A DNA stretch of 40,586 nt from the NCBI RefSeq assembly GCF_055900595.2, contig NZ_JBVWEU010000005.1, one strand, 5' to 3'. Both the position numbers and the translations under genes were made by a program. Positions within the stretch are counted from its first letter, which is position 1; each line of letters starts with the position of its first letter. Shown here in pieces: positions 1 to 40,586 of the stretch. The DNA comes from a plasmid. The notes beneath the pieces were generated by a model. It searched no databases and was not told where the DNA came from. It was given only the letters and a program-made list of their open reading frames with translations.

Positions 1-3000
1 ATTAGTAGCCTCTGTGATGCTCCCTGCCGTTGCGTAACCTTCGGCCACAATCAACACCGGGGATTCTTTAAGCGCATCCAGCCCGCCAATGACATGGAAA
101 CATCCCTCTTTGCGAGCGTTTTTGGCAAAACGTTTTGTGCCATCCTCGTTGATGTACTGCATAGTCCATTGCTTACCATGGACATCATAAGCAGGAATAA
201 AGGTTTTCTGTCCGTCCTTATCAGTGAACACACCTTTATGTACCTGCAGCCCTTTCTTCTTCAGGTAAGCAGTTTGCTGCTGAGGTTCATTGAGTTTAGC
301 GAGCTGCTTTTGAACACGCTTTGCAGAGGACTCATGGTCTTTTTGCTGCTGTGCCGCTTTTTCGGCCTGTTTCTGAGCAGCCTGCGCCCGCAGGAGCGCT
401 TTTTCTTCGTCGGACATCACATTTCCTTTGGAAGACCAGCGTAACTCTTCTTTGGTGCGGTTGTTCTGCATGAAGCCTGCAGGATGGCCGTCAGTATAGA
501 TGATATAAAAACCTGACTTTTCCCCTTTCTTGTCTCCCTCTACCGTGATCCGATGCTTCTTACCATCCATAATTGGATGTTTCTGTCCTTTGTCAGTATC
601 GGCATCAAGGATGCACCCAATATCTTTCAGCGCGGTTTCTACTTCCTCCTTTAGCGTCATGGCCGGTGACTGTTCGATCACCACATTTTCCGGTTTCCAC
701 TTCGCCAGTTTTTGCATATCTGCCCCAGCTTCGGCATACCAAGTTTTTTTCTCTTTGTCCCATTTAGCACCAGCTGCTTTAGCTTCTGCGCGGTCTTTAT
801 AAGGGACAGCCAGATTCTGACGCTCACCCACTTTTGGCGTTACTTCTTTCACAGATACGACAGATGAATTTTTTTCTGCAGTTGGCCCACCAACCCATTT
901 TGCAAATTTATCCAGAGATACACCTTTTGGTACAAACCAGGTCTGTTCGGTTCGATCCCATTTTGCCCCAAGCGTTTTAGCTTCATTGCGTTCTTTGTAG
1001 GGGACATTGATTGGAGTATTTTCCTGCGCAACGTTCAGACTGAATGCCGGAAGAATTCGCCCTCCATCTTCACCAAGGAAAACCGCCTCATTATCTCCCG
1101 GTTCTGGGCCAAGCGCATCCAGAGCGCTTTTCAGTTCATCCGGGCTGTCAGCGCCCTCCATCAGGCCTTCAACACGGTCTTGATACCATTCCTGTGCTTC
1201 TCCTGGTGGGAGCACGCTAATCTCATCATCAGGCTTGATAATACCTTGCTTTAAGGCTGCTTTTTCTGCTTCAAGTGTTTGATAAAAATTGTTCTGCAGG
1301 TCATTCAGATCAACCTTACCGTTATTGATGAGACGTGAGTCATAAATTGAACGGTTATCCCCTTCGTTAACAGCGGCCAGCGCCTTAACTGCACTGTTGG
1401 TCTGCATGATTATATTCACATGCTCATTCTGACCAGGATTTTCCACAATGTTATATTTCGGCTCAGGTAGAAGTGATAATGCAAAATCAATCTCACGGTA
1501 TGCGCTCTTGATCTTGTCCTGAGCCTCATTCCAGTTTTGACTGAACGAAGAATGAAATTCCTTGTTACGCTGCCAAAAATCACTATCCTGATTGCTATTT
1601 TGAGCATCATAGAGAACGTTTCGTGACAACGTAAGCTGGCGACGGTTCATATTCTGAACGTGCTTAGAAAGACCACTATCGAGATTCGAAAGAATAAATT
1701 TCTCTGCACGATACTGGCGCTGCTGCGCTGATGTAATAGACGTTTCAATTTTAGTGGTCATATCAGCCTCTGCAGCTGCTTTTGAGTTCTCCACATTTGG
1801 GGTCGACGCCAGAAAACTGGAATTAGGCCACCAGTTTTTAGGAAACTTAACATCCTGCGGTAATTCTCGCGGGTCTCCACTGATATTTTCAATCTGACTA
1901 TGAACTTTTTTAGCGACTAAAGTTAGGTTGTTATCTATGCTGGCGAAAGCGGTTTTAAGAGCATTGCTTTGCCATTCATTATCGGATGAAAATCCCGTTC
2001 CGGGGACACGCTCATCACCGATATATGTCAATGCTTTTCCACGCCCAACCACATCAGTATGAACAGGAATAGTATTTCCATTACTGTCTTCGTAATTAAC
2101 CCGAATAGTTTCTTCGCCCAGCTCACCAGTGCCACGGCTGTAATAGGTAACGTAACCAGCTTCCTCAGCTGTCTGCTCCAGTGTCATGAATGTGAAATGA
2201 TAGAGTTGAGCTGTTTCCGCATCGAAAATCTGCGGGTTAGTCAGCCGCTGTACCTCAGCCATTACCTCATTATGCTCTTTTTCGCGCTGCTCTCTTTCCA
2301 GAGTTACCGGTTGTTCCTGTATTCTCTGTTGTTCAAGGCCCAACACAAACCCCTGGATTTTTTCAGCATCAGCTGCTGCACGGAAAATTTCCAGCGGATC
2401 ATCCTGTAAGGCTTTAATCCAGGATTTTACATAGGCAACATGCTGGGAAGGGTCATGACCTATCCCCAGTTCATCGCCAATGATCATACTGGCAATCTCT
2501 GCGCGTAGTTCTTCTCTGGCGTAACCTTCACTTCCAAAAGGATGGGACAGGTCACGATCAAGACGCGATGCGTGACCTGTCCAGTGGCTCAATTCATGAA
2601 GTGCAGTGGCATAGTAACGATCAGCACTTGGAAAGGAAGCCTGCTGCGGCAAATGAATGCTGTCTGTAGACATACGGTAAAAAGCCCGGTCTACCTGGTC
2701 ATGAGAGATTTTCGCGCCAGAGGCTTCGAGAATAGATTCAGCACGTTCAATACTGTTCCAGCTCTTATCTTGGCGAACGGCCATCGGCGGTAGACCGTCA
2801 ATCTGCTCCGCATTAAACACAACTGCGTTAAATACCTTCGGTCGCTCCAGTTGGACAGTTTCTTTTACCGGTTTATCGTCTTTATCGAGCACAACGCTAC
2901 CATCATCGTTGCGTTTGATGCGTTCCTCAGTAAATTTCCAGTATTGGATCGGCGTGCCTTTTTCGCCTCTCCTTACCTGCGCATTTGCAGCCGTCGCCTG

Positions 3001-3222
3001 CTTATAGGTCATCCAACGTTGATCGCTATACCCCTGCGCCATAAGGTGAATAGCGTTAATGCCTTTATAACGTTTACCCGTCGTAGGGTTCATAGGCAAT
3101 GCGACACCAGGAGCGCCGGGGTTCCATGGTTTCTGCCATGGAGCTGTCCCCTCTTTAAGCTGGGCTATCAGGTTTTCAGCCACAATCTCATAAAATGGTT
3201 TTTTCGCTTTAGCTTCTGCCAT
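1..3222 (-). CDS. traC: TraC-like DNA primase, N-terminal ~1074 codons (ArdC-like domain, tandem ~40-aa repeats, Toprim EGYATA motif); ORF runs off the left window edge
   Basis: Hand translation of the minus strand from ATG at 3220-3222 (SD GGAG upstream) stays open to position 1: MAEAKAKKPFYEIV..., with HELSH (HEXXH) motif and ending ...LIVAEGYATAGSITEATN. Not in the ORF track because it has no stop inside the window. Confidence 0.8.
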   Translation of the reverse strand, partial: MAEAKAKKPFYEIVAENLIAQLKEGTAPWQKPWNPGAPGVALPMNPTTGKRYKGINAIHLMAQGYSDQRWMTYKQATAANAQVRRGEKGTPIQYWKFTEERIKRNDDGSVVLDKDDKPVKETVQLERPKVFNAVVFNAEQIDGLPPMAVRQDKSWNSIERAESILEASGAKISHDQVDRAFYRMSTDSIHLPQQASFPSADRYYATALHELSHWTGHASRLDRDLSHPFGSEGYAREELRAEIASMIIGDELGIGHDPSQHVAYVKSWIKALQDDPLEIFRAAADAEKIQGFVLGLEQQRIQEQPVTLEREQREKEHNEVMAEVQRLTNPQIFDAETAQLYHFTFMTLEQTAEEAGYVTYYSRGTGELGEETIRVNYEDSNGNTIPVHTDVVGRGKALTYIGDERVPGTGFSSDNEWQSNALKTAFASIDNNLTLVAKKVHSQIENISGDPRELPQDVKFPKNWWPNSSFLASTPNVENSKAAAEADMTTKIETSITSAQQRQYRAEKFILSNLDSGLSKHVQNMNRRQLTLSRNVLYDAQNSNQDSDFWQRNKEFHSSFSQNWNEAQDKIKSAYREIDFALSLLPEPKYNIVENPGQNEHVNIIMQTNSAVKALAAVNEGDNRSIYDSRLINNGKVDLNDLQNNFYQTLEAEKAALKQGIIKPDDEISVLPPGEAQEWYQDRVEGLMEGADSPDELKSALDALGPEPGDNEAVFLGEDGGRILPAFSLNVAQENTPINVPYKERNEAKTLGAKWDRTEQTWFVPKGVSLDKFAKWVGGPTAEKNSSVVSVKEVTPKVGERQNLAVPYKDRAEAKAAGAKWDKEKKTWYAEAGADMQKLAKWKPENVVIEQSPAMTLKEEVETALKDIGCILDADTDKGQKHPIMDGKKHRITVEGDKKGEKSGFYIIYTDGHPAGFMQNNRTKEELRWSSKGNVMSDEEKALLRAQAAQKQAEKAAQQQKDHESSAKRVQKQLAKLNEPQQQTAYLKKKGLQVHKGVFTDKDGQKTFIPAYDVHGKQWTMQYINEDGTKRFAKNARKEGCFHVIGGLDALKESPVLIVAEGYATAGSITEATN

Positions 3223-3227
3223 GGCCC

Positions 3228-3413
3228 TTACTCCGCATCAAAAGCGCTTTCGTATGCGTCACGTACATTCAGCGCATCATCTTCGAATGCCCCCACAAGA
3301 TCAGCCTCATCGGGAGAAAATTCGACTACATATCCCGGTGTCATCAGATCGCGATATTTTTCCTGTATTGCGTCGTTAACATCAGGGCGAATTACTGCAT
3401 TAGTATCAGTCAT
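3228..3413 (-). CDS. small acidic protein (TraD-like position between topoisomerase and primase)
   Basis: 61-aa acidic ORF tightly packed between the two genes; position matches traD in RP4 Tra1. Weak sequence-level support. Confidence 0.4.
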   Translation of the reverse strand: MTDTNAVIRPDVNDAIQEKYRDLMTPGYVVEFSPDEADLVGAFEDDALNVRDAYESAFDAE

Positions 3414-3428
3414 ATAGTGCCTCTACAA

Positions 3429-5459
3429 TTAAGCGCGTTTTATGGGGTTATAGTTTGGACTACCTTTAATATCTGGGTACGACTCCTTACAATTGGGATA
3501 ACCACTGCAAGACCAGAAGTGACCGGATTTTTTGGACGGACGACGAATAAGTCCTTTACCACATACCTTGCATTTGTACTTGTCAGAAATTTGCACACCA
3601 CCGGCAACTTTGATAGCTCCGGCATTAATAACCTTAATCTGCTCTCGTACAAATTTTTCCTGAATCTTCACAAAAGAATCAACGTCACGTTTCCCCTGCT
3701 CTATTTCCAGTAACATACGTTCGTTGATGGCTGTCATTACCGGGCTTTTAACAAGTTCTGGCAGAATGGCTATCAGCCCCCTTCCCAGCTTGGTACTGAT
3801 AATGTCTTTGCCTTTGTTTTCAATAAAACCACGTTTCTTTAAATCAGCAACAATTGTGGCGCGGGTAGCTGATGTGCCAATACCATCACCTTCCCGCAGT
3901 AATTTTTTCTGAGCCGGGTCTTCAACATACTTATGAATATTTTCCATTGCAGTGTTGAGTGTACCGTCATTAAAACGACGCGGAGCTTTAGTTTTAGCAT
4001 CCTGCCGCTGTGCCTGAGCACAAATAATTTCGTCACCATTTCTCATTGATGGAAGAGTCTGTTCAGACTCATTTTCTTTTTCTTCTTCATCCTCTCCATC
4101 TGAATAAACATCCTTCCATCCATTTTTAGTCGTTACGCGACCACCGGCCCCAAATGTTTCACCATTAACATCAATAATAATTGATGTCGCTTTATATTCA
4201 TGTACTGGATAAAATTGAGCCAAGTATGTTCTTACGATAAGGTCGTAAATATTACGCTCTTCTGGCGTAAGCCTTTCAACGTTACCTTTGTGCATCGTTG
4301 GGATAATGCCGTGATGCGCTGTAACCTTAGAGTCATCAAAAGTTTTTGATTTTACTTTTGGATCAGCCTTATCGATTAGAGCAGCTATTCCCGGATAAGT
4401 AACCCGAAGAGAATCCAGAATTTGAGGTGCATCTGCGTGTTGAGATTCAGGCAAATAAGAACTATCAGAACGTGGATAACTGGTAAGTTTATGCGTTTCA
4501 TAAAGAGACTGGCATATAGCCAGCACTTGCTCACCAGAATAACCAAACTTACTTGAAGCAACAGCGGTGATACTGCCAAGAGAATAGGCTTTTGGATGAT
4601 ATTTTTTCTTTGGCTCTTGCTTATATTCAACAACCTTACCGGATTTTCCGGTTAAAGCCGCTACTAGCTTATCAGCTTCTTTAGTGTCAATAAGCCTTCC
4701 CTCTGAATCAAGCCCTGGCTGATCTTCTCTGGCCTGCCATGCCGCAACAAACGCTCCTTTGTCATGTTTAAAGACAGCTTTAATATTGTGATAAGGAATT
4801 GGTTTGAAGTTTTCAATTTCGAGATCGCGGGCAACAACAAGTGCCAGCGTTGGTGTCTGAACTCGCCCGACCGTCAACAGAACACGCGAGCCACCACGCG
4901 CTGCCGACAACGTGAATCCTCTTGAAAGGTTCATTCCAACCAACCAGTCAGCCCGACCACGCGCAAGAGCTGCACGTCCAAAATTTACATATTTATCGTT
5001 GTTCTCAAGTCCTTTCAACGCCCTTGTGACACTTACCGTATCATTCGCATTACACCAGTAACGCAGAACCGGTTTAGTACATCCCATGTCATCAAGGATT
5101 TCATCAACCAGTAACTGCCCCTCGCGATCTGGATCGCCAGCATTTACAATCGTGTCAGCTCGCTCAACCAAATGCTGGATGGTTTTCAGCTGTTTCTCAG
5201 CATCTTCACGAGGATTAATAATCCATTTTTCGGGGATAATTGGCAGTTCATCTTCTCGCCAGATTTTTTTACCGCTTTCATTACGAGGCACATTGTCTGG
5301 TGTATATTCATCAGGTTCAGCCTGCTCAAACATATGACCAAAACACCAAGTCACATAGTCACTGCCGCACTCAATGTAACCGTCTTTTTTATTGGTTGCG
5401 CCTAATACCTCAGCGATAGCCCTTGCAACCGTCGGTTTTTCTGCAATAAATACTCTCAT
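3429..5459 (-). CDS. traE: DNA topoisomerase III (TraE-like), with C-terminal zinc ribbon
   Basis: 676 aa; N-terminal Toprim (MRVFIAEKPTVARAIAEVLG), C-terminal CxxC...C..C; strong SD (GGGAG); position as in RP4 Tra1. Confidence 0.85.
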   Translation of the reverse strand: MRVFIAEKPTVARAIAEVLGATNKKDGYIECGSDYVTWCFGHMFEQAEPDEYTPDNVPRNESGKKIWREDELPIIPEKWIINPREDAEKQLKTIQHLVERADTIVNAGDPDREGQLLVDEILDDMGCTKPVLRYWCNANDTVSVTRALKGLENNDKYVNFGRAALARGRADWLVGMNLSRGFTLSAARGGSRVLLTVGRVQTPTLALVVARDLEIENFKPIPYHNIKAVFKHDKGAFVAAWQAREDQPGLDSEGRLIDTKEADKLVAALTGKSGKVVEYKQEPKKKYHPKAYSLGSITAVASSKFGYSGEQVLAICQSLYETHKLTSYPRSDSSYLPESQHADAPQILDSLRVTYPGIAALIDKADPKVKSKTFDDSKVTAHHGIIPTMHKGNVERLTPEERNIYDLIVRTYLAQFYPVHEYKATSIIIDVNGETFGAGGRVTTKNGWKDVYSDGEDEEEKENESEQTLPSMRNGDEIICAQAQRQDAKTKAPRRFNDGTLNTAMENIHKYVEDPAQKKLLREGDGIGTSATRATIVADLKKRGFIENKGKDIISTKLGRGLIAILPELVKSPVMTAINERMLLEIEQGKRDVDSFVKIQEKFVREQIKVINAGAIKVAGGVQISDKYKCKVCGKGLIRRPSKKSGHFWSCSGYPNCKESYPDIKGSPNYNPIKRA

Positions 5460-5566
5460 TTGATACTCCCTATTTCTGCCATAAGCACTTTAATTTCTTC
5501 ACTATCAGGGATACATGAATTAATGTTATTTAATTCACAACTGAAATCCTCATTCAAATATTCTTT

Positions 5567-6100
5567 TTACCAGGTCATTACAGGTAATATCGTAGAAATA
5601 ATCTGTGACTTTGTGACCGCGCCGAAATATCTCCCGTCAAATGAAGATGCGCTGCGGTCAGTCATCAGCAACAGTTCTGATTTACCCAACGTGTACACTT
5701 CACGAATGGCGGGCAGTTTACGCCCGCCCGGATCAACACTTAACGGCTTGCTGTAAGGCAATAACTGTCCGTTGACGTAAACACCATCATCACGAAAAGC
5801 AACTTCATCACCTTTAGCCGCTAAAATCCGCTTCATCATCTCGCCATACCCCCCTGGACAAAAGCCGCTGCCGATGTAACCACGCTTCTGTGCCAGTGAG
5901 AAAATAGCCTTTTCAGGCGGGCAGAAAATTACATAGTCGCCCTTCTCTGGCGCTTTCTGGCTGATTTTGTACAAGCCAACAGGGATACTTTTCGTGGTAT
6001 TGATGCGTAACCCGGCGGCATATCCAAAGCCACACACAACTGCACCAATCAATGAAGCCGAAATAACACCAATGGCGGCATAGCGGGTCATTTTTTTCAT
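5567..6100 (-). CDS. traF: TraF pilin-maturation peptidase (signal peptidase-like)
   Basis: 177 aa, N-terminal TM segment, 4-bp overlap with traG stop; position conserved downstream of traG. Confidence 0.75.
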   Translation of the reverse strand: MKKMTRYAAIGVISASLIGAVVCGFGYAAGLRINTTKSIPVGLYKISQKAPEKGDYVIFCPPEKAIFSLAQKRGYIGSGFCPGGYGEMMKRILAAKGDEVAFRDDGVYVNGQLLPYSKPLSVDPGGRKLPAIREVYTLGKSELLLMTDRSASSFDGRYFGAVTKSQIISTILPVMTW

Positions 6101-8040
6101 ATTGCGATAGCCTCATTACTGGCGTCATCATTCGCGGCAGCTACAGCTCGAATCCGATCGGTAACTTTTGGTGCAGGTACAGAAGCACGAAGCGAGAAAA
6201 TCTCATCTTGGAAAAACAACGGCTGTTTTCCATAGATAGCCGGAAAACCTGCCACATAAATAACCATGTCACCGCGCTCGGTAATCAGACCTTCAGCATT
6301 CTTCTTAGGTCCTGGCATACGCAGGCATTCATCCACTGTCAGAAGTGGGCGCTGTACTTCCTGAATGGTTTTGGATACTCCACCCAATATCGCACTGGCA
6401 CGTTTCCCGCTGGTTGTGATCTGCTCTTTGATAACCGTTGTCTGTCCAGTCAACTTAGAAAGGTGCTCTGCAGTCTCAGTACGGTTAGGTGGATATGCGT
6501 TCTGCACATGGCAGTTAGAGGTTATTGTTTCATCCGGCCCATAACCTGTTTCACGGCTACGCAACTGATTAATATCCTGGCAGATGAGGTAGAACTTGAT
6601 GCCATAACCTGCAAGGAAAGCCAATGATTCCTGAATGATTTCGAGTTTACCCAGACTTGGAAACTCATCGATCATTCCCAGAAGACGATGTTTGTAGGTT
6701 TTCTTTGTCTGTACTCTTTTTGTTCCCTGAACTGAAAAACCAAACGCCTGTTTAAAACGCTGCCATAACGTAAGGTTGTTATCTACACGCTCAAATTCCA
6801 TCTTGTCAGCCAGCAAACGAACAATCATGTTCAGCATGATTCGTACCAGCGGACGCAGACGAGCTTTATCATTAGGCTGAGTAACGATATACAGCGAAAC
6901 CGGATCATCATGATTCATCAGGTCTTTTATTTTAAAATGTGACTCACTGACGTTACGAGCCACAACTGGATCACGGAAAAGGGCGAGATAAGATTTTGCG
7001 GTAGACAGCACGGAACCGGCTTCTTCTTCCGGGCGGTCCATCATGTCACGACCGGCAGCCCCCACCACCGGATGATTCTCGCCATTTATGTGACTATATT
7101 GCGTCATTTCCATCCACAATTCCCCTGCCCCTCTTTCCGGGTCGGCCATGATGGAGTCAACATACGGAAGCGTTGCTGGCGTACCTTCATTTTTGTGCTT
7201 GTAAAGTACATGGAGGATCACACCGACTAAAAGCGCCTGGGATGTTTTCTGCCAGTGGTCATTTAGTCCTTTACCGTCCGGGTCAACTATCAGCGTGGCA
7301 AGATTCTGAACGTCGCCAACTTCGTTTTCAGTGCCCACACGGATTTCATCAAGAGGATTCCAAGCGACGGAACCATTAGCTGCAGCAGGTTCGAATTTCA
7401 GACACAGATTCTTGGCATATTCTTTACGCCAGCCCGCCGTCATCGCCCACAGTTCACCTTTAAGGTCAGCCACTACCGTTGAATGTTTCCAGGAAAGCAA
7501 GGTGGGAACAACCAGGCCGACACCTTTGCCAGAACGGGTAGGTGCATACGTCAGAACATGTTCCGGGCCGTTGTGACGCAGATACCGCAACTGACCGTTT
7601 TTGTCTTCCCACGCACCAACATAAACACCTTCATCATTCAGCAAACCAGCATCTCTGATATCCTGCTCATCAGCCCATCTTGCAGAGCCATGAAGATATT
7701 CGTTAGCCTTGGATGAATTTGCTTTCATCATACTTGTCAGCGCGGTCAGAACTAGGCCACCGGCAGCAACCGCCGCCCCCACACTGCCAGCAGCAAAAAA
7801 CGCATCAGGTAAGCGCTCATGCCATGCTGAATACCATTTGAAATAGGACCACGGCGCATAGATGTGATTAAAGTTCGGCCCCAACAGTTCCTGATAATTA
7901 AAGCTGTAAGCAAAATACTGTGTGGCGGCCTGAATGCCAGCCGCCAGTGAAGTTATAGCCATCGCCGGGATCAGTTTCCCTTTCGCTGCCTTCTTTTTAT
8001 TACGGACCTGCGGCCCTACGGCATTATTTGGCTTTCTCAT
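6097..8040 (-). CDS. traG: type IV coupling protein (TraG/VirD4 family ATPase)
   Basis: 647 aa, N-terminal TM segments, Walker A-like PTRSGKGVG; perfect SD AAGGAG upstream. Confidence 0.9.
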   Translation of the reverse strand: MRKPNNAVGPQVRNKKKAAKGKLIPAMAITSLAAGIQAATQYFAYSFNYQELLGPNFNHIYAPWSYFKWYSAWHERLPDAFFAAGSVGAAVAAGGLVLTALTSMMKANSSKANEYLHGSARWADEQDIRDAGLLNDEGVYVGAWEDKNGQLRYLRHNGPEHVLTYAPTRSGKGVGLVVPTLLSWKHSTVVADLKGELWAMTAGWRKEYAKNLCLKFEPAAANGSVAWNPLDEIRVGTENEVGDVQNLATLIVDPDGKGLNDHWQKTSQALLVGVILHVLYKHKNEGTPATLPYVDSIMADPERGAGELWMEMTQYSHINGENHPVVGAAGRDMMDRPEEEAGSVLSTAKSYLALFRDPVVARNVSESHFKIKDLMNHDDPVSLYIVTQPNDKARLRPLVRIMLNMIVRLLADKMEFERVDNNLTLWQRFKQAFGFSVQGTKRVQTKKTYKHRLLGMIDEFPSLGKLEIIQESLAFLAGYGIKFYLICQDINQLRSRETGYGPDETITSNCHVQNAYPPNRTETAEHLSKLTGQTTVIKEQITTSGKRASAILGGVSKTIQEVQRPLLTVDECLRMPGPKKNAEGLITERGDMVIYVAGFPAIYGKQPLFFQDEIFSLRASVPAPKVTDRIRAVAAANDDASNEAIAI

Positions 8041-8212
8041 GGACTTGCTCCTTTATGTTCCAGTCATCAGCGGTGACGTCCATCACGTTTAACAGTTGTT
8101 GAACCTTGCCTGTATTCAGGCTGGCTTCGTTTGGGTTTCCTGCCAATGCACCACCATGCCCCGTATTTAGCATGGCGAGTAACAGCCCTAATTCTTCGGA
8201 ATTTTGTTTCAT
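8024..8212 (-). CDS. small Gly-rich ORF bridging the traI stop and traG start
   Basis: 62-aa ORF; its start overlaps the traI stop and its end overlaps the traG start. Could be real (translational coupling) or chance. Confidence 0.25.
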   Translation of the reverse strand: MKQNSEELGLLLAMLNTGHGGALAGNPNEASLNTGKVQQLLNVMDVTADDWNIKEQVHEKAK

Positions 8213-10842
8213 CGACTTCTTCCTTTCGTTGTCCTAACTGAACCGGAAGGGGTAAGTGTGACTGACTCCCCGACTTTAAGATTGCTCAGTCTCCGGGCGG
8301 TGTAATCGCTGACAGGCATCACAACAATTTCATCATCCCGTTTTAGCAGGGCTAACGTTTCCAGCCCGCTTTTACGTTGGCCTGCATACTCAAACAGACC
8401 TTTATCAGTAGAATTATACCCTCTATGTTTCGGTATATCGAACCCTTTAAGGCGTTTTTGCTCACGTTCATTGATATATTTTTCAGCACTACTCAGCGGT
8501 TTCTTAACCTCAGCAGGTGTTGTTATTCCTCCTGCCCCAGCCATATCCCGTCGCAGTTGATCAGCACATTCGGCTGTTTTGTGCTCCAGCTGGTCAGAAA
8601 CATTACCCTGCAATAACACTTCACTTCCTCCGGCGATGCGAACCATACCGAGTTCGGACATTGCTCGCAGACGGTTTTTTGCTGTGGGCGGCGGCTGGCG
8701 TCCAGGTCGCGCAACGTTGGGCTTACTATGTCCTCGTTCGCCATTTGGTTCGGCTGCTCGACTTCTCCCTGTACGGGTGTCATCACTCCTTCCTGGCTGG
8801 CTTCCTGCTGTAGTAACAGCATCGCCTGAGCCAATTCGTCTTCTGCTGCTGCTGGTTCCATATCCGTTTCCGGCATCAGCGGAGGTGCTTCGTCCTGTGA
8901 CTCCTGGCTCATTTGCTCCAGTAGCATTGCCATTACCGCTTCGTTCTCGTCCTGCATCGGTTCGTTCTGTTCCGGCATATCTTTGTCGTCTTTGTTCATT
9001 GTCTTTTCCCTCATTCATTCGGATAAAGTTTTCAATCCGATCTCTGGTTGCGTAAGGACCGACAAACCAGGATTTCTTTTCGGTGTCCCACATGGCTCCG
9101 GCTTGCCGGGCCTTGCCTCTTTGCTCAAAGGGGATGTGGATGTATTCACGCTCGCGGGCCGCTTTCTTAGCCAGAATTTGCCTCAACTTTTCCAGTTCAG
9201 GATCGGCAAATGACACGTCCAGCTCACGCGCAGCGGCTACAGCTACAATGCGTTTTTTAAATTCAAAACTGCCGTTAACGGTGAGTTTGTCTCCGTAACG
9301 GTGTTTAGCCATCAGCAGTGCGGCATGAAGACCGTCATCACCAGCATCACGTGATACATCCAGACGTTTACCACCGTCACGGATAGCACTCTCTCCCACG
9401 CGGTAAATAATCGTCCCTTCCTTCGTTACGCTGTCCGGTTTCAATCCAGGGATACGGCCATCTTTTTTGACTTTATCGCCATGCAGAATGTTGGCCTCTT
9501 TACGAGCCCGTTGTGCATTCCGCTGGCGTAAAATTTTTAGCGCTTCATCATCACCACCTGCGGCTTTGAACTGCAGCCAGTCAGCCCATGTACGGCGTTT
9601 ATGAATGTCATAAGCTGCCTGCCGGTCTTTTTTATAAATGGCATTTGCCCGTTCAAGTTCTTCCCCAAGCGCCTTACTTGCCAGACCATATAAATGGCGT
9701 TTATTCACACCCGGTCCTTTCAGTAACTTGATAGCTGCCCGCTTTAACCGGCCTGTCCTTTTGGCATTTTCAATGAGGCGATCACGTTTAACCTTTGCCA
9801 GACGCAGCGCTTCGTTACGGGCAGCAGTAAGCCGTTGCTGTTCACTCTGGTAGCGCCCGTAAAGAACTGAGGTACTTGCACCCTGAGAACCCAGCGGTTT
9901 GCCCTCATAGCGTTTACCACTGTTAATCGACATAACGGGAATCTCCCCAAGGTGAACCTGTCGGTTTTCACGAATTGGTGGGGGGCGTTCTCCGGGCCGC
10001 TTAACATGTACAGCTGAACCGAATCGTTGTTTAATCGCTTCTGGGGAAAGTCTGGAAGGTTTCGTGTCGGGTATGGAAGACTCAAACGAGCCTAATTTCT
10101 TTTCAAGCGCTGCTCGGGACAGAGAGCGATCTACAGAGCTGGCTTTTACAGCAAGGCCATCGGGACCAGTAATAACGAATCCATTCCCTTTCTGGCGTAA
10201 CTCAAGCCCATTCTGGCGCATTGCCTGATGTAACTCTTGCCAGTTAGCCGCTCTCTTTAATTGATCTGCGCACTCCCTCTTTATCCAGCCAAGCAAACTT
10301 TCTCTGCCGGAATGCCTTTCCATATCTGCCGCATTATTTTCGGATCGCGTCTTACTTGCCCGGTGATTATCGCTTTCAAGGCCAAATTCCTTTTCGAGTG
10401 CCATACATACCGCTGAACGGGTTTTGTAATCGTTGTAGGGGGTATGAATGTTGTAAGTTTGTGGATGGATTTTATTTATAGCGATATGGATATGCACATT
10501 ATCAGTGTCGTAATGAACAGCACTGACACGCTGATGATCGGCATACCCCATAGCCGCGCAGATACGTTCTTCTACAGCATCCAGAACCTCCTGTGACGGT
10601 TTTTCTCCAGGACGAAAGGAAACGATAAGGTGATAGGTCTTGTCGCCCGCTGCGCGCGTATTACGCCGTTGTGTAGGCTCAATCTCATAACGGGCCGCAT
10701 CAAGGATATTTTCATGATGACAGTTCGTAACCTTAATAGCACCCACGCGCTCCTGTTTGTTTTGGGGATCTTGCACATACTTGGCAAGCTCAACAAAACT
10801 ACTCTTTTTGACATTTCGCATTGGGATGTGACGCGAAATCAC
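8209..10842 (-). CDS. traI: TraI relaxase (MOBP family) with long Gly/Ser/Arg-rich C-terminal extension
   Basis: N-terminus MISRHIPMRNVKKSSF...VTNC and HYDTDNVHIHIAINKIH match the IncP TraI signature; start codon is GTG (plus-strand CAC at 10840-10842). Confidence 0.9.
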   Translation of the reverse strand: MISRHIPMRNVKKSSFVELAKYVQDPQNKQERVGAIKVTNCHHENILDAARYEIEPTQRRNTRAAGDKTYHLIVSFRPGEKPSQEVLDAVEERICAAMGYADHQRVSAVHYDTDNVHIHIAINKIHPQTYNIHTPYNDYKTRSAVCMALEKEFGLESDNHRASKTRSENNAADMERHSGRESLLGWIKRECADQLKRAANWQELHQAMRQNGLELRQKGNGFVITGPDGLAVKASSVDRSLSRAALEKKLGSFESSIPDTKPSRLSPEAIKQRFGSAVHVKRPGERPPPIRENRQVHLGEIPVMSINSGKRYEGKPLGSQGASTSVLYGRYQSEQQRLTAARNEALRLAKVKRDRLIENAKRTGRLKRAAIKLLKGPGVNKRHLYGLASKALGEELERANAIYKKDRQAAYDIHKRRTWADWLQFKAAGGDDEALKILRQRNAQRARKEANILHGDKVKKDGRIPGLKPDSVTKEGTIIYRVGESAIRDGGKRLDVSRDAGDDGLHAALLMAKHRYGDKLTVNGSFEFKKRIVAVAAARELDVSFADPELEKLRQILAKKAAREREYIHIPFEQRGKARQAGAMWDTEKKSWFVGPYATRDRIENFIRMNEGKDNEQRRQRYAGTERTDAGRERSGNGNATGANEPGVTGRSTSADAGNGYGTSSSRRRIGSGDAVTTAGSQPGRSDDTRTGRSRAAEPNGERGHSKPNVARPGRQPPPTAKNRLRAMSELGMVRIAGGSEVLLQGNVSDQLEHKTAECADQLRRDMAGAGGITTPAEVKKPLSSAEKYINEREQKRLKGFDIPKHRGYNSTDKGLFEYAGQRKSGLETLALLKRDDEIVVMPVSDYTARRLSNLKVGESVTLTPSGSVRTTKGRSR
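8523..9014 (-). CDS. traH: TraH-like acidic protein encoded in an alternate frame inside traI
   Basis: 163-aa highly acidic ORF (E/D/Q-rich), same strand as traI but a different frame; RP4 has traH nested in traI in the same way. Confidence 0.45.
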   Translation of the reverse strand: MREKTMNKDDKDMPEQNEPMQDENEAVMAMLLEQMSQESQDEAPPLMPETDMEPAAAEDELAQAMLLLQQEASQEGVMTPVQGEVEQPNQMANEDIVSPTLRDLDASRRPQQKTVCEQCPNSVWFASPEEVKCYCRVMFLTSWSTKQPNVLINCDGIWLGQEE

Positions 10843-10856
10843 GATGCCCCCAGGAT

Positions 10857-10869
10857 TTTAGCAGCTAAA
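10857..10869. promoter_or_regulatory. KorB operator (OB) TTTAGCAGCTAAA between traJ and traI
   Basis: 13-bp palindrome in the 28-bp gap between the traJ stop and the traI GTG start. Confidence 0.7.
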
Positions 10870-10870
10870 A

Positions 10871-11230
10871 TCATTTGATCAGTATCCTATCCATTACTGT
10901 TCGTAGCTCGTTTTGGGTTGACTCAATTTTTGCCAAAAGAGTTTTGATTAGTGACACGGAAAAATTACGGGTTCTCTCGTCATTGGAAAGCCACAACTTC
11001 AGTAATCCGCCAAGTCGACCTAAATCACCATTTACCCGACTCAGCTCCTGAACCTGTTCAATATCGACCATGGATTCCACTTCATAACCCATTCCAACCT
11101 TACGCAGAAATGCGGCAGTGCTCAGTCCAGCGGCATCTGCGTTGCGCTTAATGATCGCTTCTTCTTCTGGCAGAACTGGCACACGAATGTGCTTGCCATG
11201 CTTACGTGTAGTTTTCACTTGTTCCGTCAT
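10871..11230 (-). CDS. traJ: TraJ oriT-recognition protein
   Basis: 119 aa, directly flanking oriT upstream of traI; SD GAGGT. Confidence 0.8.
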   Translation of the reverse strand: MTEQVKTTRKHGKHIRVPVLPEEEAIIKRNADAAGLSTAAFLRKVGMGYEVESMVDIEQVQELSRVNGDLGRLGGLLKLWLSNDERTRNFSVSLIKTLLAKIESTQNELRTVMDRILIK

Positions 11231-11464
11231 TTGACCTCACTCGCGGCGGTAGCCGCGTAGCCTCGCAGAGCAGGACTCCCCTTGAGAATCGAAGATGCGA
11301 ATAGGGGAGAGTAAAGTTTGATAACCTGTTTACAGGTTAGCTAACTTTACATGTCCTGCCCGGCTTTCGCCGGTGTTTACGCCAAGGAAAGTCTACACAA
11401 AGAAAAGTGGAATGTCGTGTTTTTTGATGTAAAACTGTGGATATAACGAAAAAACGGCGTTACT
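11231..11464. other. oriT: origin of transfer (oriT) between divergent traJ and traK
   Basis: Imperfect 17-bp inverted repeat 11313-11329 / 11332-11348, followed by TGTCCTGCCCGGC resembling the RP4 nic region ATCCTG/CCCGGC; predicted nic between 11358 and 11359. Confidence 0.75.
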
Positions 11465-11523
11465 ATGCCGCATACACCGGAAAACCAAGGTTTTCCGGGC
11501 GGTTTACAACTGTTATCCTGCTC

Positions 11524-11565
11524 AAATACACACGTAAATACACAGAAATACCTCATAAATACACA
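11524..11565. repeat. four helically phased AAATACACA-like direct repeats (spacing 10-12 bp)
   Basis: aaatacaca at 11524, 11536 and 11557, and aaatacctc at 11546; located between oriT and the likely traK start. Confidence 0.7.
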
Positions 11566-11578
11566 CGCAGGTTATCGG

Positions 11579-12013
11579 ATGGGAAAAGACTATTTAACTG
11601 ACCTACAGGAGTGGGTTAAGCAGAAAAAGGGGCTGAACGGCAAGAGTGCAAACAGCGGGAGGGTAGTCTTCCTGGCAATCCGGGAAGACGTCAGAAATGC
11701 GATTGAAGCCGGTTACTCTCTTACTACGATATGGGAACACATGCACGAAACTGGTCGTGTTAATACCACATACGAAACTTTTCGTCGGCATGTCCGGCGA
11801 TACATAGATGAACGAAAACGTGCAGCTGCTGTTAGCGAAAGTACACCTGCTGGAGCTACGGTAAAGAAAGAAAGCCAACAAACCGGTCCGTCACCGAAGA
11901 AAGAAACAGTGATCCCGGAGAGAACGCCGGTCAAAAGAGAGCCGCCTACGAATACCGGCAGTCAGCTGCCATCTTTCAATTTTAATCCTGGAAAAAAGAA
12001 GGGGACTAACTAA
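11579..12013 (+). CDS. traK: TraK-like basic oriT-binding protein
   Basis: Track ORF 11465..12013; start moved to the internal ATG at 11579 because the upstream part overlaps the phased repeats. Position between oriT and traL as in RP4. Start is uncertain. Confidence 0.6.
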   Translation: MGKDYLTDLQEWVKQKKGLNGKSANSGRVVFLAIREDVRNAIEAGYSLTTIWEHMHETGRVNTTYETFRRHVRRYIDERKRAAAVSESTPAGATVKKESQQTGPSPKKETVIPERTPVKREPPTNTGSQLPSFNFNPGKKKGTN

Positions 12014-12798
12014 TGCCTACTGCAGATAAAAATAAAAAACAGAGTGAAGCTGAATCAGTGCCGGTACGCCATGCTGTTCACAGCGCCCAGCAAGGAAAAG
12101 GTGGTTGTGGTAAATCCGTTAGCACCGCTTTGGTGGCAATGTACAAGATTAGCAAAGGTGAGCTACCGCTGTGCATCGATACCGATCCGCTCAATCCTAC
12201 ATTCTCTAATTATGAAAAACTGAACGTCCGACAGCTGAACATCATGGAAGGTGATGAAATTAATCAGCGCAAACTGGATACCCTCATCCAGTGGATTGAT
12301 GAAGCCGGTGATAGGGACGTTATTATCGATAACGGCGCTCCGTCATTTATTCCGTTATCAAGTTATATGATTAGCCAGCAAATCCCCGCCCTGCTTTATG
12401 AAATGGGTAAACAGCTTGTCATTCATATCTCGATTGTGGGGGGGCAGGCACATGATTACACCGTCGAGGGGTTCAAGGCCATGGTGGAGCAGTATCCGTC
12501 AGAAACCCGTTTTGTTGTCTGGCTTAACCCGTATTGGGGCGCGGTGGAATCCGATCAGGGAGTGCCATTCGAAGAATCAGAAGCGTACCTGATGAATAAA
12601 GACAAGGTTGATGCGCTTATCCGTTTGCCTACACTCAAAAAGGAGTTACACGGCCAGGACTTTGCCGACATGCTGGAAAACTACAAGACCTTCGATGAGG
12701 CCATTGAAGATAAATCATTATCTATTATGGTTCGCCAGCGTCTGAAACAGGTTCGCGCCCTTATTTTCGAACAGCTTGATTTAGCAACGGTGATCTGA
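12013..12798 (+). CDS. traL: TraL P-loop ATPase (MinD/ParA-like)
   Basis: 261 aa, Walker A QQGKGGCGKS; start overlaps the traK stop. Confidence 0.8.
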   Translation: MPTADKNKKQSEAESVPVRHAVHSAQQGKGGCGKSVSTALVAMYKISKGELPLCIDTDPLNPTFSNYEKLNVRQLNIMEGDEINQRKLDTLIQWIDEAGDRDVIIDNGAPSFIPLSSYMISQQIPALLYEMGKQLVIHISIVGGQAHDYTVEGFKAMVEQYPSETRFVVWLNPYWGAVESDQGVPFEESEAYLMNKDKVDALIRLPTLKKELHGQDFADMLENYKTFDEAIEDKSLSIMVRQRLKQVRALIFEQLDLATVI

Positions 12799-13238
12799 TG
12801 GATGATAAGACGGAAGAACTCATTGCGCTCATTGCTAAAAAGCATGGTATAGCCCTGGATGAAACCGATCCGATTATGGTCGTTCCTACCCTGCTTCGTT
12901 ATTTGCTGGATGAAAGCCAGGAGAAACAGGGTGAAATTCTGGATGAGTTTAAATCCGAGCTACAAAGCGCCCTGATGCAATGGGATTACAGCGCGAAGGA
13001 TAAGGCTGACCGTATCCTTAACGCCGCGCTAAAGGCGAATACGGAAGTAATGGAGCGGGTTTTGACATCTGCCGCCACAGAAACCGCTGTCATAATCAGA
13101 AAGGAAGTTCAGGACGAGATCAGAAAATCGCGGGCGCACATAGAAGGGGCAAGAAAACTTGCCATGATGAATATGGCGGCGGCGGTGATCACCTTAATGG
13201 CTGCTGCCGTCGCATTCATTGCAACGTTTTACAAGTGA
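12798..13238 (+). CDS. traM: TraM-like protein
   Basis: 146 aa, overlapping start/stop with traL, hydrophobic C-terminus; position as in RP4. Confidence 0.7.
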   Translation: MDDKTEELIALIAKKHGIALDETDPIMVVPTLLRYLLDESQEKQGEILDEFKSELQSALMQWDYSAKDKADRILNAALKANTEVMERVLTSAATETAVIIRKEVQDEIRKSRAHIEGARKLAMMNMAAAVITLMAAAVAFIATFYK

Positions 13239-13240
13239 CT

Positions 13241-13253
13241 ATTAGCCGCTAAG
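13241..13253. promoter_or_regulatory. degenerate KorB-operator-like palindrome (ATTAGCCGCTAAG) next to a perfect one
   Basis: 11 of 13 matches to TTTAGCSGCTAAA, 1 bp from the site at 13255. Confidence 0.4.
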
Positions 13254-13254
13254 T

Positions 13255-13267
13255 TTTAGCGGCTAAA
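13255..13267. promoter_or_regulatory. KorB operator (OB) TTTAGCGGCTAAA
   Basis: Perfect 13-bp palindrome matching the RK2 OB consensus TTTAGC(C/G)GCTAAA. Confidence 0.8.
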
Positions 13268-13357
13268 ATTTTGTTATGTTGTAGCGTGCCTTATCGCCAA
13301 CCGGCCTGAACCCCGTTTATCGGGGTTTCGCTGTTTTTAGGGGGTAGGAATTGTTGC

Positions 13358-13385
13358 GGAAAAAAATCCCCGCATGACGGGGATT
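13358..13385 (-). terminator. rho-independent terminator downstream of the kfrA-like gene
   Basis: Hairpin ATCCCCG-CATGA-CGGGGAT preceded on the plus strand by an A-run (a T-run on the minus strand). Confidence 0.55.
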
Positions 13386-13395
13386 CTGTAGCTGA

Positions 13396-14076
13396 TCAAG
13401 TTATTGTTCTTGTAAGGCTCAGACCATTCCCTTTACTTAGTGATGGGGCCTGCTCTCTTTGTAGCTTTTCTTTCTGTTCTTTCGCCTGCTTCCGCATGAG
13501 ATTCTCATGCGCTCGCTGTGCAGCCCGCATTTCATCCCATCCTTCGGCAAGCTCTGGTTTATCATGCCGCACTTTGGCCGTCGCAAGTTCGTGTATACGC
13601 GGGCCATGTAACCCCATCCCGTCATGAATCTCTTTGACAGTTTCCAGCCGGTTCTGCAGGCGACTCAGCAATGACTGTTGTTGTTGTACCTGTGACTTCC
13701 ATTTTGCCTTCTGGCCGGGCAGAGCCAAAAACCCAGGCTGACGACTCATCATCTGCTGCAGAACCGCCTCCTGCTTGTCTATCAGCGATTCCAGCCGGTT
13801 TTCAAGGTTTTCTGCCTGCGTTTCTTTATCCGCTACTGCCGCCTCTACCGCATCCTTATATTCCTGCTCAATGTTACCGGCGTCAGTTTGCGAATCCTGC
13901 AAATGGGAAGGGTCATTGATCAACTGCTGCTGTTCGTCATGCAGTTGCTGTACCTGTTCCTGGATATTTACGGCTTCCGACTCTGCGAGAAGATCAGGTG
14001 TAATATCAGGCTGCTGACGAGGGGAGGAGGTATCCCGGACCGCGCCGGGATTTTTAAATGGGGTAGTTGGCTTCAT
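13396..14076 (-). CDS. kfrA: KfrA-like coiled-coil protein
   Basis: 226 aa, Q/E-rich, predicted long alpha-helical; position after korB as in RK2; perfect SD AGGAG. Confidence 0.55.
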   Translation of the reverse strand: MKPTTPFKNPGAVRDTSSPRQQPDITPDLLAESEAVNIQEQVQQLHDEQQQLINDPSHLQDSQTDAGNIEQEYKDAVEAAVADKETQAENLENRLESLIDKQEAVLQQMMSRQPGFLALPGQKAKWKSQVQQQQSLLSRLQNRLETVKEIHDGMGLHGPRIHELATAKVRHDKPELAEGWDEMRAAQRAHENLMRKQAKEQKEKLQREQAPSLSKGNGLSLTRTIT

Positions 14077-14097
14077 CCGGGACTCCTACGCTATTCG

Positions 14098-14451
14098 CTA
14101 TCTGGAGAACTTCCGGCCCTGCTTCTCTGTGGCTGCTGCTACCTGAGCTTTACCGGAAGTCTGGTCATACGAAATACTTTTTTCCGTACCTACCTCTGGC
14201 AGTTTATCGAAATTTTGGCGATCATGCTTGAAAATCTGCTTACCTACCTGCTGATATACTGATTGCTTATCTGCGTGTAAAATCGGCCCATTATAAGAGC
14301 TGGCTTTATCCGGCCCCTTGGACAGATAAAGCGGGTAAATGCCTGGCTTTATGCTGCCCGCTCTATCAACATTGTCATTTTTCCATTTTCCAGCTTCTTC
14401 GCTTTGCAGCACTCGCTGGCCGTTCATGACAAGAACACGCTGTTTGCTCAT
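14098..14451 (-). CDS. hypothetical protein (first gene of the kfrA-like operon)
   Basis: 117 aa, perfect SD AAGGAG; no recognisable motif. Confidence 0.5.
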   Translation of the reverse strand: MSKQRVLVMNGQRVLQSEEAGKWKNDNVDRAGSIKPGIYPLYLSKGPDKASSYNGPILHADKQSVYQQVGKQIFKHDRQNFDKLPEVGTEKSISYDQTSGKAQVAAATEKQGRKFSR

Positions 14452-14948
14452 GTCGGTGTTACTCCTTGTGTTATCATCAACCGTCTGTATTGAGATAGGG
14501 CTAACTGCTATTTTTAAGTTGAATCGGCAACTGATTACCCAACTACTCTTTAACCATCATCCAGGTATTCTCCGGCCCTATGGATAAATGCCGTTAAAAA
14601 TGCGTTTGTGGGCTTCTTTCAGGCGCTGTTTGTCGAAAGGACCAAGATAGGGCTTTCTTCCAGCTACGATAAGTTAAGAGCTATTGTGTCACGCTCAATC
14701 CCTCATCCCAGCCAGGTTGATAAGGATGTCAGTACTCTGATACAGATATTGGTGTTTTTGCCGCTCATTCCTAATGTTGTTTTGCATGTTGAGTATGGTT
14801 CTTAACTCTCCCTGCGTCACCTTACTCATAAGTAACATCACCGGTAATGATGCGTTTTTAGGAAATAGCCGCCAGGAACCATGAATTCTCTGCCCTGACG
14901 GAACTACATAGCCCTCAGGTTAAATTTTGTTTAGCTACATCTATACAT

Positions 14949-14961
14949 TTTAGCGGCTAAA
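14949..14961. promoter_or_regulatory. KorB operator (OB) TTTAGCGGCTAAA
   Basis: Perfect 13-bp palindrome. Confidence 0.8.
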
Positions 14962-14983
14962 ATTATGCAATAAATAATATTAA

Positions 14984-15010
14984 TAAAAAAAATCCCGCGA
15001 CTGCGGGATT
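14984..15010 (-). terminator. rho-independent terminator after korB
   Basis: Hairpin AATCCCGC-GACT-GCGGGATT with a T-run on the minus strand, 22 bp past the korB stop. Confidence 0.6.
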
Positions 15011-15031
15011 CTGAGCGGAAATTGATACCTT

Positions 15032-16045
15032 TTATCCTTCAATAAGGCAAATTATTTTCACGTTTTCGAGATTTAGCTCTTCTTCTACACCAGTTGAATC
15101 AAACTTAATCCAGGCAAGCCCTTCTTCACTTGGGCGCTTGGTCAGGATAAGGCGGCCCTGCTCCCCCAGGTACTCAACGATAACAATAGCCTTTTTGAAT
15201 TTATCAGGATCGGTTTCCTTTTCTGGCGTCTTACGGACCTTATCGGTCACATCGTTATCATCGTGGCCGTCCGTATCATCTTCGGCAGCTTCCGAATCGG
15301 TACGGCCATTGAAGGCGTCAATGGTGTCTGGATCACGCTTGCTGGATTCTTTTTCGTCCAGGAACTCACGGAAAACTTTCACCGCACTACGGGTAATGTC
15401 TTCACCCTCGTTCTCTTCAAGCAGTTTTTGAACTTCTTCCGGGTCTTGCTTGTAAGCCGTTACCAGCTCATTAACTACGGTAACATCACGGATTGAACCT
15501 TTATTAAAAGCATCTGCTATACAATCCGGCAGGTCCAGCAACGCTGCGTGTTGGGTTACGAACGCTGGCGACTTGCCAAGCCGTTTAGCAATCTGAGATT
15601 TTGATACCCCCTCAGCCAGTTTGCGGCCAATGTGTACGGCAATTTCACGCGCCGTCAGGTCATTACGCTGGATGTTCTCAATGACCTGATCATCGTCGCT
15701 ATAGTCATTATCGATAAAAGCGGGAATTTGTTTCTTCCCGGCCACTTTACTGGCTCGCCAGCGACGTTCTCCATGGTTAATAATATAGCGCCCCGCTTGC
15801 TCCGGGTTCTCGCGAACGGAGACAGGCATTTTCACACCACGCGCTTTAATGGTATCAGCCAGCTCCTTAATGGATTCCTCTGAGAACCCTGGGTTGTCCT
15901 GCTTACGCGGTTGTTCAGGATCGGGATCAATCGCATCAACGTCCAGCATCAGTGGTTTACCCTCAGCACCTGCAGACGCATCAAGAAAGTCGGAGAGATC
16001 ACCAACGGTATCAAGGCCAAGGCCGGAAGAATTTTTTTTAGTCAT
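15032..16045 (-). CDS. korB: KorB (ParB-family partitioning protein and global repressor)
   Basis: 337 aa, ParB-like, acidic linker, follows incC with start/stop overlap; its cognate operators are scattered across the window. Confidence 0.85.
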   Translation of the reverse strand: MTKKNSSGLGLDTVGDLSDFLDASAGAEGKPLMLDVDAIDPDPEQPRKQDNPGFSEESIKELADTIKARGVKMPVSVRENPEQAGRYIINHGERRWRASKVAGKKQIPAFIDNDYSDDDQVIENIQRNDLTAREIAVHIGRKLAEGVSKSQIAKRLGKSPAFVTQHAALLDLPDCIADAFNKGSIRDVTVVNELVTAYKQDPEEVQKLLEENEGEDITRSAVKVFREFLDEKESSKRDPDTIDAFNGRTDSEAAEDDTDGHDDNDVTDKVRKTPEKETDPDKFKKAIVIVEYLGEQGRLILTKRPSEEGLAWIKFDSTGVEEELNLENVKIICLIEG

Positions 16046-16809
16046 TATGCAATCTCCATCTTAGTAAAAACATGATAGGCCAGTGCTCTCATTTCCTGGC
16101 TGGCTTTACGTGCTGCTGTCTTCTTGATTTTCCAGACAGGGACATGTGAAGCCAGTGCATCAGCAATGCTGCTTCGCAACCCGACAGACACAGGAACCAT
16201 TAACGTAGGGTAGGCCGTCTGCAGCTCCTGCAGGTGGTTTACATGGCGAGGATTGCGACCATCTACCTTACTTGGAACCATACCAATAAATTCCAGCTTG
16301 CTGTTCATTTTGCGTTTCACCTGGGTGAAGGTGGTCAGCATTTTTTTAATACCCTGAATTGAGTACACCTCAAGCTCAATAGGGCATACCACAAAATCAG
16401 CGCTCGCCAGCGCAACTATAAGCGCATTGTTAACCGTAGGCGCAGTATCAATCAGGCAGACGTCAAAGCCACTGTCCGCCAGCTGCTGCAGGTTATGGCG
16501 GAACTGCTTCACCATTTCCGGCAGATTTAATTTTTCTACGTTTGCCAGTTGAATATCTGACTCAATGAGAGAAATTCCGCTCTCAGGCATTTGAGTAAAG
16601 CGAGTTGGCTCGATCTCGCCCCACATTTCATTCGCTTTAATGCCGGACGAGAACTGTTTCAGGGTAAAAGAGGCGTTGCCCTGGGTATCCATATCGATTA
16701 CAGCAACCCGCTTGCCTCGTTCTGAAAAATCAAATGCCAGATGAACCAGGGTGGAAGTCTTGCCAACACCACCTTTTTGATTTGCTGTAACCAATACTTT
16801 CATAGCCAT
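16045..16809 (-). CDS. incC: IncC (ParA-family partitioning ATPase)
   Basis: 254 aa, deviant Walker A KGGVGKTS typical of ParA/MinD. Confidence 0.85.
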   Translation of the reverse strand: MAMKVLVTANQKGGVGKTSTLVHLAFDFSERGKRVAVIDMDTQGNASFTLKQFSSGIKANEMWGEIEPTRFTQMPESGISLIESDIQLANVEKLNLPEMVKQFRHNLQQLADSGFDVCLIDTAPTVNNALIVALASADFVVCPIELEVYSIQGIKKMLTTFTQVKRKMNSKLEFIGMVPSKVDGRNPRHVNHLQELQTAYPTLMVPVSVGLRSSIADALASHVPVWKIKKTAARKASQEMRALAYHVFTKMEIA

Positions 16810-16811
16810 CG

Positions 16812-17156
16812 CTATTCTTCCTGTTTACGTTTTGCCTCGTCAGCCCACTTTTTAACAATGAAAGCCTGCCGCTCCGGTAACACTACTTCAATACGCACAA
16901 AACCGTCAGGTACTTCTTGTTTATAGGCATCCCACACTCTGTTAACTGCCTGAGAAACAGCCCCGCGAGAAATATCCAGCGTTTCAACAAAATATTTCTG
17001 CGGTCTTCCTTCAACCAGTACGCCGTAAGCGATATCAAGCGTTTGCTTACCAACATTCAGGCTTCGGGTAACTCTTGCAAATACCTCATTAGTCAGGCGT
17101 TTTTTTTCATTGCCCGTTTTGGCAACATGCGGATCATTATTATTAACAGTCGTCAT
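16812..17156 (-). CDS. korA: KorA-like repressor
   Basis: Track ORF starts at 17213, which would place the start inside the KorA operator; the internal ATG at 17154-17156 has an SD and gives ~114 aa. C-terminus carries the PDGFVRIEVVLPERQAFIVKKW motif also seen in TrbA and KlcB. Confidence 0.7.
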   Translation of the reverse strand: MTTVNNNDPHVAKTGNEKKRLTNEVFARVTRSLNVGKQTLDIAYGVLVEGRPQKYFVETLDISRGAVSQAVNRVWDAYKQEVPDGFVRIEVVLPERQAFIVKKWADEAKRKQEE

Positions 17157-17214
17157 AAATTTACTTCCCGGTTCAACGCCTTTAACTAGACGCCTTAATG
17201 ACACCGCAAACAAA

Positions 17215-17226
17215 GTTTAGCTAAAC
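17215..17226. promoter_or_regulatory. KorA operator (OA) GTTTAGCTAAAC
   Basis: Perfect 12-bp palindrome identical to the RK2 class I KorA operator, upstream of korA. Confidence 0.8.
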
Positions 17227-17246
17227 CACGTGTGCAGGTCAATAAT

Positions 17247-17259
17247 TTTAGCTGCTAAA
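17247..17259. promoter_or_regulatory. KorB operator (OB) TTTAGCTGCTAAA
   Basis: 13-bp palindrome with central T, 20 bp from OA; OA plus OB pairing as at RK2 korAp. Confidence 0.75.
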
Positions 17260-17313
17260 ATACACTTTTTTCGATATAAAGAAACAGAAAACTACTCACT
17301 TTTCATCTATTAT

Positions 17314-17341
17314 CAAAAAAAAACCGGCTTATAGCCGGTTT
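17314..17341 (-). terminator. rho-independent terminator after the kinase operon
   Basis: Hairpin AACCGGC-TTATA-GCCGGTT flanked by an A-run on the plus strand (T-run on minus). Confidence 0.55.
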
Positions 17342-17357
17342 ATCCTTGGACATTTAA

Positions 17358-17948
17358 CTAACGACTTAATTTCTTCTTTTTCATTCTGGCCTGCTCAATC
17401 TCTGTCCCAGCGACTTTTTTAAACCAATCAGGCAAATCATTAGAAATGAACTTTGTTTTATCTTGTTCTGTGCGGAAAAGTAATCGCCGTCTGTTATAAC
17501 TGTTATCAAATACCCATACCCGGTCAGCCACGGCCATAGCTTTAGGTAGGTTGGTTACAGAACGCTCGTATCGTCTGAAAATATCATCAACAGGCACATT
17601 ATGACCACCAAGGCTTACACGCTGGTTAACGCGAGCTACTGACATTCCTACATCTTTCACCCCCACATAGATTAAATTAATTTTGTAACCTGCAGTTGCA
17701 GCAAGCTGCATTAACTTAATCTCCCCCATTCCTGTGAGTGTCGTTTCTACAGCGAAAGTACATCTATTTTTGATATTTTCCGTGCGCAGAAAAAGTGCCT
17801 GCTCTCCTGCCTTTCGATTGCTTATACCTTGTTCCCGCGCAATATCATCAGGGTTAACAACCTCTATTTTCCCAAGGATATGTCGCTTAACTAGGGTAGA
17901 TTTTCCTGCACCATTAGGCCCAGCAATAACCCAGAGTTGAGGACGCAT
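17358..17948 (-). CDS. zeta-toxin-like P-loop kinase
   Basis: 196 aa; Walker A AGPNGAGKST at residues 9-18, then IEVVNPDDIA resembling the zeta-toxin hhhDNDxF segment; ATGA start/stop overlap with the upstream ORF. Confidence 0.55.
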   Translation of the reverse strand: MRPQLWVIAGPNGAGKSTLVKRHILGKIEVVNPDDIAREQGISNRKAGEQALFLRTENIKNRCTFAVETTLTGMGEIKLMQLAATAGYKINLIYVGVKDVGMSVARVNQRVSLGGHNVPVDDIFRRYERSVTNLPKAMAVADRVWVFDNSYNRRRLLFRTEQDKTKFISNDLPDWFKKVAGTEIEQARMKKKKLSR

Positions 17949-18199
17949 CAGAGCTTAACCTCAACTACTTTTTCTGTACCAGTCATGAAACTCACCAGTT
18001 CCTTACGGCCATCTGGATATTCTTTTATAACACACCCTTCTGGTGTATTTCGTTCAGCGTAATAAATAGGTACGCCACTAAGAAGATTGGCACGGGCTTC
18101 TTCACCTGCATCATATCCAAGTTGTCTATCAAAAACGGTAAAAAATCGTGCTTCATCAGAAGGTGTCATTTCGGCCAGATGAGATAGATCCATACTCAT
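17948..18199 (-). CDS. small protein translationally coupled to the kinase (candidate antitoxin/partner)
   Basis: 83 aa, acidic; its stop overlaps the kinase start. Confidence 0.45.
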   Translation of the reverse strand: MSMDLSHLAEMTPSDEARFFTVFDRQLGYDAGEEARANLLSGVPIYYAERNTPEGCVIKEYPDGRKELVSFMTGTEKVVEVKL

Positions 18200-18274
18200 A
18201 TTAAACCCTCTATAATTTACAATTAGAAATTAACTGACATTATATAATCAGAAATGCCAACGCATTCATTCTAT

Positions 18275-18598
18275 CTATGACACTTTGGGTTTCCATGTTG
18301 CCATAATGTAAGTGAGAGTAGCCAGTACAAGGAAACTGGTCACGAACGGCCAGGCTGCAGCAAATGGGCCATCACTCCATTTAAACAGCATTTTAAAAAA
18401 CTGGATGACAACGTTCGCGATCAGCAGGAAGCGAACAGGAATCCAGAGAATAACCAGCACCATGTATACCGCACCAATGACACCATACAGGATATTACGT
18501 ACTGTGTTTTCTGATGCTGGACCAGCGACATCCTCGACCGCCCGAATTTGCTGCGGTTTACTTCCCTCTTGACGAGGAAATTTAACGACATTGGTCAT
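18275..18598 (-). CDS. small inner-membrane protein (two TM helices), first gene of the operon
   Basis: 107 aa, hydrophobic core; perfect SD AGGAGG; operators immediately upstream. Confidence 0.6.
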   Translation of the reverse strand: MTNVVKFPRQEGSKPQQIRAVEDVAGPASENTVRNILYGVIGAVYMVLVILWIPVRFLLIANVVIQFFKMLFKWSDGPFAAAWPFVTSFLVLATLTYIMATWKPKVS

Positions 18599-18648
18599 AC
18601 CGGCCTCCTGCTTTATTCAAGTGGTTTACCAAACCTTTACGCATATTA

Positions 18649-18665
18649 TAGGACATATTGTCCTA
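18649..18665. promoter_or_regulatory. putative KorC-type operator TAGGACA-TAT-TGTCCTA
   Basis: Perfect 17-bp palindrome; same architecture as RK2 OC (TAGGGCATAATGCCCTA) with different half-site bases. Confidence 0.55.
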
Positions 18666-18675
18666 TAATTGCAAT

Positions 18676-18688
18676 TTTAGCAGCTAAA
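18676..18688. promoter_or_regulatory. KorB operator (OB) TTTAGCAGCTAAA
   Basis: 13-bp palindrome with central A. Confidence 0.75.
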
Positions 18689-18695
18689 ATCTGTT

Positions 18696-18956
18696 TCACA
18701 CCTTCCAGATTTTACCCAATCCTGCATATTCAACCAGAATAGCCCAGGCCGAAAAAGGAATGGGTGTATCCCCCCCAACCCAGCGCCTGACGGTTCGGCT
18801 GTCTTTCAGACCGGTCAGTGTGGCTGCTTTGCTTCCTGTTAGCTCTGCTATCTGCATCAAAGTACGAATTTCTTCTGGCGTAGGACAATCCCATCCCGCA
18901 CCAAAGGGTAAAAAACATTCTGACCTGATTAAGACAGGGTAGGGTTTAGTTTGCAT
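18696..18956 (-). CDS. korC: KorC-like small HTH repressor
   Basis: 86 aa, starts immediately after the klcB stop (klcA-klcB-korC order as in RK2 kilC); HTH-like segment LTGSKAATLTGLKDSRTVRRW. Confidence 0.5.
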   Translation of the reverse strand: MQTKPYPVLIRSECFLPFGAGWDCPTPEEIRTLMQIAELTGSKAATLTGLKDSRTVRRWVGGDTPIPFSAWAILVEYAGLGKIWKV

Positions 18957-20075
18957 TCACGATTCACCTGTTTTGTTGTCTTCCAGTAATTTCAGTTGAT
19001 CAATATTGTAAAAAGTACGAACGCAAGTAGGGTCAAAATCCACTACCTGAGTTCCGCGACGGTTGATTCGATAACGTATAGGCTTATCTTCATGCGCCTC
19101 CACACATCCTGAATCGTATATCGTAACGATTTTTACAATAGTGCCAATATTTTTAGCAAACACCGGATGATGCACACTCACGATTTCACATCGAGCACCA
19201 ACGTAAAATTCTTTATAACGCTGAACAGTAATCATCCGCTCTTTGTATTCTTTGGAACGCTCCTTTGCCAGTTGCTTGCGCCGTTCGCTTTCGGCCCGCA
19301 TAGTTTCTCTTTCAGCCTCCCGCTCTCTCTGCATAATAGCTGTAATGCGTTCCTGAGCTGCTACAGCCCATTTACGGGCGATAAATGCTTTAGAGGCGGG
19401 TAATAACGCCTCGACCCTAACAAAGCCGTCAGGGAGCGTTAGAGGCGTTCTATCAGGGGGGGGCGAAAGGGATTTTAACCAATCAGGCAAAGGCTCAGAT
19501 GCCAGCCTGTCACGGAAATCAGCAGAGATAAAAGCAGGTTTCTTTCTGGCGTCAATCAGGCTTTGAAATACGCGGGATACGTGTGCATCAACGGTTTCTC
19601 CAGGTCTGACTTCTGAAAGCCTAACAAAATGCGAACGATACCCTGTTTCGGATACAAAGGGTGCGCCTAAATCAACGGCATGAAACGAGGTGGAAAGATA
19701 CCCCATCATACATCCGGCTTCGACCTTAACCCTTGCTCGCATACCACTGAAACTTTCGATGATAAAATCACCGTGCTGACCCCACATAGGAACGCTACCG
19801 TCATCAGCACGGCAATATTCACTGATAACATGAGCCGCTTCATGTTCACCGGCATTACACCCAAAGAAGGTTTTACCGTTCATTTTCCAGATACAGGCTT
19901 CAAACCGGTACACAGCATCATGACGCTGTTGCAGATCACCGGTCATACAGGCTTTATTCAAATCAATTAGCGCTGAGTACGCCGCGTCCAGAATGCGATG
20001 GTCGTCCGGCAGCTGCTGCGCAATGGCTTCCATTTGCTGATCGCGAGAGTCATCGCCAGGATAATGTTTGGACAT
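18957..20075 (-). CDS. klcB: KlcB-like protein
   Basis: 372 aa; contains LPDGFVRVEALLPASKAFIARKW, the KorA/TrbA-type C-terminal motif; position after klcA. Confidence 0.6.
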   Translation of the reverse strand: MSKHYPGDDSRDQQMEAIAQQLPDDHRILDAAYSALIDLNKACMTGDLQQRHDAVYRFEACIWKMNGKTFFGCNAGEHEAAHVISEYCRADDGSVPMWGQHGDFIIESFSGMRARVKVEAGCMMGYLSTSFHAVDLGAPFVSETGYRSHFVRLSEVRPGETVDAHVSRVFQSLIDARKKPAFISADFRDRLASEPLPDWLKSLSPPPDRTPLTLPDGFVRVEALLPASKAFIARKWAVAAQERITAIMQREREAERETMRAESERRKQLAKERSKEYKERMITVQRYKEFYVGARCEIVSVHHPVFAKNIGTIVKIVTIYDSGCVEAHEDKPIRYRINRRGTQVVDFDPTCVRTFYNIDQLKLLEDNKTGES

Positions 20076-20122
20076 ATTAAACCCCTGAAAAATCCCCTGC
20101 AGAGCAGGGGATAAAGACTCAC

Positions 20123-20590
20123 TTAATCGATGGCCGCACGGAACTGCTCATATTCTTGATGCCCGCTGGCGTAATCAAACAGCTGATGATAATAAGCACT
20201 GCATCTTTCTGAAAATGGCAGATTAGAATTAGCAAGCTGGGCCAGCACAAAACTGGTTGCCACCATACCTGCAGCTTCTGCGCTTAACAAACCGTCAAAG
20301 TAATTACCCTGGACAGAAATACGGTAATGTTCACGGCTGTTTGGTGCCATAAAATAACCACCATTTGAAAGTTCATAAAAATCCCACTCACCACCATCGT
20401 AATGGGCTTCAATTTTATCCAGCGCACTACTTAAATATTGGCTTTTATTTTCAGGACTTAATTTACGCATCCACTTATAAGTGTGGTTTTCCACCAAACG
20501 CCAGTATTGGCCGAAGAATTTCGGCATAAACATCAGGCGTTCTTCATAATCTGTAAGTTTACGAGCAGTAACGATAACTTCATTATTCAT
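20123..20590 (-). CDS. klcA: KlcA/ArdB-family antirestriction protein
   Basis: 155 aa; position and size match KlcA downstream of oriV; putative OC in its promoter. Confidence 0.6.
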   Translation of the reverse strand: MNNEVIVTARKLTDYEERLMFMPKFFGQYWRLVENHTYKWMRKLSPENKSQYLSSALDKIEAHYDGGEWDFYELSNGGYFMAPNSREHYRISVQGNYFDGLLSAEAAGMVATSFVLAQLANSNLPFSERCSAYYHQLFDYASGHQEYEQFRAAID

Positions 20591-20643
20591 CGGAGTTCTC
20601 CGGTAATTGACCTGAGTGACTTACCCGGCCTTCACAAACATTA

Positions 20644-20660
20644 TAGGACATTTTGTCCTA
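20644..20660. promoter_or_regulatory. putative KorC-type operator TAGGACA-TTT-TGTCCTA
   Basis: Perfect 17-bp palindrome about 55 bp upstream of the klcA start. Confidence 0.55.
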
Positions 20661-20679
20661 TAATGTGAAGTGTTTTATT

Positions 20680-20886
20680 TTATTTCCCGACAAATTCTGG
20701 ATACAGCAACCACCCAATAACAATGATACATGCAATATCAAAAAATAGAGAACAGTATAAATAAATACCTTCTGCTTTAATAAATTTTGTGAAGTGTGAA
20801 TTAAACAAATCAGCACTTATATTCTCTTTGAGATCTTTATTCATTTTCTTGGCGTCAATCATCGCGTCAATTGACTTTATTAGCAA
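20680..20886 (-). CDS. small AT-rich hydrophobic ORF (possible membrane peptide)
   Basis: 68 aa, hydrophobic C-terminus, low GC; no convincing SD checked. Confidence 0.25.
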   Translation of the reverse strand: MLIKSIDAMIDAKKMNKDLKENISADLFNSHFTKFIKAEGIYLYCSLFFDIACIIVIGWLLYPEFVGK

Positions 20887-21366
20887 TCAAAATGGAACAT
20901 GGAGCCACCAATTTAGAACATTCGAAAAATGATCCAATTTCGCATAACGATTCTAAGACGATCCCTTTAAAGCCCTTCTTTCTGGCGTAAACCCTCCGGT
21001 TCTGTAGCGCATCAGTATTTTGAAGTGTGCTTGGTATCTCTAGCGAGTATCTATGCCCGGCAAAGGTACTTTGCCGAGAGCGAAGCGGCCTATGCTCGCG
21101 TAGCGAGTGAGTCATCTTTGGGGTGAAGACCGCTTGCGGTCGAGGGGCTTGCCCCTGGGGGGATGGGAGGCCGCTTGCGGCCGGGAGGGATTGAGAAGGG
21201 GGGTTTCCCCCCTTCGGGGGCGTCGTTAGACGCGGTTAAAAATAAGGTTAATTTTTTTGGTTAAAAGTGGTTAAAGGATCGGTTAAAAGATCGGTTAAAG
21301 ATCTGGTTAGAGGGGTGTGCAAAACTCAATTAAAGCCATGATTATTAAGGGGAAAAATATCCACAT

Positions 21367-21495
21367 GCGCCCCTCATATGTCATAAAGTAGCCCCTCAAG
21401 TGTCGTAATTCCGCCCCTCAAATATCATGATAGCGCCCTTCATATGTCATAATAGCGCCCCTCAAGTGTCACCTTTCCGCCCCTTAAATGTCGTA
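21367..21495. repeat. six 17-bp iterons at exact 22-bp spacing
   Basis: Copies of GCGCCCCTCAAGTGTCA-like sequence (reverse complement TGACACTTGAGGGGC, the RK2 iteron consensus) with CCCCTCA cores at 21370, 21392, 21414, 21436, 21458 and 21480. Confidence 0.85.
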
Positions 21496-21625
21496 TCTTT
21501 ACCGGGATATTAACAGACTTATCCACAAATTAAGGGGATAATTCTAACGTCTGGTTAAGCTCTATACGCCTAAACAAAATTTCGTGCGGGCTAAACTCGT
21601 CCTAAACAAAGAAGGGCGCAATAAA

Positions 21626-21673
21626 GCGCCCCTCAACTGTCATAAAAAAAATATGTGCCCCTCAAGTGTCACC
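21626..21673. repeat. two further iterons, the second overlapping the trfA stop codon
   Basis: gcgcccctcaactgtca (core 21629-21635) and gtgcccctcaagtgtca (core 21658-21664); the trfA stop (plus-strand tca at 21662-21664) sits inside the second core. Confidence 0.75.
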
Positions 21674-22540
21674 ATTCCTCGCTGCGGCATCGTTAGTTCG
21701 TTTGCAATGAATACGATCTTTATCTATCCAAGCACTATGAATTAACCCACTATCTTTAAGCTCAGCACATGCTTTATTAACCTGCTCTCGCCACTTTTTC
21801 AGGCGGTCGGATTCCGAGCCACACATCATCTTGAATGTATCTAATTTCATAGGATATGGCTCCCGGTGAGAACCAAAGTAATCAAAGAGGCGGCGAGCTG
21901 TAGGTGAAAGTTTACGGTATTTCTCCCACACAAACTTTGAATAGTGCTCACCTGCAAAAAGCAAAACCATCTCTTTATCAATGATGACTTCACATCTTGA
22001 CGACCGTTTCCCACGGTCAAGAACGCGAAAGCGACCAATCAATGAAACAGATTCCAGTTGACCGACACGCTCAGAAATAAATTGCATGGCTGTTGCCTGT
22101 AGGCGTGTTAGGCACTCCTCGGCCTTTTCTATATAACGACCATTATAAGACCAGCCTAGATCCTGGCAAAGTTCGTAAAACGTGAAGGTAATAGGTTCAC
22201 CCATTGGTTTCCTTTTGGCGTATTCAAGAACCTGCTGCCACACAAGTTCATCGTCATCAGCACGTAACTCAAGCCCGGTATAGGTGATCCGCACATCTTT
22301 ATTAATGTGGAAAATCTCTTTCTTCTGCAGTGCTTCACGGGGCTGACGTTTATTCTTGACAGTAAACAGAGCAGAACGAGCATAATCGTTAGGTAATGCC
22401 CGCATCGAATCCGGCCATGGTGCAATGTCAAATAGCGTCAGTTGCTTCTCTGTCTGCCCTTCATTCGCCATTCTGGAGCGCTGATCAAGCGCTGCCTTTT
22501 TTAGCTTTTCAAGTTCAGAATTATTATTGTCATTCTTCAT
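21662..22540 (-). CDS. trfA: TrfA replication initiator
   Basis: 292 aa; segment LSPTARRLFDYFGSHREPYP matches TrfA as I recall it; iterons immediately downstream. Confidence 0.85.
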   Translation of the reverse strand: MKNDNNNSELEKLKKAALDQRSRMANEGQTEKQLTLFDIAPWPDSMRALPNDYARSALFTVKNKRQPREALQKKEIFHINKDVRITYTGLELRADDDELVWQQVLEYAKRKPMGEPITFTFYELCQDLGWSYNGRYIEKAEECLTRLQATAMQFISERVGQLESVSLIGRFRVLDRGKRSSRCEVIIDKEMVLLFAGEHYSKFVWEKYRKLSPTARRLFDYFGSHREPYPMKLDTFKMMCGSESDRLKKWREQVNKACAELKDSGLIHSAWIDKDRIHCKRTNDAAARNGDT

Positions 22541-22614
22541 AAGTGCCTCACCGCTTTGAAGCGCATTGAGAAAAGGCCCTCATCGGGCCTTCCATTCTAT
22601 ACCATCTTGCCCCA

Positions 22615-22989
22615 TCAATCAGTTTTCTTACCTGCAACTGCGGAACTGCTTGCCGGGGATTTTATATTTAAATACTGAATATTCTCTGCAATGTAATCGA
22701 TGCCATACACTTTTTGGCCGTTTGATTCATACTGGGTGTTACGCATAGAACCTTCTACAAAGACCTGCGAGCCTTTTCCTAGGAACTTTGCAGCGTTTTC
22801 TGCAGCCTTACCCCATACCTTGATGCGGAAAAAGTCGGTATATTCCTTAACTTCACCGGTTTCCTGATCTTTATAGCTCCCGTTAACCGCTATATCGAAA
22901 ATTGCGATTGGTGTGCTTTTTGCTGTATACCGTAACTCTGTGTCTTTTGTTAGATTTCCGATAAACTGAAAACGATTAAGATTTTTCAT
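22615..22989 (-). CDS. ssb: single-stranded DNA-binding protein
   Basis: 124 aa OB-fold SSB-like sequence (FQFIGNLTKDTELRY...), upstream of trfA as in RK2. Confidence 0.8.
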   Translation of the reverse strand: MKNLNRFQFIGNLTKDTELRYTAKSTPIAIFDIAVNGSYKDQETGEVKEYTDFFRIKVWGKAAENAAKFLGKGSQVFVEGSMRNTQYESNGQKVYGIDYIAENIQYLNIKSPASSSAVAGKKTD

Positions 22990-23024
22990 ATGCAGTCTCG
23001 ATTTCTGTGACTAAGGAATACAGA

Positions 23025-23036
23025 GTTTAGCTAAAC
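23025..23036. promoter_or_regulatory. KorA operator (OA) GTTTAGCTAAAC
   Basis: Perfect 12-bp palindrome between divergent ssb-trfA and trbA. Confidence 0.8.
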
Positions 23037-23055
23037 AATTTAATTCGGTCAATAT

Positions 23056-23068
23056 TTTAGCCGCTAAA
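23056..23068. promoter_or_regulatory. KorB operator (OB) TTTAGCCGCTAAA
   Basis: Perfect 13-bp palindrome 20 bp from OA. Confidence 0.8.
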
Positions 23069-23147
23069 ATTTACATCGAGGCGTAAGCGTATCGTGTACA
23101 ACCTAATTTTTTTTACTAACATCCTCAGACTTCTTGAAGAAAGAGAC

Positions 23148-23498
23148 ATGACAAAGCAGGAACTATCCCAAAAAGCTGGGGTTTCAATCTCTTTTTTGTC
23201 GGACCTAACAAATGGAAAAGCGAACCCATCTTTAAGGGTGATGGAATCCATTGCTAATGCCCTCGATGTAGCCCTTCCCGTTCTCCTTGAAACAACTGAC
23301 CTTGATGAACACAGTCTTATGCTTATGGCTGATGGAAAACCTGTAAAAAGTCTCCCTCCCGGATATGTAAGAGTGTCCGTAATTCTTTCTGAACAGCAAG
23401 CCTTTCGGGTACGAATGTGGAGTGAACATACACGTCAGAAGTTAGAGCAAGAAGCCAAAGCAATGCTGGAGATCATGCAAGAAAAGAAAAACAGTTAA
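23148..23498 (+). CDS. trbA: TrbA-like repressor (XRE HTH plus KorA-type C-terminal domain)
   Basis: Track ORF starts at 23094; the ATG at 23148 (MTKQELSQKAGVSISFLSDL...) starts the HTH. C-terminal motif PPGYVRVSVILSEQQAFRVRMW. Confidence 0.7.
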   Translation: MTKQELSQKAGVSISFLSDLTNGKANPSLRVMESIANALDVALPVLLETTDLDEHSLMLMADGKPVKSLPPGYVRVSVILSEQQAFRVRMWSEHTRQKLEQEAKAMLEIMQEKKNS

Positions 23499-23532
23499 CG
23501 CCAAAAAGGAATGGGACTGCAGGGATGCAGAT

Positions 23533-23545
23533 TTTAGCCGCTAAA
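23533..23545. promoter_or_regulatory. KorB operator (OB) TTTAGCCGCTAAA in the trbB promoter region
   Basis: Perfect 13-bp palindrome between trbA and trbB. Confidence 0.8.
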
Positions 23546-23680
23546 AAACATCCCCTTTCCCGTCTTCGAACTACCAATAATTTCACTTTAATGTTTGCTT
23601 AACTATTGCCTGAAAACTTGTTTCGTTATATCGTTTGTCGTAATTCCCATTATAAACGCAGTAAAAATAAAGGATGAATT

Positions 23681-24637
23681 ATGGACACTGTAGATTCCGT
23701 CGATTTAAGAGCGATAGAAAAGCTCAAAAGGGACATGGGACGAAGCCTAATGGAAGCGTTAGAAGATCCTGAAACACTAGAAATAATGCTGAATCCAGAT
23801 GGTAAGTTATGGCGTGAAAAATTCGGTCAACCCATGTTCTGCATGGGAACTGTGCCTGTACAACGTTCAAAAACCATTATTCAAACTATCGCGGGCTTTC
23901 ACAAAAAGATTATCGATTCCAACTCGCCATTTCTTGAATGTGAACTCCCTATTGACGGTTCCCGTTTTGCTGGTCAACTGCCGCCACTGGTTGCAGGTCC
24001 AACCTTTGCTATTCGTAAGAAAGCCTCACGTATTTTCCTTCTGGATGAATATGTAGATAAAGGCGTAATGACCAGGGTGCAGGCTGATTTTATTTGTCGC
24101 GCAATTGCCGCTCATAAAAATATTTTAGTTATTGGTGGTACTGGTTCAGGGAAAACAACGCTGTTAAACGCCATCATTGCTGAAATAGTTCGTCAGTTTC
24201 CAGACGAGCGCATCTGCATTATCGAAGATACGGGCGAACTGCAGTGCGCCGCGCTGAATTTTGTTCAATATCACACCACCATTAATGTCACTATGACTGA
24301 CATTCTTCGTCTGATCCTGCGTATGCGACCTGACCGTATTTTCGTAGGCGAGACTCGCGGTCCAGAAGCTCTCGATATGCTTGACGCCTGGAACACCGGT
24401 CATGAGGGCGGCGCGGCCTCACTTCACGCCAATAACACACTTTCTGCTCTCACGCGTCTGCGTTCTTTAATCTCACGTAACCCCTTTGCTCCGCGAGAAA
24501 TTGAGCCAGTAATTGGCGAAGCGGTCAACGTGATCGTTCAGATATCTAAAACTTCTGAGGGTCGCCGGATTAAAGAAATTCGCGAGATTCAGGGTTATGA
24601 AAACGGGGAATATATTTCCCAACTCATTGCGGCTTAA
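23681..24637 (+). CDS. trbB: TrbB (VirB11-family secretion ATPase)
   Basis: 318 aa, Walker A GGTGSGKTT; SD AAGGA. Confidence 0.9.
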   Translation: MDTVDSVDLRAIEKLKRDMGRSLMEALEDPETLEIMLNPDGKLWREKFGQPMFCMGTVPVQRSKTIIQTIAGFHKKIIDSNSPFLECELPIDGSRFAGQLPPLVAGPTFAIRKKASRIFLLDEYVDKGVMTRVQADFICRAIAAHKNILVIGGTGSGKTTLLNAIIAEIVRQFPDERICIIEDTGELQCAALNFVQYHTTINVTMTDILRLILRMRPDRIFVGETRGPEALDMLDAWNTGHEGGAASLHANNTLSALTRLRSLISRNPFAPREIEPVIGEAVNVIVQISKTSEGRRIKEIREIQGYENGEYISQLIAA

Positions 24638-24750
24638 AACATGGAGGGCATATCTACTACACACAGCAACGAAACTCAGGCCATTGAGCAGGCCATAAAG
24701 CTCAACCTAATTCAAATCATTCCAGAACAACCTTTATAAGGGGTTATTTA

Positions 24751-25134
24751 ATGAAAACAGGTTTATTCCACTTCAATCTGAGCAAGCACGCCTTTATTGC
24801 ATTTTTAGGTGCCATGCTGTTCCTCATGGCAGCTGAACCTGCTCTGGCGTCAAACACATCAGGCGGTGGCTTGCCGTTCGATGACTGGATGACCAATATC
24901 CGTACTTCTATTACAGGACCATTTGCATTTACCGCTTCCATTATCGGCATTGTCGGTGCAGGTGCGATGTTGATCTTTGGCGGTGATATGAACGGATTCC
25001 TTCGCACTCTGATTTTCATCGTTCTTGTTCTTAGCTTCCTGGTTGCAGCACAAAACACTTTGTCTGCAATCACAGGGCAGGGTGCCGAACTGGTAGCAAT
25101 GCTGACTAATTCTAAAACTGGGGGAGCGGCATAA
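24751..25134 (+). CDS. trbC: TrbC pilin precursor (VirB2-like)
   Basis: 127 aa, signal sequence plus two hydrophobic segments; SD AAGGGG. Confidence 0.8.
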   Translation: MKTGLFHFNLSKHAFIAFLGAMLFLMAAEPALASNTSGGGLPFDDWMTNIRTSITGPFAFTASIIGIVGAGAMLIFGGDMNGFLRTLIFIVLVLSFLVAAQNTLSAITGQGAELVAMLTNSKTGGAA

Positions 25135-25136
25135 CC

Positions 25137-25463
25137 ATGGCATTACGCACGATCCCCATTCGTAGGGCGGCTTCAAGAACGAACCTCTTCATGGGCGGGG
25201 ACCGTGAATTGGTTATGTTTTCAATCCTACTGGCAGCGGTCCTTATCTTTATGTCACAAGACTGGATCGCTGTTGGTATAGGCATAGTGATGTGGGGGGG
25301 ATCACTTTTCCTGTTAAGGAAAATGGCTAAATCAGATCCGATGTTACGTCATGTTTATCTACGTAGCCTCAAATACAACCAGCCGTATTATGCGCCCCGT
25401 GCCACGCCGTTCCGCAAAAATACAGGAACCCAAGGCAAACGTTATGAAAGGGTGAAAAAATGA
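25137..25463 (+). CDS. trbD: TrbD (VirB3-like)
   Basis: 108 aa membrane protein, start 3 bp after the trbC stop. Confidence 0.8.
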   Translation: MALRTIPIRRAASRTNLFMGGDRELVMFSILLAAVLIFMSQDWIAVGIGIVMWGGSLFLLRKMAKSDPMLRHVYLRSLKYNQPYYAPRATPFRKNTGTQGKRYERVKK

Positions 25464-28003
25464 ATACCGCAATTCCTGTTTTAGTTGCGCTGATAGGGCT
25501 GATCTTGCTTGGCATGATGCTGGCTTACTATCAGCGTATGGTGAAGGAATATCACCTTAAAAAATATCGCTCAAAGGATGAATCCTTCGCCGACATGCTT
25601 AATTACGCCGCTGTTGTTGATGATGGTGTAATCGTATGTAAGAACGGTTCTTTTATGGCGTCTTTCTTTTTTAAAGGTGCAGACAACGCGAGTGCGACAG
25701 ACCAAGAAAGAGAGCTTGTCTCATTTCGTATTAATAAGGCAATTGGCAGACTCGGCAACGGCTGGATGATGCACGTTGATGCGATTCGCAATCCGGCTCC
25801 GTCATACAGTGACCGAAACGCTTCACACTTTCCTGATCGAGTTTCCGCTGCCGTGGATGAAGAACGTCGCCGCCTGTTTGAAAAGCTGGGGCAACTGTAC
25901 GAAGGCTGCTTTATCGTTACGTTCACCTGGTTTCCACCTGCACTGGCGGAAAGTAAATTCACGGAACTGATGTTTGATGATGAACGCGAAGTTTCTACCG
26001 ATAAAGACACTACGCTGAATCTCATTGAAAAATTTAAACATGAGATCAGCATAATTCAGGCAAACCTTTCGCAGGCTGTTTCGATTGAACGACTGAACGG
26101 CGTGAAAATCGAACAGGAAGACGGCTCCGTTGCAACGATGGATCAGCAGCTGGAGTACCTGCAGTATTGCATTACGGGGCTGCAACATCCTATACGTCTG
26201 CCAAACAATCCTATTTATCTGGATAGCCTCATTGGTGGTCAGGAGTTTATTCCTGGCATCACGCCACGTATCGGGAAAAACTTCATTCAGGTTGTGGCGA
26301 TTGAAGGCTACCCCTCTGAATCTTATCCAGGCATTCTCAGCAAGCTGGCCGAGCAGCCATGTGAATACCGCTGGTCTACGCGCTTTATTTTCCTTGATTC
26401 TCACGAAGCCATATCAAAACTGACGGCATTCCGCAGGAAATGGAAACAGAAAGTACGCGGCTTTATGTCCCAGCTATTCAATACCAATAACGGTTACGTT
26501 GATGAGGACGCCTTGTCCATGGTCAACGATGCATCTTCCGCTATTGCAGAAACTAACTCTGGTTTAGTCAGCCAAGGTTATATAACCAGTGTCATTGTCC
26601 TGATGAATGAGGACCGCCAGAAAGTCGAGGATGCCGCAGAGTTTATGCGCAAGGCTGTTAACAATACTGGCTTCGCTGCGAGAATTGAAACAGTAAATAC
26701 GGTGGATGCCTACTTTGGTTCCTTACCCGGCCACGGTGTTGAAAACGTACGGCGACCGCTGGTAAACACTCTTAACCTTGCCGATCTGATGCCAACCAGC
26801 ACTATCTGGCCGGGCGAAAATAAAGCCCCAAGTCCGCTATTCGAAGTAGGTGCACCGCCATTAACACACTGCGTTACTTCTGGAAACACTCCGTTCAGAC
26901 TTAACCTACATGTTCGTGATCTCGGCCACGCTTTCATGTTTGGGCCAACCCGTGCAGGTAAGTCTACCCACCTGGCGTTAACCGCTATGCAGTGGCGTCG
27001 TTACTCTAATTCGCGAATTTTCACTTTCGACAAAGGACTGTCGATGTTTGCAACCTGCAAGGCTGTAGGTGGAAAACATTTCACGATTGCCGGTGATGAT
27101 AACCAACTGGCGTTTGCACCTTTATCACGCCTTGATACCCCTACTCGCCGCACATGGGCGATGGAATGGATTGAAGCCATTCTGATCCTAAATGGGGTCA
27201 ATGTTGACGCACCTATGCGCAACTCTATAGCTGATGCTATTAAGAGTATGTCTGAGACTCATTCCAAAACCCTGTCTGAATTTACAGTCACGGTACAGAA
27301 CAATGTTATTCGTGAGGCGCTCAAACAATACACCATTGATGGCAACATGGGGCATCTGCTTGATGCAGAGGAAGATGGTCTTGATATTTCTGATTTCATG
27401 ACGTTCGAGATTGAACACCTTATGAACATGGATCAGAAATACGCACTACCTGTGCTGCTCTATCTCTTTCGTCGCATTGAAGAATCTCTGGATGGTAATC
27501 CTACACTCATCATTCTTGATGAGGCTTGGCTCATGCTGGGTCATCCAGAATTCAGGGGAAAAATCCGCGACTGGCTTAAATCCATGGCGAAGAAAAACTG
27601 CGCTGTTCTTATGGCAACTCAGCAGCTTAGTGATGCGGCCAATTCTGGCATTCTTGATGTCATTATTGAGTCAACTGCCTCCAGATTTTTCTTGCCAAAC
27701 GGCAATGCCCTGCAGGAAGAAGCTATGTCTCTGTATATCAATATGGGGCTTAATCGCCGCCAAATTGAAATCATCGCGTCAGCTGTACCAAAACGCGATT
27801 ACTACTATGTATCCGAACAAGGTCGTCGCCTGTATCAGCTTGCACTAGGGCCACTTGCGTTGGCATTTGTAGGAGCCACAGATCCCGATTCAATCGCAAC
27901 AATTAAACAACTGTCTGAAACATACGGTGATGGTTGGGTTGATGAATGGCTACGCACTAAAGGACTGGACTTAAATGATTACGAGTATGAGGTTGCTGCA
28001 TGA
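25460..28003 (+). CDS. trbE: TrbE (VirB4-family ATPase)
   Basis: 847 aa, Walker A GPTRAGKST, start overlaps the trbD stop. Confidence 0.9.
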   Translation: MNTAIPVLVALIGLILLGMMLAYYQRMVKEYHLKKYRSKDESFADMLNYAAVVDDGVIVCKNGSFMASFFFKGADNASATDQERELVSFRINKAIGRLGNGWMMHVDAIRNPAPSYSDRNASHFPDRVSAAVDEERRRLFEKLGQLYEGCFIVTFTWFPPALAESKFTELMFDDEREVSTDKDTTLNLIEKFKHEISIIQANLSQAVSIERLNGVKIEQEDGSVATMDQQLEYLQYCITGLQHPIRLPNNPIYLDSLIGGQEFIPGITPRIGKNFIQVVAIEGYPSESYPGILSKLAEQPCEYRWSTRFIFLDSHEAISKLTAFRRKWKQKVRGFMSQLFNTNNGYVDEDALSMVNDASSAIAETNSGLVSQGYITSVIVLMNEDRQKVEDAAEFMRKAVNNTGFAARIETVNTVDAYFGSLPGHGVENVRRPLVNTLNLADLMPTSTIWPGENKAPSPLFEVGAPPLTHCVTSGNTPFRLNLHVRDLGHAFMFGPTRAGKSTHLALTAMQWRRYSNSRIFTFDKGLSMFATCKAVGGKHFTIAGDDNQLAFAPLSRLDTPTRRTWAMEWIEAILILNGVNVDAPMRNSIADAIKSMSETHSKTLSEFTVTVQNNVIREALKQYTIDGNMGHLLDAEEDGLDISDFMTFEIEHLMNMDQKYALPVLLYLFRRIEESLDGNPTLIILDEAWLMLGHPEFRGKIRDWLKSMAKKNCAVLMATQQLSDAANSGILDVIIESTASRFFLPNGNALQEEAMSLYINMGLNRRQIEIIASAVPKRDYYYVSEQGRRLYQLALGPLALAFVGATDPDSIATIKQLSETYGDGWVDEWLRTKGLDLNDYEYEVAA

Positions 28004-28707
28004 AACTTTTTAACAATAAAAAAACCCCTCAACCTGATAGCCCTAATCCGTATCTCAACGCACGTCGTTCATGGAATATCCATATGGGACATGTGCAGCA
28101 GTTCGGGACGCTGGGTATTTTCATTGGCGTAGCGGGCCTGCTTATTGGTCTGGCTGCTGTGGGGGGAATTACCTATATCGGAAGCCAATCGAAAATCATC
28201 CCGATGGTCTATGAACAGGACAGGGCTGGTAACTATATCAGCCTGACAAGGGCAGACCGCTTGTCTCCAGCCAAAATCGACGACTACCGTACCGCTGTAT
28301 GGAACTTTATCGATAACATAAGAATGGTTACGCCAGATGGCGAACTACAACGTAAAGCCGTATTACGCACCTACGCATTTTTATCCCCGGATGATCCGGC
28401 CACAAAAAAAGCGAATGAATATTTGAATAGTTCGAAAGAACGTAATCCTTTCACCCGAGCAAAAACGGAAATGGTTAGCAATGAGCTAATTTCCGTTCTG
28501 CAGCAAACACCTGACACCTGGCAGGTTGACTGGATTGAGACAACACGTAACCGCGACGGTACGTTAAAAAATCCACCGGTTCGAATGAGAGCACTGGTCA
28601 ATCTTTATCAGAACACTGACTTGAACGCAAATATTAAAGAAAACAATGACGTGATAAACCCACATCGTATTTTCATTAAAGATTTTAACTGGTCAAAACA
28701 ACTGTAA
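28000..28707 (+). CDS. trbF: TrbF (VirB8-like)
   Basis: 235 aa, single N-terminal TM segment, overlapping start. Confidence 0.8.
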   Translation: MKLFNNKKTPQPDSPNPYLNARRSWNIHMGHVQQFGTLGIFIGVAGLLIGLAAVGGITYIGSQSKIIPMVYEQDRAGNYISLTRADRLSPAKIDDYRTAVWNFIDNIRMVTPDGELQRKAVLRTYAFLSPDDPATKKANEYLNSSKERNPFTRAKTEMVSNELISVLQQTPDTWQVDWIETTRNRDGTLKNPPVRMRALVNLYQNTDLNANIKENNDVINPHRIFIKDFNWSKQL

Positions 28708-28722
28708 ATTCGGGGCCGAAAC

Positions 28723-29613
28723 ATGAAAAAGTCAATTATCTCAGCGTTAATTTTGAGCTTACCGCTTCTGGCTAATGCGGCTCCTGGAAGTGATCCGCTG
28801 GCTGATCAATATTTCTCTAATAATGAACCATCCCTCACACCGCAGGAACAAGCCGCCATCGGAATAGGCCAAAAATGGCAGACTGGTGCTGGTAGCGTAA
28901 CCAGTAAACCATTTGCTGGACCAGACGGTGCTATCAGTTACGTATATACAACAGGGCAGACACAAATTGTCTGCGCTGTACTGCAACTGTGTGACATCGC
29001 TTTACAACCCGGAGAAAACGTCAACAACATTGATGTTGGTGATCCACGCGTAACGGTATCTCCTTCAATCACTGGTTCTGGTGCCACACAGCAATTGCAT
29101 CTAATTATAAAGCCACTTGATGTGGGACTTGATACTTCCCTAGTAGTGACAACTGACCGTCGTACATATCGTATGCGTGTTAAAACCAGCCGCACCAAAT
29201 TTATGCCATATGTGTCTTTTACCTACCCGGAAGATGCCAAGGCTAAATGGGATGCAATTCGGACGCGTGAAGCCAAACAATTGCGTGATAACACAATTCC
29301 TCAAACTGGTGAATACCTGGGAAATCTGGATTTCAACTATAAAATAAGCGGTTCTGCCAGTTGGAAACCCGTTCGGGTATATAACGATGGGGTTAAAACC
29401 ATTATCCAATTCCCTAAAACAATTTCTTCTGGCGAAACCCCAATCCTTCTGGTCGTGCGTAAAGAAGGCGGACTGTTCTCTAAAGATGAAACACAAATGG
29501 TTAATCTGCGAACCCAAGGAGATAGAACTATTGTCGATGGTCTTTTTGACAAGGCATATCTGGTTATTGGTGTCGGTTCGAGCCAGGAAAAAGTGACTAT
29601 CACAAGGGGATAA
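28723..29613 (+). CDS. trbG: TrbG (VirB9-like)
   Basis: 296 aa with signal peptide. Confidence 0.8.
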   Translation: MKKSIISALILSLPLLANAAPGSDPLADQYFSNNEPSLTPQEQAAIGIGQKWQTGAGSVTSKPFAGPDGAISYVYTTGQTQIVCAVLQLCDIALQPGENVNNIDVGDPRVTVSPSITGSGATQQLHLIIKPLDVGLDTSLVVTTDRRTYRMRVKTSRTKFMPYVSFTYPEDAKAKWDAIRTREAKQLRDNTIPQTGEYLGNLDFNYKISGSASWKPVRVYNDGVKTIIQFPKTISSGETPILLVVRKEGGLFSKDETQMVNLRTQGDRTIVDGLFDKAYLVIGVGSSQEKVTITRG

Positions 29614-29615
29614 TA

Positions 29616-30059
29616 ATGAAAGCAGCAATGAAATTAACCTCCGTTATGGTGCTAATCGCAAGCCTGTTAACGACTGGCTGTGTATCTTCGAGTTATGGAA
29701 ACTATTCGAATGCTAACATGTTTGCCTCTGCAAGCATGGCTGATAACACCGTTGTTAATCTGGCAACGCTGTATCCTCCTGGACGTACAACATTCACGAT
29801 GAAACAACCTGCTAAAGATCCTTTCGGTTCAGCACTTGTTCAGCGTTTGCGTTCACGCGGTTATGCTGTCATCGAGTTCACGAAAGACGGCAAACCTCAG
29901 AGCACCTCAGGGACACCTCTTGGTTATGTTGTGAACACTATCGTTCCCAATCTCTACCAAGTCACAGCATTTGTGGGCGACGTCAAATTAAGCCGGGGAT
30001 TCGTTTTGGCAACAGACGGCAAGGCATACCCGGCTGGCCCATGGACTCGCGAGGAATAA
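29616..30059 (+). CDS. trbH: TrbH lipoprotein (VirB7-like)
   Basis: 147 aa, lipobox LLTTGC. Confidence 0.7.
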   Translation: MKAAMKLTSVMVLIASLLTTGCVSSSYGNYSNANMFASASMADNTVVNLATLYPPGRTTFTMKQPAKDPFGSALVQRLRSRGYAVIEFTKDGKPQSTSGTPLGYVVNTIVPNLYQVTAFVGDVKLSRGFVLATDGKAYPAGPWTREE

Positions 30060-30062
30060 AAG

Positions 30063-31457
30063 ATGGCAGAACAAGATAAAATGTCCCCCGACGCGTCTCC
30101 TGGCGTCGCAAACAAAACTGGTGTACGCCGCGTTAATAAAAGACCAATGTACATTGCTATTGGTGGCTTCGCTTTATTCTGCATTCTCGTGGCGTACATT
30201 GCCAATAAACGAGCCAACCAAGGCATGTCAAATACGGCAGAAACAACTATTCAGCGTGGGAGCAGCCGAGATACCTCGGCAATGGCAATGGACGTTATGG
30301 GAGGAAGTACCTCCGGCATTATTGAAGCCCCAACAGCACCGTCAGAAATTCCGACACAGGATAATAAAACCCAACAGAGCACGAATTATACATCGGTCCC
30401 CATTGTTCCAGTAGCTGATCCAGATCAGCCCCCCGTTCCGCCACAATCGGTAACGTCACGGTCAAACGATCCAGAAGCAGACCAGATTCGCCGCAATAAA
30501 ATGCGTGATTTTATTGAAGCTGTAAAAGCAAAAACAGAAGTCAATTTGCCTAACCAACTAGGACGCTCGAGTACTACAGGTAATACACCACAAACCCGCG
30601 ATGAAATGCTGCAAGAAATTGCTAACGTTCGCCGTCAGATGGAACAGAACAACGCTGGCGATGCAACTGCAAGTTACGACGCTCAGGTTCAGAGAATCCG
30701 GGCTTCAATGAATGGCGTCACAGATAGCAATAGCGATACAGGTATGCAATTGGCATCAGTGGGTGGCGTATCCGTTTCTCATAATGACATCAACCAGTTC
30801 GGTAAGAAAGGGCAGGGTGACAGGTGGTTACTGGATGAACAAATTTCAGCACCACATAGCCAATACGAACTTCGTGCAGGTTGGGTCATTCCTGGCGTCA
30901 TGATTAGTGGCATTAACTCGGATCTTCCAGGGCAGATTATTGGTCAGGTTGCTCAGGACGTTTATGACTCAGCAACAGGCAAATACCTTCTTATTCCTCA
31001 TGGAACTCGTGTGATAGGTACATATTCAAGTGATATTACCTATGGTCAGGAAGGGGTCATGATTGCCTGGCAACGTCTAGTGTTCCCAGATGGAAAAGCT
31101 CTTGATTTAGGTTCCATGCCGGGAGCAGACATGGCCGGTTACTCTGGTTTCCGAGATCAGGTTAATAACCATTACTTCCGCATTTTTGGCAATGCCTTAC
31201 TGCTATCTGGTATCACCGCGACAATTGCTTATTCTCAGGATCGTAACCAAAACAATAACAACTCGAATCAAGCTCCGAACATGAGCAGTGAAATGAGTGC
31301 AGCGCTGGGTCAGGTATTCGGCCAAGCTATTGCACAGGTTGTACAAAAAAACCTGAATATCTCACCTACGCTCGAAATTCGACCGGGTTATCGCTTCAAT
31401 ATAATGGTTACTAAAGACTTAGCATTCACAAAACCTTACCAAGCCTTTGATTACTAA
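30063..31457 (+). CDS. trbI: TrbI (VirB10-like)
   Basis: 464 aa, N-terminal TM segment, Pro-rich linker, conserved C-terminal domain. Confidence 0.85.
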   Translation: MAEQDKMSPDASPGVANKTGVRRVNKRPMYIAIGGFALFCILVAYIANKRANQGMSNTAETTIQRGSSRDTSAMAMDVMGGSTSGIIEAPTAPSEIPTQDNKTQQSTNYTSVPIVPVADPDQPPVPPQSVTSRSNDPEADQIRRNKMRDFIEAVKAKTEVNLPNQLGRSSTTGNTPQTRDEMLQEIANVRRQMEQNNAGDATASYDAQVQRIRASMNGVTDSNSDTGMQLASVGGVSVSHNDINQFGKKGQGDRWLLDEQISAPHSQYELRAGWVIPGVMISGINSDLPGQIIGQVAQDVYDSATGKYLLIPHGTRVIGTYSSDITYGQEGVMIAWQRLVFPDGKALDLGSMPGADMAGYSGFRDQVNNHYFRIFGNALLLSGITATIAYSQDRNQNNNNSNQAPNMSSEMSAALGQVFGQAIAQVVQKNLNISPTLEIRPGYRFNIMVTKDLAFTKPYQAFDY

Positions 31458-31469
31458 TAGGGGAAGACG

Positions 31470-32240
31470 ATGAATACACGTTTCGTTTTAGCCGCTAAAA
31501 AAGCGTTACTAGCTTCCTTCGTGGCGTCAATCATGGCCCTACCTGCGAAAGCTGGTATTCCTGTTATTGATGCTACTAATGTGGTGCAGACCACAATCAG
31601 CGCTGTCAATAACGTTCAGGCTGTGGCTAAACAGATCCAACAGTATCAGACGCAGTTGCAACAATATGAAAACATGCTGAGAAACACAGTCGCACCTGCG
31701 GCCTATATATGGGATCAGGCCAATTCAACTATCAACAAATTATTGCAGGCACAGGACACTCTTAATTACTACAAAAATCAGGCCGGGAGTCTTGACTCAT
31801 ATCTAAAACGTTATCAGGACATTAATTACTACCGTTCATCGCCATGCTTTAACAGTAATGTTGAATGCACTGCAGATGAAATTAGCGCACTACGTAAAGC
31901 TGAACAAAATAACTCTGAGGCTCGTAAAAAGGCCAATGACGCTGTTTTTAAGGTTCTCGATGAACAGCAAGAAACACTGCAAAGAGATGCAGATAACCTT
32001 GCTGACTTACAAACTCAAGTAACTGGAGCACAGGGGCAAATGGAAGCTATTCAGGCCGCTAACCAGCTTGCCAGTGCGCAAACAAACCAGTTACTGCAAA
32101 TCCGCTCGCTTCTAGTTGCCCAGCAAAACGCTGCAACTACACTGGCGCAGGCTCAGGCCGATAAAGAGGCCCAGCAAGCGGCTGCATCAGAAACTTTTAG
32201 GGCAGGGACTTATACCAAAAGCCCCGCTCAATCTTGGTAA
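31470..32240 (+). CDS. trbJ: TrbJ (VirB5-like)
   Basis: 256 aa, signal peptide, coiled-coil; codons 5-10 carry a KorB operator. Confidence 0.8.
   Translation: MNTRFVLAAKKALLASFVASIMALPAKAGIPVIDATNVVQTTISAVNNVQAVAKQIQQYQTQLQQYENMLRNTVAPAAYIWDQANSTINKLLQAQDTLNYYKNQAGSLDSYLKRYQDINYYRSSPCFNSNVECTADEISALRKAEQNNSEARKKANDAVFKVLDEQQETLQRDADNLADLQTQVTGAQGQMEAIQAANQLASAQTNQLLQIRSLLVAQQNAATTLAQAQADKEAQQAAASETFRAGTYTKSPAQSW
31487..31499. promoter_or_regulatory. KorB operator (OB) TTTAGCCGCTAAA inside the trbJ coding sequence
   Basis: Perfect 13-bp palindrome encoding part of the TrbJ signal peptide (FVLAAKK). Confidence 0.7.
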
Positions 32241-32252
32241 GGTGGTACTCCT

Positions 32253-32426
32253 ATGAAATATATCATTCCTCTCATTCTGTCGGCGTTTTTTATCACTGCT
32301 TGCGACCCAAAAACCGATCCCAACCAGGTTGATTGCAATAAGTCAGTATCAAAGATGACTGACCAGGAAAAAACGCAATGTGGTAAATCAGGCGAATTTA
32401 CAAAAAGCCCCGAAAAGAAATGGTGA
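32253..32426 (+). CDS. trbK: TrbK-like small lipoprotein (candidate entry-exclusion protein); below the ORF-track size cutoff
   Basis: Hand-translated 57-aa ORF MKYIIPLILSAFFITACDPKTD... with lipobox FITAC, between trbJ and trbL as in RP4. Confidence 0.55.
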   Translation: MKYIIPLILSAFFITACDPKTDPNQVDCNKSVSKMTDQEKTQCGKSGEFTKSPEKKW

Positions 32427-32430
32427 CAGA

Positions 32431-33975
32431 ATGAAATTCAGGCATCTAATTTATCCTTGCTTATCTGTGTTGCTGATATTAATCAGCACACAGGCACAGG
32501 CTGCGCCATTAGATAGTGCTGGGTTACTTGATGATATCCTTAAGCGCTTTGCAAATGTTGCCAGCACCTGGGCTGGAACCATACAAAATTACGCGACCTG
32601 GATATTTTGGTCATTAGCGGTAATTTCAATGGTATGGACATTCGCAATGATGGCAATGCAGGGCGAAGGATTATCGGCAGCTCTTGCGGAAGTAGTTCGT
32701 TTTTTTGCTGTGTTAGGTTTTTTCTTCTATCTGCTAAAAAACGGCCCGGCAATATCGGTAGATATTCAGGATTCATTACGTCAACTCGCGGCTAATGCTT
32801 CTGGTTTATCAAAATCATTCTCGCCTTCGGGCATTGTAGATATAGGGTTTGATATCGTATCAAGAGTCGTTGACCAGTCTTCTATTTGGTCCCCGGCAGA
32901 CTCCACTGTCGGCTTGATTTTAGCCGGAGTTATTCTATGCGTATTAGCACTTGTCGGTGTGAATATGCTTCTTCTGCTGATTACCGGCTGGATTTTAAGT
33001 TACGGCGGTATTTTCTTACTCGGTTTTGGGGGGTCTCGTTGGACTTCCGATATTGCCATTACATACTTCAAAACAGTTCTAGGAATTGCCCTGCAGCTGT
33101 TCACAATGGTTCTAATTGTTGGTATTGGAAAATCCTTCATAGACCAGTATTACCAGGCAATGGGCGATGACGCAGTACAAATGAAATCTATGTTTGTAAT
33201 GCTTGTAGCCTCAATTGTTCTTTTGGTTCTTGTTAATAAAGTTCCTCCTATGGTTGGCAGTATTGTAGGCGGTGCTTCAATGCAAGGCATTGGTGGCTTT
33301 GGTGCCGGTGCAATTATTGGGGCTGCAGCTGCAGCAGGAGCCGCAATAGCAGCAGCTGGCGCTGCTGCGGCAGCAGGTGCTGCAAATGCTGCCGGAGGTG
33401 CATCAGCACTTAAAGCGGCATTTGAATCGGCACAAGCAGCGATGGCCGAAGAGTCTAGTACTGGTAGTAAAGGCGGTTCAGGTGGAGGATTTGGCAGTGG
33501 GGAGGATACCGGTTCTGTAGATACTTCTGGAGGACAACCATCAGGCGGTTCCGGTGGTTCGTCTGCAGAGAACAGTACAGGTAGTTCCAGTGGAGGAAGC
33601 CAGGGCTTTGCTTCATCATTCTCACGAGCTGGCCGCATGGCTTCGCATATGGCGAATAGTTTGGCTAACGGCCTGGCTGCACGCAATGCAGCCAAGCATG
33701 ACTCAAAAGTCAGAGCGGCAAGAGACATCATTGCACAAACTCCAGGTGGAAAGCTCGCTTCTCAAATCCGTTCGCAAACTGTTGAACGTCAATCGAACAA
33801 CACAGAAGAATCTTTTGGCTACGGGAGCATAACAACAAGTAACAAGTTCAACGGCGACAGTCTTGGAGGGGAGGAGCAAACAACGACTCAAACAGAAAAT
33901 ACTGGTTCTATAGATACACAAACATCACAAAGTGGTGATGAATACGAACAATTTAAAAACAAGTCAAAGTTCTGA
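32431..33975 (+). CDS. trbL: TrbL (VirB6-like) with Gly/Ala/Ser-rich C-terminal tail
   Basis: Track ORF 32380..33975; start moved to the internal ATG at 32431 (MKFRHLIYPCLSVLL..., signal-like) to avoid overlap with trbK. Multiple TM segments. Confidence 0.8.
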   Translation: MKFRHLIYPCLSVLLILISTQAQAAPLDSAGLLDDILKRFANVASTWAGTIQNYATWIFWSLAVISMVWTFAMMAMQGEGLSAALAEVVRFFAVLGFFFYLLKNGPAISVDIQDSLRQLAANASGLSKSFSPSGIVDIGFDIVSRVVDQSSIWSPADSTVGLILAGVILCVLALVGVNMLLLLITGWILSYGGIFLLGFGGSRWTSDIAITYFKTVLGIALQLFTMVLIVGIGKSFIDQYYQAMGDDAVQMKSMFVMLVASIVLLVLVNKVPPMVGSIVGGASMQGIGGFGAGAIIGAAAAAGAAIAAAGAAAAAGAANAAGGASALKAAFESAQAAMAEESSTGSKGGSGGGFGSGEDTGSVDTSGGQPSGGSGGSSAENSTGSSSGGSQGFASSFSRAGRMASHMANSLANGLAARNAAKHDSKVRAARDIIAQTPGGKLASQIRSQTVERQSNNTEESFGYGSITTSNKFNGDSLGGEEQTTTQTENTGSIDTQTSQSGDEYEQFKNKSKF

Positions 33976-33985
33976 GGCTATTAAT

Positions 33986-34294
33986 ATGAAAAAATATCTA
34001 TCAGTTACATTGATGGCATTATCTATTAGTATTTACAGCATTCCAACAAAGGCGGCAGATCCATGCCAACCCGTATTATGCATGTGGGGATTGGTTGCCA
34101 CAGGTAGTGTCCAGGATGGTTGTTCGGGGAGTGTGAACAACTATTTCAGTCAAATCAGCTTCAAGCATGGAAAATTCAGCGCAAGTCGAACAGAGAAAAA
34201 AAGAAGAGGATGGCTAACTAATAATTGTCCATCAGCTTCACCTGCTTACGTAGATAAAATACAGAATAAATTTGGTCGTCTACGCTTTTTTTGA
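33986..34294 (+). CDS. small secreted Cys-containing protein (TrbM position)
   Basis: Track ORF 33932..34294; the internal ATG at 33986 starts a signal peptide MKKYLSVTLMALSISIYSIPTKA. Confidence 0.5.
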   Translation: MKKYLSVTLMALSISIYSIPTKAADPCQPVLCMWGLVATGSVQDGCSGSVNNYFSQISFKHGKFSASRTEKKRRGWLTNNCPSASPAYVDKIQNKFGRLRFF

Positions 34295-34309
34295 CAAAAG
34301 GGAAATAAT

Positions 34310-35083
34310 ATGCCGTATTTAGATATTCCACCGGCTCAGGTTGAACGTGTAGTTTGCTCAATTACTGCAGCGATAAAATATCAGGTTCCGGCTAACATCA
34401 TGTTAGCCATAGCTGAAAAAGAGGGTGGTCGTCCCGGACTTGAGAATAAAAACCGTAACTCAAACGGCACATATGATATAGGCCGTATGCAGTTTAATAC
34501 GGTTTATTTAAAGGATCTGGAAAAATACGGCATTACAGAAGAAGATGTAGCACAGCCAGGCTGTTATTCGTATGATTTGGCTGCGTGGCGTATACGCGGC
34601 CATATCAAAAATGATAAGGGAGATATCTGGACAAAAGCAGCAAATTATCATTCAAAAACGCCTCAATTTAACAAGGTATATCGTGCTGACCTGATCAGAA
34701 AAGCAGCTAAATGGCAGACCTGGATTGAAGCTCGCTTTAATACATTTGACACAACGAAACCTGCAGGAACGACTACTCCACTGCCTCAACAGGCGACGGT
34801 TGGAGTTACGCCAGAAGAAAGAGCAGGGAAAAACATTACACTGGTTACTAACCTTGCACAAAGCGACACACTCGCTACAGAACCGCCCAAAAATGACGGA
34901 ACAACAGTAACACCGACTACACCGAATCAACTTATTGGTTTTTCCGCTTCTGTAAAACAAATACCGGTTGAAAGCGTCGTAAAAGCTGACTATCAGCAGC
35001 CCACACAGCAACTACCGGGTCGTTATAACAAGGCTGCAGCTGATGCACTGGCTGCAGTATATGGAAATATCAAACTACGTTGA
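34310..35083 (+). CDS. trbN: lytic transglycosylase (TrbN/VirB1-like)
   Basis: 257 aa; transglycosylase-like segment AIAEKEGG...YDIGRMQFN; last gene of the trb block. Confidence 0.7.
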   Translation: MPYLDIPPAQVERVVCSITAAIKYQVPANIMLAIAEKEGGRPGLENKNRNSNGTYDIGRMQFNTVYLKDLEKYGITEEDVAQPGCYSYDLAAWRIRGHIKNDKGDIWTKAANYHSKTPQFNKVYRADLIRKAAKWQTWIEARFNTFDTTKPAGTTTPLPQQATVGVTPEERAGKNITLVTNLAQSDTLATEPPKNDGTTVTPTTPNQLIGFSASVKQIPVESVVKADYQQPTQQLPGRYNKAAADALAAVYGNIKLR

Positions 35084-35247
35084 TTTTTGCGTCTAGCGTC
35101 TAAAACATGCTAATGCTGGTCGTGTCGTTATGCCTCTTTTTTGCTTTGTTCTGGCGTATTAAGGGCGGGGAGGGACCATTCCTCACCCTTTAATAAAAGA
35201 AGTTAGAAACCAAAACATTTATACGTTTGTTATGCATTATTAAATAA

Positions 35248-35616
35248 TTAGGGCTTTTTTTTCAAAGTCGAAAGTGCGTAAACTATTCTTGATATAGATA
35301 ATATATCTTTTTTATCTAAACTGGATATATTCCAGACGATGAAATTATGAGCCTTAACAACTTCGTCATTTTGCTCATCATTTTTTAGCATTGCATCTTC
35401 CTTTATATTAACAATATCTCCATGTGCCAATTCATTTAAATCAACGCCTGTCACCATCGCAATTTTAATAATATCACTGAACTTAGGTTCAGTTTTACCG
35501 GACGCTATCCTGACCAGCGTACTCACGCTAATGCCAGTCTTCTCGGCCAGTTCTTCATAAGTCGAGTTTTCCAGAATTACATTCTTGATTCTTTCCGCTC
35601 TAATTTCTTTGCTCAT
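35248..35616 (-). CDS. XRE-family HTH protein
   Basis: 122 aa, HTH LAEKTGISVSTLVRIASGK; low-GC gene downstream of the recombinase. Confidence 0.55.
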   Translation of the reverse strand: MSKEIRAERIKNVILENSTYEELAEKTGISVSTLVRIASGKTEPKFSDIIKIAMVTGVDLNELAHGDIVNIKEDAMLKNDEQNDEVVKAHNFIVWNISSLDKKDILSISRIVYALSTLKKKP

Positions 35617-35647
35617 TTAATCTCTACCTTATATTATTTAAATTTAA

Positions 35648-36274
35648 TTACTTATTTTTATGTTTAGACCATACAGCTTTTACAAGACTAACGCTACATT
35701 CACAAAGTTTCGCTGTTTCCGCAATACTCGTCTTCCTTGAACGATACTCAATGATGCGTTTATGGAGCCGTAGATTTGCAGTTCGCCCCTGATACCGGCC
35801 TTGCCGTTTAGCCAGCTCAATACCCTCTTTCTGGCGTTTACGACGGTTTTCATACTCATCCCTTGCCAACTGTAGGGCAACTTTGAGTAACATATCCTGA
35901 ACAGATTCCAGAACGACCTTCGCGACACCGGATTGAGCGTTTGCCAGTTCGGTAAGATCCACAATACCGGGAATGGCGAGCTTCGCTCCCCGCTCTTTTA
36001 TAGAGTTTATTAACGCTAACGCACTATCGAGCGGTAAACGACTGATACGATCTATATGTTCTGCAATAACTACTTCGTCTAGCTGCAGATCATCAATCAT
36101 ACGTTGCAGTTCCGGGCGGTCAGCTCTTGCACCGGACGCCTTTTCTTTATAGATACCGGCAACATAGAATCCATTATTCCTGGCATTTTCAATAATTTCA
36201 TTTTGCCGGGTTAAATCTTGTTCGTCTGTACTAACCCGCAAATATATTCGCGCTATTTTCATATAATAAAACAC
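35648..36274 (-). CDS. serine recombinase (resolvase/invertase family)
   Basis: 208 aa; N-terminal catalytic motif YLRVSTDEQ, C-terminal HTH. Confidence 0.8.
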   Translation of the reverse strand: MFYYMKIARIYLRVSTDEQDLTRQNEIIENARNNGFYVAGIYKEKASGARADRPELQRMIDDLQLDEVVIAEHIDRISRLPLDSALALINSIKERGAKLAIPGIVDLTELANAQSGVAKVVLESVQDMLLKVALQLARDEYENRRKRQKEGIELAKRQGRYQGRTANLRLHKRIIEYRSRKTSIAETAKLCECSVSLVKAVWSKHKNK

Positions 36275-36345
36275 CCCAGCAAATCAATCACGCAATCATC
36301 TATCAATATTCTCTGGTTATGTCTCTTTCTCGCATTATCCATTCG

Positions 36346-36711
36346 TTATTTAATTATGTTTTCTGATGCATGGAGCAACCAGTAGAATATAATCATTCCC
36401 GCACCAGAAAACACTGCGGCGACAGCGAGCCACAAACGCTTATGCACTCCTTCTGATATGCCTGAGAAATATCCTGTATGGAGTAGCAGCAGCGACCATG
36501 ACAACCCTCCTGCCAGACCCAGCAGGGCAGGAGGGATATGCCACAGTTCATATTTCATAATAACAATACCTTCTGCCATCATCATGGACAGAGTGCAAAC
36601 AACAAAACAGTCCCATGAAAAAAAACGCCTGTCAGCAGCAAGAAAAATCACTGTCAGTGACATCACTGTCACTTGGGCCAGCAATAAAGGCCATAAAGAA
36701 ATAAAATTCAT
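36346..36711 (-). CDS. small integral membrane protein
   Basis: 121 aa, 3-4 hydrophobic helices; upstream of the recombinase on the same strand. Confidence 0.45.
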   Translation of the reverse strand: MNFISLWPLLLAQVTVMSLTVIFLAADRRFFSWDCFVVCTLSMMMAEGIVIMKYELWHIPPALLGLAGGLSWSLLLLHTGYFSGISEGVHKRLWLAVAAVFSGAGMIIFYWLLHASENIIK

Positions 36712-36771
36712 TTAATCTTCTCCTCAAGTGCCTTTAAAGTAAATGCGTAGGCTAGTTAATTAAGGTATACC

Positions 36772-36803
36772 CTAAAAAACCACTCGGTGAGTGGCAGGTT
36801 TTT
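36772..36803. terminator. bidirectional hairpin terminator
   Basis: CCACTC-GGT-GAGTGG stem-loop flanked by an A-run on one side and a T-run on the other. Confidence 0.45.
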
Positions 36804-37012
36804 TACTGCACTCACAGTGTAAACTGGCCAGGACAATCAAGGCAACCTTAAAAAGCCATCAATGTGATAAAAATGACATGACATCACTTTTATCACTTTT
36901 TAATGTGGTAGCATCATCTAATGTTGAATCATTAATTACTGTCATTTACTACAAGATTTACGCCATAAGAAAAAAAGCAAAACTCGTAATATTAGCTATC
37001 AGCAGCTACGAT

Positions 37013-37025
37013 TTTAGCCGCTAAA
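37013..37025. promoter_or_regulatory. KorB operator (OB) TTTAGCCGCTAAA
   Basis: Perfect 13-bp palindrome. Confidence 0.8.
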
Positions 37026-37039
37026 AGATTCTCTTACTT

Positions 37040-37663
37040 CTATTTATCTTTAAATTCATCCTGCAGCTTATCAATGCCTTTAGTTAAATCTTGACTTTTA
37101 CCATCTTTATAATCAGGCCATGGAATAAACATCTTTCCTGATTCCTGCATCATTGCAATTGATGTAGGACAGCGCCATTCAGATTCATCACCTTTTTTGT
37201 ATTTAAAAACAACCATTCCACGTTCACACTTAACATCGGGGGAAATGGACTGAATAAACATCGAATTAGCGGAACCATTCTCACCGGCATTGAACATTGC
37301 GCTGTCAAAAAATATAAATGCGAGAATTAATGAGAGAACGGCACAACCAGTATTCCAGAATTTCTTTCCACGTTCGGAATAAAATGAAAACATCATCACC
37401 ATTGCTAGAGATGAAATAAAACCTAACCATTGTGACGCAACTGAAAGTTGTGAAAGCGTTTTAACTGTATAACCACCTTCACCAGAAAGGAAAGACAAAA
37501 TAAACGGTGAAACAATAAAGCAAATTGCTGGAAAACAGGTAAATATCAGTTTGGCATTATTCTTGATTAACTGGCGCTCTCCAGAAGCCGCCGCGATCAT
37601 CGACTGCCACATGATTTTTACCAGCGTCAGCATCAGAACACTGCAGATCAACATATAAAGCAC
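37040..37663 (-). CDS. membrane protein with C-terminal soluble domain, under two putative OC operators
   Basis: 207 aa, about 4 TM helices then a charged C-terminal region; function unknown. Confidence 0.55.
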   Translation of the reverse strand: MLYMLICSVLMLTLVKIMWQSMIAAASGERQLIKNNAKLIFTCFPAICFIVSPFILSFLSGEGGYTVKTLSQLSVASQWLGFISSLAMVMMFSFYSERGKKFWNTGCAVLSLILAFIFFDSAMFNAGENGSANSMFIQSISPDVKCERGMVVFKYKKGDESEWRCPTSIAMMQESGKMFIPWPDYKDGKSQDLTKGIDKLQDEFKDK

Positions 37664-37706
37664 GGCTTACTCCCAATCCTTAGACGCTTTGAAAACCACT
37701 TGCAAA

Positions 37707-37723
37707 TAGGACAAAATGTCCTA
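37707..37723. promoter_or_regulatory. putative KorC-type operator TAGGACA-AAA-TGTCCTA
   Basis: Perfect 17-bp palindrome 44 bp upstream of the 207-aa gene. Confidence 0.55.
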
Positions 37724-37732
37724 TCATAGATG

Positions 37733-37749
37733 CAGGACATAATGTCCTA
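37733..37749. promoter_or_regulatory. putative KorC-type operator CAGGACA-TAA-TGTCCTA
   Basis: Second copy 10 bp from the first; tandem arrangement. Confidence 0.5.
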
Positions 37750-37816
37750 TATGAAGGATGATAGGGAGGCAGCAACCTCCCTATCCGACACCTAAAATCC
37801 GTGCAAGGAATTTGAA

Positions 37817-38023
37817 ATGTCCCATATATCCTATAGCAAAACAGCATCATATGACAGACGGCCACTGGAGTATCTTTCCCTGTCAGATTTCATCCATGCT
37901 CTTCCAACCGTTACCATTGATGAGATTGAAAAACTCGCTGAGACAAACATCCACTTGGTCGAGCAGATACCACGTTACCTGAGCCAAATGGTCAGCCATG
38001 AATGCAGACTTATTGGTTTTTAA
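37817..38023 (+). CDS. small ORF in the divergent intergenic region
   Basis: 68 aa with AAGGA-like SD; may be a leader or regulatory peptide, or spurious. Confidence 0.25.
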   Translation: MSHISYSKTASYDRRPLEYLSLSDFIHALPTVTIDEIEKLAETNIHLVEQIPRYLSQMVSHECRLIGF

Positions 38024-38097
38024 TAGATCTTATTAAAAATAAATAGATACATATAGAATCAATTTGAAACTTTTAATGAAGACAAACCGCCCTCATT

Positions 38098-39084
38098 ATG
38101 AAGCCACACACTCTCCCAAAATGGTGCGTTATGAAAAAATTTCAGGTCAGAAATTTCCCGGACGATGCATATTTCGCCTTGGAACAGTTAGCAAACGAAA
38201 ATCAACGTTCGGTCGAAGGTGAGGCCCGCTATGCTCTGTTGAAATGGATAGCACCTCCTGAGCAGGTTTATTCTGGAGAAGAACTATACCGGCAGGAAGT
38301 GTCTGGCCGCCTCAATACAGTTCTGCGGAAAACCAACCAATTCCGTAACTACAAACCTCTTGTGCCGTCCAATGTGGCCGTAGAGCTGAGGATTGAAGAT
38401 CTTGGCCTTGTCGCCAACTGGTTCAGTGGTGACGTACTCCCTTCCTTCACTGAGCTGCAGCGGTTAAGCAAGTTATTTGGTTGTCGCGCCGACTGGTTAA
38501 TTCACGGTGAGGGGGATGTGTATGAATGGAACTCAGGCGTCAGAATGCACGGCGCAGGCCGGGCTGCTGTTAAGCACCTTCTCAGACCTGATAGTGATGG
38601 TAATAAAGTCACAGACATCAGGCTGCTAAGAGAAGATAGTGATATAGGAGCACTTCTGATACTCCGTGAGTTTGAAAATACACGGTATGTTGATGCGTTC
38701 TGGACAAACCTACACGTAAGTGAAGCCATTGGAGCCGGTGGCGAGTCTGATTTGGCTGATTTTTTTGTCACTCTTCGGGCGCTGTACAAGAGTTTTGTCA
38801 AACTTGATGTAAACGTCAAAGGCTACCTTATGCCGCGATCTGCCTATAAGCAAATCAGAGAAGAGGAACAAGCCTATCCACTGATGCTTCTCAAGGATTA
38901 TCGTGTAAATGAAAGCATGTGGTGGGAGGATATTTGGGATAAAAGTCAAAGAGGTAAATTTAATTACTGGAAAGGTGATGAGGCGCTGATTCGTCGCATT
39001 GAAGATGCAATAAAGCGTAATAAAAGATTGCTTGATGAAATTGAAGCTATTAAAAACTCAGATCCTTTGGACCATGATGATTAA
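38098..39084 (+). CDS. multidomain protein: Arc/MetJ-type ribbon-helix-helix, XRE-like HTH and a ~180-aa C-terminal domain of unknown function
   Basis: Segment MKKFQVRNFPDDAYFALEQLANENQRSVEGEARYALLKW resembles RHH proteins; ...LSKLFGCRADWLIHGEG resembles the end of an XRE HTH. True start may be the ATG at 38131. Confidence 0.55.
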   Translation: MKPHTLPKWCVMKKFQVRNFPDDAYFALEQLANENQRSVEGEARYALLKWIAPPEQVYSGEELYRQEVSGRLNTVLRKTNQFRNYKPLVPSNVAVELRIEDLGLVANWFSGDVLPSFTELQRLSKLFGCRADWLIHGEGDVYEWNSGVRMHGAGRAAVKHLLRPDSDGNKVTDIRLLREDSDIGALLILREFENTRYVDAFWTNLHVSEAIGAGGESDLADFFVTLRALYKSFVKLDVNVKGYLMPRSAYKQIREEEQAYPLMLLKDYRVNESMWWEDIWDKSQRGKFNYWKGDEALIRRIEDAIKRNKRLLDEIEAIKNSDPLDHDD

Positions 39085-39095
39085 CGTTCATTTAT

Positions 39096-39108
39096 TTTAG
39101 CCGCTAAA
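39096..39108. promoter_or_regulatory. KorB operator (OB) TTTAGCCGCTAAA
   Basis: Perfect 13-bp palindrome 12 bp after the stop of the RHH-HTH gene. Confidence 0.8.
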
Positions 39109-39118
39109 AATTAACAAT

Positions 39119-39146
39119 AGCCGGGGTTTACCCGGCTGTTTTATTT
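39119..39146 (+). terminator. rho-independent terminator
   Basis: Hairpin AGCCGGG-GTTTA-CCCGGCT followed by GTTTTATTT. Confidence 0.55.
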
Positions 39147-39356
39147 CACATTCCGCCAGGCAGACGCAGGAACCTTATCCCAGATTTTTCCATGATAAAT
39201 TTCTGCCTTGCGATGATCATAAGCACTCAGAAAATCGCTAAGATGTTCAGAAGAAACAATGTCCCGCTTATGTTCATAAAGGCGTTCAACTGTATCTATC
39301 GTTCTGCAACGCCGGAACATATACAAAAACTCGGACCTTTTATCTGAATGACTCAC
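39141..39356 (-). CDS. small hypothetical protein downstream of the lipoprotein gene
   Basis: 71-aa ORF whose first codon is GTG; overlaps the lipoprotein stop. Confidence 0.3.
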   Translation of the reverse strand: MSHSDKRSEFLYMFRRCRTIDTVERLYEHKRDIVSSEHLSDFLSAYDHRKAEIYHGKIWDKVPASAWRNVK

Positions 39357-39844
39357 TTAGTTAGTCCTTTTGCCTTAGCCTGTTCTACTGCATCTGCAAT
39401 ATCTTTAATCATTTCGCTCATTACATCAGCGCTGAACAACGGGCCTGCCGAAGTCATTACGGCGACATGATACAGCTTTAGCGGTGTGCCTTTGCTGTAT
39501 TGCTCGCTGGAACTAATGCTCAAAACGGAGTAAGACACCTTTTCAGTATTCGAGCCGCAAACCTTTTTATTGACATCAATAATACGGCTGTCTTTATTTT
39601 TCGAAAGAGTCTGTGTAAGTACACCAGAGTAAATACATTTATCGTCGTGTGATATTAAGTTTATTTCCTTCGGCGTAATGTCATTTTTTTCAATCGGAGT
39701 ATCTAGCATCACCATTATTGGTGTTTCATCAGCGTTTCCTTTTATCATATTATCAACAATTCCACAGCCAGCACATGGAAATCCGGTGGCATAAGTTAAA
39801 GGGGTAAAAATTAATAAAAACGCTGCGATATATATCTTTTTCAT
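39353..39844 (-). CDS. secreted protein or lipoprotein of unknown function
   Basis: 163 aa with N-terminal signal peptide MKKIYIAAFLLIFTPLTYA; low GC; downstream of the primase gene. Confidence 0.5.
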   Translation of the reverse strand: MKKIYIAAFLLIFTPLTYATGFPCAGCGIVDNMIKGNADETPIMVMLDTPIEKNDITPKEINLISHDDKCIYSGVLTQTLSKNKDSRIIDVNKKVCGSNTEKVSYSVLSISSSEQYSKGTPLKLYHVAVMTSAGPLFSADVMSEMIKDIADAVEQAKAKGLTK

Positions 39845-39989
39845 TTTCTGTCCTTAAAAGTAATCTTTTGATGCATTTAATTTTACCATTAAAACGAGCG
39901 CAAATTAGTGAGCGGTCCGCTCTTTTCCCTCCCTATTCCACGAGAGTAAACCATTTACTGGCCCGCAGGCAGGCCAGAGTCAGAACATC

Positions 39990-40586
39990 TTACATAGCGT
40001 GGCGAATGGTCCGTTTTTTCTCTTTTTCCTGAATGAGTTTCTTCTCTTCGGTCTGGACCTGTGACTGCTGCTGTTTTTTATTCAGCTGGTCAGCAATGAC
40101 GGCTTTCAACTGCATCGCCACACCTTCCCGGCCAAGAGAACTATTTACGGCCAGATCGTTAAAGTCAGTATAACGATCAGCACGGCGAATAATATCAAGC
40201 TGCTTTTCCGATAACTGTGCTGCCTGCAGAACCTTCACTTCGGCATCCGAGAGTGGCTTATCACCGCTCGTATGGGCCTCCAGTTTGCGCGAGGCGGTCT
40301 GGTGTGCAAGATACGCCGCCGGTTTAATCTGGCTGAGTTCGTCTTTACCAGGTAATTCACCTTTAGCAAAAACCGGAAACACAGCCACACCGCCGACAGC
40401 TTTCGCTGTTTCCAGCGCTTTTTCCCTACCGACGTTTACACTGGCTTTATCCTTCACCTTCATTTTGCATGACTGAGAAATATCATCATCACCGGCAATG
40501 ATGATTGGCTTATCGGGGTAGGCTTCTTTAAGCGTTTTCGCGACAGATTCCAGATTACCTGAATCGAAGGCGGCGACCGTTGGTAT
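39990..40586 (-). CDS. traC: C-terminal part of a Toprim primase (IIIAGDDD motif); most likely the continuation of traC across the window junction
   Basis: Minus-strand frame is open from 40586 to the stop at 39990: IPTVAAFDSGNLESVAKTLKEAYPDKPIIIAGDDD... The codon phase matches the left-edge ORF exactly. Confidence 0.6.
   Translation of the reverse strand: MPTVAAFDSGNLESVAKTLKEAYPDKPIIIAGDDDISQSCKMKVKDKASVNVGREKALETAKAVGGVAVFPVFAKGELPGKDELSQIKPAAYLAHQTASRKLEAHTSGDKPLSDAEVKVLQAAQLSEKQLDIIRRADRYTDFNDLAVNSSLGREGVAMQLKAVIADQLNKKQQQSQVQTEEKKLIQEKEKKRTIRHAM

Follow-up and report, generated by a model that had tools for sequence, protein, structure and literature searches.

The 580-bp intergenic stretch that follows korB in a ~41-kb IncP/P-1 plasmid (nt 14452–15031 of the window, i.e., of the whole 40,586-nt stretch of DNA analysed here) contains no annotated gene and is best divided in two parts: ~110 bp of korB-proximal control DNA and ~460 bp (nt 14452–14909) of a dead vbhA-fic module. 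With a probability that we set at about 0.9, both for this division and for the nature of its larger part, the ~460 bp represent the non-functional relic of a class-I Fic toxin-antitoxin (FicTA) module, hence an unannotated pseudogene, as judged from sequence comparison. The stretch is homologous to a module that is intact in related plasmids and bears its lesions, its decay was accelerated and biased towards deletions, and sister lineages lost the same toxin independently. A sequence-only reading of the same DNA had found in the gap only an operator, a half-site and a terminator; on the contrary, ~460 bp of it are recognisable as remnant coding sequence.

The gap and its plasmid setting

The genes flanking the gap are all encoded on the minus strand. 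On its upstream side lie the annotated korA (nt 16812–17156), incC/parA (nt 16045–16809) and korB/parB (nt 15032–16045), the latter coding for a protein with KorB and KorB_C domains, and on its downstream side kfrB (nt 14098–14451), coding for a 117 aa protein with a KfrB domain (Pfam PF18790, 65 bits), and kfrC (nt 13396–14076; NCBIfam NF042916 IncP_KfrC_dom, 167.5 bits versus a cutoff of 99), the second gene of the operon. The limits first assigned to the gap were exact, with korB beginning at nt 15032 and the next ORF starting at nt 14451, whereas the downstream operon, which had been called kfrA-like, is actually kfrB-kfrC according to these Pfam and NCBIfam matches. In the RefSeq annotation of pYDC107_41, an identical and fully annotated plasmid, nothing is reported within the 580 bp. 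The gap is the second-longest intergenic stretch of that replicon, after the 1151 bp that follow trfA and before the 349 bp between traK and traJ, so that its description as unusually long was correct. The 1151-bp stretch would correspond to the oriV region and the traK-traJ one to oriT.

The gap is ~100% identical in ~28 conjugative (MOBP/MPF_T) ~41-kb plasmids hosted by E. coli, Salmonella, Klebsiella and Shigella, the copies being ~100% identical to each other, and it is unannotated in every one of them. The IncP/P-1 "clade II" of Hayakawa et al. (2022; PMC9499019) includes pMNCG082-1, pDS1 and pMCR_1511, and the plasmid of the window would be a member of this clade. The same paper tabulates the presence of kfrA, kfrB and kfrC, with kfrA missing from several of the plasmids tabulated there, and does not mention Fic.

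Some other features of the window should be recorded here. A separate gene of the zeta-toxin family, apparently intact and coding for 196 aa (nt 17358–17948), is located upstream of korA and is overlapped by an 83-aa ORF placed upstream of it (nt 17948–18199); if the two form a toxin-antitoxin pair, the plasmid would retain another addiction module despite the loss of FicTA. A second exact KorB operator is found at nt 13255–13267, just 3' of kfrC and between kfrC and the convergent traM, and is adjoined by a partial repeat, TTAGCGGCTAA, at about nt 13240–13250.

Intact vbhA-fic::kfrB modules and the remnant in the window

In pMNCG082-1 (LC623895), a 65-aa vbhA and a 337-aa fic gene, overlapping by 4 bp, are located between korB and kfrC. 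The predicted Fic protein has a Pfam Fic domain (residues 51–153), the active-site motif HPFREGNSRTLR (tested as HxFx(D/E)GN(G/S)RxxR) and a KfrB domain (residues 272–324), and its last 117 residues (221–337) are the KfrB ORF of the window with 1 aa difference. VbhT is its closest solved structure by sequence (E=3e-32) and also its best NCBIfam match, with 133 bits, far under the equivalog cutoff of 800. VbhA, whose Pfam match (E=0.0015) scores 18.9, lower than the gathering score of 25.9, has the class-I inhibitory motif SLRLEG. The order korA-incC-korB-vbhA-fic::kfrB-kfrC was found undisturbed in 31 PLSDB plasmids, and five alleles of greater divergence have it too. The module was also found in the distant plasmid pAKD4 (44% identity), downstream of kfrA and between kfrA and kfrC, thus indicating that its association with kfrB is old. 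A literature search on KfrB with Fic and on IncP with VbhA retrieved no description of the fusion or of its decay.

The intact modules resemble VbhA/VbhT of Bartonella schoenbuchensis, a class-I FicTA system (PDB 3SHG, 3ZC7), in the small upstream antitoxin, the 4-bp overlap and the SxxxEG motif, as well as in a toxin carrying HPFxEGNxR and an extra C-terminal domain. Unlike VbhA/VbhT, both genes are dead in the window, and the extra domain of the toxin of the relatives is KfrB. In VbhT, the C-terminal domain is a BID domain.

Two observations concern the annotation and the gene content of plasmids with an intact module. RefSeq describes on them a "Fic/DOC pseudogene, missing C-terminus" plus a 117-aa KfrB (NZ_AP025664; L018, nt 984–1430 and 417–770). 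The reading frame there is one continuous 337-aa Fic::KfrB ORF (L002, nt 4217–5230), and the split is probably an annotation artefact. In Salmonella plasmids with the divergent intact allele P0004, the gene for a KfrA_N-domain protein follows kfrC (L012, nt 4649–5707; L013, nt 4620–5711) instead of preceding kfrB.

When the gap was compared with vbhA and the 5' part of fic of pMNCG082-1, megablast returned an E value of 1e-49 and 81% identity in aligned columns, and a tblastn search with the intact Fic::KfrB as query matched the window-type plasmids in three pieces at 82.8% identity. Synteny is identical, and by this homology the remnant descends from a FicTA locus. With respect to the intact allele, the window shows ten deletions (2, 6, 34, 14, 1, 20, 1, 10, 7 and 304 bp) and zero insertions. 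In the vbhA remnant (nt 14765–14909, minus strand, as aligned to pMNCG082-1), the ATG codon (nt 14909–14907) is directly followed by TAG, the Shine-Dalgarno sequence is changed from GGAGG to TGAGG, and deletions of 6, 34 and 14 bp are present, with the SxxxEG motif (SLRLEG) lost within the 34-bp one; indeed, the (S/T)xxxE(G/N) motif by which a FicTA antitoxin is recognised is absent from the window. The remnant of the fic (FIDO) domain of fic::kfrB (nt 14452–14768, minus strand), corresponding to about codons 1–95 plus the linker, carries the deletions of 1, 20, 1, 10, 7 and 304 bp together with frameshifts and in-frame stops. The Fic active-site region HPFREGNSR, by which the toxin is recognised, fell within the 304-bp deletion and is absent from the window. 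A Shine-Dalgarno sequence AAGGAG (nt 14462–14467, minus strand) is preserved 10 nt upstream of the kfrB ATG. An AAGGAG-type internal site and this ATG already exist inside the intact fusion genes: in both fusions examined (pMNCG082-1 and pAKD4), the KfrB part opens with an ATG and is provided with a Shine-Dalgarno sequence, the internal ribosome-binding site of pAKD4 being TCTAGGAGTATTGGAATG.

ORFs of 48–82 aa are present in the gap region, and a missed small protein gene, namely the 48-aa ORF at nt 14695–14841 (minus strand) or the plus-strand ORFs at nt 14608–14805 and 14339–14587, was considered as the content of the gap. We give this option hardly any credit. The 48-aa ORF is chimeric and frame-shifted, joining the 3' end of vbhA to the 5' end of fic; it opens with GTG, and no Shine-Dalgarno sequence was seen by eye. 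The plus-strand ORFs are antisense to the remnant coding sequence and are missing as such from the intact relatives. None of the three candidates reached the Pfam threshold, and the 48-aa ORF had no NCBIfam match either.

Pieces of the relic were also encountered elsewhere. A 166-bp piece of the fic remnant (nt 14514–14678; L017, nt 4001–4166) occurs in 7 E. coli chromosomes with 99.4% identity. In NZ_CP054169, the one examined, the copy is flanked by GTTAAG repeats and has iolR on one side and a partial epmB pseudogene on the other. The chromosomal copy does not have the 1-bp deletion of the window near nt 14646, and it therefore derives from a form of the same pseudogene in which decay was slightly less advanced. 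The possibility that the 166-bp copies are a small mobile element inserted in the plasmid was rejected, the segment aligning to intact fic codons 38–91. In NZ_CP118410.1 (nt 29242–29668), a plasmid of the window type, only 74% of the gap was matched, at 100% identity and in two pieces, so that the relic may there have undergone another deletion or an insertion.

Control sequences between korB and the relic

The korB-proximal block (~nt 14925–15031) comprises a terminator, a -35-like TTGCAT, a KorB operator and the KorA-like half-site ATAGCTAAAC. The corresponding ~125-bp korB-vbhA spacer was aligned over six backbones, whose korB identity to that of the window ranges from ~66 to 99%. The elements conserved across this alignment are the terminator stem, TATTGCAT, the KorB operator, a TATTATAAT-like block, ATAGCTAAAC and GGAGG followed by ATG, and the arrangement is kept even where korB identity is as low as ~66–84%. 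Conservation in related plasmids, proposed earlier as a check on the whole gap, was thus found for the terminator/promoter block and not for the rest.

Terminator prediction placed an intrinsic terminator of the korA-incC-korB operon on the minus strand (nt 15012–14989), in agreement with the terminator already noticed in the gap. The hairpin begins 19 nt past the korB stop and consists of a 10-pair stem (AGAATCCCGC/GCGGGATTTT, 5 of the 10 pairs being G-C) with a 4-nt loop, followed by 8 T; since no T-run follows the hairpin on the plus strand, the terminator is predicted to act one way only. The stem core ATCCCGC/GCGGGA is nearly invariant and the loop variable among relatives (L002, L011, L012, L014, L016), and the first ~60 nt past the korB stop, terminator included, are identical in the window and pMNCG082-1, between which the promoter block can still be recognised.

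The KorB operator reported by the sequence-only reading was recovered at nt 14949–14961 as an exact 13-bp palindrome, TTTAGCSGCTAAA (TTTAGCGGCTAAA), matching TTTAGC(G/C)GCTAAA. It is invariant in all aligned relatives and is one of 12 KorB operator-like sites of the window (≤1 mismatch), against 0.04 expected by chance. By its sequence the site matches the definition of a KorB operator, and it is a candidate for binding by the KorB encoded next door. The KorA half-site indicated near nt 14928 was likewise found, as ATGTAGCTAAAC at nt 14929–14940 (minus strand), where 10 of the 12 positions of GTTTAGCTAAAC, the palindromic IncP-1 KorA operator that overlaps the -10 element, are matched (GTTTAGCTAC at nt 14929–14938); 2.1 such matches to the KorA operator are expected by chance, so that the match taken alone is not significant. 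Its position is kept in the relatives, which have ATATAGCTAAAC there, and the spacing between the half-site TAGCTAAAC and the KorB operator is constant over six backbones. The full KorA palindrome occurs in the window only at nt 17215 and 23025, in class-I-like promoters made of an operator, 3–4 nt, TTGACC, 17 nt and TAAACT, with the full KorA operator.

A putative promoter region for the downstream operon was delimited at nt 14942–14974, with TTGCAT (nt 14970–14965), a 17-nt spacer and a -10 element. In the ancestral layout, which gives the best σ70-like interpretation of the intact allele, TTGCAT is separated by 17 nt from TATTAT and the KorB operator is comprised within the spacer. In the window, the -10 element TATTAT has decayed to TGTATA, with 6 of the 20 positions of the -10 block altered (TATTATAAT to TGTATAGAT), and the best-scoring alternative is TTTATT-N16-TAAAAT (nt 14974–14947), in which the right arm of the KorB operator serves as the -10. 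A consensus promoter scanner retrieved no site in the gap nor in the intact relative (L002), and a scan with a weight matrix of our own was therefore performed. The scores of this simple matrix, indicative only, were 11.4 bits for pMNCG082-1 (L002), 9.9 for the alternative of the window and 13.6 for the korA promoter of the window. In the latter the operator lies upstream of the -35, whereas in the predicted kfr promoter the KorB operator lies within or overlaps the core.

PMC7783346 reports in passing that KorA and KorB repress the kfr operons of IncP plasmids, and on this ground the predicted promoter is read as a kfr-operon promoter, which would be the counterpart of that of IncP kfr operons. 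Like the kfrA-kfrB-kfrC operon of the IncP-1 plasmids R751 and RK2, the operon of the window has KfrB and KfrC homologues, comes immediately after korB and carries a KorB operator, with a KorA-like half-site, at its predicted promoter. It differs from them in the lack of kfrA, in a KorB operator placed within or over the promoter core, in a KorA-like site that is only a half-palindrome and in belonging to a family that has, or had, a toxin-antitoxin module as first element of the operon. The suggestion that the gap is a complex promoter is thus supported for the korB-proximal ~110 bp, conserved in six backbones, and not for the remaining ~460 bp, which are pseudogene.

The presence of a promoter-like region ~470 nt upstream of kfrB implies that a long leader probably exists, and pseudogene-derived leaders can in principle gain regulatory roles. 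The gap could thus encode a small regulatory RNA, as had been proposed, or a structured 5' leader regulating kfrB-kfrC. We consider either quite improbable. An Rfam scan of nt 13000–16500 gave no match at E≤1, the 474-nt leader folds with no unusual stability (z = -0.21), and a repeat search of the gap gave short two-copy, chance-like matches only. Moreover, the sequence of the gap evolves faster than its flanks, decaying ~7-fold faster than the intact allele, and the different, lineage-specific deletions that sister lineages carry in the same stretch imply that no common RNA element is preserved. The pseudogene remains by far the preferred reading: with vbhA-fic dead and kfrB alive, kfrB-kfrC would now be transcribed from the KorB-controlled promoter and read through a ~470-nt non-functional junk leader.

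Decay of the relic, losses in sister lineages and their meaning

Nucleotide identity to pMNCG082-1 is 99.4% for korB, 98.8% for incC, 97.7% for kfrB and 97.9% for kfrC, and the differences in these flanking genes are mostly synonymous. Three intact alleles of greater distance served as outgroups to polarise the substitutions. In a relative-rate test, 81 substitutions of the gap fell on the branch of the window and 11 on that of the intact allele, i.e., a ~7-fold acceleration, while the figures for kfrB-kfrC were 11 and 7, respectively. Changes on the branch of the window were more often GC to AT (44) than the opposite (23). Mismatches in the vbhA remnant are roughly even among codon positions (16, 11 and 16 of 48 sites each); those in the fic remnant (11, 9 and 20 at positions 1, 2 and 3) give an ambiguous pattern, and part of the divergence may predate the loss of function. 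At ~14% on its own branch, the remnant has diverged more than the ~2–8% synonymous divergence of the flanks (estimated from codon counts) would predict, and an extra assumption is therefore needed: either the module was inactivated long ago and its flanks recombined later, or the remnant stems from a divergent allele. Of the five other divergent Fic::KfrB alleles recovered (L011–L016), none was nearer to the remnant than the pMNCG082 type.

These data also bear on the opposite history, in which the window would keep an ancestral standalone kfrB with a long leader and the relatives would have gained vbhA-fic by insertion. A standalone kfrB of ~115 aa is indeed known from the IncP-1 beta plasmid pA81 and from gonococcal pConj. 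However, the window holds a frame-broken vbhA and the first ~95 codons of fic in the correct order, which insertion elsewhere cannot yield; the ten indels are without exception deletions on the side of the window, and 81 of the 92 changes polarised by outgroups are on its branch. As judged from these remnants, an insertion is already contradicted and is the least credible of the alternatives, and decay of a resident module remains the reading that we adopt.

To place the window among its relatives, 109 related PLSDB plasmids were sorted into three states of the locus: a full-length 1333-bp module (31 plasmids), a single 410-bp deletion removing the Fic core (~50 plasmids of the ~50-kb IncP kind, of which PMC9499019 names pMCR_1511 as a relative) and the state of the window (~28 plasmids). 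The endpoints of the 410-bp deletion differ from those of the window, and each lineage keeps sequence that is missing in the other; neither state can be derived from the other, and the losses are thus independent. In the ~50-kb lineage, vbhA is sometimes intact, sometimes broken by a change in poly-C length and, in one case, lost by a further 83-bp deletion. The poly-C tract in these plasmids devoid of the Fic core (L003, L004, L007; columns 224–252 of the alignment) ranges from fewer than 6 C (L004) to ~30 C (L007), the intact allele having 6; this variation could reflect slippage in a gene that had become dispensable, or else an artefact of assembly or sequencing. A third lesion was found in P0007, a metagenomic and read-archive variant, from which the active-site region, and exactly this region, is deleted in frame (50 aa). 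Taken with the deletions of the window and of the ~50-kb plasmids, it implies that the toxin domain was lost at least three times, and kfrB was kept in every case.

Under the proposed history, the kfr operon of the ancestor would have begun with vbhA, followed by an in-frame fusion of fic with kfrB. The antitoxin and the Fic domain would then have been destroyed by point mutations, numerous small deletions and a single one of ~300 bp, and kfrB, now a separate gene, would be the surviving C-terminal part of the ancestral Fic::KfrB. Its survival would be due to a ribosome-binding site and an ATG of its own that were already present. The relic itself would do nothing. In the control DNA next to korB, the KorB operator overlaps the putative promoter core, and the KorA-like half-site is placed just downstream. 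The loss of the toxin was presumably tolerated or favoured. As in other decaying toxin-antitoxin loci and bacterial pseudogenes, loss of the catalytic core is followed by decay of the antitoxin, with deletions only and a GC to AT bias. Unlike in those loci, the window shed only the toxin domain of a two-domain protein, and the C-terminal domain lives on by means of a pre-existing internal start. As a pseudogene with deletional bias, the relic is an ordinary kind of object that would hold little surprise for a plasmid specialist.

Residues 218–324 of Fic::KfrB (L002) match the C-terminal part of the gonococcal Zeta_1 toxin (PDB 6EPH_B, residues 279–388; E=5e-4), so that the KfrB domain is found attached to two unrelated families of plasmid toxins, Fic and zeta. 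It might be speculated, although we regard it as unlikely, that KfrB is a general C-terminal adaptor of plasmid toxins, docking them for instance to the Kfr/partition complex or to the conjugative type IV secretion system, as the BID domain does for VbhT. If so, selection against a transfer- or partition-linked toxin would lie behind the repeated, independent disappearance of the Fic core from enterobacterial clade II IncP plasmids, and the long leader of the window would be a mere scar. Gonococcal pConj carries a standalone parA-parB-kfrB-kfrC, without kfrA.

At the probability given above for the relic, ~28 sequenced plasmids harbour an unannotated vbhA-fic pseudogene. Since such pseudogenes are missed and intact ORFs are split in RefSeq, the toxin-antitoxin content of IncP plasmids carrying resistance genes would be misreported in both directions. 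In clade II IncP plasmids, a toxin-antitoxin module appears to stand, or to have stood, at the head of the KorA/KorB-controlled kfr operon, in the place that kfrA has in classical IncP-1. The locus would offer a natural series, from the intact module through loss of the toxin core and decay of the antitoxin to full decay, in which a plasmid addiction module is lost while the domain attached to it is kept.

Follow-up and report, generated by a model that had tools for sequence, protein, structure and literature searches.

Do KorA, KlcB, and TrbA, three proteins encoded by one plasmid, share a short segment with which each contacts the clamp protein KorB? The window, by which we mean the whole 40,586-nucleotide stretch of DNA analyzed here, is an IncP-1 "clade II" plasmid, almost complete at 40.6 kb and 99.6% identical to a public Klebsiella plasmid. 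Unlike RK2 and RP4, it has a G+C content of 45% and belongs to a clade restricted to Enterobacteriaceae. Clade II relatives are listed as carrying mcr-1 or CMY-2.

The segment is a strand-plus-helix module of 30 residues common to all three proteins, and it is, in agreement with the original prediction, a known conserved domain of IncP-1 KorA, TrbA, and KlcB. Descriptions of the module in RK2/RP4 date back to the 1990s, and its mechanism was solved in 2025–26: in RK2, the strand and helix dimerize KorA and TrbA, and KorA Y84 or TrbA F104 stacks on KorB F249, locking the clamp (PMC11790492; bioRxiv 10.64898/2026.05.27.728120). What the window holds is a genuine but unremarkable copy of a system that is well described and already known. 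From their sequences, the three segments are quite probably paralogous copies of the IncP-1 KorA-type dimerization and KorB-docking module.

The three peptides on which the prediction was built occur verbatim within korA, klcB, and trbA: VPDGFVRIEVVLPERQAFIVKKW at 16845–16913 on the minus strand (KorA residues 82–104 of 114), LPDGFVRVEALLPASKAFIARKW at 19368–19436, also on the minus strand (KlcB residues 214–236 of 372), and LPPGYVRVSVILSEQQAFRVRMW at 23352–23420 on the plus strand (TrbA residues 87–109 of 134). Calling the segment a C-terminal motif is correct for KorA and TrbA but not for KlcB, where it is internal and central, with 136 residues after it. The proposed consensus, PxGFVRV...LP...AF..KW, is not followed by TrbA, the most divergent copy, which has LS for LP and MW for KW (AFRVRMW for AFIVKKW).

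Since the segment is short (23–35 residues), with many K, R, and A residues toward its end, one might suspect that short helical stretches merely resemble one another by chance or in composition. That the likeness arose in this way is scarcely credible. In BLASTP with composition correction, KorA and KlcB are identical at 16/30 positions (E 9e-10) and KorA and TrbA at 14/35 (E 1e-9), while KlcB and TrbA match with E 1e-5. When family alignments were compared profile against profile with hhalign, the three module pairs gave probabilities of 98.2%, 97.5%, and 98.3%, over 33–38 aligned columns in the KlcB comparisons and 57 in that of KorA with TrbA; KlcB residues 212–244 match the KorA profile at 98.2%. 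The suggested alignment of the three segments therefore establishes homology beyond chance. A module HMM, built solely from modules of other IncP-1 plasmids and run on the six-frame translation of the window, matched exactly three fragments, the KorA, KlcB, and TrbA copies (E 4.8e-19, 7.7e-16, and 2.6e-11). The fourth-best match has E 0.5, so that 10 orders of magnitude separate it from the third.

A duplication or gene conversion within the plasmid, recent and without shared function, could also make the copies alike. In clade II, all three share a G(F/Y)VR(V/I) string, whereas other clades have GFERV in KorA, GYERV or GYERI in TrbA, and GFVLV or GFAWV in KlcB. Nonetheless, such an origin is very improbable. 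The three DNA segments are 52–57% identical and use the same codon at 3–5 of 11–14 shared residues, so that the likeness has been kept at the protein level, and KorA, TrbA, and KlcB bearing the module are present in every IncP-1 subgroup sampled. KorA and KlcB modules agree at 13–20/30 positions within a plasmid and at 12–21/30 between plasmids; because identity within plasmids does not exceed that between them, and DNA identity is at the level given above, concerted evolution of the three modules was ruled out.

KorA, TrbA, and KorB are, by sequence, orthologues of the RK2 proteins. The korA gene (16812–17156, minus strand, annotated ATG start at 17156) encodes a helix-turn-helix repressor of 114 residues with the module at its C terminus (residues 82–111). 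The protein scores 90.9 bits against the Pfam KORA model (PF16509; cut-off 26.7), and residues 17–112 match the RK2 structures 5ckt, 2w7n, and 8qa9_C (E 1.5e-29, about 1e-29). It belongs to the same fold family, with the same strand-plus-alpha5 module, as KorA of the RK2/RP4 KorA–KorB pair (2W7N, 8QA9; PMC2680271; PMC2665229; PMC11790492), but is ~54% identical to RK2-type KorA and is extended by 16 residues at its N terminus. [quoted passage not shown] These studies support the prediction that the RK2 module is needed for KorA to cooperate with KorB. At the Y84 position, the KorA encoded here has F99 (codon TTC, 16860–16862; "qafivkkw" aligned to "qayivrkw"), an aromatic that is functional in RK2. 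The critical aromatic is F in all three modules of the window, and among cluster representatives an aromatic occupies this position in 23/24 KorA, 32/32 TrbA, and 44/45 KlcB sequences.

The partner surface is also conserved. KorB (337 residues; 15032–16045, minus strand), a ParB-type CTP clamp with Pfam ParB_N, KorB, and KorB_C domains, resembles its RK2/RP4 counterpart in keeping the E-F pair of helix alpha10 and the ParB CTP motif: both GERRWR and the alpha10 stretch "REFLDEK" are conserved, the latter aligned in the match to KorB of 8qa8/8qa9 (E 1.2e-91), and E227-F228 (codons 15362–15367) correspond to RK2 E248-F249.

TrbA (134 residues; 23094–23498, plus strand, GTG start) is an HTH_3 repressor whose module spans residues 87–118. 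It scores 188.6 bits against the NCBIfam equivalog NF010465 (cut-off 96; profile positions 1–120 of 121) and is 61–66% identical to IncP-1 TrbA from residue 1. As in the TrbA that represses together with KorB in RK2 (bioRxiv 10.64898/2026.05.27.728120), the N-terminal domain is HTH_3; "GVSISFLSDLT.GKANPSL", a stretch inside the Pfam match, is conserved with RK2-type TrbA, and within the domain "GVSISFLSDLTNGKANPSL" is identical. F104 (codon 23403–23405) has the same residue number as in RK2 and is identical in the aligned RK2-type and epsilon TrbA sequences. RK2 TrbA uses F104 to engage the same KorB interface (bioRxiv 10.64898/2026.05.27.728120) and binds KorB approximately ten times more weakly than does KorA. 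As the TrbA module encoded here is more diverged, at the sites noted above, its affinity for KorB is uncertain. TrbA also differs from that of RK2 in having a 13-residue C-terminal extension.

The operators are arranged as would be expected of such a circuit. The window contains 12 KorB operators (OB; 0.04 expected by chance), as RK2/RP4 does, and two perfect KorA operators (OA; 0.13 expected). Like RK2/RP4, the korA and trfA promoters have OA GTTTAGCTAAAC over the −10 element and OB TTTAGCSGCTAAA beside the −35, ~32 bp away. At the korA promoter, OA (17215–17226) lies 32.5 bp, center to center, from an OB (17247–17259) that adjoins the −35; the RK2 spacing is 32/33 bp (PMC2680271; PMC2665229). 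An alternative korA start, a TTG at 17213, would overlap this OA. The second perfect OA (23025–23036) covers the −10 of the trfA (ssb-trfA) promoter, facing trbA, and is 31.5 bp from the OB at 23056–23068, where the trfA and trbA promoters diverge. Upstream of the trbB promoter, an OB (23533–23545) is located ~70 bp from the putative −35, and an element resembling the TrbA operator (OT), TTTCGTTATATCGTTTG (23621–23637; unique in the window), covers the putative −10, an arrangement like that of the RK2 TrbA system. Because TTTCGTTATATCGTTTG aligns with TTTCGGTATATCGT in the trbA-trbB spacers of PB5 (IncP-1 alpha) and pHH3414 (epsilon), we regard it as a putative OT; in the alignment, the spacer between OB and the trbB promoter is ~80 bp shorter than in PB5. 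OA or OT is thus beside or downstream of OB at korAp, trfAp, and trbBp.

In contrast to RK2, no OA with two or fewer mismatches was found at the promoters of klcA and kleE. The klcA promoter, which drives klcA-klcB-korC, also lacks an OB with up to one mismatch and carries a KorC-type palindrome alone (ATAGGACAnnnTGTCCTAT, 20643–20661, between the −35 and −10), a difference from the klcB promoters of other IncP-1 plasmids. With two OA sites only, the KorA–KorB partnership would cover fewer promoters than in RK2. The backbone differs further from RK2 in that kfrA is absent and no klaA, kleA-D, or kleF homologue is annotated or mapped in the region.

How might these parts work together? [quoted passage not shown] An aromatic exposed on the helix (KorA F99 or TrbA F104) would stack on E227-F228 of KorB helix alpha10. 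KorB would load at one of its 12 OB sites, close as a CTP-dependent clamp, and slide until KorA or TrbA captures and locks it at the promoter, and this locking would make repression of korAp, trfAp, and trbBp strongly cooperative. KlcB, acting off DNA, may compete for or titrate KorB, or may mix subunits with KorA or TrbA. The homology, conserved residues, operator layout, and predicted fold are seen here, while the binding steps are taken from experiments on RK2. The idea that each protein contacts KorB through its module fits KorA and TrbA, for which the aromatic, the KorB E-F pair, and an OA or OT near OB are all kept, but overreaches for KlcB; the picture of two proteins meeting on adjacent operators has been superseded by that of a KorB clamp that loads at OB, slides, and is captured at the promoter.

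KlcB (372 residues; 18957–20075, minus strand) is encoded between klcA and korC and is 43% identical to R751 KlcB (E 2e-75). Like other IncP-1 KlcB proteins, it has the same operon position, an N-terminal domain (1–200) with invariant WGQ.G and ETGYRS motifs, an internal module (214–243), and a C-terminal barrel, here SH3/KOW-like (295–363) and preceded by a long helix to residue ~285. Its identity to alpha and beta subgroup KlcB is ~40%, and it lacks the ~90-residue Cys-rich N-terminal extension of alpha and delta KlcB. No DNA-binding domain was recognized: there was no match in our copy of Pfam, which holds no KlcB model, and no helix-turn-helix in the AlphaFold model. Precomputed family matches for KlcB are PF27190 and PF27393. 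Together with the SH3/KOW-like C terminus and a klcA promoter devoid of OA and OB, these features speak against KlcB as an operator-bound regulator, and without a domain for binding DNA KlcB cannot reach KorB from an operator nearby.

Across 47 homologues, the P, G, V, L, A, R, and W of the KlcB module hardly vary, and the aromatic position (F231 here, codon 19383–19385) is F or Y in 45/47. In the KlcB monomer model, the module is coil followed by helix from residue 227; when two modules were joined in one chain, both were predicted as a strand (218–226) plus helix with pLDDT 85–90. Foldseek gave no match of the tandem model to the PDB better than E 8, a ~35-residue module made of two chains not being matchable to single chains, so that only sequence homology and secondary structure speak for a KorA-like structure. 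Most likely, the module makes KlcB a dimer that displays the same aromatic surface, and we hypothesize that KlcB modulates the circuit off DNA rather than repressing from an operator. A KlcB–KorB contact has been proposed (PMC2665229), and our literature search found no experiment demonstrating it.

It is possible, if rather unlikely, that the KlcB module is solely a dimerization or heterodimerization device, with KlcB pairing with KorA or TrbA subunits via strand and helix without touching KorB. Heterodimers of this kind, having a single DNA-binding domain, would relieve repression. In the tandem prediction, the two KlcB modules pair through their strands, and the strand residues of KorA and KlcB are nearly identical in this plasmid (PDGFVRIEVVLP versus PDGFVRVEALLP). 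In the work of Bhattacharyya and Figurski from 2001, overproduction of KlcB reportedly released KorA repression through the module domain, which would favor dimerization. KorA dimerizes through the module (PMC2665229; PMC11790492), whose dimerization role is stated in PMC2680271, citing Bhattacharyya and Figurski (2001). Yet in RK2 KorA, as the Y84A mutant shows, the aromatic is dispensable for repression by KorA alone and needed only for KorB contact (PMC2680271). That KlcB nevertheless conserves this residue so widely argues that a KorB-facing surface has been selected in KlcB too. KorB docking and (hetero)dimerization are not mutually exclusive roles for KlcB.

A search of metagenomic and genomic sequences revealed a fourth module-bearing family besides KorA, TrbA, and KlcB. 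In its members, one or two modules come after an unrelated N-terminal domain (~135 residues, helical by prediction), and some members also have a KlcB-like C-terminal barrel. All three members whose context was read (3/3) occupy the klcB slot directly downstream of klcA, and two of them are on contigs of sufficient length to reveal a backbone of IncP-1 type that includes KorA and KorB. In this family, 17/17 modules retain the aromatic that contacts KorB, which likewise argues for selection of a KorB-facing surface. We tentatively suggest that the module is a portable KorB-docking adaptor and that the gene following klcA may in every case encode a carrier of it that does not bind DNA. If so, klcB-slot proteins would form a third class of partner for the KorB clamp, one that works independently of operators, perhaps as decoys or anti-co-repressors or by bringing another activity to KorB. 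This would address the question, left open in the 2026 TrbA preprint, of whether proteins other than KorA and TrbA partner with KorB. Since the aromatic is conserved in KlcB and the module persists in the klcB slot despite the swapped N terminus, a direct KlcB–KorB interaction is worth testing.

The window itself is of little significance, and what is useful in the analysis concerns KlcB. It does show that the full KorB–KorA–TrbA aromatic interface is retained by an IncP-1 clade II plasmid from Enterobacteriaceae with low G+C and a narrow host range, in keeping with a 2026 survey in which the interface was kept in 98% of plasmids with all three proteins.

KorA, TrbA, and KlcB of this plasmid share a strand-plus-helix module of approximately 30 residues. 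This confirms the observation on which the original prediction was built, and the likeness is well beyond chance by BLASTP, by profile-profile comparison, and by an independent HMM. All three quoted peptides are present letter for letter, in KorA (residues 82–104; 16845–16913, minus strand), KlcB (residues 214–236; 19368–19436, minus strand), and TrbA (residues 87–109; 23352–23420, plus strand). Two details of their description need amending: the motif was called C-terminal, but the copy in KlcB is internal and followed by 136 residues, and where the consensus has LP and KW, TrbA has LS and MW. In BLASTP searches limited to each pair, KorA and KlcB matched with an E value of 9e-10 (16/30 residues identical), KorA and TrbA with 1e-9, and KlcB and TrbA with 1e-5; none of the three comparisons gave a second significant segment beyond the module. 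Profile-profile comparison of the family alignments returned probabilities of 98.2%, 97.5%, and 98.3% across the three pairs, with only 33–38 aligned columns (the module) for the KlcB pairs and 57 for KorA-TrbA. An HMM built exclusively from the modules of eleven other IncP-1 plasmids matched the window, translated in six frames, in exactly three places (E 4.8e-19, 7.7e-16, and 2.6e-11); as the next best match had an E value of 0.5, there is no fourth copy in the window. Recent duplication as the source of the likeness is ruled out, since the three copies share only 52–57% identity in their coding DNA and mostly encode the shared residues with different codons. Judging from these sequences, the likeness is upheld by selection on the protein.

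Long established, the module belongs to the textbook picture of IncP-1 regulation, and how it works has been solved. Bingle et al. (PMC2680271) trace the common domain of KorA, TrbA, and KlcB to papers of 1992–94 and report that KorA Y84 is required only for cooperativity with KorB, F being equally good at this position. The structure of KorA on DNA was solved by König et al. KorB is a CTP-dependent sliding clamp; KorA dimerizes through its β1 strands and α5 helices, and α5 docks on KorB helix α10 (McLean et al., PMC11790492). KorA Y84 and KorB F249 stack on each other's backbone, locking the clamp at the promoter (PMC11790492). A May 2026 preprint includes TrbA in the clamp mechanism via F104, finds the aromatic residues kept in 321 of the 328 plasmids that encode KorB, KorA, and TrbA together, and poses the question of further KorB partners (bioRxiv 10.64898/2026.05.27.728120).

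How far does this mechanism extend to the present plasmid? The original prediction held that each of the three regulators contacts KorB bound at neighboring operators. This interpretation is right for KorA and TrbA, since the defining residues and operators are present, but overreaches for KlcB; it also needs updating in that KorB need not occupy the adjoining operator, since it arrives by sliding from an OB (KorB operator). [quoted passage not shown] TrbA (23094–23498, plus strand) scores above the cut-off of the NCBI curated TrbA equivalog over its whole length, shows from its GTG start onward 61–66% identity with TrbA of IncP-1 plasmids, and shares with RK2-type TrbA the conserved stretch GVSISFLSDLT.GKANPSL inside its Pfam HTH_3 match. 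KorB (15032–16045, minus strand) has ParB_N, KorB, and KorB_C domains and the CTP motif GERRWR, and matches the RK2 KorB clamp structures with an E value of 1e-91; as it retains REFLDEK, its E227-F228 is equivalent to E248-F249 of RK2. The position of Y84 is F in all three module proteins (KorA F99, TrbA F104, and KlcB F231). Compared with the RK2-type proteins, KorA is extended by 16 residues at its N-terminus and TrbA by 13 residues at its C-terminus. The likely korA start is the ATG at 17156, because the longest ORF, from a TTG at 17213, would overlap OA (the KorA operator).

The window contains 12 OB sequence sites (0.04 expected) and two perfect OA sites. At korAp, the order is OB, TTGACC, 17 bp, and TAAACT, with OA spanning the −10 box; the trfA promoter has the same layout. 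The OA-OB center spacings of 32.5 bp (korAp) and 31.5 bp (trfA promoter) compare with 32–33 bp in RK2 (PMC2680271, PMC2665229). Since there are only two perfect OA sites against twelve OB, the KorA regulon of this clade appears to be reduced to korAp and trfAp. In the trbA-trbB spacer, an OB at 23533 is followed about 70 bp later by a putative −35 box, and TTTCGTTATATCGTTTG, which occurs once in the window, covers the −10 box of the putative trbB promoter; it lines up with TTTCGGTATATCGT, an element conserved in IncP-1 alpha and epsilon plasmids. A 19-bp palindrome, ATAGGACAnnnTGTCCTAT, is present in four copies (18648–18666, 20643–20661, 37706–37724, and 37732–37750; 0.02 expected). In the promoters of klcA and kleE it occupies the spacer that separates the −35 box from the −10 box, and it probably serves this clade as operator for KorC; the pair near 37.7 kb is followed by genes with hypothetical annotations. 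Directly after the korB terminator, an OB sits between putative −35 and −10 boxes (14929–14961); this element may be a remnant kfr promoter. A degenerate OA, ATGTAGCTAAAC (10/12), is found 20.5 bp beyond this OB. kfrA is absent, and a 580-bp stretch before kfrB has no annotated gene.

For KlcB (18957–20075, minus strand), contact with KorB is an unproven proposal. The gene lies between klcA (Antirestrict) and a korC-like gene, and the protein is 43% identical to R751 KlcB. Grouping it with operator-type regulators was partly a mislabeling, as KlcB has no Pfam or NCBIfam match to a DNA-binding domain and neither OA nor OB was found at the klcA promoter of the window. Its AlphaFold model (pLDDT 86.7) consists of an N-terminal α/β domain (1–200), the module, a helix to about 285, and a small β barrel. 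The module strand is an unpaired coil in this monomer model; joining two KlcB modules through a flexible linker turns both into a strand (218–226) plus helix with pLDDT 85–90, which is what a KorA-like β-ribbon dimer would give. What, then, might such a dimer do? KlcB could mix subunits with KorA and so relieve repression, and a result reportedly obtained by Bhattacharyya and Figurski in 2001 fits such mixing, with KorA repression relieved. Subunit mixing would be compatible with a KorB-docking role. Of 47 KlcB homologs, 45 have F or Y at the aromatic position, although repression by KorA alone needs an intact dimer but not this residue; by inference, its retention argues that a KorB-facing surface is under selection in KlcB.

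Searching 1.84 billion representative proteins with a 35-column module profile retrieved 232 clusters at E ≤ 1e-3, and the best 150 of these were sorted into architectures with domain HMMs. Among these 150 were 34 TrbA-type, 26 KorA-type, and 45 KlcB-type clusters, 22 module-only and 6 module-plus-barrel sequences, and a few single oddities, such as a tandem-HTH KorA. The module-only sequences and five of the six with a barrel look like gene fragments. A fourth architecture, in 13 of the best 150, joins one or two modules to an unrelated N-terminal domain that is ~135 residues long and has a helical prediction; some members also have a C-terminal barrel like that of KlcB or an N-terminal extension rich in Cys. 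The aromatic residue is kept in 17/17 of its modules. In three contexts, on contigs L021 (1938–3560), L022 (9001–9597), and L019 (624–1175), the gene lies directly downstream of klcA, in the klcB slot; a fourth contig instead has an Antirestrict gene downstream of it. L021 and L022, which are long enough, carry an IncP-1-type backbone with KORA, ParA, and KorB genes further along, and KorB in the fourth-architecture contexts retains REF. IncW plasmid R388 serves as a natural negative control: its KlcB homolog (L016, 1492–2145; 217 aa) is the N-terminal domain only, without a module, its KorA-like protein (L016, 116–439) has E at the KorB-contacting aromatic position, and no KorB gene is found in the 3.6-kb stretch read. 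Thus, the klcB-slot contexts and the R388 contrast are suggestive of a module that tracks KorB-bearing backbones and the klcB slot, not any one N-terminal domain. Proteins of the KlcB slot may be operator-independent partners of the KorB clamp.

The window (40,586 bp, 45% G+C) is essentially an entire conjugative plasmid. Positions 14000–24000 match the 40.6-kb Klebsiella pneumoniae plasmid NZ_CP142409.1 at 99.6% identity and are also close to ~40-kb plasmids of E. coli and Salmonella. Mapping the genes of NZ_CP142409.1 showed a complete IncP-1-type backbone: tra, trb, trfA-ssb, oriV iterons, klcA-klcB-korC, kleE, korA-incC-korB, and kfrB-kfrC. Outside this group, pDS1 is the closest named relative (KlcB identity 64%); with pMCR_1511, it was assigned to narrow-host-range "clade II" of IncP/P-1 by Hayakawa et al. 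(PMC9499019), who include klcB in their list of conserved genes. Where RK2-type plasmids have kle and kla genes, between kleE and korA in the central control region, this plasmid carries a gene of the zeta-toxin family preceded by a small gene that is probably its antitoxin (17358–18199, minus strand). The oriV iterons (21365–21670) are six copies with 22-bp spacing and two more adjoining the trfA end, preceded upstream by A/T-rich and GC-rich repeats. Relative to NZ_CP142409.1, the offset is ~+530 bp in one interval and ~−520 bp in another (about 5000–15000 and 35000–40000), and these indels fall beyond the region analyzed here; identity is as low as 95% in traI and 93% in the recombinase.

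Follow-up and report, generated by a model that had tools for sequence, protein, structure and literature searches.

A candidate addiction-type toxin–antitoxin cassette with a short zeta/PezT-like kinase behind kleE in an IncP/P-1 plasmid

What are a 196-aa P-loop kinase and a small acidic protein doing in the central control region of a conjugative plasmid? The window, which is the whole stretch of 40,586 nucleotides analysed here, is a ~41 kb IncP/P-1 "clade II" conjugative plasmid. In it, a single promoter on the minus strand is followed by kleE, orf83 and the kinase gene in that order, and a hairpin terminator ends the unit. We favor, at a probability of roughly 0.6, the reading that orf83 and the kinase gene form a mobile, addiction-type toxin–antitoxin cassette that entered the central control region behind kleE. 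The features are as follows.

15032–16045, minus strand: korB, 337 aa, ParB-type global repressor (PGAP: ParB/RepB/Spo0J)
17285–18282, no strand assigned: cassette segment of ~1 kb (spacer, orf83, kinase, terminator), without a counterpart in plasmid pMCR16_P053
17311–17341, minus strand: intrinsic terminator with a 9-bp stem (AAACCGGCT/AGCCGGTTT), a 3-nt loop and a T-run
17358–17948, minus strand: short zeta/PezT-like P-loop kinase, 196 aa, candidate toxin, with Walker A at G10–T18
17948–18199, minus strand: orf83, acidic 83-aa protein, candidate antitoxin, whose homologues immediately precede the genes for the closest relatives of the kinase
18275–18598, minus strand: kleE homologue (PGAP: KleE), which opens the operon and encodes a small membrane protein of 107 aa
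18645–18674, minus strand: sigma-70 promoter with -35 TTGCAA at 18674–18669, an 18-nt spacer and -10 TATAAT at 18650–18645
18649–18665, no strand assigned: KorC operator, the palindrome TAGGACATATTGTCCTA, which overlaps the -10
18676–18688, no strand assigned: KorB operator TTTAGCAGCTAAA, which abuts the -35 on its upstream side
18696–18956, minus strand: korC, 86 aa, with 58% identity to pB3 KorC (E 4e-29)

The three co-oriented reading frames of 107, 83 and 196 aa, the adjacent KorC-like and KorB operators, and the terminator hairpin had all been proposed in an earlier, sequence-only reading, and each was confirmed at the positions listed. The promoter matches the consensus at 10 of 12 positions and, over this stretch, shares 96.9% identity with the region of the kleA-like promoter in pMCR16_P053; on sequence grounds, it is an ancestral kleA-type promoter which now drives kleE. 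KorB operator sites number 12 in the window, with 0.15 expected by chance, and the KorC palindrome occurs four times, with 0.24 expected. The identical 17-mer is found between korC and kleA of the IncP-1beta plasmid pB3, and in pMCR16_P053 it is located both at the klcA promoter and at the kleA-like promoter. KorC is predicted to be the trans-acting repressor of this palindrome, and the operator at 18676 is a predicted binding site of KorB; the equivalent of korB at locus L090 carries PF08535 (KorB) and PF06613 (KorB_C). There is no KorA operator at the operon promoter, as the only two such sites in the window are at 17215 and 23025. A scan of the DNA for another promoter that could serve the cassette returned no more than a 9/12 site, which lies within the end of kleE. 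A conserved TATAAT at 18244–18239, which has no usable -35, could be a weak internal -10. The GC content of the cassette, 0.39–0.44, is slightly below that of its neighbours and is uninformative.

The first gene had been described as encoding a two-TM membrane protein of a kil-like operon. The membrane protein stands, and it is more precisely a KleE homologue: it shares 25–32% identity with IncP-1 KleE over the full length, its orthologue at L090 (83% identical) carries PF17394, and hydropathy analysis places hydrophobic segments centred near residues 41–63 and 90. The proposed kle-operon position is likewise borne out, with the KleE homologue located between korC and korA, and with the ~1 kb cassette filling the slot of kleF in IncP-1β. 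The kinase resembles neither KleF of pB3 nor the product of the 213-aa gene in pMCR16_P053, and the cassette is therefore taken to have replaced kleF, not to have diverged from it. KleF is unrelated to either cassette protein, and the 213-aa gene proved to be unrelated as well.

In pMCR16_P053 the 213-aa gene takes the place of the cassette: the flanks are 95–97% identical and kleE is 86.6% identical, and the cassette stretch is unmatched. The cassette is also absent from the other sister plasmids examined and from pB3. In two backbones it sits in the kleE slot; in a third plasmid it lies beside a resolvase. Neither a promoter nor an operator is carried along with it, and conservation between contexts reaches only ~25 bp upstream of the ATG of orf83. 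A larger, three-gene module that includes a membrane protein was considered and rejected, as the 87-aa hydrophobic ORF that precedes orf83 at locus L092 is unlike KleE (E 1.5). At the chromosomal loci examined, no membrane-protein gene precedes orf83.

The N-terminal stretch of the kinase reads MRPQLWVIAGPNGAGKSTLVKRHILGKIEVVNPDDIA, exactly as quoted in the sequence-only reading, and contains a Walker A P-loop of the form GxxGxGK[ST] (G10-PNGAGKS-T18) that is invariant in 37 homologues. The key residues are K16, N32, D34, E68, R110 and H116, of which K16, D34 and R110 are invariant across the family. The catalytic aspartate is present, as hhalign sets the zeta sequence IIDND over VVNPD of the kinase, making it the counterpart of zeta D67 and PezT D66. 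In an AF2 model of the kinase (pLDDT 94.9), the protein has a zeta/PezT/AvrRxo1-like fold, and the best Foldseek matches to the model are PezT, AvrRxo1 and zeta, each with a probability of 1.0. The resemblance to zeta/PezT that had been proposed is upheld by the Walker A motif, by D34 and by the fold. It fails at the UDP-GlcNAc motif GTxR, which is absent from the family: E68-T69-T70-L71-T72 stands where zeta has E-G-T-G-R. As GTxR is missing, zeta chemistry cannot be assumed; the substrate is probably not UDP-GlcNAc held in the zeta manner and, with the motif replaced, the target need not be essential. The protein is basic, with a pI of 10.2.

The Pfam Zeta_toxin model (PF06414) matches with an E of 7.4e-6 over model positions 87–188 of 199, with a further N-terminal piece at E 0.58, and AAA_33 scores as well (E 9e-6). 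When a direct link to the solved zeta structures was sought, a single-sequence search yielded only P-loop matches, the kinase profile reached E 0.37 with PezT and 0.021 with Pnkp1, and hhalign against the pRE25 zeta aligned only the N-terminal 39 columns. Since there is no direct sequence link to the solved zetas, the zeta connection rests on the fold and on homologues of the Rv0366c type.

These homologues are mycobacterial proteins, found by BLASTP at E 1e-18 with 34% identity over 152 aa, which carry the published Rv0366c numbering (9-GPNGAGKS-16, N34, D36, E75, R116, H122); as the comparison was made with orthologues that have identical residue numbering, they stand in for the sequence of Rv0366c itself. 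Judged from this alignment, the kinase is clearly homologous to orthologues of Mycobacterium tuberculosis Rv0366c, and K16, D34 and R110 are the retained equivalents of the residues on which Rv0366c toxicity depends. The signature of that branch is present here: a short protein (~195 aa), GPNGAGKS, N-x-D, a conserved Glu and R-x5-H. Rv0366c, which has 197 aa, is toxic in E. coli and is neutralised by the product of the gene upstream; it is inactivated by K15A, D36A or R116A, and has likewise lost GTxR (PMC6362051).

The gene upstream of the kinase here is orf83, which encodes an acidic protein with a pI of 4.6. The ATGA overlap that had been read between the two genes was not found: they share one base, 17948 (TGATG), and 4-bp ATGA overlaps occur at many of the homologous loci. 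The orf83 family has 553 representatives. It has no match in Pfam (searched with the single sequence and with 20 members), NCBIfam or PADLOC, and neither an HTH, an RHH nor an AbrB signature was found. The predicted structure has three helices and four strands, with no predicted DNA-binding fold. A profile match in the PDB to the CPAP/TCP10 G-box (E 3e-5) was set aside, as no stretch is individually significant, and is a weak hint of a beta-meander. Docking of orf83 on the kinase is predicted by an AF2 model in which the two were fused through a linker; judged from pTM and pLDDT, this model scores 0.88 for whole-chain pTM, with orf83 at a pLDDT of 94–97 and the linker below 50.

That the 83-aa protein looks like a partner was a sound suggestion, in view of the synteny across Proteobacteria, this fused model, the low dN/dS of orf83 (0.04) and orphans beside decayed kinases. 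In Photorhabdus, Achromobacter, Burkholderia, Piscirickettsia, Zymomonas and other plasmids, homologues of orf83 abut kinase genes from upstream, either overlapping them by 1–4 nt or separated from them by 12 nt. A partner of the orf83 type is present at 15 of the 82 kinase loci, which include all of the closest relatives. At 75 of the 82 an ORF on the same strand ends between -40 and +150 nt from the kinase start, a figure which is an upper bound, as some of the ORFs counted are big genes of unrelated function or probably fortuitous. More distant kinases have at least three other families of small proteins as partners, and hhalign found no significant similarity between the orf83 family and partner families B, C and D; this exchange of partner families is typical partner swapping. 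The kinase also evolves slowly, with a dN/dS of 0.09.

Where the pair decays, it does so asymmetrically. In 57 E. coli chromosomes the same partial match was found, consisting of orf83 and ~37 nt from the start of the kinase gene. At the one such locus inspected, in an integrated element adjoining guaA, orf83 is intact with 85% identity and the kinase is cut after ~13 codons, which destroys Walker A. At one metagenomic locus, orf83 is likewise followed by a kinase remnant. The idea that pairing is obligatory was discarded, as the orf83-family genes sampled are sometimes orphans; those without a trace of a kinase are found at loci L097 and L099, on pGOX5 and on 7-kb E. coli plasmids. Such orphans make an independent role of the family possible.

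The toxin–antitoxin reading is built on what was observed: the layout of the genes, the operators, the fold of the kinase and its homology to a validated toxin family, the conservation of the pair, purifying selection and the way in which the pair decays. The kinase would be a zeta-like toxin of the short, "non-canonical PezT" branch that Rv0366c represents. It would use ATP, bound through Walker A K16, and the catalytic D34, aided by R110 and H116, to phosphorylate an essential small molecule, so that growth stops. The acidic orf83 protein would neutralise this toxicity by binding to the kinase and blocking it. Since no DNA-binding domain is recognisable in orf83 and the pair brings no promoter of its own, we infer that the cassette is co-transcribed with kleE; transcription would start at the KorB/KorC-repressed kleE promoter and end at the cassette's own terminator. 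If the antitoxin is the more labile protein, then upon plasmid loss orf83 would vanish faster than the kinase, the cells would be inhibited and plasmid maintenance would be favoured.

An extended version of this, which we offer tentatively and hold to be a good deal less probable, is a three-party system in which control has been ceded to the Kor regulon, with a burst upon entry, a target other than UDP-GlcNAc and an undescribed antitoxin fold. If so, KorB (a ParB-type partition protein and repressor) and KorC would together play a role similar to that of omega for epsilon/zeta. The pair would be expressed in a burst on entering a new cell, before the Kor proteins have built up, and would later be throttled.

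Could the pair instead act mainly against phages, as an abortive-infection module, or against competing mobile elements? Infection would then free the kinase from orf83 and arrest the cell, and an addiction role would be compatible with this. Distant members of the kinase family do reside in defence loci, where the gene upstream encodes HsdS with a 1–4 nt overlap (L034 and L064), HsdR (L066) or a DUF1156 anti-phage protein (L061), and the Photorhabdus pair lies amid other toxin–antitoxin and HTH genes. Both proteins have PHROG matches, phrog_2071 for the kinase (E 3e-9) and phrog_21003 for orf83 (E 5e-43), but a tblastn search of 50,697 phage genomes with orf83 returned no match, and a phage origin was therefore not adopted. 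The link to abortive infection that had been suggested was not borne out by PADLOC, which showed no tie to known defence systems: its matches are at the level of the P-loop (best E 2.7e-4), with no full-length model. The orf83-type subfamily was found on plasmids, in the integrated element and at ordinary chromosomal sites, and not in restriction–modification loci, and the pair has no sensor domain. We regard a mainly defensive function as unlikely. Equally improbable in our view is a non-toxic role of the kinase, as an accessory enzyme which acts on a small molecule or, in the manner of a polynucleotide kinase, on nucleic-acid ends, with orf83 as a regulatory or chaperone subunit and a metabolic or repair benefit for plasmid or host. 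Against this, Rv0366c, the closest relative that has been characterised, is toxic in E. coli, and the kinase keeps the catalytic residues of Rv0366c. The overlap with an acidic partner, the partner swapping and the location on plasmids and mobile elements resemble toxin–antitoxin systems and not housekeeping genes, one E. coli chromosomal locus dropped the kinase and retained orf83, and the phosphatase, ligase and Hen1 partners of Pnkp repair systems are absent.

Most improbable of all is the proposal that the kinase is a kil-type determinant, harmless chiefly through KorB/KorC repression, which accounts for a kil phenotype. The setting invites it, since the only strong promoter is flanked and covered by KorB and KorC operators and the kle genes are known kil determinants under Kor repression. 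However, the kil effects of IncP-1 plasmids are ascribed to kleA, kleE, klcA and klcB themselves, which act without any kinase, so that the kil-phenotype argument is unnecessary, and the sister plasmids examined and pB3 lack the cassette. What neutralises the toxin of a toxin–antitoxin pair is the partner protein and not transcriptional silence. The same pair is present in Kor-free contexts, in chromosomes and on other plasmids, and control must therefore reside in orf83.

If the toxin–antitoxin reading is correct, the locus provides a compact enterobacterial model, amenable to tests in E. coli, of the short PezT(Mtb)-type branch. Outside the canonical systems, most zeta/PezT-like toxins have no known antitoxin and there are almost no experimental data (2023 review, PMC10532202). 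The orf83 proteins would be a candidate antitoxin family of ~550 sequence clusters, annotated to date only as "hypothetical", and the locus would be a regulator-less toxin–antitoxin pair embedded in a well-understood repressor network. The ~41 kb IncP/P-1 clade II backbones are near kin of the mcr-1-carrying IncP plasmids in Enterobacteriaceae. As no other annotated toxin–antitoxin system was seen on this minimal 40.6 kb plasmid, the plasmid may rely on the cassette as its main addiction device, and the cassette may contribute to its persistence. The claim of novelty for IncP-1 holds in part: the combination of kinase and KleE is absent from classical IncP-1, and had been annotated beforehand in ~30 deposited plasmids, the kinase being named "zeta toxin family protein" in at least 29 near-identical GenBank plasmids.

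Among known systems, the nearest in position is the IncP-1 kleE–kleF operon of RK2, R751 and pB3, which likewise lies between korC and korA with kleE first. The IncP-1 kle operon has operators of the same types for KorB and KorC, and the palindrome for KorC is the one that pB3 has at kleA. It differs in having kleF as its second gene, whereas here kleF is absent and the kleA-like gene, which is present in sister plasmids, has been deleted; in addition, the KorA operator is absent from the promoter described here.

Closest in the kinase is Rv0366c/Rv0367c (PezT(Mtb)/PezA(Mtb), the non-canonical PezAT; Tandon et al. 2019), also a ~196-aa single-domain kinase, which shares GPNGAGKS, the N-x-D aspartate, the conserved Glu, R-x5-H (RVxxGGH), the loss of GTxR and a small upstream gene. 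In contrast, its antitoxin Rv0367c is a ParD-like/RHH DNA-binding protein (PF11903), to which orf83, with no Pfam match, is unrelated, and its setting is an actinobacterial chromosome rather than a proteobacterial plasmid where the kinase is apparently under global repressors. The canonical UDP-GlcNAc kinases, epsilon/zeta of pSM19035 and pRE25 and PezAT of S. pneumoniae, have 10–23% identity to the kinase, which is ~90 residues shorter, lacks GTxR and has His116 at the position of Arg171 (per PMC6362051); orf83 is not the three-helix bundle of epsilon/PezA. AvrRxo1 gives the best TM-score among solved structures (TMq 0.69–0.71). AvrRxo1-ORF1/ORF2, a Xanthomonas NAD 3'-kinase with its antitoxin/chaperone, is a zeta-like system with a target other than UDP-GlcNAc and an unrelated small partner of its own, but AvrRxo1 is a type III effector of ~420 aa with 14–17% identity to the kinase. 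Finally, ng_epsilon1/ng_zeta1 resides on an IncP-like gonococcal conjugative plasmid (PMC2848598, PMC5923241) and is likewise a zeta-type toxin–antitoxin system on an IncP-related conjugative plasmid in a Gram-negative host; like orf83, the ng_zeta1 antitoxin has a fold unrelated to epsilon.

The operon that carries the candidate toxin lies on the minus strand of the window, with klcA-like, klcB-like and 86-aa genes upstream on the same strand and korA, incC and korB downstream. The 86-aa protein is 58% identical to KorC of the IncP-1β plasmid pB3 (E 4e-29). The operon comprises a kleE homologue, orf83 (the candidate antitoxin gene) and a P-loop kinase (the candidate toxin); the last two are referred to here as the cassette. 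The best explanation, to which we assign a probability of about 0.6, is that orf83 and the kinase are an addiction-type toxin–antitoxin pair. A sequence-only reading had proposed a zeta-like kinase and a small partner in a Kor-controlled kle operon, which is largely right: the three co-oriented ORFs, the adjacent KorB and KorC-like operators ahead of them and the hairpin terminator that closes the unit are all present. The ATGA overlap that it placed between orf83 and the kinase is actually one common base (TGATG at 17948).

Features of the kleE–cassette operon, in minus-strand order
18688–18676, read on the minus strand: KorB operator TTTAGCTGCTAAA, abutting the -35
-10 at 18650–18645, minus strand: promoter with -35 TTGCAA, 18-nt spacer and -10 TATAAT
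18665–18649: KorC-type palindrome TAGGACAATATGTCCTA, overlying the spacer and -10
Downstream of the -10, minus strand: ribosome site AGGAGG, then ATG
18598–18275, minus strand: kleE homologue, 107 aa
18199–17948, minus strand: orf83, 83 aa
17948–17358, minus strand: P-loop kinase, 196 aa
17341–17311, minus strand: terminator, a 9-bp GC-rich hairpin and T-run

The gap between korC and kleE is only 100 bp and holds, in minus-strand order, the KorB operator, the -35, the spacer and -10 with the palindrome, AGGAGG and the ATG. KorB operators occur 12 times in the window (0.15 expected) and the palindrome TAGGACAATATGTCCTA in four places (0.24 expected), one of which is the klcA promoter at 20644. 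The palindrome is very probably the KorC operator of this plasmid group, because pB3 has the identical 17-mer in its korC–kleA interval, and pMCR16_P053, a sister IncP plasmid that lacks the cassette, has it at both its klcA and its kleA-like promoter. Two further KorC-type palindromes, TAGGACAAAATGTCCTA (37707–37723) and CAGGACATAATGTCCTA (37733–37749), are 26 bp apart in the region that separates a 207-aa resolvase-like gene (37040–37663, minus) from a divergent 328-aa ORF (38098–39084, plus), which suggests that KorC controls these genes too. A window scan for the KorA operator GTTTAGCTAAAC found it only at 17215 (the korA promoter) and 23025, and none at the kleE–cassette promoter. On the minus strand, no other terminator-like site was found between the promoter and the 17341–17311 hairpin.

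The first gene of the operon is, judged by alignment, kleE: a full-length alignment of the 107-aa protein with IncP-1 KleE shows 25–32% identity, and its orthologue in a Salmonella variant of this locus (83% identity) matches Pfam PF17394. A 74-aa kleA-like DUF2688 gene found in the korC–kleE interval of sister plasmids is missing here (window 18600–18720 versus L002 3167–3480); therefore, the promoter driving kleE is the ancestral kleA-type promoter, with kleE now directly behind it. This promoter region is 87% similar to that of klcA (window 20661–20567). What follows kleE is variable, being a 176-aa kleF in pB3, a 213-aa gene in pMCR16_P053, and orf83 plus the kinase in the window, and no relatedness was found among the three. 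By blastn, the flanks are 95–97% identical to pMCR16_P053 (window 20699–18620 and 17284–16001) and kleE just 86.6%, while window 18282–17285, which spans the spacer, orf83, kinase and terminator, has no counterpart there.

The 1.55 kb region recurs in 29 PLSDB plasmids of about 40–57 kb, with 99% identity or more across 80% or more of its length; these are conjugative (MOBP/MPF_T) and come from E. coli, Salmonella, Klebsiella and Shigella. In PGAP annotation the three products already carry the names “KleE stable inheritance protein”, “hypothetical protein” (orf83) and “zeta toxin family protein”. Of 5,426 complete E. coli genomes, 28 have the full cassette on plasmids. One relative, 40.6 kb long, is no more than a backbone, comprising tra, trb, trfA, ssb, klcA, klcB, korC, kleE, the cassette, korA, incC, korB, kfrB, kfrC and a resolvase, with no other annotated toxin–antitoxin system. 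The backbone is 96–97% identical to the IncP plasmids pMCR16_P053 and pMNCG082-1; the latter belongs, with pMCR_1511 and pHS102707, to the newly recognised IncP/P-1 clade II (Hayakawa et al.).

The kinase was compared with the zeta family by profile and by structure. Two Pfam models match weakly and in part, Zeta_toxin (E 7e-6, model positions 87–188) and AAA_33 (E 9e-6), and sequence searches against the PDB matched little beyond the P-loop. An indexed search returned 499 homologues, mostly about 190–210 aa and named “zeta toxin family”, “AAA family ATPase” or “predicted ABC-type ATPase”; homologues occur on 677 PLSDB plasmids. The kinase also matches phrog_2071 (‘ATPase’, E 3e-9). Among 37 aligned homologues, G10, N12, G13, G15, K16, N32, D34, E68, T69, T70, G73, R106, R110, G114, G115, H116, R126, R143, D148 and N149 are invariant. 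The AF2 model built from this alignment (pLDDT 94.9) is predicted to be zeta-like because PezT, AvrRxo1-ORF1 (TMq about 0.7) and zeta hold the top Foldseek ranks against the PDB, a fold that alone cannot tell zeta-type from polynucleotide kinases. In hhalign with pRE25 zeta, the N-terminus alone aligned, and the zeta catalytic D67 falls on D34. The UDP-GlcNAc motif of zeta, E-G-T-G-R, reads E-T-T-L-T in the window kinase, and the loss of the arginine argues against zeta-style UDP-GlcNAc binding.

The kinase can be linked to an experimentally validated toxin, Rv0366c, from a non-canonical PezAT pair of M. tuberculosis. This 197-aa protein has 9-GPNGAGKS-16, N34, D36, E75, R116 and H122 and lacks the GTxR motif; it stops growth of E. 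coli, M. smegmatis and M. tuberculosis, growth is rescued by co-expressing the upstream Rv0367c, and K15A, D36A or R116A each singly inactivates it (Tandon et al., PMC6362051). The authors of that paper judged the Rv0366c pocket nearer to that of AvrRxo1, an NAD kinase (PMC6362051). As stand-ins for Rv0366c we used mycobacterial “zeta toxin family” proteins, reached via a Rhodococcus plasmid homologue, which reproduce all of its published residue numbers. The window kinase matches them at E 1e-18 (34% identity over 152 residues) and on this basis is placed in the same short zeta-like toxin branch; the Rv0366c toxicity residues are kept as K16, D34 and R110. Among validated clades of PezT/zeta-like proteins, a 2023 review ranks this branch as the most distant; non-canonical members mostly lack a known antitoxin and have scarce experimental data (PMC10532202).

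Orf83 matched nothing in Pfam, NCBIfam or PADLOC, and none of 20 family members matched Pfam. Its homologues have in common the motif DDGxxAR..L..G.PvYY....TP.G.vIk..PDGr..LV, and a profile search of 1.84 billion representatives gave 553 clusters (198 at E ≤ 1e-10), nearly all of 60–130 aa. It matches phrog_21003, of unknown function, over its full length (E 5e-43). A weak profile match (E 3e-5, no individually significant stretch) aligns residues ~50–80, a C-terminal beta-hairpin, with the CPAP/TCP10 G-box (PDB 4bxq). The C-terminal region also matches 40 repeats of a 5,807-aa protein (P0255), and PGAP names a Sphingomonas plasmid homologue ‘T-complex 10 C-terminal domain-containing protein’; this region may be a G-box-like beta-meander.

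Pairing of the two genes extends beyond these plasmids. An orf83 homologue lies directly 5' of a kinase homologue on Photorhabdus, Achromobacter and Burkholderia chromosomes or contigs, on a Piscirickettsia plasmid and, from coordinates, on Zymomonas plasmids. One genome per species gave 80 kinase loci from many phyla which, with three earlier loci, left 82 with a usable start. A same-strand ORF ends -40 to +150 nt from the kinase start at 75 of these 82, an upper bound that includes large unrelated genes and likely chance ORFs. The partner is of the orf83 type at 15 loci, including every kinase at least 39% identical to that of the window, and most of these overlap by 4 nt. Ahead of the more divergent kinases lie genes for small proteins of at least three other families, which profile comparison found unrelated to orf83; partner swapping is usual in toxin–antitoxin systems. 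Orf83 is acidic (pI 4.6) and the kinase basic (pI 10.2). Both are under strong purifying selection (dN/dS against an 84%-identical variant, 0.04 for orf83 and 0.09 for the kinase). An AF2 model of an orf83-(GGGGS)6-kinase fusion, from paired sequences, has a whole-chain pTM of 0.88, with pLDDT 94–97 for orf83 residues 30–80 and below 50 for the linker; such a pTM would be hard to reach unless the two were confidently docked.

The pair appears to be mobile. Salmonella contigs of 51–53 kb carry an 84%-identical kinase and an 81-aa partner in the same kleE slot, and on another plasmid a 79%-identical pair adjoins resolvase and trb genes. In the Salmonella contigs a HigB-like toxin gene is inserted straight after the kinase (L090 4620–4868), with more DNA before korA, and the stretch from kleE to korA looks like a hot spot for addiction genes. 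The two kleE-slot cassettes differ at synonymous sites by about 0.7–1.1, against 0.4 for kleE and 96–97% identical flanks; therefore, the slot has probably been refilled or recombined. Across contexts, only about 25 bp of upstream DNA before the orf83 start codon is conserved, and no promoter seems to travel with the pair. A TATAAT at 18239–18244 in the kleE–orf83 spacer, kept in the Salmonella variant as the extended -10-like TGGTATAAT, could be a weak internal cassette promoter, though a usable -35 is absent in the window. On another conjugative plasmid, an 87-aa strongly hydrophobic ORF (L092 3490–3753) precedes the cassette, its stop overlapping the orf83 start; the arrangement echoes kleE–orf83, with no detectable similarity to KleE (E 1.5).

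The reverse association, of orf83 with a kinase, is not strict: of four sampled orf83-family genes, two had no nearby kinase, a third had a kinase remnant after it and the fourth lay on a contig that was too short to judge. Orphans occur beside mazEF on the 2.7 kb Gluconobacter plasmid pGOX5 (L102 1429–1674) and on 7–9 kb enterobacterial plasmids, with a kinase-free copy on a 7.4 kb E. coli plasmid (L103 423–776). On very small plasmids, orf83-family genes adjoin mazEF or higA genes. In addition, 57 E. coli chromosomes share one and the same partial match, to orf83 and the opening ~37 nt of the kinase gene. The one inspected (E. coli W5-6, L105 3985–4289) has an integrated conjugative-type element with integrase, EexN, RepA and TraJ adjoining guaA, in which orf83 is intact (85% identity) and is followed by about 13 kinase codons, Walker A being destroyed. 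A kinase that does harm in the absence of orf83 would be expected to decay in this way, being lost while orf83 is kept, and orphan copies could act as anti-addiction genes.

In the proposed mechanism, the kinase would use ATP to phosphorylate an essential metabolite, and orf83 would bind and block it; decay of orf83 would then inhibit plasmid-free segregants. Read-through would account for expression most simply, with transcripts starting at the KorB/KorC-repressed promoter, crossing kleE and ending at the terminator of the cassette, since orf83 has no DNA-binding domain and the cassette no promoter of its own. The sequence-only reading went further, with Kor repression itself silencing the toxin and explaining a kil phenotype. 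This is unlikely, as the pair is present in genomes without kor genes and it is kleA, kleE, klcA and klcB that are credited with the kil effects of IncP-1. A benign, possibly polynucleotide-kinase-like enzyme is compatible with the fold and fits poorly with how the genes are arranged, with their asymmetric decay and with the toxicity of Rv0366c, the closest relative that has been characterised.

A role in defence or abortive infection is possible and is compatible with addiction. Distant relatives of the kinase lie within type I restriction-modification and DUF1156 loci, with HsdS (L034 1116–2486 and L064 555–2498, 1–4 nt overlap), HsdR (L066 29–2434) or a DUF1156 anti-phage gene (L061 26–2029) 5' of the kinase; therefore, part of the family sits in defence islands. 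Both cassette proteins match PHROG families. Against this, PADLOC shows no membership, and tblastn of orf83 found nothing in 50,697 phage genomes.

The system is not of a new kind: the kinase is annotated as zeta-family in public records and its branch has one validated member. Apparently undescribed so far are the family of the orf83 partner, the association of that family with this clade of kinases across Proteobacteria and the placement of the cassette in the kleF slot under KorB/KorC operators. The predicted structure of orf83, three helices and then a four-stranded sheet, is unlike epsilon or PezA. The antitoxin of omega-epsilon-zeta has no DNA-binding domain and is under the control of a distinct global regulator of the plasmid; the Kor proteins may, by analogy, play that part for the cassette.

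Follow-up and report, generated by a model that had tools for sequence, protein, structure and literature searches.

Predicted KorC operators with a TAGGACA half-site at three promoters of a 41-kb clade II IncP-1 plasmid

We analyzed a plasmid stretch of 40,586 nucleotides (contig NZ_JBVWEU010000005.1, assembly GCF_055900595.2), which is called the window in the following. Its backbone carries the core genes trfA, trb, tra, korA-incC-korB, kfr and klcA-korC, and it is 98.6–99.9% identical to plasmids of ~40–42 kb from E. coli, Salmonella and Klebsiella, including pCFSA664-2. With its ~41 kb the window belongs to the clade II IncP-1 plasmids of Enterobacteriaceae, pCFSA664-2 type, clade II being the IncP-1 clade as in Hayakawa et al. 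2022. In PMC9499019 pCFSA664-2, pDS1 and pMCR_1511 are reference plasmids of the IncP/P-1 tree and pDS1 is named as clade II. Plasmids of this ~41-kb clade II type, like the larger pMCR_1511 and pHNFP671 related to them, circulate in E. coli, Salmonella and Klebsiella, with mcr-1 among their resistance genes. The region around korC contains the following features:

17358–18598, minus strand: genes past the kleE promoter, namely kleE (18598–18275), an 83-aa gene (18199–17948) and a zeta-toxin-family gene (17948–17358); ORFs, annotation of plasmid L001 and PHROG matches
18645–18674, minus strand: predicted kleE promoter, −35 TTGCAA at 18674–18669 and −10 TATAAT at 18650–18645 (consensus scan)
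18649–18665, no strand: putative KorC operator of the kleE promoter, TAGGACATATTGTCCTA, a perfect palindrome (exact match) in the spacer of the minus-strand TTGCAA-18-TATAAT
18675–18689, no strand: KorB-type operator TTTTAGCAGCTAAAA, directly adjoining the −35 hexamer of the kleE promoter; one of the ten TTTTAGCNGCTAAAA palindromes in the window
18696–18956, minus strand: korC, 86 aa, predicted repressor of the palindromes (homology, synteny, AlphaFold2 model)
18957–20075, minus strand: klcB, 372 aa (ORF; relatives annotated as protein klcB); its stop codon directly precedes the korC start codon
20123–20590, minus strand: klcA, 155 aa, antirestriction protein (ORF; annotation in the 99.8%-identical plasmid L001)
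20588–20634, minus strand: conserved klcA leader of 47 nt, TGAAGGCCGGGTAAGTCACTCAGGTCAATTACCGGAGAACTCCGATG, reaching the start codon (cross-plasmid comparison)
20640–20669, minus strand: predicted klcA promoter, −35 TTCACA at 20669–20664 and −10 TATAAT at 20645–20640; 11 of 12 consensus matches
20644–20660, no strand: putative KorC operator of the klcA promoter, TAGGACATTTTGTCCTA, a perfect palindrome (exact match)

The 86-aa gene, which the initial annotation had taken for a KorC homologue, is a true KorC orthologue as judged by identity, synteny and HTH fold. In alignments its product is 54–56% identical to the KorC proteins of IncP-1 alpha and beta, and RK2-type KorC matches it with 55% identity across 93% of the length (E about 1e-17 to 1e-18). 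The gene order klcA-klcB-korC-kleE is retained, korC being the last gene of the klcA-klcB operon with the kle genes beyond. The AlphaFold2 model (pLDDT 89) places the HTH helices at residues 41–48 and 54–61. A Foldseek search with this model returned the HTH domain of AcrIF24 (TM 0.72), followed by Aca1 and the C-protein C.Kpn2I; the KorC profile also matched AcrIF24 in the PDB (E = 9e-8), and in Pfam there was a weak match to HTH_31 (E = 0.04).

An exact search of the window for TAGGACA-N3-TGTCCTA gave three perfect 17-bp palindromes, at 18649–18665, 20644–20660 and 37707–37723, where 100 dinucleotide-preserving shuffles had a mean of 0.00 and a maximum of 0. Four perfect palindromes had been claimed before; the fourth, at 37733–37749, reads CAGGACATAATGTCCTA (CAGGACA...) and has a single mismatch at the outermost base, leaving a perfect core of 15 bp. 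No further copy was found in the window with up to three mismatches allowed. The positions given earlier for the sites relative to klcA, the kleE/zeta-toxin-family genes and the 86-aa ORF are correct, and so is the assignment to the KorC type, the architecture being that of the RK2 operator with one base per half-site exchanged (GGACA versus GGGCA). The 7-3-7 inverted repeat with outer TAGG...CCTA is present in the three perfect sites and the one-mismatch site and likewise in IncP-1 alpha, beta, gamma, delta and epsilon plasmids, in pKS208 and in pDS1. The RK2-type half-site TAGGGCA is absent from the window sites; a direct check of the IncP-1 alpha plasmid pBS228 showed TAGGGCA-N3-TGCCCTA at its klcA, kleA and kleC promoters, and in RP4 these three promoters are regulated by KorC (PMC12365149).

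At all three loci the consensus scan, which yields predicted starts, places an operator in the −35/−10 spacer of a sigma-70-like promoter, and this geometry is repeated at about 50 sites in 21 plasmids. Operators are present at the klcA (20644) and kleE (18649) promoters as in the IncP-1 OC sets. The klcA operator lies in the 18-nt spacer of a minus-strand TTCACA-18-TATAAT and runs two bases into the −10 hexamer; the layout is identical in the homologous promoters of 20 other plasmids. The kleE promoter/operator arrangement is also found in L001, L003, L015 and L024. That the palindromes are instead RNA or DNA hairpins, serving as terminators or as replication or transfer signals, and not protein operators, could be argued from the segment 20638–20666, whose plus strand resembles a terminator in the scan, a stem of 13 bp being followed by a T-rich tail. 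The stems are, however, AT-rich and the loops have three nucleotides, the sites always lie between the −35 and −10 of outward-facing promoters, and the arms co-vary across plasmids with the outer TAGG/CCTA kept, which fits a dimeric protein site overlapping the −10. We therefore consider the hairpin explanation hardly credible.

The third locus is composed as follows:

37040–37663, minus strand: 207-aa membrane-protein ORF; L001 has no more than the first ~100 nt of it, the remaining flank being mosaic
37700–37727, plus strand: predicted promoter of the 68-aa gene, −35 TTGCAA, 16-nt spacer, −10 TATCAT (consensus scan, 9 of 12 matches)
37707–37723, no strand: putative KorC operator 3a, TAGGACAAAATGTCCTA, perfect (exact match), in the spacer of the rightward promoter
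37733–37749, no strand: putative KorC operator 3b, the one-mismatch site (mismatch search), 6 nt past the −10 and over the expected transcription start
37760–37785, plus strand: leader hairpin GATAGGGAGG-N6-CCTCCCTATC, kept in L001, L003 and L024
37817–38023, plus strand: conserved 68-aa ORF of unknown function behind the third, predicted KorC-controlled promoter (tblastn)
38098–39084, plus strand: 328-aa RHH + HTH DNA-binding protein (Pfam FitA-like RHH, E = 1.9e-5, and HTH_3)

The tandem pair had been described as lying upstream of the 207-aa gene, which is right geometrically. As a target this gene is doubtful, since the only sigma-70-like promoter containing an operator faces the 68-aa ORF; a comparable minus-strand promoter was not found by the consensus scan of the intergenic region. 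According to tblastn the 68-aa gene adjoins the operator also in L001 (97%), L003 (68%) and pDS1 (67%). This promoter, with its 9 of 12 consensus matches, and the synteny make the rightward 68-aa gene the most likely one under control of the tandem pair; the 207-aa gene is probably not its main target. The homologue of operator 3a in pDS1 has the pDS1-specific TAGGTCT form. pMB3565_2 and pDS1 lack operator 3b, pCFSA664-2 has the identical, hence imperfect copy, and in L001 it is perfect. The 103-nt leader of the 68-aa gene folds with −33.3 kcal/mol (z = −4.1 versus shuffles), and its protein gave no match to Pfam, PHROG or PADLOC families. The 328-aa gene is possibly co-transcribed with the 68-aa gene; it is present in L001, and in L003 another gene takes its place.

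The window encodes several further DNA-binding proteins, one of them directly downstream of the third operator locus, and a regulator other than KorC might bind the palindromes: the 328-aa RHH-HTH protein, a 122-aa HTH protein at 35248–35616, TrbA or KorA. Yet TAGG-N9-CCTA is found in promoter spacers beside KorC homologues in IncL, IncU, Neisseria, Xanthomonas and phage-plasmid backbones which do not have those proteins, pMB3565_2 and pDS1 have the operators but not the 328-aa gene, and KorA and KorB have distinct palindromes of their own in the window. This makes another regulator very improbable.

Very probably the palindromes serve the KorC encoded on this plasmid as its operators (OC). 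Comparison gives the sites, their promoter geometry, the orthology and the co-variation across plasmids; binding and repression we infer from the homology to the KorC proteins of RK2 and RA3, the latter being a global repressor (PMC7414963). A dimer of the 86-aa XRE-type HTH protein would bind each 17-bp site. As the operator fills the −35/−10 spacer and its last two bases begin the −10, KorC binding should exclude RNA polymerase. Repression of the klcA promoter, which would drive klcA-klcB-korC, would create an autoregulatory circuit. Because there is a terminator-like hairpin with a T-run between klcA and klcB (20094–20110) and there are promoter-like hexamers within the klcA 3′ end, korC transcription might be partly independent of this promoter, as it is in RA3 (PMC7414963), and the claim of autoregulation would then be weaker.

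At the second locus repression would affect kleE and, probably with it, the 83-aa gene and the gene of the zeta-toxin family, whose co-transcription with kleE we only infer. The KorB-type operator abutting this promoter takes the position that the KorA operator has in IncP-1 alpha and beta, and no KorA operator lies beside the kleE promoter of the window. Likewise there is none beside the klcA promoter of the window, where IncP-1 alpha and beta have one. The rightward promoter of the 68-aa gene would also be repressed, in this lineage with a second, imperfect operator over the transcription start. The predicted KorC regulon would be a set of promoters silent at steady state and likely derepressed when the plasmid enters a new cell, without the KorA co-operator of RK2 and with the uncharacterised 68-aa gene as a conserved member.

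From the half-site GGACA it had been concluded that the recognition of this KorC is shifted. In its strictest form, this would mean that the window KorC binds GGACA and not GGGCA and that the plasmid is insulated from RK2-type KorC. Position 5 of the half-site is indeed A in all perfect sites of the window, pCFSA664-2, pMCR_1511 and pMB3565_2 and G in the sites of IncP-1 alpha, delta and epsilon, and the residue preceding the recognition helix is S53 here versus D in alpha/beta. Against such exclusivity, A/G hybrids are retained: the klcA promoter of IncP-1 beta has the hybrid TAGGACA/TGCCCTA site TAGGACAtttTGCCCTA, within an identical 45-nt region in at least 52 plasmids, and clade II relatives with a KorC at least 98.8% identical carry the hybrid TAGGGCAtttTGTCCTA in at least 11 plasmids. 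Hybrid G/A operators also occur in Xanthomonas plasmIII and in a P. bubulae plasmid. The same TAGGACA operator is present three times each in the IncP-1 gamma plasmid pQKH54 and in pKS208, which both have a KorC with the alpha-like D-R-T helix start, and once in the IncL plasmid pOXA-48. Helices of the GRTV type go with A in pOXA-48 and with G in pYKAM033. More generally, DRTV is found with G, DRTL and SRTV with A, and DRTI and GRTV with both, so that among the compared plasmids no recognition-helix correlate of the G/A choice was found.

An exclusive shift is therefore unlikely, and judging from the sequences an altered specificity is not supported, though KorC of the window could still have a quantitative preference for A. 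The persistence of the hybrid operators means that they are not strongly deleterious, from which equal affinity does not follow. The identity of the purine at position 5 is probably tolerated rather than discriminated, and A would be one natural variant among several in KorC-family operators, shared with IncP-1 gamma, pKS208 and IncL. A half-site identical to that of RK2 is not a family-defining feature of KorC operators, because IncP-1 gamma and pKS208 use TAGGACA and hybrids occur in beta. The sites of the window belong to a regulatory circuit that is already known, in which they are nothing out of the ordinary, and do not represent a new DNA-binding specificity.

More divergent relatives have other half-sites. 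KorC of pDS1 (65% identical) has the helix SRQV, with T changed to Q, and TAGGTCT at all three homologous promoters, including that of the 68-aa gene homologue; IncU and pKUN4843_2 combine an xRTF helix (V to F) with TAGGCCA, a Neisseria plasmid GRAF with TAGGATA, and a phage-plasmid SRNVRN with TAGGAAA. KorC is the sole regulator common to these backbones. The change of helix residue 3 from T to Q accompanies A to T at position 7 twice, in the separate lineages of pDS1 and the P. bubulae plasmid, and V/I/L to F at residue 4 goes with C at position 5. There may be a KorC specificity code at half-site positions 5–7, with A for G perhaps a true preference switch via residues outside the helix which insulates clade II from a co-resident clade I KorC; we regard this as doubtful. 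If true, a set of small, mutually orthogonal repressor/operator pairs would become available. The most reusable product of the analysis is the comparative table of operator variants versus recognition-helix residues.

Compared with RK2/RP4 (IncP-1 alpha), the window has the same 17-bp 7-3-7 palindrome with outer TAGG/CCTA in the −35/−10 spacer, sites at the klcA and kle promoters, korC as last gene of the klcA operon and a 54% identical protein. It differs by A instead of G at position 5, by the KorB operator at the kleE promoter and the lack of adjoining KorA operators, by the absence of kleA and kleC, and by the additional target promoter with tandem operators at the 68-aa gene, between the trb end/resolvase genes and traC. 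pQKH54 and pKS208 share the operon order and have the identical operator at kli/klcA/kle promoters, but their KorC is only about 50% identical, the helix starts with DRTL versus SRTV here, and their promoters retain KorA operators and the canonical leader at every site. The nearest diverged relative, pDS1 (IncP-1 eta, clade II), shares the backbone and three regulated loci including the 68-aa gene promoter, but has TAGGTCT-N3-AGACCTA at all three and Q for T55, and this change, from sequence, is a genuine candidate for a switch in specificity. RA3 (IncU) has a homologous repressor, about 37% identical (tblastn), which controls klcA and other backbone-module promoters via palindromic operators (PMC7414963); its operator reads TAGGCCA-N3-TGGCCTA, korC is served by a weak promoter of its own, and the replication and transfer modules are among the targets (PMC7414963). 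For pOXA-48 one KorC site has been predicted, in the −35/−10 spacer of the orf24-korC promoter (PMC12365149), and this site, at 7399 of L006, is identical to operator 3a of the window. It is, however, the only site there, klcA of pOXA-48 is not preceded by one, its KorC is about 42% identical, and korC is essential for plasmid maintenance (PMC12365149, PMC12361523). The circuit type, the operator architecture and the exact operator sequence are already present in other plasmid groups, and the advance is incremental.

The klcA-type leader has no Rfam match; its 34 distinct copies, from different plasmid groups, share 20 columns without variation. A leader of ~45 nt is strongly conserved behind KorC-type promoters.

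The palindrome TAGGACANNNTGTCCTA is found at three exact sites in the window, at 18649, 20644 and 37707, and never in 100 dinucleotide-preserving shuffles. When up to three mismatches were allowed only the copy at 37733, CAGGACATAATGTCCTA, was added, which deviates at a single outermost base. The initial annotation had listed four perfect palindromes; three of these are indeed perfect, and the one at 37733 is near-perfect. The motif is real and is restricted to three intergenic regions.

The window matches a group of conjugative plasmids of 40-42 kb from E. coli, Salmonella and Klebsiella, pCFSA664-2 among them, at 98.6-99.9% identity; their annotation describes a complete IncP-1-type backbone (trfA, ssb, trbA-trbN, traC-traM, korA-incC-korB, kfrB/C and klcA-klcB-(86 aa)-kleE). 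Hayakawa et al. 2022 (PMC9499019) use pCFSA664-2, pDS1 and pMCR_1511 as reference plasmids of the IncP/P-1 tree, name pDS1 as clade II and include korC and klcA in their 28 conserved genes. Read along the minus strand, the genes follow one another as klcA, klcB, 86-aa gene, kleE, 83-aa gene, zeta-toxin-family gene and korA, with the following coordinates for the first four.

20590-20123, minus strand, klcA
20075-18957, minus strand, klcB
18956-18696, minus strand, 86-aa gene (korC)
18598-18275, minus strand, kleE

With the annotated KorC proteins of IncP-1 alpha and beta plasmids the 86-aa protein shares 54-56% identity, and its gene occupies the korC position in every IncP-1 subgroup examined, in line with the earlier proposal that it is the likely regulator. 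Searches of NCBIfam, PADLOC and Pfam did not place KorC in a useful family and yielded only weak matches to VC1465 and to HTH_31, the latter in Pfam; the one weak match in NCBIfam was unrelated. In a confident AlphaFold2 model built with 21 homologues (pLDDT 89) two helices, 41-48 and 54-61, form the helix-turn-helix; the latter is the predicted recognition helix R54-T-V-R-R-W-V-G61. Among solved structures the HTH domain of AcrIF24 is nearest in fold and sequence, followed by Aca1 and controller proteins of restriction-modification systems. Homology is detectable between the KorC family and the C-terminal HTH (Aca-like) domain of AcrIF24, an anti-CRISPR protein (profile E = 9e-8, TM 0.72), and likewise between the family and Aca1; this homology ties the plasmid kil-kor repressors to anti-CRISPR-associated autorepressors.

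Each of the three regions contains a predicted promoter with an operator in its spacer.

klcA promoter, minus strand: -35 TTCACA, 18-nt spacer, -10 TATAAT; operator in the spacer, its final two bases being the first two of the -10
kleE promoter, minus strand: -35 TTGCAA, 18-nt spacer, -10 TATAAT; operator in the spacer, its final two bases being the first two of the -10
third-locus promoter, plus strand: -35 TTGCAA, 16-nt spacer, -10 TATCAT; operator 37707 in the spacer

The operator at 37733 lies six bases past the third-locus -10, over the expected start. KorC of RP4 regulates the klcA, kleA and kleC promoters (summarised in PMC12365149), and KorC of RA3 is a potent repressor of orf02p, klcAp and promoters of the replication and transfer modules (PMC7414963). 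By homology, KorC would most likely occlude RNA polymerase at the three window promoters and would, via klcAp, control its own production. The gap between klcA and klcB contains a terminator-like hairpin (CCCCTGC-TCT-GCAGGGG, 20094-20110, minus strand) followed by ATTTTT with the T-run at 20088-20093, which recalls the RA3 klcA terminator and suggests that transcription is attenuated between klcA and klcB-korC. Because of this hairpin with its T-run and of promoter-like hexamers inside the 3′ end of klcA, it is possible that the korC transcript is partly independent, as in RA3.

Directly next to the -35 of the kleE promoter, where IncP-1 alpha and beta plasmids have a KorA operator, lies a KorB-type palindrome, TTTTAGCAGCTAAAA at 18675. 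It is one of ten KorB-type operators TTTTAGCNGCTAAAA (central base variable) in the window, at 10856, 13254, 14948, 17246, 18675, 23055, 23532, 31486, 37012 and 39095. Perfect KorA operators GTTTAGCTAAAC are found only at 17215 and 23025 and at none of the KorC-type promoters; in this the window differs from IncP-1 alpha, beta, gamma, delta and epsilon, where a KorA operator precedes most KorC-controlled promoters. The 83-aa gene and the zeta-toxin-family P-loop gene following kleE (17358-18199, minus strand) lie at the kleF position of other IncP-1 plasmids. The 83-aa gene matches PHROG 21003 (E = 5e-43), and the two may form a toxin-antitoxin-like pair under KorC/KorB control.

The tandem pair of operators had been assigned to the 207-aa membrane-protein gene. 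The promoter at this locus is, however, on the plus strand, and a promoter scan of 37664-37800 found no comparable minus-strand promoter for the 207-aa gene. The left flank, where the 207-aa ORF lies, has a mosaic structure: L001 (NZ_CP142409, a 99.8%-identical relative) shares no more than its first ~100 nt, and its 3′ end matches a different place in pMB3565_2. On the other side a 68-aa ORF (37817-38023) adjoins the operator in L001 (97%), pMB3565_2 (68%) and pDS1 (67%), and the site ahead of the pDS1 homologue carries the operator sequence specific to pDS1. From the retained adjacency, the mosaic flank and the pDS1-specific site we conclude that the conserved target at this locus is most likely the 68-aa ORF rather than the 207-aa gene; a 328-aa RHH-HTH gene is possibly regulated together with it. 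The second operator (position 37733) is present in the window, L001 and pCFSA664-2 and, being absent from pMB3565_2 and pDS1, represents a lineage-specific addition. No family was found for the 68-aa protein in NCBIfam, PADLOC and Pfam or for the 207-aa protein in NCBIfam and PADLOC.

The 103-nt leader of the 68-aa gene folds with z = -4.1 relative to shuffles and contains a hairpin (37760-37785, plus strand) with a perfect 10-bp stem, GATAGGGAGG-CAGCAA-CCTCCCTATC, which is conserved in L001, pMB3565_2 and pCFSA664-2. As it has no T-run, a terminator was ruled out; the hairpin could be an mRNA-stabilising element or the site of another protein. The 207-aa ORF (37040-37663, minus strand) weakly resembles 40717-41265 of the RP4-like pBS228 (21% over 191 aa, E = 2e-7), a hypothetical gene past trbP in the upf30.5/upf31.0 region. 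Upf31 of pBP136 has recently been shown to modulate the Kor regulons (PMC11997246).

For comparison 23 related loci were fetched and scanned for 7-3-7 palindromes, and their KorC proteins were aligned; pBS228 served as IncP-1 alpha proxy in place of RK2.

KorC-type operator half-sites and start of the recognition helix (plasmid; half-site or operator; helix start)
pBS228 (IncP-1 alpha); TAGGGCA, three sites; DRTV
pAKD34 (IncP-1, KorC ~77% identical to alpha); TAGGGCA; DRTV
Variovorax plasmid (IncP-1, KorC 72% identical to alpha); TAGGGCA; DRTV
pYKAM033; TAGGGCA; GRTV
pCNB (IncP-1 beta); TAGGGCA at kleAp, hybrid TAGGACAtttTGCCCTA at klcAp; DRTI
Xanthomonas plasmIII; hybrid TAGGACAtttTGCCCTA; DRTI
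pQKH54 (IncP-1 gamma); TAGGACA, three sites; DRTL
pKS208; TAGGACA, three sites; DRTL
pOXA-48 (IncL); TAGGACA, one site; GRTV
window, pCFSA664-2, pMCR_1511, pMB3565_2; TAGGACA; SRTV or SRTI
L001 and at least 10 other clade II plasmids; one site is TAGGGCAtttTGTCCTA; SRTV
pDS1; TAGGTCT, three sites; SRQV
P. bubulae plasmid; TAGGGCT, and TAGGACT in a hybrid; GRQI
IncU-type module; TAGGCCA; TRTF
pKUN4843_2; TAGGCCA; SRTF
Neisseria conjugative plasmid; TAGGATA; GRAF
E. coli phage-plasmid; TAGGAAA; SRNV..N

The three TAGGGCA sites of pBS228 have the same 7-3-7 form, in agreement with the RK2-like architecture noted for the window. Regulator and operator co-vary across the family, and this co-variation is strong evidence that KorC reads TAGG..CCTA sites.

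The view that the window operators reflect an altered specificity is not supported. The same operator is found in IncP-1 gamma, pKS208 and IncL plasmids. For pOXA-48 one KorC site was predicted inside the orf24-korC promoter, between its -35 and its -10, with an IncL/M consensus of Ludwiczak et al. 2013 (PMC12365149), and the only TAGG..CCTA palindrome that we found ahead of this operon (7399 of the fetched locus) is the operator sequence of the window. A single recognition-helix residue setting G versus A at position 5 was rejected, since the KorC alignment contains no consistent correlate, and both bases coexist within single plasmids. At least 52 plasmids of many genera share the 45-nt beta klcAp region, hybrid included, without any difference. 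The simplest reading of these sequences is that either purine would be tolerated at position 5, possibly with a quantitative preference for one of them.

A change from T to Q at residue 3 of the recognition helix coincides with A to T at half-site position 7 in two separate lineages, pDS1 (16450, 35421 and 37424) and the P. bubulae plasmid (2439, 2868 and 4308), and V/I/L to F in the helix coincides with C at position 5 (IncU, pKUN4843_2). These coincidences are a candidate specificity code for the KorC family. The TAGG/CCTA rule is not universal, as the fetched flanks of the KorC homologues of Paraburkholderia and Tardibacter pHSL3 contain no TAGG..CCTA palindrome, nor was any palindrome recognised in their promoter spacers, and the B. 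contaminans plasmid has another one, ATGCCT-N3-AGGCAT, twice (2593, 2636) ahead of the klcA leader.

Full-text literature searches with the operator strings gave nothing relevant. Circuit, architecture and exact operator are already known elsewhere; specific to the clade are the KorC promoters without KorA operators, the KorB operator at kleEp, the conserved place of the 68-aa gene in the predicted regulon and the duplicated operator at its promoter. In L001 the klcA-promoter operator (30798, homologous to 20644 of the window) has one mutated arm, TAGGACAAAAAGTCCTA, and at the third locus the quality of the copies is swapped, the one imperfect in the window being perfect and the other carrying a G. 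These differences are natural operator polymorphism inside one plasmid lineage.

In nearly all groups sampled the KorC-type promoters are followed by an almost invariant 5′ leader of ~45 nt with the consensus GAAGGCCGGGCAnnTCGCCCAGGTCAAnTACCGGAGAAnnTCCGATG (GAAGGCCGGGCAnnTCGCCCAGGUCAAnUACCGGAGAAnnUCCGAUG). Its 34 distinct copies have 20 invariant columns and only one covarying base pair; the conservation is mostly at the sequence level. The predicted structure comprises a 5′ stem-loop and a small hairpin that surrounds the Shine-Dalgarno sequence. klcA is the only gene of the window with the leader (20588-20634, minus strand), which is also present in the fetched loci L003-L022. IncP-1 alpha, beta and gamma plasmids carry it, as do other IncP-1 plasmids (pAKD34, the Variovorax plasmid, pKS208, pYKAM033), clade II members and IncU-type, pKUN4843-type, Xanthomonas, Xylella, Pseudomonas and Tardibacter plasmids, and the genes behind it are unrelated (klcA, kleA, kleC, kliA/C, a DUF905 gene, an orf02-type gene). 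No Rfam family matched the klcA leader and a full-text search of the searchable literature found no mention of the leader strings; the leader may merit a study of its own more than the operators do. In pMB3565_2 (35154) and pMCR_1511 (17918) a DUF905 gene is inserted upstream of klcA, and because it carries its own copy of promoter, operator and leader, this suggests that the cassette is duplicated as the KorC regulon gains genes.

Upstream of traJ there is a full-length match to the traJ-II RNA (Rfam RF01760, 99.9 bits, 11259-11361, minus strand), which adjoins a GAAAGCCGGG box (11359-11368) similar to the start of the klcA-type leader.

Follow-up and report, generated by a model that had tools for sequence, protein, structure and literature searches.

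The vegetative origin (oriV) of the IncP-1 alpha plasmid RK2 was read here from a laboratory mini-RK2 vector (L015), in which AT-rich GGTTAAA/GGTTTA repeats, of the GGTTA/TAAAC type, are followed by five iterons at 22–23 bp, DnaA boxes and three more iterons. The outlying iterons of RK2 have a role in copy-number control. In F, pSC101, R6K and P1, which are autoregulated iteron replicons, the Rep operator overlaps the rep promoter. The RK2/RP4 iteron has the consensus TGACA(G/C)(A/T)TGAGGGGC (PMC9499019), and the AT-rich 13-mers of RK2, with the consensus TAAACnTTnTTTT, bind TrfA as single-stranded DNA (PMC4081077). Iteron plasmids control their copy number by handcuffing, and in RK2 auto-repression by TrfA is lacking, trfA being repressed by korA and korB (PMC5397158). 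In the IncP-1 beta plasmid pBP136, oriV is contiguous with trfA and a lone iteron lies near the trfA 3' end, as it also does in R751; earlier work cited in PMC3960245 concluded that an oriV contiguous with trfA was ancestral in IncP. Clade II of IncP/P-1 includes pCFSA664-2, pDS1, pMCR_1511, pEN3600 and pHS102707 (Hayakawa et al. 2022, PMC9499019). Plasmids of this clade encode the short TrfA only (trfA2), and ssb-trfA-oriV mini-replicons of pDS1, pMNCG080-1 and pMNCG082-1, which represent clade-II subgroups other than the one studied here, replicate in E. coli but not in P. putida (PMC9499019). Clade II iteron coordinates are absent from the text supplements of that paper.

The window, by which we mean the whole stretch of 40,586 nucleotides that was analysed, is a conjugative plasmid of about 40.6 kb that belongs to IncP/P-1 clade II. 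It is 98–99.5% identical to E. coli and Klebsiella plasmids of about 40 kb such as pKC25-20925_40.6kb and pCR-0063_5. Identity is 96% with the pCFSA664-2 group, about 82% with the pHS102707/pEN3600 group and about 80% with pDS1, and the closest named relative is pCFSA664-2 (CP033354). Matches to the lineage are present in 68 of 5,426 complete E. coli genomes. The genes around the origin run in the IncP-1 order (klcA-like antirestriction gene, oriV, trfA, ssb, trbA-like regulator, trbB), and the TrfA, SSB and TrbB domains match those of IncP-1. The window also contains 14 KorB-operator-like sites, two perfect KorA operators and a traJ-II RNA, so that gene order, Kor operators and RNA together identify an IncP-1 backbone. 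The traJ-II RNA, near oriT, was the only hit of an Rfam scan of the whole window, which returned nothing in oriV.

Judged from its sequence, the segment 21120–21675 is a vegetative replication origin of the IncP-1 type. The initial annotation had read the region as an oriV that contains iterons for TrfA and a DnaA box, an assignment borne out by homology, layout and the IncP-1 backbone order. In BLAST comparisons, window positions 21113–21471 align directly with R751 oriV, the GC-rich and iteron parts being homologous. Along the plus strand the modules follow one another as GC-rich hairpins, an AT-rich GGTTAR region, six iterons, a DnaA box, two iterons and the trfA 3' end, an order held in common with RK2, pBP136 and R751. 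This homology and shared layout place the window origin within the textbook IncP-1 oriV type. The likeness to RK2/RP4 extends from the order and orientation of the modules to the iteron consensus and to the KorA and KorB sites at the trfA promoter.

The outermost module is a GC-rich block (21120–21229; 71% GC) with four short hairpins, GACCGC-tt-GCGGTC, GGGGC-tt-GCCCC, GGCCGC-tt-GCGGCC and GGGGGG-ttt-CCCCCC. It is 82–89% identical to the corresponding block of the clade I plasmids R751, pBP136 and pKJK5 and can be aligned with that of RK2; the hairpin loops vary while the stems are kept, with one compensatory A:T to G:C change in hairpin 1. We also observed that the block is 98–100% identical between plasmids whose TrfA proteins are only 59–87% identical. 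An 82-aa ORF just outside it (20867–21115), which has no Pfam match, was taken as non-coding. Next comes the putative unwinding region (21230–21366, minus strand), which is AT-rich (34% GC) and holds three GATC sites (21277, 21289 and 21300) and seven GGTTAR repeats starting at 21234, 21246, 21259, 21269, 21281, 21293 and 21305. The repeats are spaced by 10–13 bp, with a period of about 12 bp, and are invariant across clade II; seven copies in 90 bp compare with 0.04 expected. On the minus strand GGTTAR reads as TAACC with T-rich sequence, resembling the RK2 13-mers, and GGTTA repeats are also found in RK2 and pBP136. The RK2 13-mer consensus itself has minus-strand matches at 21238–21297, but a window-wide scan gave 50 matches against 41 expected, which is not significant alone, and our case for the AT-rich repeats is therefore made through the GGTTAR cluster.

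The iterons are confined to this locus. Allowing up to three mismatches, the pattern GCCCCTCAAGTGTCA has eight matches in the 40.6-kb window against 0.75 expected, none of 100 shuffles reached eight, and iteron-like sequence is absent from the whole window outside 21369–21671. All eight are in one orientation, which is the reverse complement of the RK2/RP4 consensus; the match to the RK2 17-mer on the opposite strand reported in the initial annotation thus stands, although the "17-mer" that it quoted has 15 letters. Six of the eight make up the main array (21367–21497, minus strand), where 17-mers start at 21367, 21389, 21411, 21433, 21455 and 21477 and their 15-mer cores at 21369, 21391, 21413, 21435, 21457 and 21479, giving the strict 22-bp period that had been noticed at first reading. 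The two additional iterons near trfA, noticed then as well, have their cores at 21628 and 21657. Compared with RK2, the main array has six iterons at strictly 22 bp rather than five at 22–23 bp, and the outlying iterons number two rather than 3 + 1. The 17-mer of iteron 5 (21455–21471, GCGCCCCTCAAGTGTCA) is identical to one RK2 iteron (positions 4728–4744 of the mini-RK2 vector). Iterons 4 (GCCCTTCATATGTCA) and 6 (GCCCCTTAAATGTCG) deviate from the consensus at positions reported to be important for TrfA contact (PMC9499019), and they may for this reason bind TrfA weakly. Iteron 7 (GCGCCCCTCAACTGTCA; 21626–21642, minus strand) lies in the trfA 3' untranslated region, and iteron 8 (GTGCCCCTCAAGTGTCA; 21655–21671, minus strand) holds the trfA stop codon and encodes the final three residues, GDT. 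A minus-orientation search of the whole window with up to three mismatches found no inverted iteron beyond the GC-rich block, whereas R751, pBP136 and pKJK5 have one there; we counted this absence against the explanation favoured below, noting that the element is non-essential. Promoter-like matches within the iterons (ATGACA-17/18-GATATT, 9 of 12) were set aside as weak matches to the consensus.

The number of iterons in the main array differs within the lineage, even from one nearly identical plasmid to another, with six in the window plasmid and pCR-0063_5 and seven in most relatives. Among the seven-iteron arrays, reached by separate duplications of 22 or 66 bp, the fifth copy is duplicated in pKC25-20925 and the third in pGABEEC10_3, and a pCFSA664-2-like plasmid has a 66-bp duplication. 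On this comparison, the iteron array is one that grows and shrinks by whole repeat units. Clade II plasmids otherwise share with the window the same oriV, trfA2 as the only form of the gene and, in the sublineages named below, a stop codon within an iteron, and differ from it in having mostly seven main-array iterons instead of six.

A consensus DnaA box (TTATCCACA; 21519–21527, plus strand), already noted in the initial annotation, flanks the array at the end opposite the AT-rich region, the position that DnaA boxes have in RK2 and pBP136; it is the sole exact match in the window and is invariant in clade II. A degenerate box (TTATCCCCT on the minus strand; 21533–21541) forms an inverted pair with it and has an invariant GGGGAT core. 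RK2 has TTATCCCCA, and pBP136 and pRHBSTW-00177_6 have an inverted DnaA pair as well. A further DnaA-box-like sequence with one mismatch (ATATCCACA; 21357–21365, plus strand) abuts the first iteron and is invariant in five clade-II plasmids. The window thus has one perfect and two degenerate boxes where RK2 has a cluster of four imperfect ones, a difference that we also counted against the favoured explanation. A spacer of about 85 bp separates the inverted box from the trfA-proximal iterons. Within 21569–21607 on the plus strand are three direct SCTAAAC motifs (GTTTAG on the trfA-sense strand), spaced by 21 and 11 bp, which occupy the equivalent place in pDS1, in the pEN3600/pMCR_1511-type sublineage (L007), and in L012 and L013, that is, in all clade-II lineages examined. 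The motifs are found in the interval from the DnaA box to iteron 7, and GTTTAG is a half-site of both the KorA and the KorB operator.

The feature that sets this origin apart is its junction with trfA. The gene (21662–22540, minus strand; annotated as WP_019842081.1 in public records) encodes 292 residues with a Pfam TrfA match at E=1e-144, in the short, TrfA-33-like form only, and the protein is 72% identical to RK2 TrfA over the core. The TrfA proteins of RK2, R751 and pBP136 end in ...HCKR, beyond which the window protein has 11 further residues, TNDAAARNGDT. The last trfA codons, GGT GAC ACT TGA, are at the same time iteron sequence, which places the TGA stop (21662–21664, minus strand) inside the iteron at 21657–21671, just as the initial annotation had described it. 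The short TrfA as the only form, the 11-aa tail, the stop in an iteron, the low GC content and the lack of a detectable inverted iteron all distinguish the window from RK2. The overlap has been kept in three diverged sublineages (about 80% nucleotide identity), namely that of the window, L007 and pDS1, whose tails end in STDEPKSDGDT* (L007) and TGDKDAADGDT* (pDS1). The tail DNA has diverged (TNDAAARN, STDEPKSD and TGDKDAAD) without indels, whereas the iteron and the GDT* that it encodes are invariant, so that it seems to be the DNA site, rather than the tail peptide, that is constrained. In pHS102707, trfA has an apparent frameshift, and the other frame also ends in ...SDGDT* within the iteron.

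Elsewhere in the family, the stop codon and the nearest iteron are separate. The clade-II plasmid pRHBSTW-00177_6 (L012; iteron GTACCTCAAATGTCA) has no overlap, with a gap of 6 bp between stop and iteron, and neither does p2-7011.62 (L013; also clade II, iteron TGACAYTTGAGGTAG), whose iteron starts 17 bp past the stop. In clade I the distance from the stop to the nearest iteron is 62 bp in pKJK5 and pYKBO007 and about 265 bp in pBP136 and R751. Across the plasmids compared, the general feature is an iteron near the trfA 3' end, and it is this closeness, not the overlap, that is conserved. The overlap is most likely the extreme of a progressively tighter packing of gene and origin, and this packing in the lineage would be the reason why the stop lies inside the last iteron. 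Translation of trfA would run 11 codons past the ancestral ...HCKR end to the TGA that opens the iteron (TGACACTTGAGGGGC), and it is because the iteron begins with TGA that such an overlap is possible. Against this compaction reading we counted the length of the tail, which is exactly 11 codons in all three sublineages despite the divergence of its sequence.

The trfA gene is preceded by ssb (22615–22989, minus strand), the first gene of an ssb-trfA operon, and by a promoter-like site, TTGACC-17-TAAACT (23052–23024, minus strand, within the 23024–23068 region). A perfect KorA operator (GTTTAGCTAAAC; 23025–23036) covers the -10 element of this site and a KorB operator (TTTAGCCGCTAAA; 23056–23068) lies immediately upstream of its -35 element. 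Both operators are positioned as in RK2. The pattern scan of the window found no iteron-like site near the promoter. The locus resembles F (RepE), pSC101 (RepA), R6K (pi) and P1 (RepA) in having an iteron-binding initiator and, probably, copy control of the handcuffing kind, but differs from these autoregulated replicons in that its initiator-binding site overlaps the gene's 3' end, with no iteron-like site at the promoter. At the other end of the operon, an intrinsic-terminator-like hairpin for trfA (GAGGGGCGC-TTTATT-GCGCCCTTC followed by TTTGTTT; 21601–21634, minus strand; z = -3.0) uses the G-rich end of iteron 7 as its 5' stem arm. L007 and pDS1 have an equivalent hairpin and T-run with changed stem bases. 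Since the predicted terminator lies past iterons 8 and 7, both would be within the trfA transcription unit and RNA polymerase would have to cross them, and trfA transcription is predicted to end about 75 bp short of the DnaA box. This differs from R751 and pBP136 (beta) and pKJK5 (epsilon), in which the lone iteron lies beyond the terminator, the hairpin and T-run of pBP136 and pKJK5 being located after the trfA stop and ahead of the iteron closest to it; the window has the opposite order, iterons before terminator, and its terminator incorporates part of iteron 7. This terminator position is kept in the three sublineages that keep the overlap, and we counted this against the favoured explanation, as it could exceed mere compaction. 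One full-text search of the literature on a trfA stop/iteron overlap at oriV returned nothing relevant by title and abstract, and at that level the way in which terminator and control iterons are placed is a small architectural point not previously described.

Taken together, we consider it highly probable that the locus is a low-GC oriV of IncP/P-1 clade II that works in the manner of RK2, with a stop overlap that arose through packing and with trfA controlled at its promoter by KorA and KorB. The region most likely functions like RK2 oriV. On the RK2 model, TrfA monomers would bind the six 22-bp-phased iterons and host DnaA the adjoining box or boxes, TrfA and DnaA would together open the adjacent AT-rich DNA that contains the TAACC-type 13-mers, and the helicase would be loaded at the opened region. 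By analogy, iterons 7 and 8 would be the counterparts of the outlying iterons that are non-essential in RK2 and R751, and they probably act in copy-number control through handcuffing and incompatibility. Expression of trfA would be controlled at the promoter by KorA and KorB and not by TrfA.

The initial annotation had gone further and proposed that the overlap allows TrfA to autoregulate or couples replication to transcription. This proposal finds no support in a promoter that carries KorA and KorB operators and no iteron, nor in the sister clade-II lineages with their iteron 6 or 17 bp past the stop, but it retains some plausibility in that RNA polymerase would have to pass over iterons 8 and 7. 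In one form of it, transcription of trfA through iterons 7 and 8 would strip TrfA from these control iterons, so that an active operon (with little KorA and KorB, as might be the case soon after transfer) would relieve handcuffing and link trfA expression to the availability of the origin. The position of the iterons within the transcription unit, and of the predicted terminator short of the DnaA box, speaks for such clearing; yet the idea is purely inferential, the RK2 model does not require it and the nearest iteron in clade I is outside the transcription unit, and we regard it as quite unlikely. In another form, TrfA on iterons 8 and 7 would act as a roadblock that halts RNA polymerase just before the trfA stop and terminator, giving non-stop or truncated trfA transcripts and a product that is tagged and degraded, with high TrfA occupancy lowering TrfA synthesis. 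That the polymerase has to cross both proximal iterons before the predicted terminator, and that three sublineages with about 80% nucleotide identity retain a stop codon inside iteron 8, fits such a roadblock. It presumes, however, that one iteron occupied by a TrfA monomer is enough to stop RNA polymerase; moreover, the promoter operators are those of RK2 and are enough for control in the RK2 model, L012 and L013 have the stop before the iteron, and clade I has the terminator before the iteron, all of which makes the roadblock quite unlikely. To our knowledge, no iteron plasmid has been reported to autoregulate its initiator through the 3' end of the gene, and RK2 is described as having no autoregulation at all. 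If the placement of the clade-II trfA stop and terminator in two TrfA sites were nevertheless a 3'-end feedback device, which we think quite improbable, TrfA occupancy would block RNA polymerase or be displaced by it, and TrfA synthesis (through non-stop transcripts) or handcuffing would track the level of TrfA. It is extremely unlikely that the repeats serve solely for incompatibility or titration, or are a relic, with replication starting elsewhere on the plasmid, because, although IncP-type oriV remnants occur in many unrelated large plasmids, here the full set of IncP-1 oriV modules is present and conserved beside an intact trfA, there is no second Rep gene and no further iteron cluster around the locus, iterons are found nowhere else in the window, and homologous clade-II ssb-trfA-oriV segments replicate autonomously (PMC9499019).

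The favoured explanation, an RK2-like clade-II oriV packed tightly against trfA, describes an origin of known type in a plasmid lineage that has been published and whose sequences are public, and it leaves the known IncP-1 replication model unchanged. Public records of the lineage annotate trfA only. The sister plasmids pMCR_1511 and pHS102707 carry mcr-1 or KPC resistance genes. The lineage is fairly common in Enterobacteriaceae, and the annotation of its origin is the main value of the present analysis. The variable number of iterons, together with control iterons placed inside the trfA transcription unit, could aid work on copy-number control and plasmid curing.

Plasmids that are otherwise near-identical differ in how many iterons their main oriV array contains, as seen when window positions 21367-21497 are compared with the corresponding arrays of the related plasmid sequences L001 (3468-3616), L002 (2791-2939), L016 and L017. 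The window and pCR-0063_5 have six main-array iterons. Three other plasmids have seven, the extra copy being a duplicate of the fifth iteron in pKC25-20925 and of the third in pGABEEC10_3, while a pCFSA664-2-like plasmid reaches the same number via a duplicated 66-bp unit. Whole 22-bp units are the step by which the array grows and shrinks.

Both proximal iterons precede a terminator-like hairpin for trfA (21601-21634, minus strand), the 5' stem arm of which is the G-rich end of iteron 7. By contrast, in IncP-1 beta and epsilon plasmids the terminator comes before the nearest iteron. Three direct SCTAAAC motifs, spaced 21 and 11 bp apart, lie at 21569-21607; on the trfA-sense strand they read GTTTAG, which is a half-site found in both KorA and KorB operators. 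These motifs are kept at the same position across all clade-II lineages examined, whereas RK2 and pBP136 lack them. In the published sequence of pHS102707 (L003, 3434-3510), what appears to be a 1-nt frameshift close to the trfA 3' end gives a protein ending in ...SAGR*; the other frame ends in ...SDGDT* within the iteron, as in sister plasmids, and the frameshift is probably a sequencing error.

Upstream, at the ssb-trfA promoter-like site (23024-23068), a perfect KorA operator (23025-23036) covers the -10 element, and a KorB operator lies upstream of the -35 element, at 23056-23068. Across the whole window we observed 14 KorB-operator-like sites versus 1.3 expected. An Rfam traJ-II RNA, a cis-regulatory element found near traJ and oriT in IncP-type plasmids, is present at 11259-11361 (minus strand, 99.9 bits). 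The only TrfA encoded at 21662-22540 is the short, TrfA-33-like form, and the ORF cannot be extended upstream of 22540; this is consistent with the published description of clade-II plasmids as having trfA2 only and not replicating in Pseudomonas (PMC9499019).

At the other end of oriV, the GC-rich block (21120-21229) is built of four short hairpins; their stems are conserved, the loops are variable, and one change relative to clade I is compensatory. Just outside it, a non-coding stretch (20900-21119) contains two further hairpins, CGGCAAAG-gtac-CTTTGCCG and GCTCGC-gta-GCGAGTG; no Pfam match was found for an 82-aa ORF in this region. The stretch is common to the closest relatives only, and p2-7011.62 (L013, 3480-3800) carries it as two diverged copies in tandem. 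A piece of ~360 bp, about 80% identical to window positions 21113-21471 and spanning the GC-rich block to the first iterons, occurs without any annotated gene in hundreds of unrelated large plasmids; the BLAST matches include plasmids of 80-320 kb from Salmonella and E. coli. These pieces look like IncP-1 oriV remnants. Finally, the GC-rich block is 98-100% identical among plasmids with TrfA identities of only 59-87%, a disparity that suggests either that oriV has undergone internal recombination or that the constraint is very strong.

Follow-up and report, generated by a model that had tools for sequence, protein, structure and literature searches.

This locus raises the question of what two nearly identical GC-rich palindromes, a third palindrome beside them and a run of GGTTAAA-like repeats do on one short piece of a plasmid. 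A sequence-only reading had assigned them to the flank of an RK2-like replication origin and had regarded the motifs as lineage-specific, possibly sites for host or plasmid factors or a DNA unwinding element (DUE). The motifs are present at slightly shifted coordinates: the twins are hairpins H1 and H3 of Table 1, the third palindrome, GGGGGGTTTCCCCCC, lies at 21198-21212, and the array starts at 21234 rather than 21240. The window, by which we mean the whole stretch of 40,586 nucleotides, contains much of what is needed to place them. We conclude, with a probability of about 0.8, that an IncP-1-type oriV has its distal half at 21120-21309, composed of a block of GC-rich hairpins and an AT-rich DUE.

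Judged from its sequence, the DNA is essentially a complete IncP/P-1 clade II plasmid of Enterobacteriaceae. At 40.6 kb the window is about as long as the whole plasmid, one near-identical plasmid being 40,616 bp, and over 10 kb it shares 99.6% identity with conjugative MOBP/MPF_T plasmids of 40-46 kb from E. coli and Klebsiella. In the near-identical record the genes follow the IncP-1 backbone order: kleE, a transcriptional regulator at the korC position, klcB, a klcA-like antirestriction gene, oriV, trfA, ssb and trbB. The klcB product is labeled a hypothetical protein in that record, and the gene name is given by other relatives. The nearest gene to the left of the origin is klcA, which is transcribed away from it. 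Hayakawa et al. 2022 (PMC9499019) assigned CP033354 and CP035638, which are among the matches to the window, to IncP/P-1 clade II. Members of this clade are low in G+C, encode TrfA2 only, have a narrow replication host range, and have been reported to carry mcr-1, blaKPC and blaIMP in Enterobacteriaceae; clade II mini-replicons with ssb-trfA-oriV (pDS1, pMNCG080-1 and pMNCG082-1) replicate in E. coli, not in Pseudomonas putida (PMC9499019).

Positions 21058-21680 are a complete iteron-type replication origin (Table 1). The window carries the features that mark an IncP-1 oriV. There are eight TrfA iterons of about 17 bp (GCCCCTCAAGTGTCA-like), six of them in tandem at 22 bp, with the initiator gene trfA beside them. 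DnaA boxes also adjoin the iterons; their number over the whole window does not exceed chance expectation, and the argument from them is one of position. An AT-rich 13-mer region lies at a fixed distance from the iterons, and a GC-rich region lies distal to it. The iterons, the DnaA boxes and the adjacent trfA bear out the RK2-like flank proposed earlier. It is very probable that this is an IncP-1-type origin flank and that the array is its unwinding element; the manner of opening would be that of RK2, by analogy with experiments on that plasmid.

Table 1. Features of the origin region, in window coordinates.
Feature	Position	Strand	Description
Upstream hairpin	21058-21076	+	Perfect, 8-bp stem, GTA loop (hairpin scan)
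H0	21093-21119	+	Terminator-like hairpin CTCGC-GTA-GCGAG (palindrome 21095-21107) with T-rich tail; directly precedes the GC block (terminator scan)
Hairpin cassette	21120-21217	+ (G-rich)	Conserved, GC-rich, GGGGTGA ... CCTTCGG, 98 bp; 83% identity to RK2
H1 (first twin)	21128-21141	+	GACCGCTTGCGGTC = GACCGC-TT-GCGGTC; perfect palindrome
H2	21143-21156	+	A-GGGGC-TT-GCCCC-T, (A)GGGGCTTGCCCC(T); stem almost invariant, loop variable
G-tract linker	21157-21168	+	GGGGGGATGGGA; CTG at 21155-21157 overlaps the end of H2
H3 (second twin)	21169-21182	+	GGCCGCTTGCGGCC = GGCCGC-TT-GCGGCC; perfect palindrome
Second linker	21183-21194	+	GGGAGGGATTGA (GGG-W-GGG); conserved in relatives
H4	21195-21215	+	GAAGGGGGGTTTCCCCCCTTC = GAAGGGGGG-TTT-CCCCCCTTC; 9-bp invariant stem, variable loop
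H5	21220-21233	+	GCGTCGTTAGACGC = GCGTC-GTTA-GACGC; abuts the first GGTTA unit
DUE (very probable)	21234-21309	+	Six 13-mer-like elements delimited by seven GGTTA units; - strand reading TAACCTTATTTTT, TAACCGATCTTTT and others; homologous to RK2 L, M1, M2 and R
GATC (Dam) sites	21277-21303		Three, at 21277, 21289 and 21300; spacings 12 and 11 bp, within the final three repeat units
DnaA-box match	21316-21324	-	TTTTGCACA; 7 bp past the last GGTTA unit
DnaA-box-like site	21357-21365	+	ATATCCACA; abuts iteron 1; 8/9 to TTATCCACA
Six TrfA-type iterons	21367-21497	+	GCCCCTCAWRTGTCA core; 22-bp period (Tandem Repeats Finder)
Perfect DnaA box	21519-21527	+	TTATCCACA (motif match)
Terminator-like hairpin of trfA	21611-21634	-	Overlaps the first of the two further iterons
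Two further iterons	21626-21646, 21655-21675	+	Near trfA
trfA	21662-22540	-	292 aa, short TrfA2-type; Pfam TrfA PF07042, E = 1.2e-144; named trfA in near-identical plasmids

The RK2 oriV, taken from its copy on a laboratory vector, was aligned with the window and 13 other origins. It reads GGGGTGA-GGCCGTTCGCGGCC-GA-GGGGCGCAGCCCC-TGGGGGGATGGGAG-GCCCGCGTTAGCGGGC-CGGGAGGGTTCGA-GAAGGGGGGGCACCCCCCTTC, followed by two further small hairpins and then GGTTAAAAACAAGGTTTATAAATATTGGTTTAAAAGCAGGTTAAAAGACAGGTTAGCGG. RK2 aligns through the whole stretch, and each palindrome and the array has a positional counterpart in it; the motifs are therefore not lineage-specific, as had been supposed. The window and RK2/RP4 (IncP-1 alpha) share the order and orientation of the GC block, AT-rich repeats, 64-bp spacer, iterons of 22-bp period and DnaA boxes, and all four hairpins of the GC block are in place in RK2. 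Identity between the two is 83% in the GC block (97-101 bp), 75% in the iterons, 60% in the AT-rich array and 45% in the spacer, making the GC block the best-conserved part of the origin. The AT-rich/GC-rich half of the IncP-1 origin was already known, and the lineage is well represented in public databases.

The array comprises seven GGTTA units, starting at 21234, 21246, 21259, 21269, 21281, 21293 and 21305 (intervals of 12, 13, 10, 12, 12 and 12 bp), and Tandem Repeats Finder assigns it a period of 12 with the consensus GGTTAAAAGATC. Five of the units are exact GGTTAAA, in agreement with the earlier count of at least five such repeats; these five lie on one strand within 66 bp, and the two strands of the whole window together carry 13, versus 6.8 expected. 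The DUE of RK2 consists of four 13-mers (L, M1, M2 and R, consensus TAAACnTTnTTTT), all of which are required (PMC4081077). Against this consensus the six 13-mer-like elements of the window score 5-9 of 11, and RK2's own four score 7-11. The window array measures 71 bp and that of RK2 50 bp. The unit ends are homologous, GGTTA being TAACC on the other strand, and in each of the two origins 64 bp separate the last GGTTA from iteron 1. Because the 5'-TAAMC ends and the distance to the iterons are the same, the array is identified as an RK2-type DUE, which upholds this part of the sequence-only reading.

In RK2, once the DUE has melted, TrfA binds to just one of its strands (PMC4081077), and this is the A-rich strand, on which the replisome assembles (PMC4980987). 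By homology, TrfA on the adjacent iterons would melt 21234-21309 and then bind the A-rich strand, here the + strand; the replisome would assemble there, with DnaB loaded on the opposite strand.

The array contains three GATC sites, in contrast to none in that of RK2. No other stretch of the window has GATC as dense as these three sites in 24 bp; with an estimated 0.3 such clusters expected by chance, the cluster is not statistically remarkable by itself. GATC is present in the arrays of most close relatives. RK2 and other clade I origins lack it there, as does one clade II sublineage, which has TACCTCAAATGTCA iterons; the cluster is a modest sublineage trait. The 13-mers of E. coli oriC (GATCTnTTnTTTT) and the P1 origin repeats are likewise AT-rich and in tandem, with GATC in units of about one helical turn and with initiator sites alongside. 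Read on the - strand, units of the array are GATCTTTTAACCG and GATCTTTAACCGA. Sequence homology to the oriC and P1 repeats is limited to GATCTTT, and the initiator that binds single-stranded DNA is TrfA here and DnaA there. The GATC-containing repeats of oriC and the P1 origin are linked to Dam and SeqA. By analogy, it is reasonable to suppose that GATC in the last three 13-mer-like elements would probably couple opening of the array, in enteric hosts, to Dam methylation and to SeqA.

Nowhere else in the window are perfect hairpins as dense as in the GC block, which has nine in 110 bp (overlapping H4 calls included) versus about 4 per kb overall. The third palindrome noted earlier is the core of a longer one, GAAGGGGGGTTTCCCCCCTTC (H4), and two hairpins, H2 and H5, are additional to those of the sequence-only reading. 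H5 recurs in relatives as GCGTC-GTA-GACGC, GCGTC-TAT-GACGC and a compensated GCGGC-GTTA-GCCGC. When folded as single-stranded DNA, both strands of the block are more stable than 200 of 200 shuffles (z = -3.85 and -4.35). In the + strand, H1 is paired with H3 in the fold of minimum energy; such pairing occurs in only about 14 of the 51 lineages, and a conserved long-range switch between H1 and H3 was rejected. A coding explanation of the GC block was also rejected: the open reading frames that abut it (20867-21115, and 20680-20886 on the - strand) have no Pfam match, and the differences in loop length between lineages are not multiples of three.

The cassette is ancient and strongly conserved, and was inherited together with the AT-rich repeats from the common ancestor of the IncP-1 plasmids. 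A sensitive BLAST search with 21100-21330 matched 654 plasmid records. Hundreds of these are classical IncP-1 plasmids of Comamonas, Delftia, Cupriavidus, Pseudomonas and others, in which the matching part, at 80-90%, is the GC block. The palindromes and the GGTTA array have positional counterparts in RK2, pI2, pAKD34 and others; PLSDB types pI2 only as IncP. A scan of genomes and metagenomes for the two cassette linker motifs, separated by a free gap, gave 91 loci (L016-L106), which together with the plasmid loci yield 51 distinct block sequences. Linker invariance in the 91 scanned loci is built into the search pattern, and the conservation of GGGGGGATGGGA, which is invariant except for the length of its G-run (5-6 G), is that of the BLAST-derived set alone. 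The AT-rich element always separates the cassette from the iterons, and the orientation of the cassette is constant. Replicons with iterons and AT-rich repeats of a kind unrelated to IncP-1 carry the cassette as well. On the Diaphorobacter plasmid pDCB1 (MOBF, with a 'replication initiator protein A') it accompanies TACGCCGATAGACGAG iterons and CGTTAAA repeats, and at locus L062 it accompanies GCGTCATTTGTCAC iterons.

The stems of H2 and H4 are kept across the relatives, where the loop alone varies, and the twins have changed in sequence while retaining their complementarity. H1 occurs in 18 distinct versions, fully complementary in all but four, and H3 in 16; stems found in H1 or H3 include GGCCGC/GCGGCC, GAGGCC/GGCCTC, GACGCGC/GCGCGTC, GGGCGGC/GCCGCCC, GTCCG/CGGAC and GCCCGC/GCGGGC, and in H3 also GGACGC. 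Between the window and RK2, the twins differ in their loops and at two stem positions, by compensatory changes. In an alignment of 24 sequences, 93.9% of the cells are paired versus 82.9% in shuffles, and 10 of the 19 pairs show compensatory changes, a level reached by none of 500 shuffles. The covariation score is 0.247 versus 0.085 in shuffles, and controls in which the partners were slid give 0.02-0.05. H3 has compensatory changes in six of its seven pairs. This result is not circular, because H1, H2 and H3 were unconstrained by the search pattern. Compensatory changes in palindromes can also arise through template-switch 'quasipalindrome correction', without selection on structure.

This pattern of covariation favors pairing within a strand and argues against sequence-specific duplex sites and against a mere GC clamp. 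Lineage-specific sites for plasmid or host factors, the possibility raised by the sequence-only reading, would be consistent with the dyad symmetry if the factor were a dimeric protein, such symmetry being typical of dimer operators, and a KorC-operator-like palindrome lies 500 bp away from the GC block. The motifs are not restricted to one lineage, however, and the cassette is common to replicons with different initiators and hosts. Stems of H3 as different as GGCCGC, GAGGCC, GACGCGC, GGGCGGC and GGACGC all remain complementary, which is unlike a sequence-specific site. Duplex binding sites are thus very improbable, and intrastrand pairing is the preferred reading of the palindromes.

The hairpins might instead form a transcription insulator, a stack of terminators that keeps transcripts of neighboring genes out of the origin. 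H0, with its T-run, lies directly upstream, and in other lineages an equivalent hairpin and T-run (GCGCC-GTA-GGCGC TCCATTTTT) is at the same position, following convergent toxin-antitoxin genes in other IncP-1 plasmids. H1 to H4 lack a T-run on either strand, and the terminator scan flags only H0 and none of H1 to H5; intrinsic termination by H1 to H4 was rejected on this ground. H0 alone would suffice, and klcA is transcribed away from the origin. An insulator is therefore an improbable function of the block as a whole. That the GC block is a small structured RNA gene is hardly credible. It does have four covarying hairpins, and CUUG and UUCG loops are stable in RNA as well, but there is no promoter-like site upstream, and a terminator-like hairpin stands directly before the block. 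A scan of 20600-21800 against Rfam 15 at a permissive threshold gave a best E value of 0.059 (21.6 bits versus a gathering score of 70 bits); the matches were all below threshold and at chance level, and the RNA reading was dropped.

If intrastrand pairing is the basis of the covariation, the loops indicate on which strand it takes place. Loops of the cGNAg, cGNNAg and gCNNGc classes are reportedly exceptionally stable in DNA hairpins (Yoshizawa 1997; Nakano 2002). The cGNAg triloop is a DNA motif, not an RNA motif. Among the 45 distinct H1-H3 hairpins, 27 have such loops on the + strand versus 2-6% for random loops, and 15 cGNAg loops versus one complementary cTNCg point to the + strand. Purine-rich loops could merely mirror the G/A richness of that strand. 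The G-tracts of the linkers lie on the same strand as the favored loops. Four tracts of three or more G surround H3 in an order suitable for a G-quadruplex on the unwound G-rich strand (GGGGGG-AT-GGG-H3-GGG-A-GGG), with the hairpin in a long loop. The tracts are constant in the BLAST-derived relatives, and the single nucleotide between the last two may be A, T, C or G. The argument for a quadruplex is one of pattern, with an invariance that comes partly from the search pattern, and the flanking non-G positions (AT, GAG and ATYGAGAA) are equally conserved without being required by a quadruplex. We consider this structure distinctly improbable.

The G-rich strand is thus tentatively read as one that folds into hairpins. 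Because of the bias toward stable loops, the G-tracts on the + strand, the terminator-like hairpin upstream without a promoter-like site and the lack of an Rfam match, the cassette may act as a single-stranded DNA signal on this strand, a possibility drawn from sequence features that we put at somewhat below even odds. On its 5' side, the A-rich strand of the DUE, to which TrfA would bind, continues into this G-rich strand. Synthesis templated on it would run from the DUE into the cassette, which, from strand polarity, would be the first template copied. Unwinding by the helicase would then allow the hairpins to form and to serve as an accessory signal, by holding the bubble open, by excluding SSB or as a structured site for landing or priming.

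A cluster of stable hairpins exposed as single-stranded DNA beyond an unwinding element, on a defined strand, is also the likeness to ssiA and ssiB of RSF1010, oric of phage G4 and the 'G site' of R1. Stable hairpins, as expected of G4-type and ssi signals, are apparent in the cassette from the fold z-scores and the covariation. A CTG is present at the 3' edge of H2 in 47 of the 51 blocks. It lies inside the H2 stem, whereas in G4 oric the CTG is a few nucleotides beyond the hairpin. A local BLAST comparison of the cassette with the annotated G4 oric gave a single match of 10 nt, GGACGGCGAA, which is not significant (E = 0.52), and homology to it was rejected. The comparison might suggest a mode of action, by analogy, and does not imply family membership.

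The classical RK2 minimal oriV is reportedly a 393-bp HpaII fragment (Stalker, Thomas and Helinski, 1981). Digestion of the RK2 origin in silico with HpaII gave a fragment of exactly 393 bp. One boundary is the CCGG at the 3' edge of H3 and the other a CCGG past the DnaA boxes; between them are H4, the 13-mers, five iterons and the DnaA boxes. We take this fragment to be the classical minimal oriV. Because they lie outside it, H1, H2, the G-tract linker and H3 would be dispensable for replication of RK2 in E. coli. H1 to H3 are thus probably accessory, and any role would be auxiliary, host-dependent or non-replicative. Under the refuting condition set with the sequence-only reading, that deletion of the motifs leaves replication or copy number unaffected, the twin palindromes are accessory at most. 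There is a discrepancy in that the twins, at most accessory, belong to the best-conserved part of the origin.

The minimal origin bears on the main rival of a single-stranded signal, a passive 'GC clamp' that would confine TrfA-induced melting to the 13-mers, with palindromes that have no function. GC-rich segments beside AT-rich ones are common in iteron origins. RSF1010 has a similar adjacency. In PromA plasmids a 27-bp AT-rich region adjoins a GC-rich region of 29 bp (PMC9499019). The G+C content of the block is 64-66% and that of the plasmid 45%, and the RK2 minimal origin retains just the proximal part of the block, from H4 downstream. For a clamp, however, composition would be enough, and the compensatory stem changes are left unexplained. 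A clamp also does not account for the enrichment of stable loop motifs on one strand, for the strong G/C asymmetry between the strands (GC skew +0.34 to +0.42), or for 83% identity in a block whose neighbors, the DUE and the spacer, have diverged to 45-60%. A clamp and nothing more is unlikely, though it is to be taken seriously.

The 'GC-rich region' of the IncP-1 origin is, on these observations, more than a matter of composition: it is a cassette of covarying hairpins, more strongly conserved than the initiator-binding sites. The minimal origin on which nearly all RK2 biochemistry and many vectors are based lacks much of this cassette. A wider proposal, that the cassette is a conserved strand-specific single-stranded DNA signal common to TrfA- and RPA-type iteron replicons across Proteobacteria, with a priming or replisome-loading pad and a bubble lock as candidate functions, is more doubtful than its action in this origin. 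The cassette is more conserved than the iterons; if the proposal were correct, its position largely outside the 393-bp fragment would account for its neglect during forty years of work on RK2, and its role might appear only in hosts other than E. coli, in the fidelity of copy number or in establishment after transfer. The full-text literature searched gave no account of the function of the GC-rich region of RK2; the hairpins may already be described in the early primary RK2 papers.

The window origin differs from that of RK2 in further respects. Between H4 and the array it has one small hairpin (H5), and RK2 has two. DnaA-box matches are found on both sides of the 64-bp spacer, unlike in RK2. 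The plasmid itself differs from RK2 in its 45% G+C, its narrow host range and its short TrfA only. The six 13-mer-like elements and the three GATC sites are modest differences seen in only part of clade II, where a longer array is common and GATC is found in part. The longer unwinding array, the GATC sites and the extra DnaA-box matches of clade II origins are candidates for the basis of the difference in host range from RK2. At the position of the DnaA-box match TTTTGCACA, relatives have TTTTCCACA.

The number of tandem iterons differs between plasmids that are 99.5% identical: there are six in the window versus seven in NZ_CP062878.1, and the 22-bp iteron present in that otherwise near-identical plasmid is absent at position 21411 here. 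This polymorphism could shift copy-number control. Iteron 7 (21626-21646) is overlapped by a terminator-like hairpin of trfA, and therefore TrfA binding at this iteron and termination of the trfA transcript could interfere with one another. Between the unwinding element and iteron 1 lies a 64-bp spacer with a DnaA-box match on either side; in close relatives these positions read TTTTCCACA and ATCCACA. RK2 has no DnaA-box match at the position adjoining its 13-mers. This may have a bearing on why clade II has a narrow host range.

Coordinates and strands of individual features in the window.
Feature	Position	Strand	Remark
klcA-like antirestriction gene	20123-20590		
Palindrome ACATTATAGGACATTTTGTCCTATAATGT	20638-20669		13-bp stem; overlaps promoter-like site
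DnaA-box match TTTTGCACA	21316-21324	-	spacer edge toward unwinding element
DnaA-box match ATATCCACA	21357-21365	+	spacer edge toward iteron 1
Terminator-like hairpin	21611-21634	-	immediately 3' of trfA

The hairpin cassette of the GC block varies among related origins. One group (L009, L019, L020 and L059) carries an insertion of approximately 40 bp between hairpin H2 and the G-tract linker, inside which lies an extra perfect hairpin, CCAGGCGC-GT-GCGCCTGG; the cassette seems to grow by addition of hairpin modules. The commonest version of hairpin H3 outside IncP-1 is GGACGGCGAAGCCGGCC (L008, L016, L024 and others). Its first 10 nt also occur in stem-loop I of the complementary-strand origin of phage G4, GGACGGCGAAAGCCGCCGTCC (L107, 373-393), and both hairpins contain a GCGAA(A)GC mini-hairpin core. 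The likeness is not significant (E = 0.52), yet it is curious in view of the hypothesis that the cassette hairpins are a priming signal on single-stranded DNA.

Approximately 105 bp of the GC block, in its RK2 version, are present in many large (105-350 kb) plasmids of Salmonella and E. coli (query positions 14-118, 81.8% identity; plasmid matches H51-H83, e.g. NZ_CP024468.1 and JF274991.1). This segment is probably a relic of an RK2-type oriV that was brought in with a resistance region. An oriV in such plasmids has reportedly been mentioned in one published paper (PMC3817090).

At 33280-33400, short perfect hairpins form their second-densest cluster in the window; this cluster is artefactual and stems from GCAGC/GCTGC codon repeats, which encode an Ala/Gly-rich stretch of a 531-aa ORF (32380-33975). 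On the minus strand, 5' of the klcA-like gene, a strong promoter-like site (TTCACA-18-TATAAT) is overlapped by a palindrome whose core, TAGGACATTTTGTCCTA, is similar to the RK2 KorC operator, TAGGGCATAATGCCCTA.

Follow-up and report, generated by a model that had tools for sequence, protein, structure and literature searches.

The 13-bp palindrome that lies at the start of trbJ in the window (the whole stretch of DNA analysed here, 40,586 bp in length) is, on the evidence of its sequence and position, the ortholog of the KorB operator catalogued in trbJ of RK2/RP4, and it is evidently held by purifying selection at the DNA level, with the encoded peptide following the DNA. By analogy we consider it probable, at roughly 70%, that this operator (OB) acts as a promoter-distal site for the binding of KorB and the loading of its CTP clamp, and not as a local operator of trbJ, trbK or trbL. 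The observation is real and at the same time ordinary, being that of an already known RK2-type operator, here in another IncP-1 subgroup.

The trbJ palindrome and the plasmid that carries it

The features found at the start of trbJ are as follows.

31470..32240, + strand: trbJ, encoding a VirB5-type mating-pair-formation protein of 256 aa
31470..31553, + strand: predicted TrbJ signal-peptide codons, M1-A28, with cleavage before GIPVID, from sequence pattern and alignment
31487..31499, no strand: KorB operator (OB) core TTTAGCCGCTAAA, read in trbJ as T-TTA-GCC-GCT-AAA, that is (V)LAAK
31486..31500: extended perfect 15-bp palindrome TTTTAGCCGCTAAAA, with 7-base arms, equal to the site at trbBp

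The core at 31487-31499 is a perfect match to the 13-bp inverted repeat TTTAGC(C/G)GCTAAA that forms the OB consensus, and this match, together with the presence of copies far above chance and of an ortholog in RP4, argues strongly for the identification of the palindrome as a KorB operator that was made in a preliminary description of this DNA. The product of the trbJ ORF is 100% identical to the RefSeq 'P-type conjugative transfer protein TrbJ' of plasmid pSTEC2018_607-e, and its codon register (M1 N2 T3 R4 F5 V6 L7 A8 A9 K10 K11) places the palindrome on the last base of codon 6 and the whole of codons 7-10. The earlier placement in codons 6-10 is therefore sound, with codon 6 involved through its third base only, while the peptide quoted for it, FVLAAKK, corresponds to codons 5-11, a trivial imprecision. 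The TrbJ N-terminus, MNTRFVLAAKKALLASFVASIMALPAKA followed by GIPVID, has the pattern of a signal peptide, with a basic N-region (R4, K10, K11), a hydrophobic core and A-K-A ahead of GIPVID, and the GIPV with which the mature protein starts is conserved in all aligned homologs. The OB-bearing codons of trbJ are thus predicted to encode part of a signal peptide, and the operator does lie, as had been claimed, inside the predicted signal-peptide codons.

The window is a complete circular plasmid of ~40.6 kb, both ends of which abut on the reverse complement of the Escherichia coli plasmid pSTEC2018_607-e (NZ_CP075702, 40,792 bp); the two are 99-100% identical, with poor alignment and a difference in length at window positions 20681-21077. 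According to the RefSeq annotation of pSTEC2018_607-e, the IncP-1-type backbone is complete, and includes the following genes.

trb and replication genes: trfA, ssb, trbA, trbB-trbD, trbF-trbN
tra genes: traC to traM
Regulation and stability genes: korA, incC, korB, kfrB, kfrC, kleE

The trbI-trbK segment of the window (30800-32400) is 99.8% identical to that of pCFSA664-2 (CP033354), which has been assigned to the low-GC 'clade II' of IncP/P-1, a clade of Enterobacteriaceae only (Hayakawa et al., PMC9499019). The G+C content of the window ranges from 40 to 51% and is about 45% for the plasmid as a whole, and by these marks it is a low-GC enterobacterial clade II IncP/P-1 plasmid. Plasmids of this clade carry mcr-1, blaKPC and blaIMP in Enterobacteriaceae (PMC9499019).

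The proteins expected to act at the operator, and their partners, are encoded in the window itself.

15044..16057, - strand: korB, a ParB-family CTPase, 61% identical to RP4 KorB
16057..16815, - strand: incC, the ParA partner of KorB, immediately upstream of korB
16824..17168, - strand: korA, the clamp-locking co-repressor, with F at the position of RP4 Y84
23094..23498, + strand: trbA, the second KorB co-repressor, with F kept at the position of RP4 F104

The window KorB retains the residues aligned to T211, R240 and F249 of RP4 KorB, the first two of which are reportedly the residues that contact OB, and it retains the CTP-binding GxRRxR motif, its HGERRWR aligning with HGARRYR in RP4. It matches the KorB structures 8QA8 and 1R71 with E-values of 1e-91 and 8e-63 respectively, both the CTPase and the DNA-binding domains being covered, and also matches structures of ParB, Spo0J and Noc. 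A role for F249 of KorB has been described, as has the locking of KorB by the aromatic residues of KorA and TrbA (RP4 Y84 and F104; bioRxiv 10.64898/2026.05.27.728120). The trbJ OB is thereby parS-like, in that a cognate ParB-family protein with a CTP motif and its ParA partner are, to judge from their homologies, encoded in cis. It resembles the parS sites of ParB-CTP systems in being a short palindrome for a ParB-family CTPase with an adjacent ParA (IncC), in having dispersed copies that tolerate an intragenic location (chromosomal parS sites are often inside genes) and, by analogy, in its presumed clamp-loading role (PMC11790492); it differs in that KorB is also a global co-repressor, acting via KorA and TrbA.

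KorB operators of the window and of RK2/RP4

The window contains eight perfect matches to TTTAGCSGCTAAA, where 100 shuffles that preserve dinucleotides give 0.00, and when up to two mismatches are allowed there are 14 matches against 1.3 expected. These 14 comprise the eight perfect sites, three with A or T as the centre base, and three weaker ones. The principal sites, with their RP4 counterparts, are listed here.

5813..5825: OB inside traF (- strand), the second fully intragenic site, read as (I)LAAK; RP4 46307, same place in traF
10857..10869: OB with centre A at the traJ/traI junction; RP4 50708; likewise in pXFAS01 and the Neisseria plasmid
13255..13267: OB in the convergent spacer between traM and kfrC, with a 2-mismatch copy 14 bp upstream, at 13241
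14949..14961: OB upstream of kfrB, a kfrAp-like position
17247..17259: OB with centre T at korAp (= RK2 OB1); RP4 59440; KorA operator partner at 17215-17226
23056..23068: OB in the trfAp/trbAp divergent region (= RK2 OB10); RP4 18135; KorA operator partner at 23025-23036
23533..23545: OB between trbA and trbB, the trbBp position (= RK2 OB9); RP4 18586
31487: OB in trbJ; RP4 26687
35092..35104: degenerate OB (2 mismatches) just after trbN; RP4 30611 (the trbN/trbO OB)
37013..37025: OB in the accessory/stability region, flanked by two hypothetical genes
39096..39108: OB in the convergent spacer between a hypothetical gene and hha

The nearest OB upstream of the trbJ site is that of trbBp at 23533, which is 7.95 kb off. 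The spacing of OBs around the circle is no more even than random (largest gap 7954 bp, where random placement gives 9908 bp on average; P = 0.25), and an argument from even coverage therefore lacks statistical support.

The RP4 sequence used for comparison (CP152305, assembled from three pieces) contains exactly 12 OB-like sites, ten of them perfect and two with one mismatch; for RK2, 12 KorB binding sites have been described (Kostelidou & Thomas 2000, as cited in PMC3199767). The window OBs match RP4 sites position by position at traF, the traJ/traI junction, korAp, trfAp, trbBp, trbJ and after trbN, and codons 8-12 of RP4 trbJ hold a perfect OB in the V-L-A-A-K frame. RK2 OB1 is the site at korAp (PMC3199767), and OB9 and OB10 are those at trbBp and trfAp respectively (PMC7314908); by ordinal count from these three anchors we infer that the trbJ site would be RK2 OB8, and in the open-access literature we found no statement of which numbered RK2 OB sits in trbJ or of its role. 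The trbJ sites of the window and of RK2/RP4 are alike in having an identical 13-mer, in the same gene and frame and at the start of the signal peptide, and in sharing a cognate KorB family with conserved DNA-contact residues and the same OB map around the backbone. They differ in that the window TrbJ is about 57% identical to that of RP4 and is encoded by a low-GC clade II plasmid, and in that the OB starts 17 nt after the ATG in the window and 23 nt after it in RP4. The preliminary description did not make this connection with the catalogued RK2/RP4 operator.

Conservation and coding of the trbJ operator

We compared the start of trbJ in 13 further elements, whose TrbJ proteins are 38-64% identical to that of the window. 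A perfect OB in the LAAK frame is present in ten of these, namely RP4 (alpha), pJP4, pAKD1, pYKBG036, pIJB1, pHP-42, pYKBR041, pTE_C_2, a Pseudomonas bubulae plasmid and a GIsul2-type copy in pAB3; with the window there are thus 11 OB-bearing lineages, all with the exact palindrome, which cover alpha, beta and other IncP-1 subgroups, clade II and one GIsul2 copy. The OB starts 14, 17, 20 or 23 nt after the trbJ ATG across these 11 lineages, indicating that whole codons have been gained or lost ahead of the site. Given the peptide, and with codon frequencies taken from the trb genes of the element concerned, the OB codons have a probability of 8e-3 for the window, as against 1e-5 to 2e-4 for the plasmids of 60-66% GC, where TTA accounts for 1-5% of Leu codons. 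The comparison of trbJ N-termini that had been proposed as a check on the operator thus finds the exact palindrome kept in relatives despite unfavourable codon usage, and the contention that this DNA is constrained as an operator besides its coding is upheld, the OB codons being improbable given the peptide yet exact in 11/11 OB-bearing lineages.

The elements that depart from this pattern are also informative as to the peptide. Xylella pXFAS01, a Pasteurella plasmid and the Neisseria gonorrhoeae conjugative plasmid have neither an OB in trbJ nor LAAK at the N-terminus of TrbJ, and LAAK is likewise absent where trbJ is OB-less in Pantoea and Yersinia loci, so that TrbJ does not need that peptide. 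Four clade II plasmids (about 91-100% identical) retain the palindrome intact although synonymous differences flank it; in a Salmonella diarizonae relative a single substitution (Ala to Thr) affects the trbJ OB, and in a Pantoea relative the trbJ OB is thoroughly decayed and the trfAp and trbBp OBs are kept. In a neighbour-joining tree of mature TrbJ, pXFAS01 nests among the OB-bearing lineages, and its missing trbJ OB is therefore a loss. These cases show the site to be dispensable in nature, having been lost in pXFAS01 and decayed in Pantoea relatives.

The notion that a trbJ OB is found wherever KorB is proved false, as pXFAS01 and the Neisseria plasmid each have korA/incC/parB and six perfect OBs; neither has an OB in trbJ or at trbBp.

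A broader survey used a TrbJ profile scan of one genome per species (GTDB r220), which yielded 80 loci. Any centre base was accepted as a match, because three of the window OBs, including that at korAp, have A or T there. The loci were distributed as follows.

61/80 loci: perfect OB in frame at the TrbJ N-terminus
4/80 loci: perfect OB in the spacer immediately upstream of trbJ
6/80 loci: OB with one mismatch
9/80 loci: no OB

A perfect trbJ OB shows a modest association with other OBs in the same locus (52/7 against 7/5). The case that the preliminary description had named as refuting, that of the peptide kept with synonymous changes that destroy the palindrome, is seen in only two of the 80 loci, L071 (GCT to GCC) and L080 (TTT to TTC), and neither of these has another perfect OB. 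Selection is taken to act on the DNA because the exact OB is kept with rare codons and loss of the palindrome comes almost always with a change of peptide.

The location of the site within trbJ is best understood from a simple coding rule. When the OB 13-mer is translated in all frames, two contain TAA or TAG and the sole open frame is T-TTA-GCS-GCT-AAA, or Leu-Ala-Ala-Lys, and because the OB is palindromic the rule holds on both strands; an intragenic OB must therefore encode LAAK after a codon ending in T. The OB of traF follows this rule in both plasmids, reading ...MMKRILAAKGDEV... in the window and ...MMKRVLAAKGDEV... in RP4. Since it is translatable only as LAAK, the trbJ OB is hosted where the TrbJ signal peptide is tolerant, in its N-terminal part, and the rule explains why the intragenic OBs fall there and within a conserved motif of TraF.

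Function of the trbJ operator

A scan for sigma-70-like promoters drew a blank on both strands of 30900-32600, where shuffled sequence yields 3.1, and likewise around trbJ of RP4, and no KorA operator GTTTAGCTAAAC lies near the trbJ OB, the perfect sites in the window being only those at 17215 (korAp) and 23025 (trfAp). The promoter-proximal OBs at korAp, trfAp and klaAp have the same palindrome and bind the same protein, but lie about 32-33 bp from a KorA operator (the pairs in the window being 17215/17247 and 23025/23056), whereas the trbJ OB is accompanied by neither a KorA operator nor promoter-like sequence. It thus lacks both marks of a promoter-proximal co-operator, a promoter ~40-190 bp downstream and a KorA operator ~32-36 bp away, and the suggestion that it provides promoter control for trbK and trbL finds no support in either plasmid. 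Promoter candidates of the OA or OT type come no closer than about 8 kb, at trbBp.

KorB of RK2 binds OB and, with CTP, closes into a clamp that slides over kilobase distances, and KorA or TrbA captures and locks the sliding KorB at promoters (PMC11790492; bioRxiv 10.64898/2026.05.27.728120). This CTP-dependent sliding-clamp model supersedes the long-range looping that had been suggested for the trbJ site (PMC11790492; bioRxiv 10.64898/2026.05.27.728120). Extending the RK2 work to the window plasmid, a dimer of its own KorB would bind the trbJ OB, CTP would close the dimer into a clamp, and the clamp would slide off along the DNA. The trbJ OB would then be one of about a dozen dispersed loading points, populating the middle of the 11-kb trb operon with KorB, and the loaded KorB would both serve IncC-driven partition and be open to capture by KorA or TrbA at promoters, with long-range repression as the outcome. 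The regulatory part of this role is an extrapolation, because the promoters are ~8 kb off and sliding has been shown, in reporter assays, over ~1-1.5 kb.

The constant closeness of the OB to the trbJ start, including in island spacers, could point to a local role, in which KorB bound there would control a secondary promoter, within 3' trbI or just upstream of trbJ, that serves trbJ-trbK-trbL, for example for constitutive entry exclusion. The OB is always near the trbJ start, within codons 5-12 of the gene in plasmids and, in islands L036, L067, L073 and L091, in the spacer that directly precedes trbJ; L098 has a second OB upstream of trbJ, with TTGACA following 2 nt later, and trbJ-trbK-trbL and the OB move as a module in PIME/GIsul2-like islands. 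The window also has a TATAAT at 31400-31405 in trbI, for which the best -35 candidate is TCGACC at a spacer of only 15 nt. We nevertheless think such a role unlikely, given the outcome of the promoter scan in the window and around RP4 trbJ and the want of a nearby KorA operator; in L067 and L091, moreover, the OB is flanked by the preceding stop codon and the ribosome-binding site, so that no promoter would fit downstream of it, and closeness to the trbJ start could equally have been inherited from an ancestor in which the OB took the only tolerant position of a packed operon. The roadblock raised in the preliminary description, in which KorB bound within the operon would hinder polymerases that started at trbBp and so lower expression from trbJ onward relative to trbB-trbI, would suit a site inside a long transcription unit, and repression by KorB from an operator set apart from the promoter has been reported (Bingle 2005, as cited in PMC11790492). 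In a small sample the trbJ and trbBp OBs also co-occur, both being absent from pXFAS01 and the Neisseria plasmid despite KorB and six other OBs. It is improbable all the same: repression by KorB on its own is weak, RNA polymerase transcribes through ParB-DNA complexes (PMC11790492), and the zygotic-induction ratio of RP4 declines gradually, reaching ~1 by trbH/trbI upstream, with no step at trbJ (PMC7314908).

Two further readings lie at the level of the protein and of the mRNA. LAAK is conserved wherever the palindrome is present, as it would be if the TrbJ signal peptide needed these residues and the palindrome were a by-product or a matter of shared ancestry; this is effectively refuted by the choice of codons against local usage (TTA being 1-3% of Leu codons in the high-GC plasmids, with a joint probability of about 1e-5 per lineage), by the unrelated N-termini of OB-less TrbJ proteins and by those islands in which the OB is kept in a spacer, shifted outside the coding sequence, while the remainder of the signal peptide varies freely, and we give it almost no credence. 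It is similarly hard to credit that the inverted repeat, 17 nt downstream of the AUG, forms a hairpin through which translation of trbJ or the stability of its message would be tuned: the single base at the centre prevents a full stem, the RNA of 31455-31520 folds no more stably than shuffled sequence (z = -0.77) and leaves the arms unpaired with each other in the minimum-energy structure, and the same 13-mer recurs in non-transcribed and convergent spacers. Promoter-distal loading of KorB is thus the reading that we favour for the plasmid site.

KorB operators in IncP-dependent islands

More than half of the 80 trbJ loci are islands integrated next to guaA and not plasmid trb operons. Their gene order is Int, [OB], a divergent gene, AlpA, RepA or RPA, [OB], NikA/TraJ-like, [OB], TraI-like relaxase, TrbJ with OB, TrbK and TrbL, and these guaA-linked islands match GIsul2 and the 'IncP island' elements (PMC5704250) and the PIMEs (bioRxiv 10.64898/2026.01.12.698999). 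PIMEs need IncP helper plasmids for excision and transfer, and the preprint that describes them never mentions KorB or its operators and states helper sensing to be unexplained (bioRxiv 10.64898/2026.01.12.698999).

The islands keep the OB at trbJ and one to three more, after int, upstream of the traJ-like nikA and at the nikA/traI junction. As in IncP-1 plasmids, the 13-mer and its frame at the trbJ start are the same and there are copies at the nikA(traJ)/traI junction; the islands differ in that no korB is detected and in that a few loci have the OB in the spacer upstream of trbJ. No KorB homolog was detected in any of the 80 loci (tblastn, E<=1e-3), and any KorB that acts on an island must therefore come from the helper plasmid. 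The conservation of perfect OBs where no korB is detectable suggests that helper KorB acts on the islands in trans. A fuller version of this idea, which we put forward tentatively and do not ourselves expect to hold in full, is that the OB and trbJ-trbK-trbL form a portable unit kept under purifying selection by IncP-parasitic islands, with helper KorB acting in trans as a helper-sensing input, a silencer or a centromere handle, and that the trbJ OB of the plasmids is the ancestral copy. If this were true, a centromere handle would let an excised, replicating island ride the IncC/KorB partition system of its helper.

For the window plasmid itself the result is confirmatory, and it indicates that clade II IncP/P-1 plasmids run the KorB/KorA/TrbA control and partition circuit of RK2 down to individual operator positions. 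The trbJ palindrome can be destroyed by synonymous recoding, and thus offers a clean genetic test of promoter-distal KorB sites. The OBs of helper-dependent islands in which no korB was detected suggest, in addition, a concrete candidate for how such islands perceive IncP plasmids.

Operators elsewhere on the plasmid

The single translatable frame through the KorB operator reads LAAK, and besides the trbJ copy one further perfect operator lies entirely within a gene:

5813-5825, KorB operator within traF (minus-strand gene), the other fully intragenic perfect operator

Its context is KR(I/V)LAAKGDEV, and RP4 traF has an operator at the same place (position 46307 of the RP4 record). An operator is also found within traF of pXFAS01.

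Because three otherwise perfect operators in the window (10857, 17247 and 18676), that of the korA promoter among them, have A or T at the centre in place of C/G, the central position seems to be free in this lineage. The only tandem pair of operators on the plasmid spans 13241-13267, at the 3' end of traM and in the convergent traM/kfrC spacer, and consists of a degenerate operator (ATTAGCCGCTAAG) 14 bp upstream of a perfect one; the RP4 counterpart is located between kfrC and kfrB. The kfrB-korB interval (14462-15044) has no annotated kfrA gene, in agreement with the reported lack of kfrA in clade II plasmids (PMC9499019); an operator at 14949 remains in this interval, as does a KorA-operator-like sequence with two mismatches at 14929. 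The sole sizeable difference from the near-identical plasmid pSTEC2018_607-e is one of about 200 bp in length at 20681-21077, in a segment that contains internal repeats and lies between a klcA-like antirestriction gene and trfA; this segment is presumably the oriV iteron region.

Tra2 sites in pXFAS01 and a Neisseria plasmid

Both pXFAS01 and the Neisseria gonorrhoeae conjugative plasmid encode korA, incC and parB homologues and contain six perfect operators each, and neither complete record has an operator at either Tra2 position, the trbB promoter or trbJ. The two Tra2 operators may be gained or lost jointly, albeit in a small sample.

Operators in guaA-adjoining islands

Among loci L019-L098, the islands of PIME/GIsul2/'IncP island' type are inserted adjoining guaA and carry int, alpA, repA, nikA/traJ, traI and trbJ-K-L. 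They have two to four perfect KorB operators at conserved places that include the start of trbJ, as in two of the islands:

L047: operators at 2614, 7944 and 10003
L023: operators at 5891, 6303, 9200 and 10009

No KorB homologue was detected in these loci by tblastn at E<=1e-3. The 2026 PIME preprint (bioRxiv 10.64898/2026.01.12.698999) makes no mention of KorB, and describes the means by which PIMEs sense their IncP helper as unknown.

Four islands (L036, L067, L073 and L091) retain the operator in a spacer rather than in codons, at about 9915-9965 in each locus, between the stop codon of the upstream gene and the trbJ ribosome-binding site; island L031 has a one-mismatch copy of this spacer operator. 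The operator keeps its place beside trbJ also in loci in which it does not overlap the codons.
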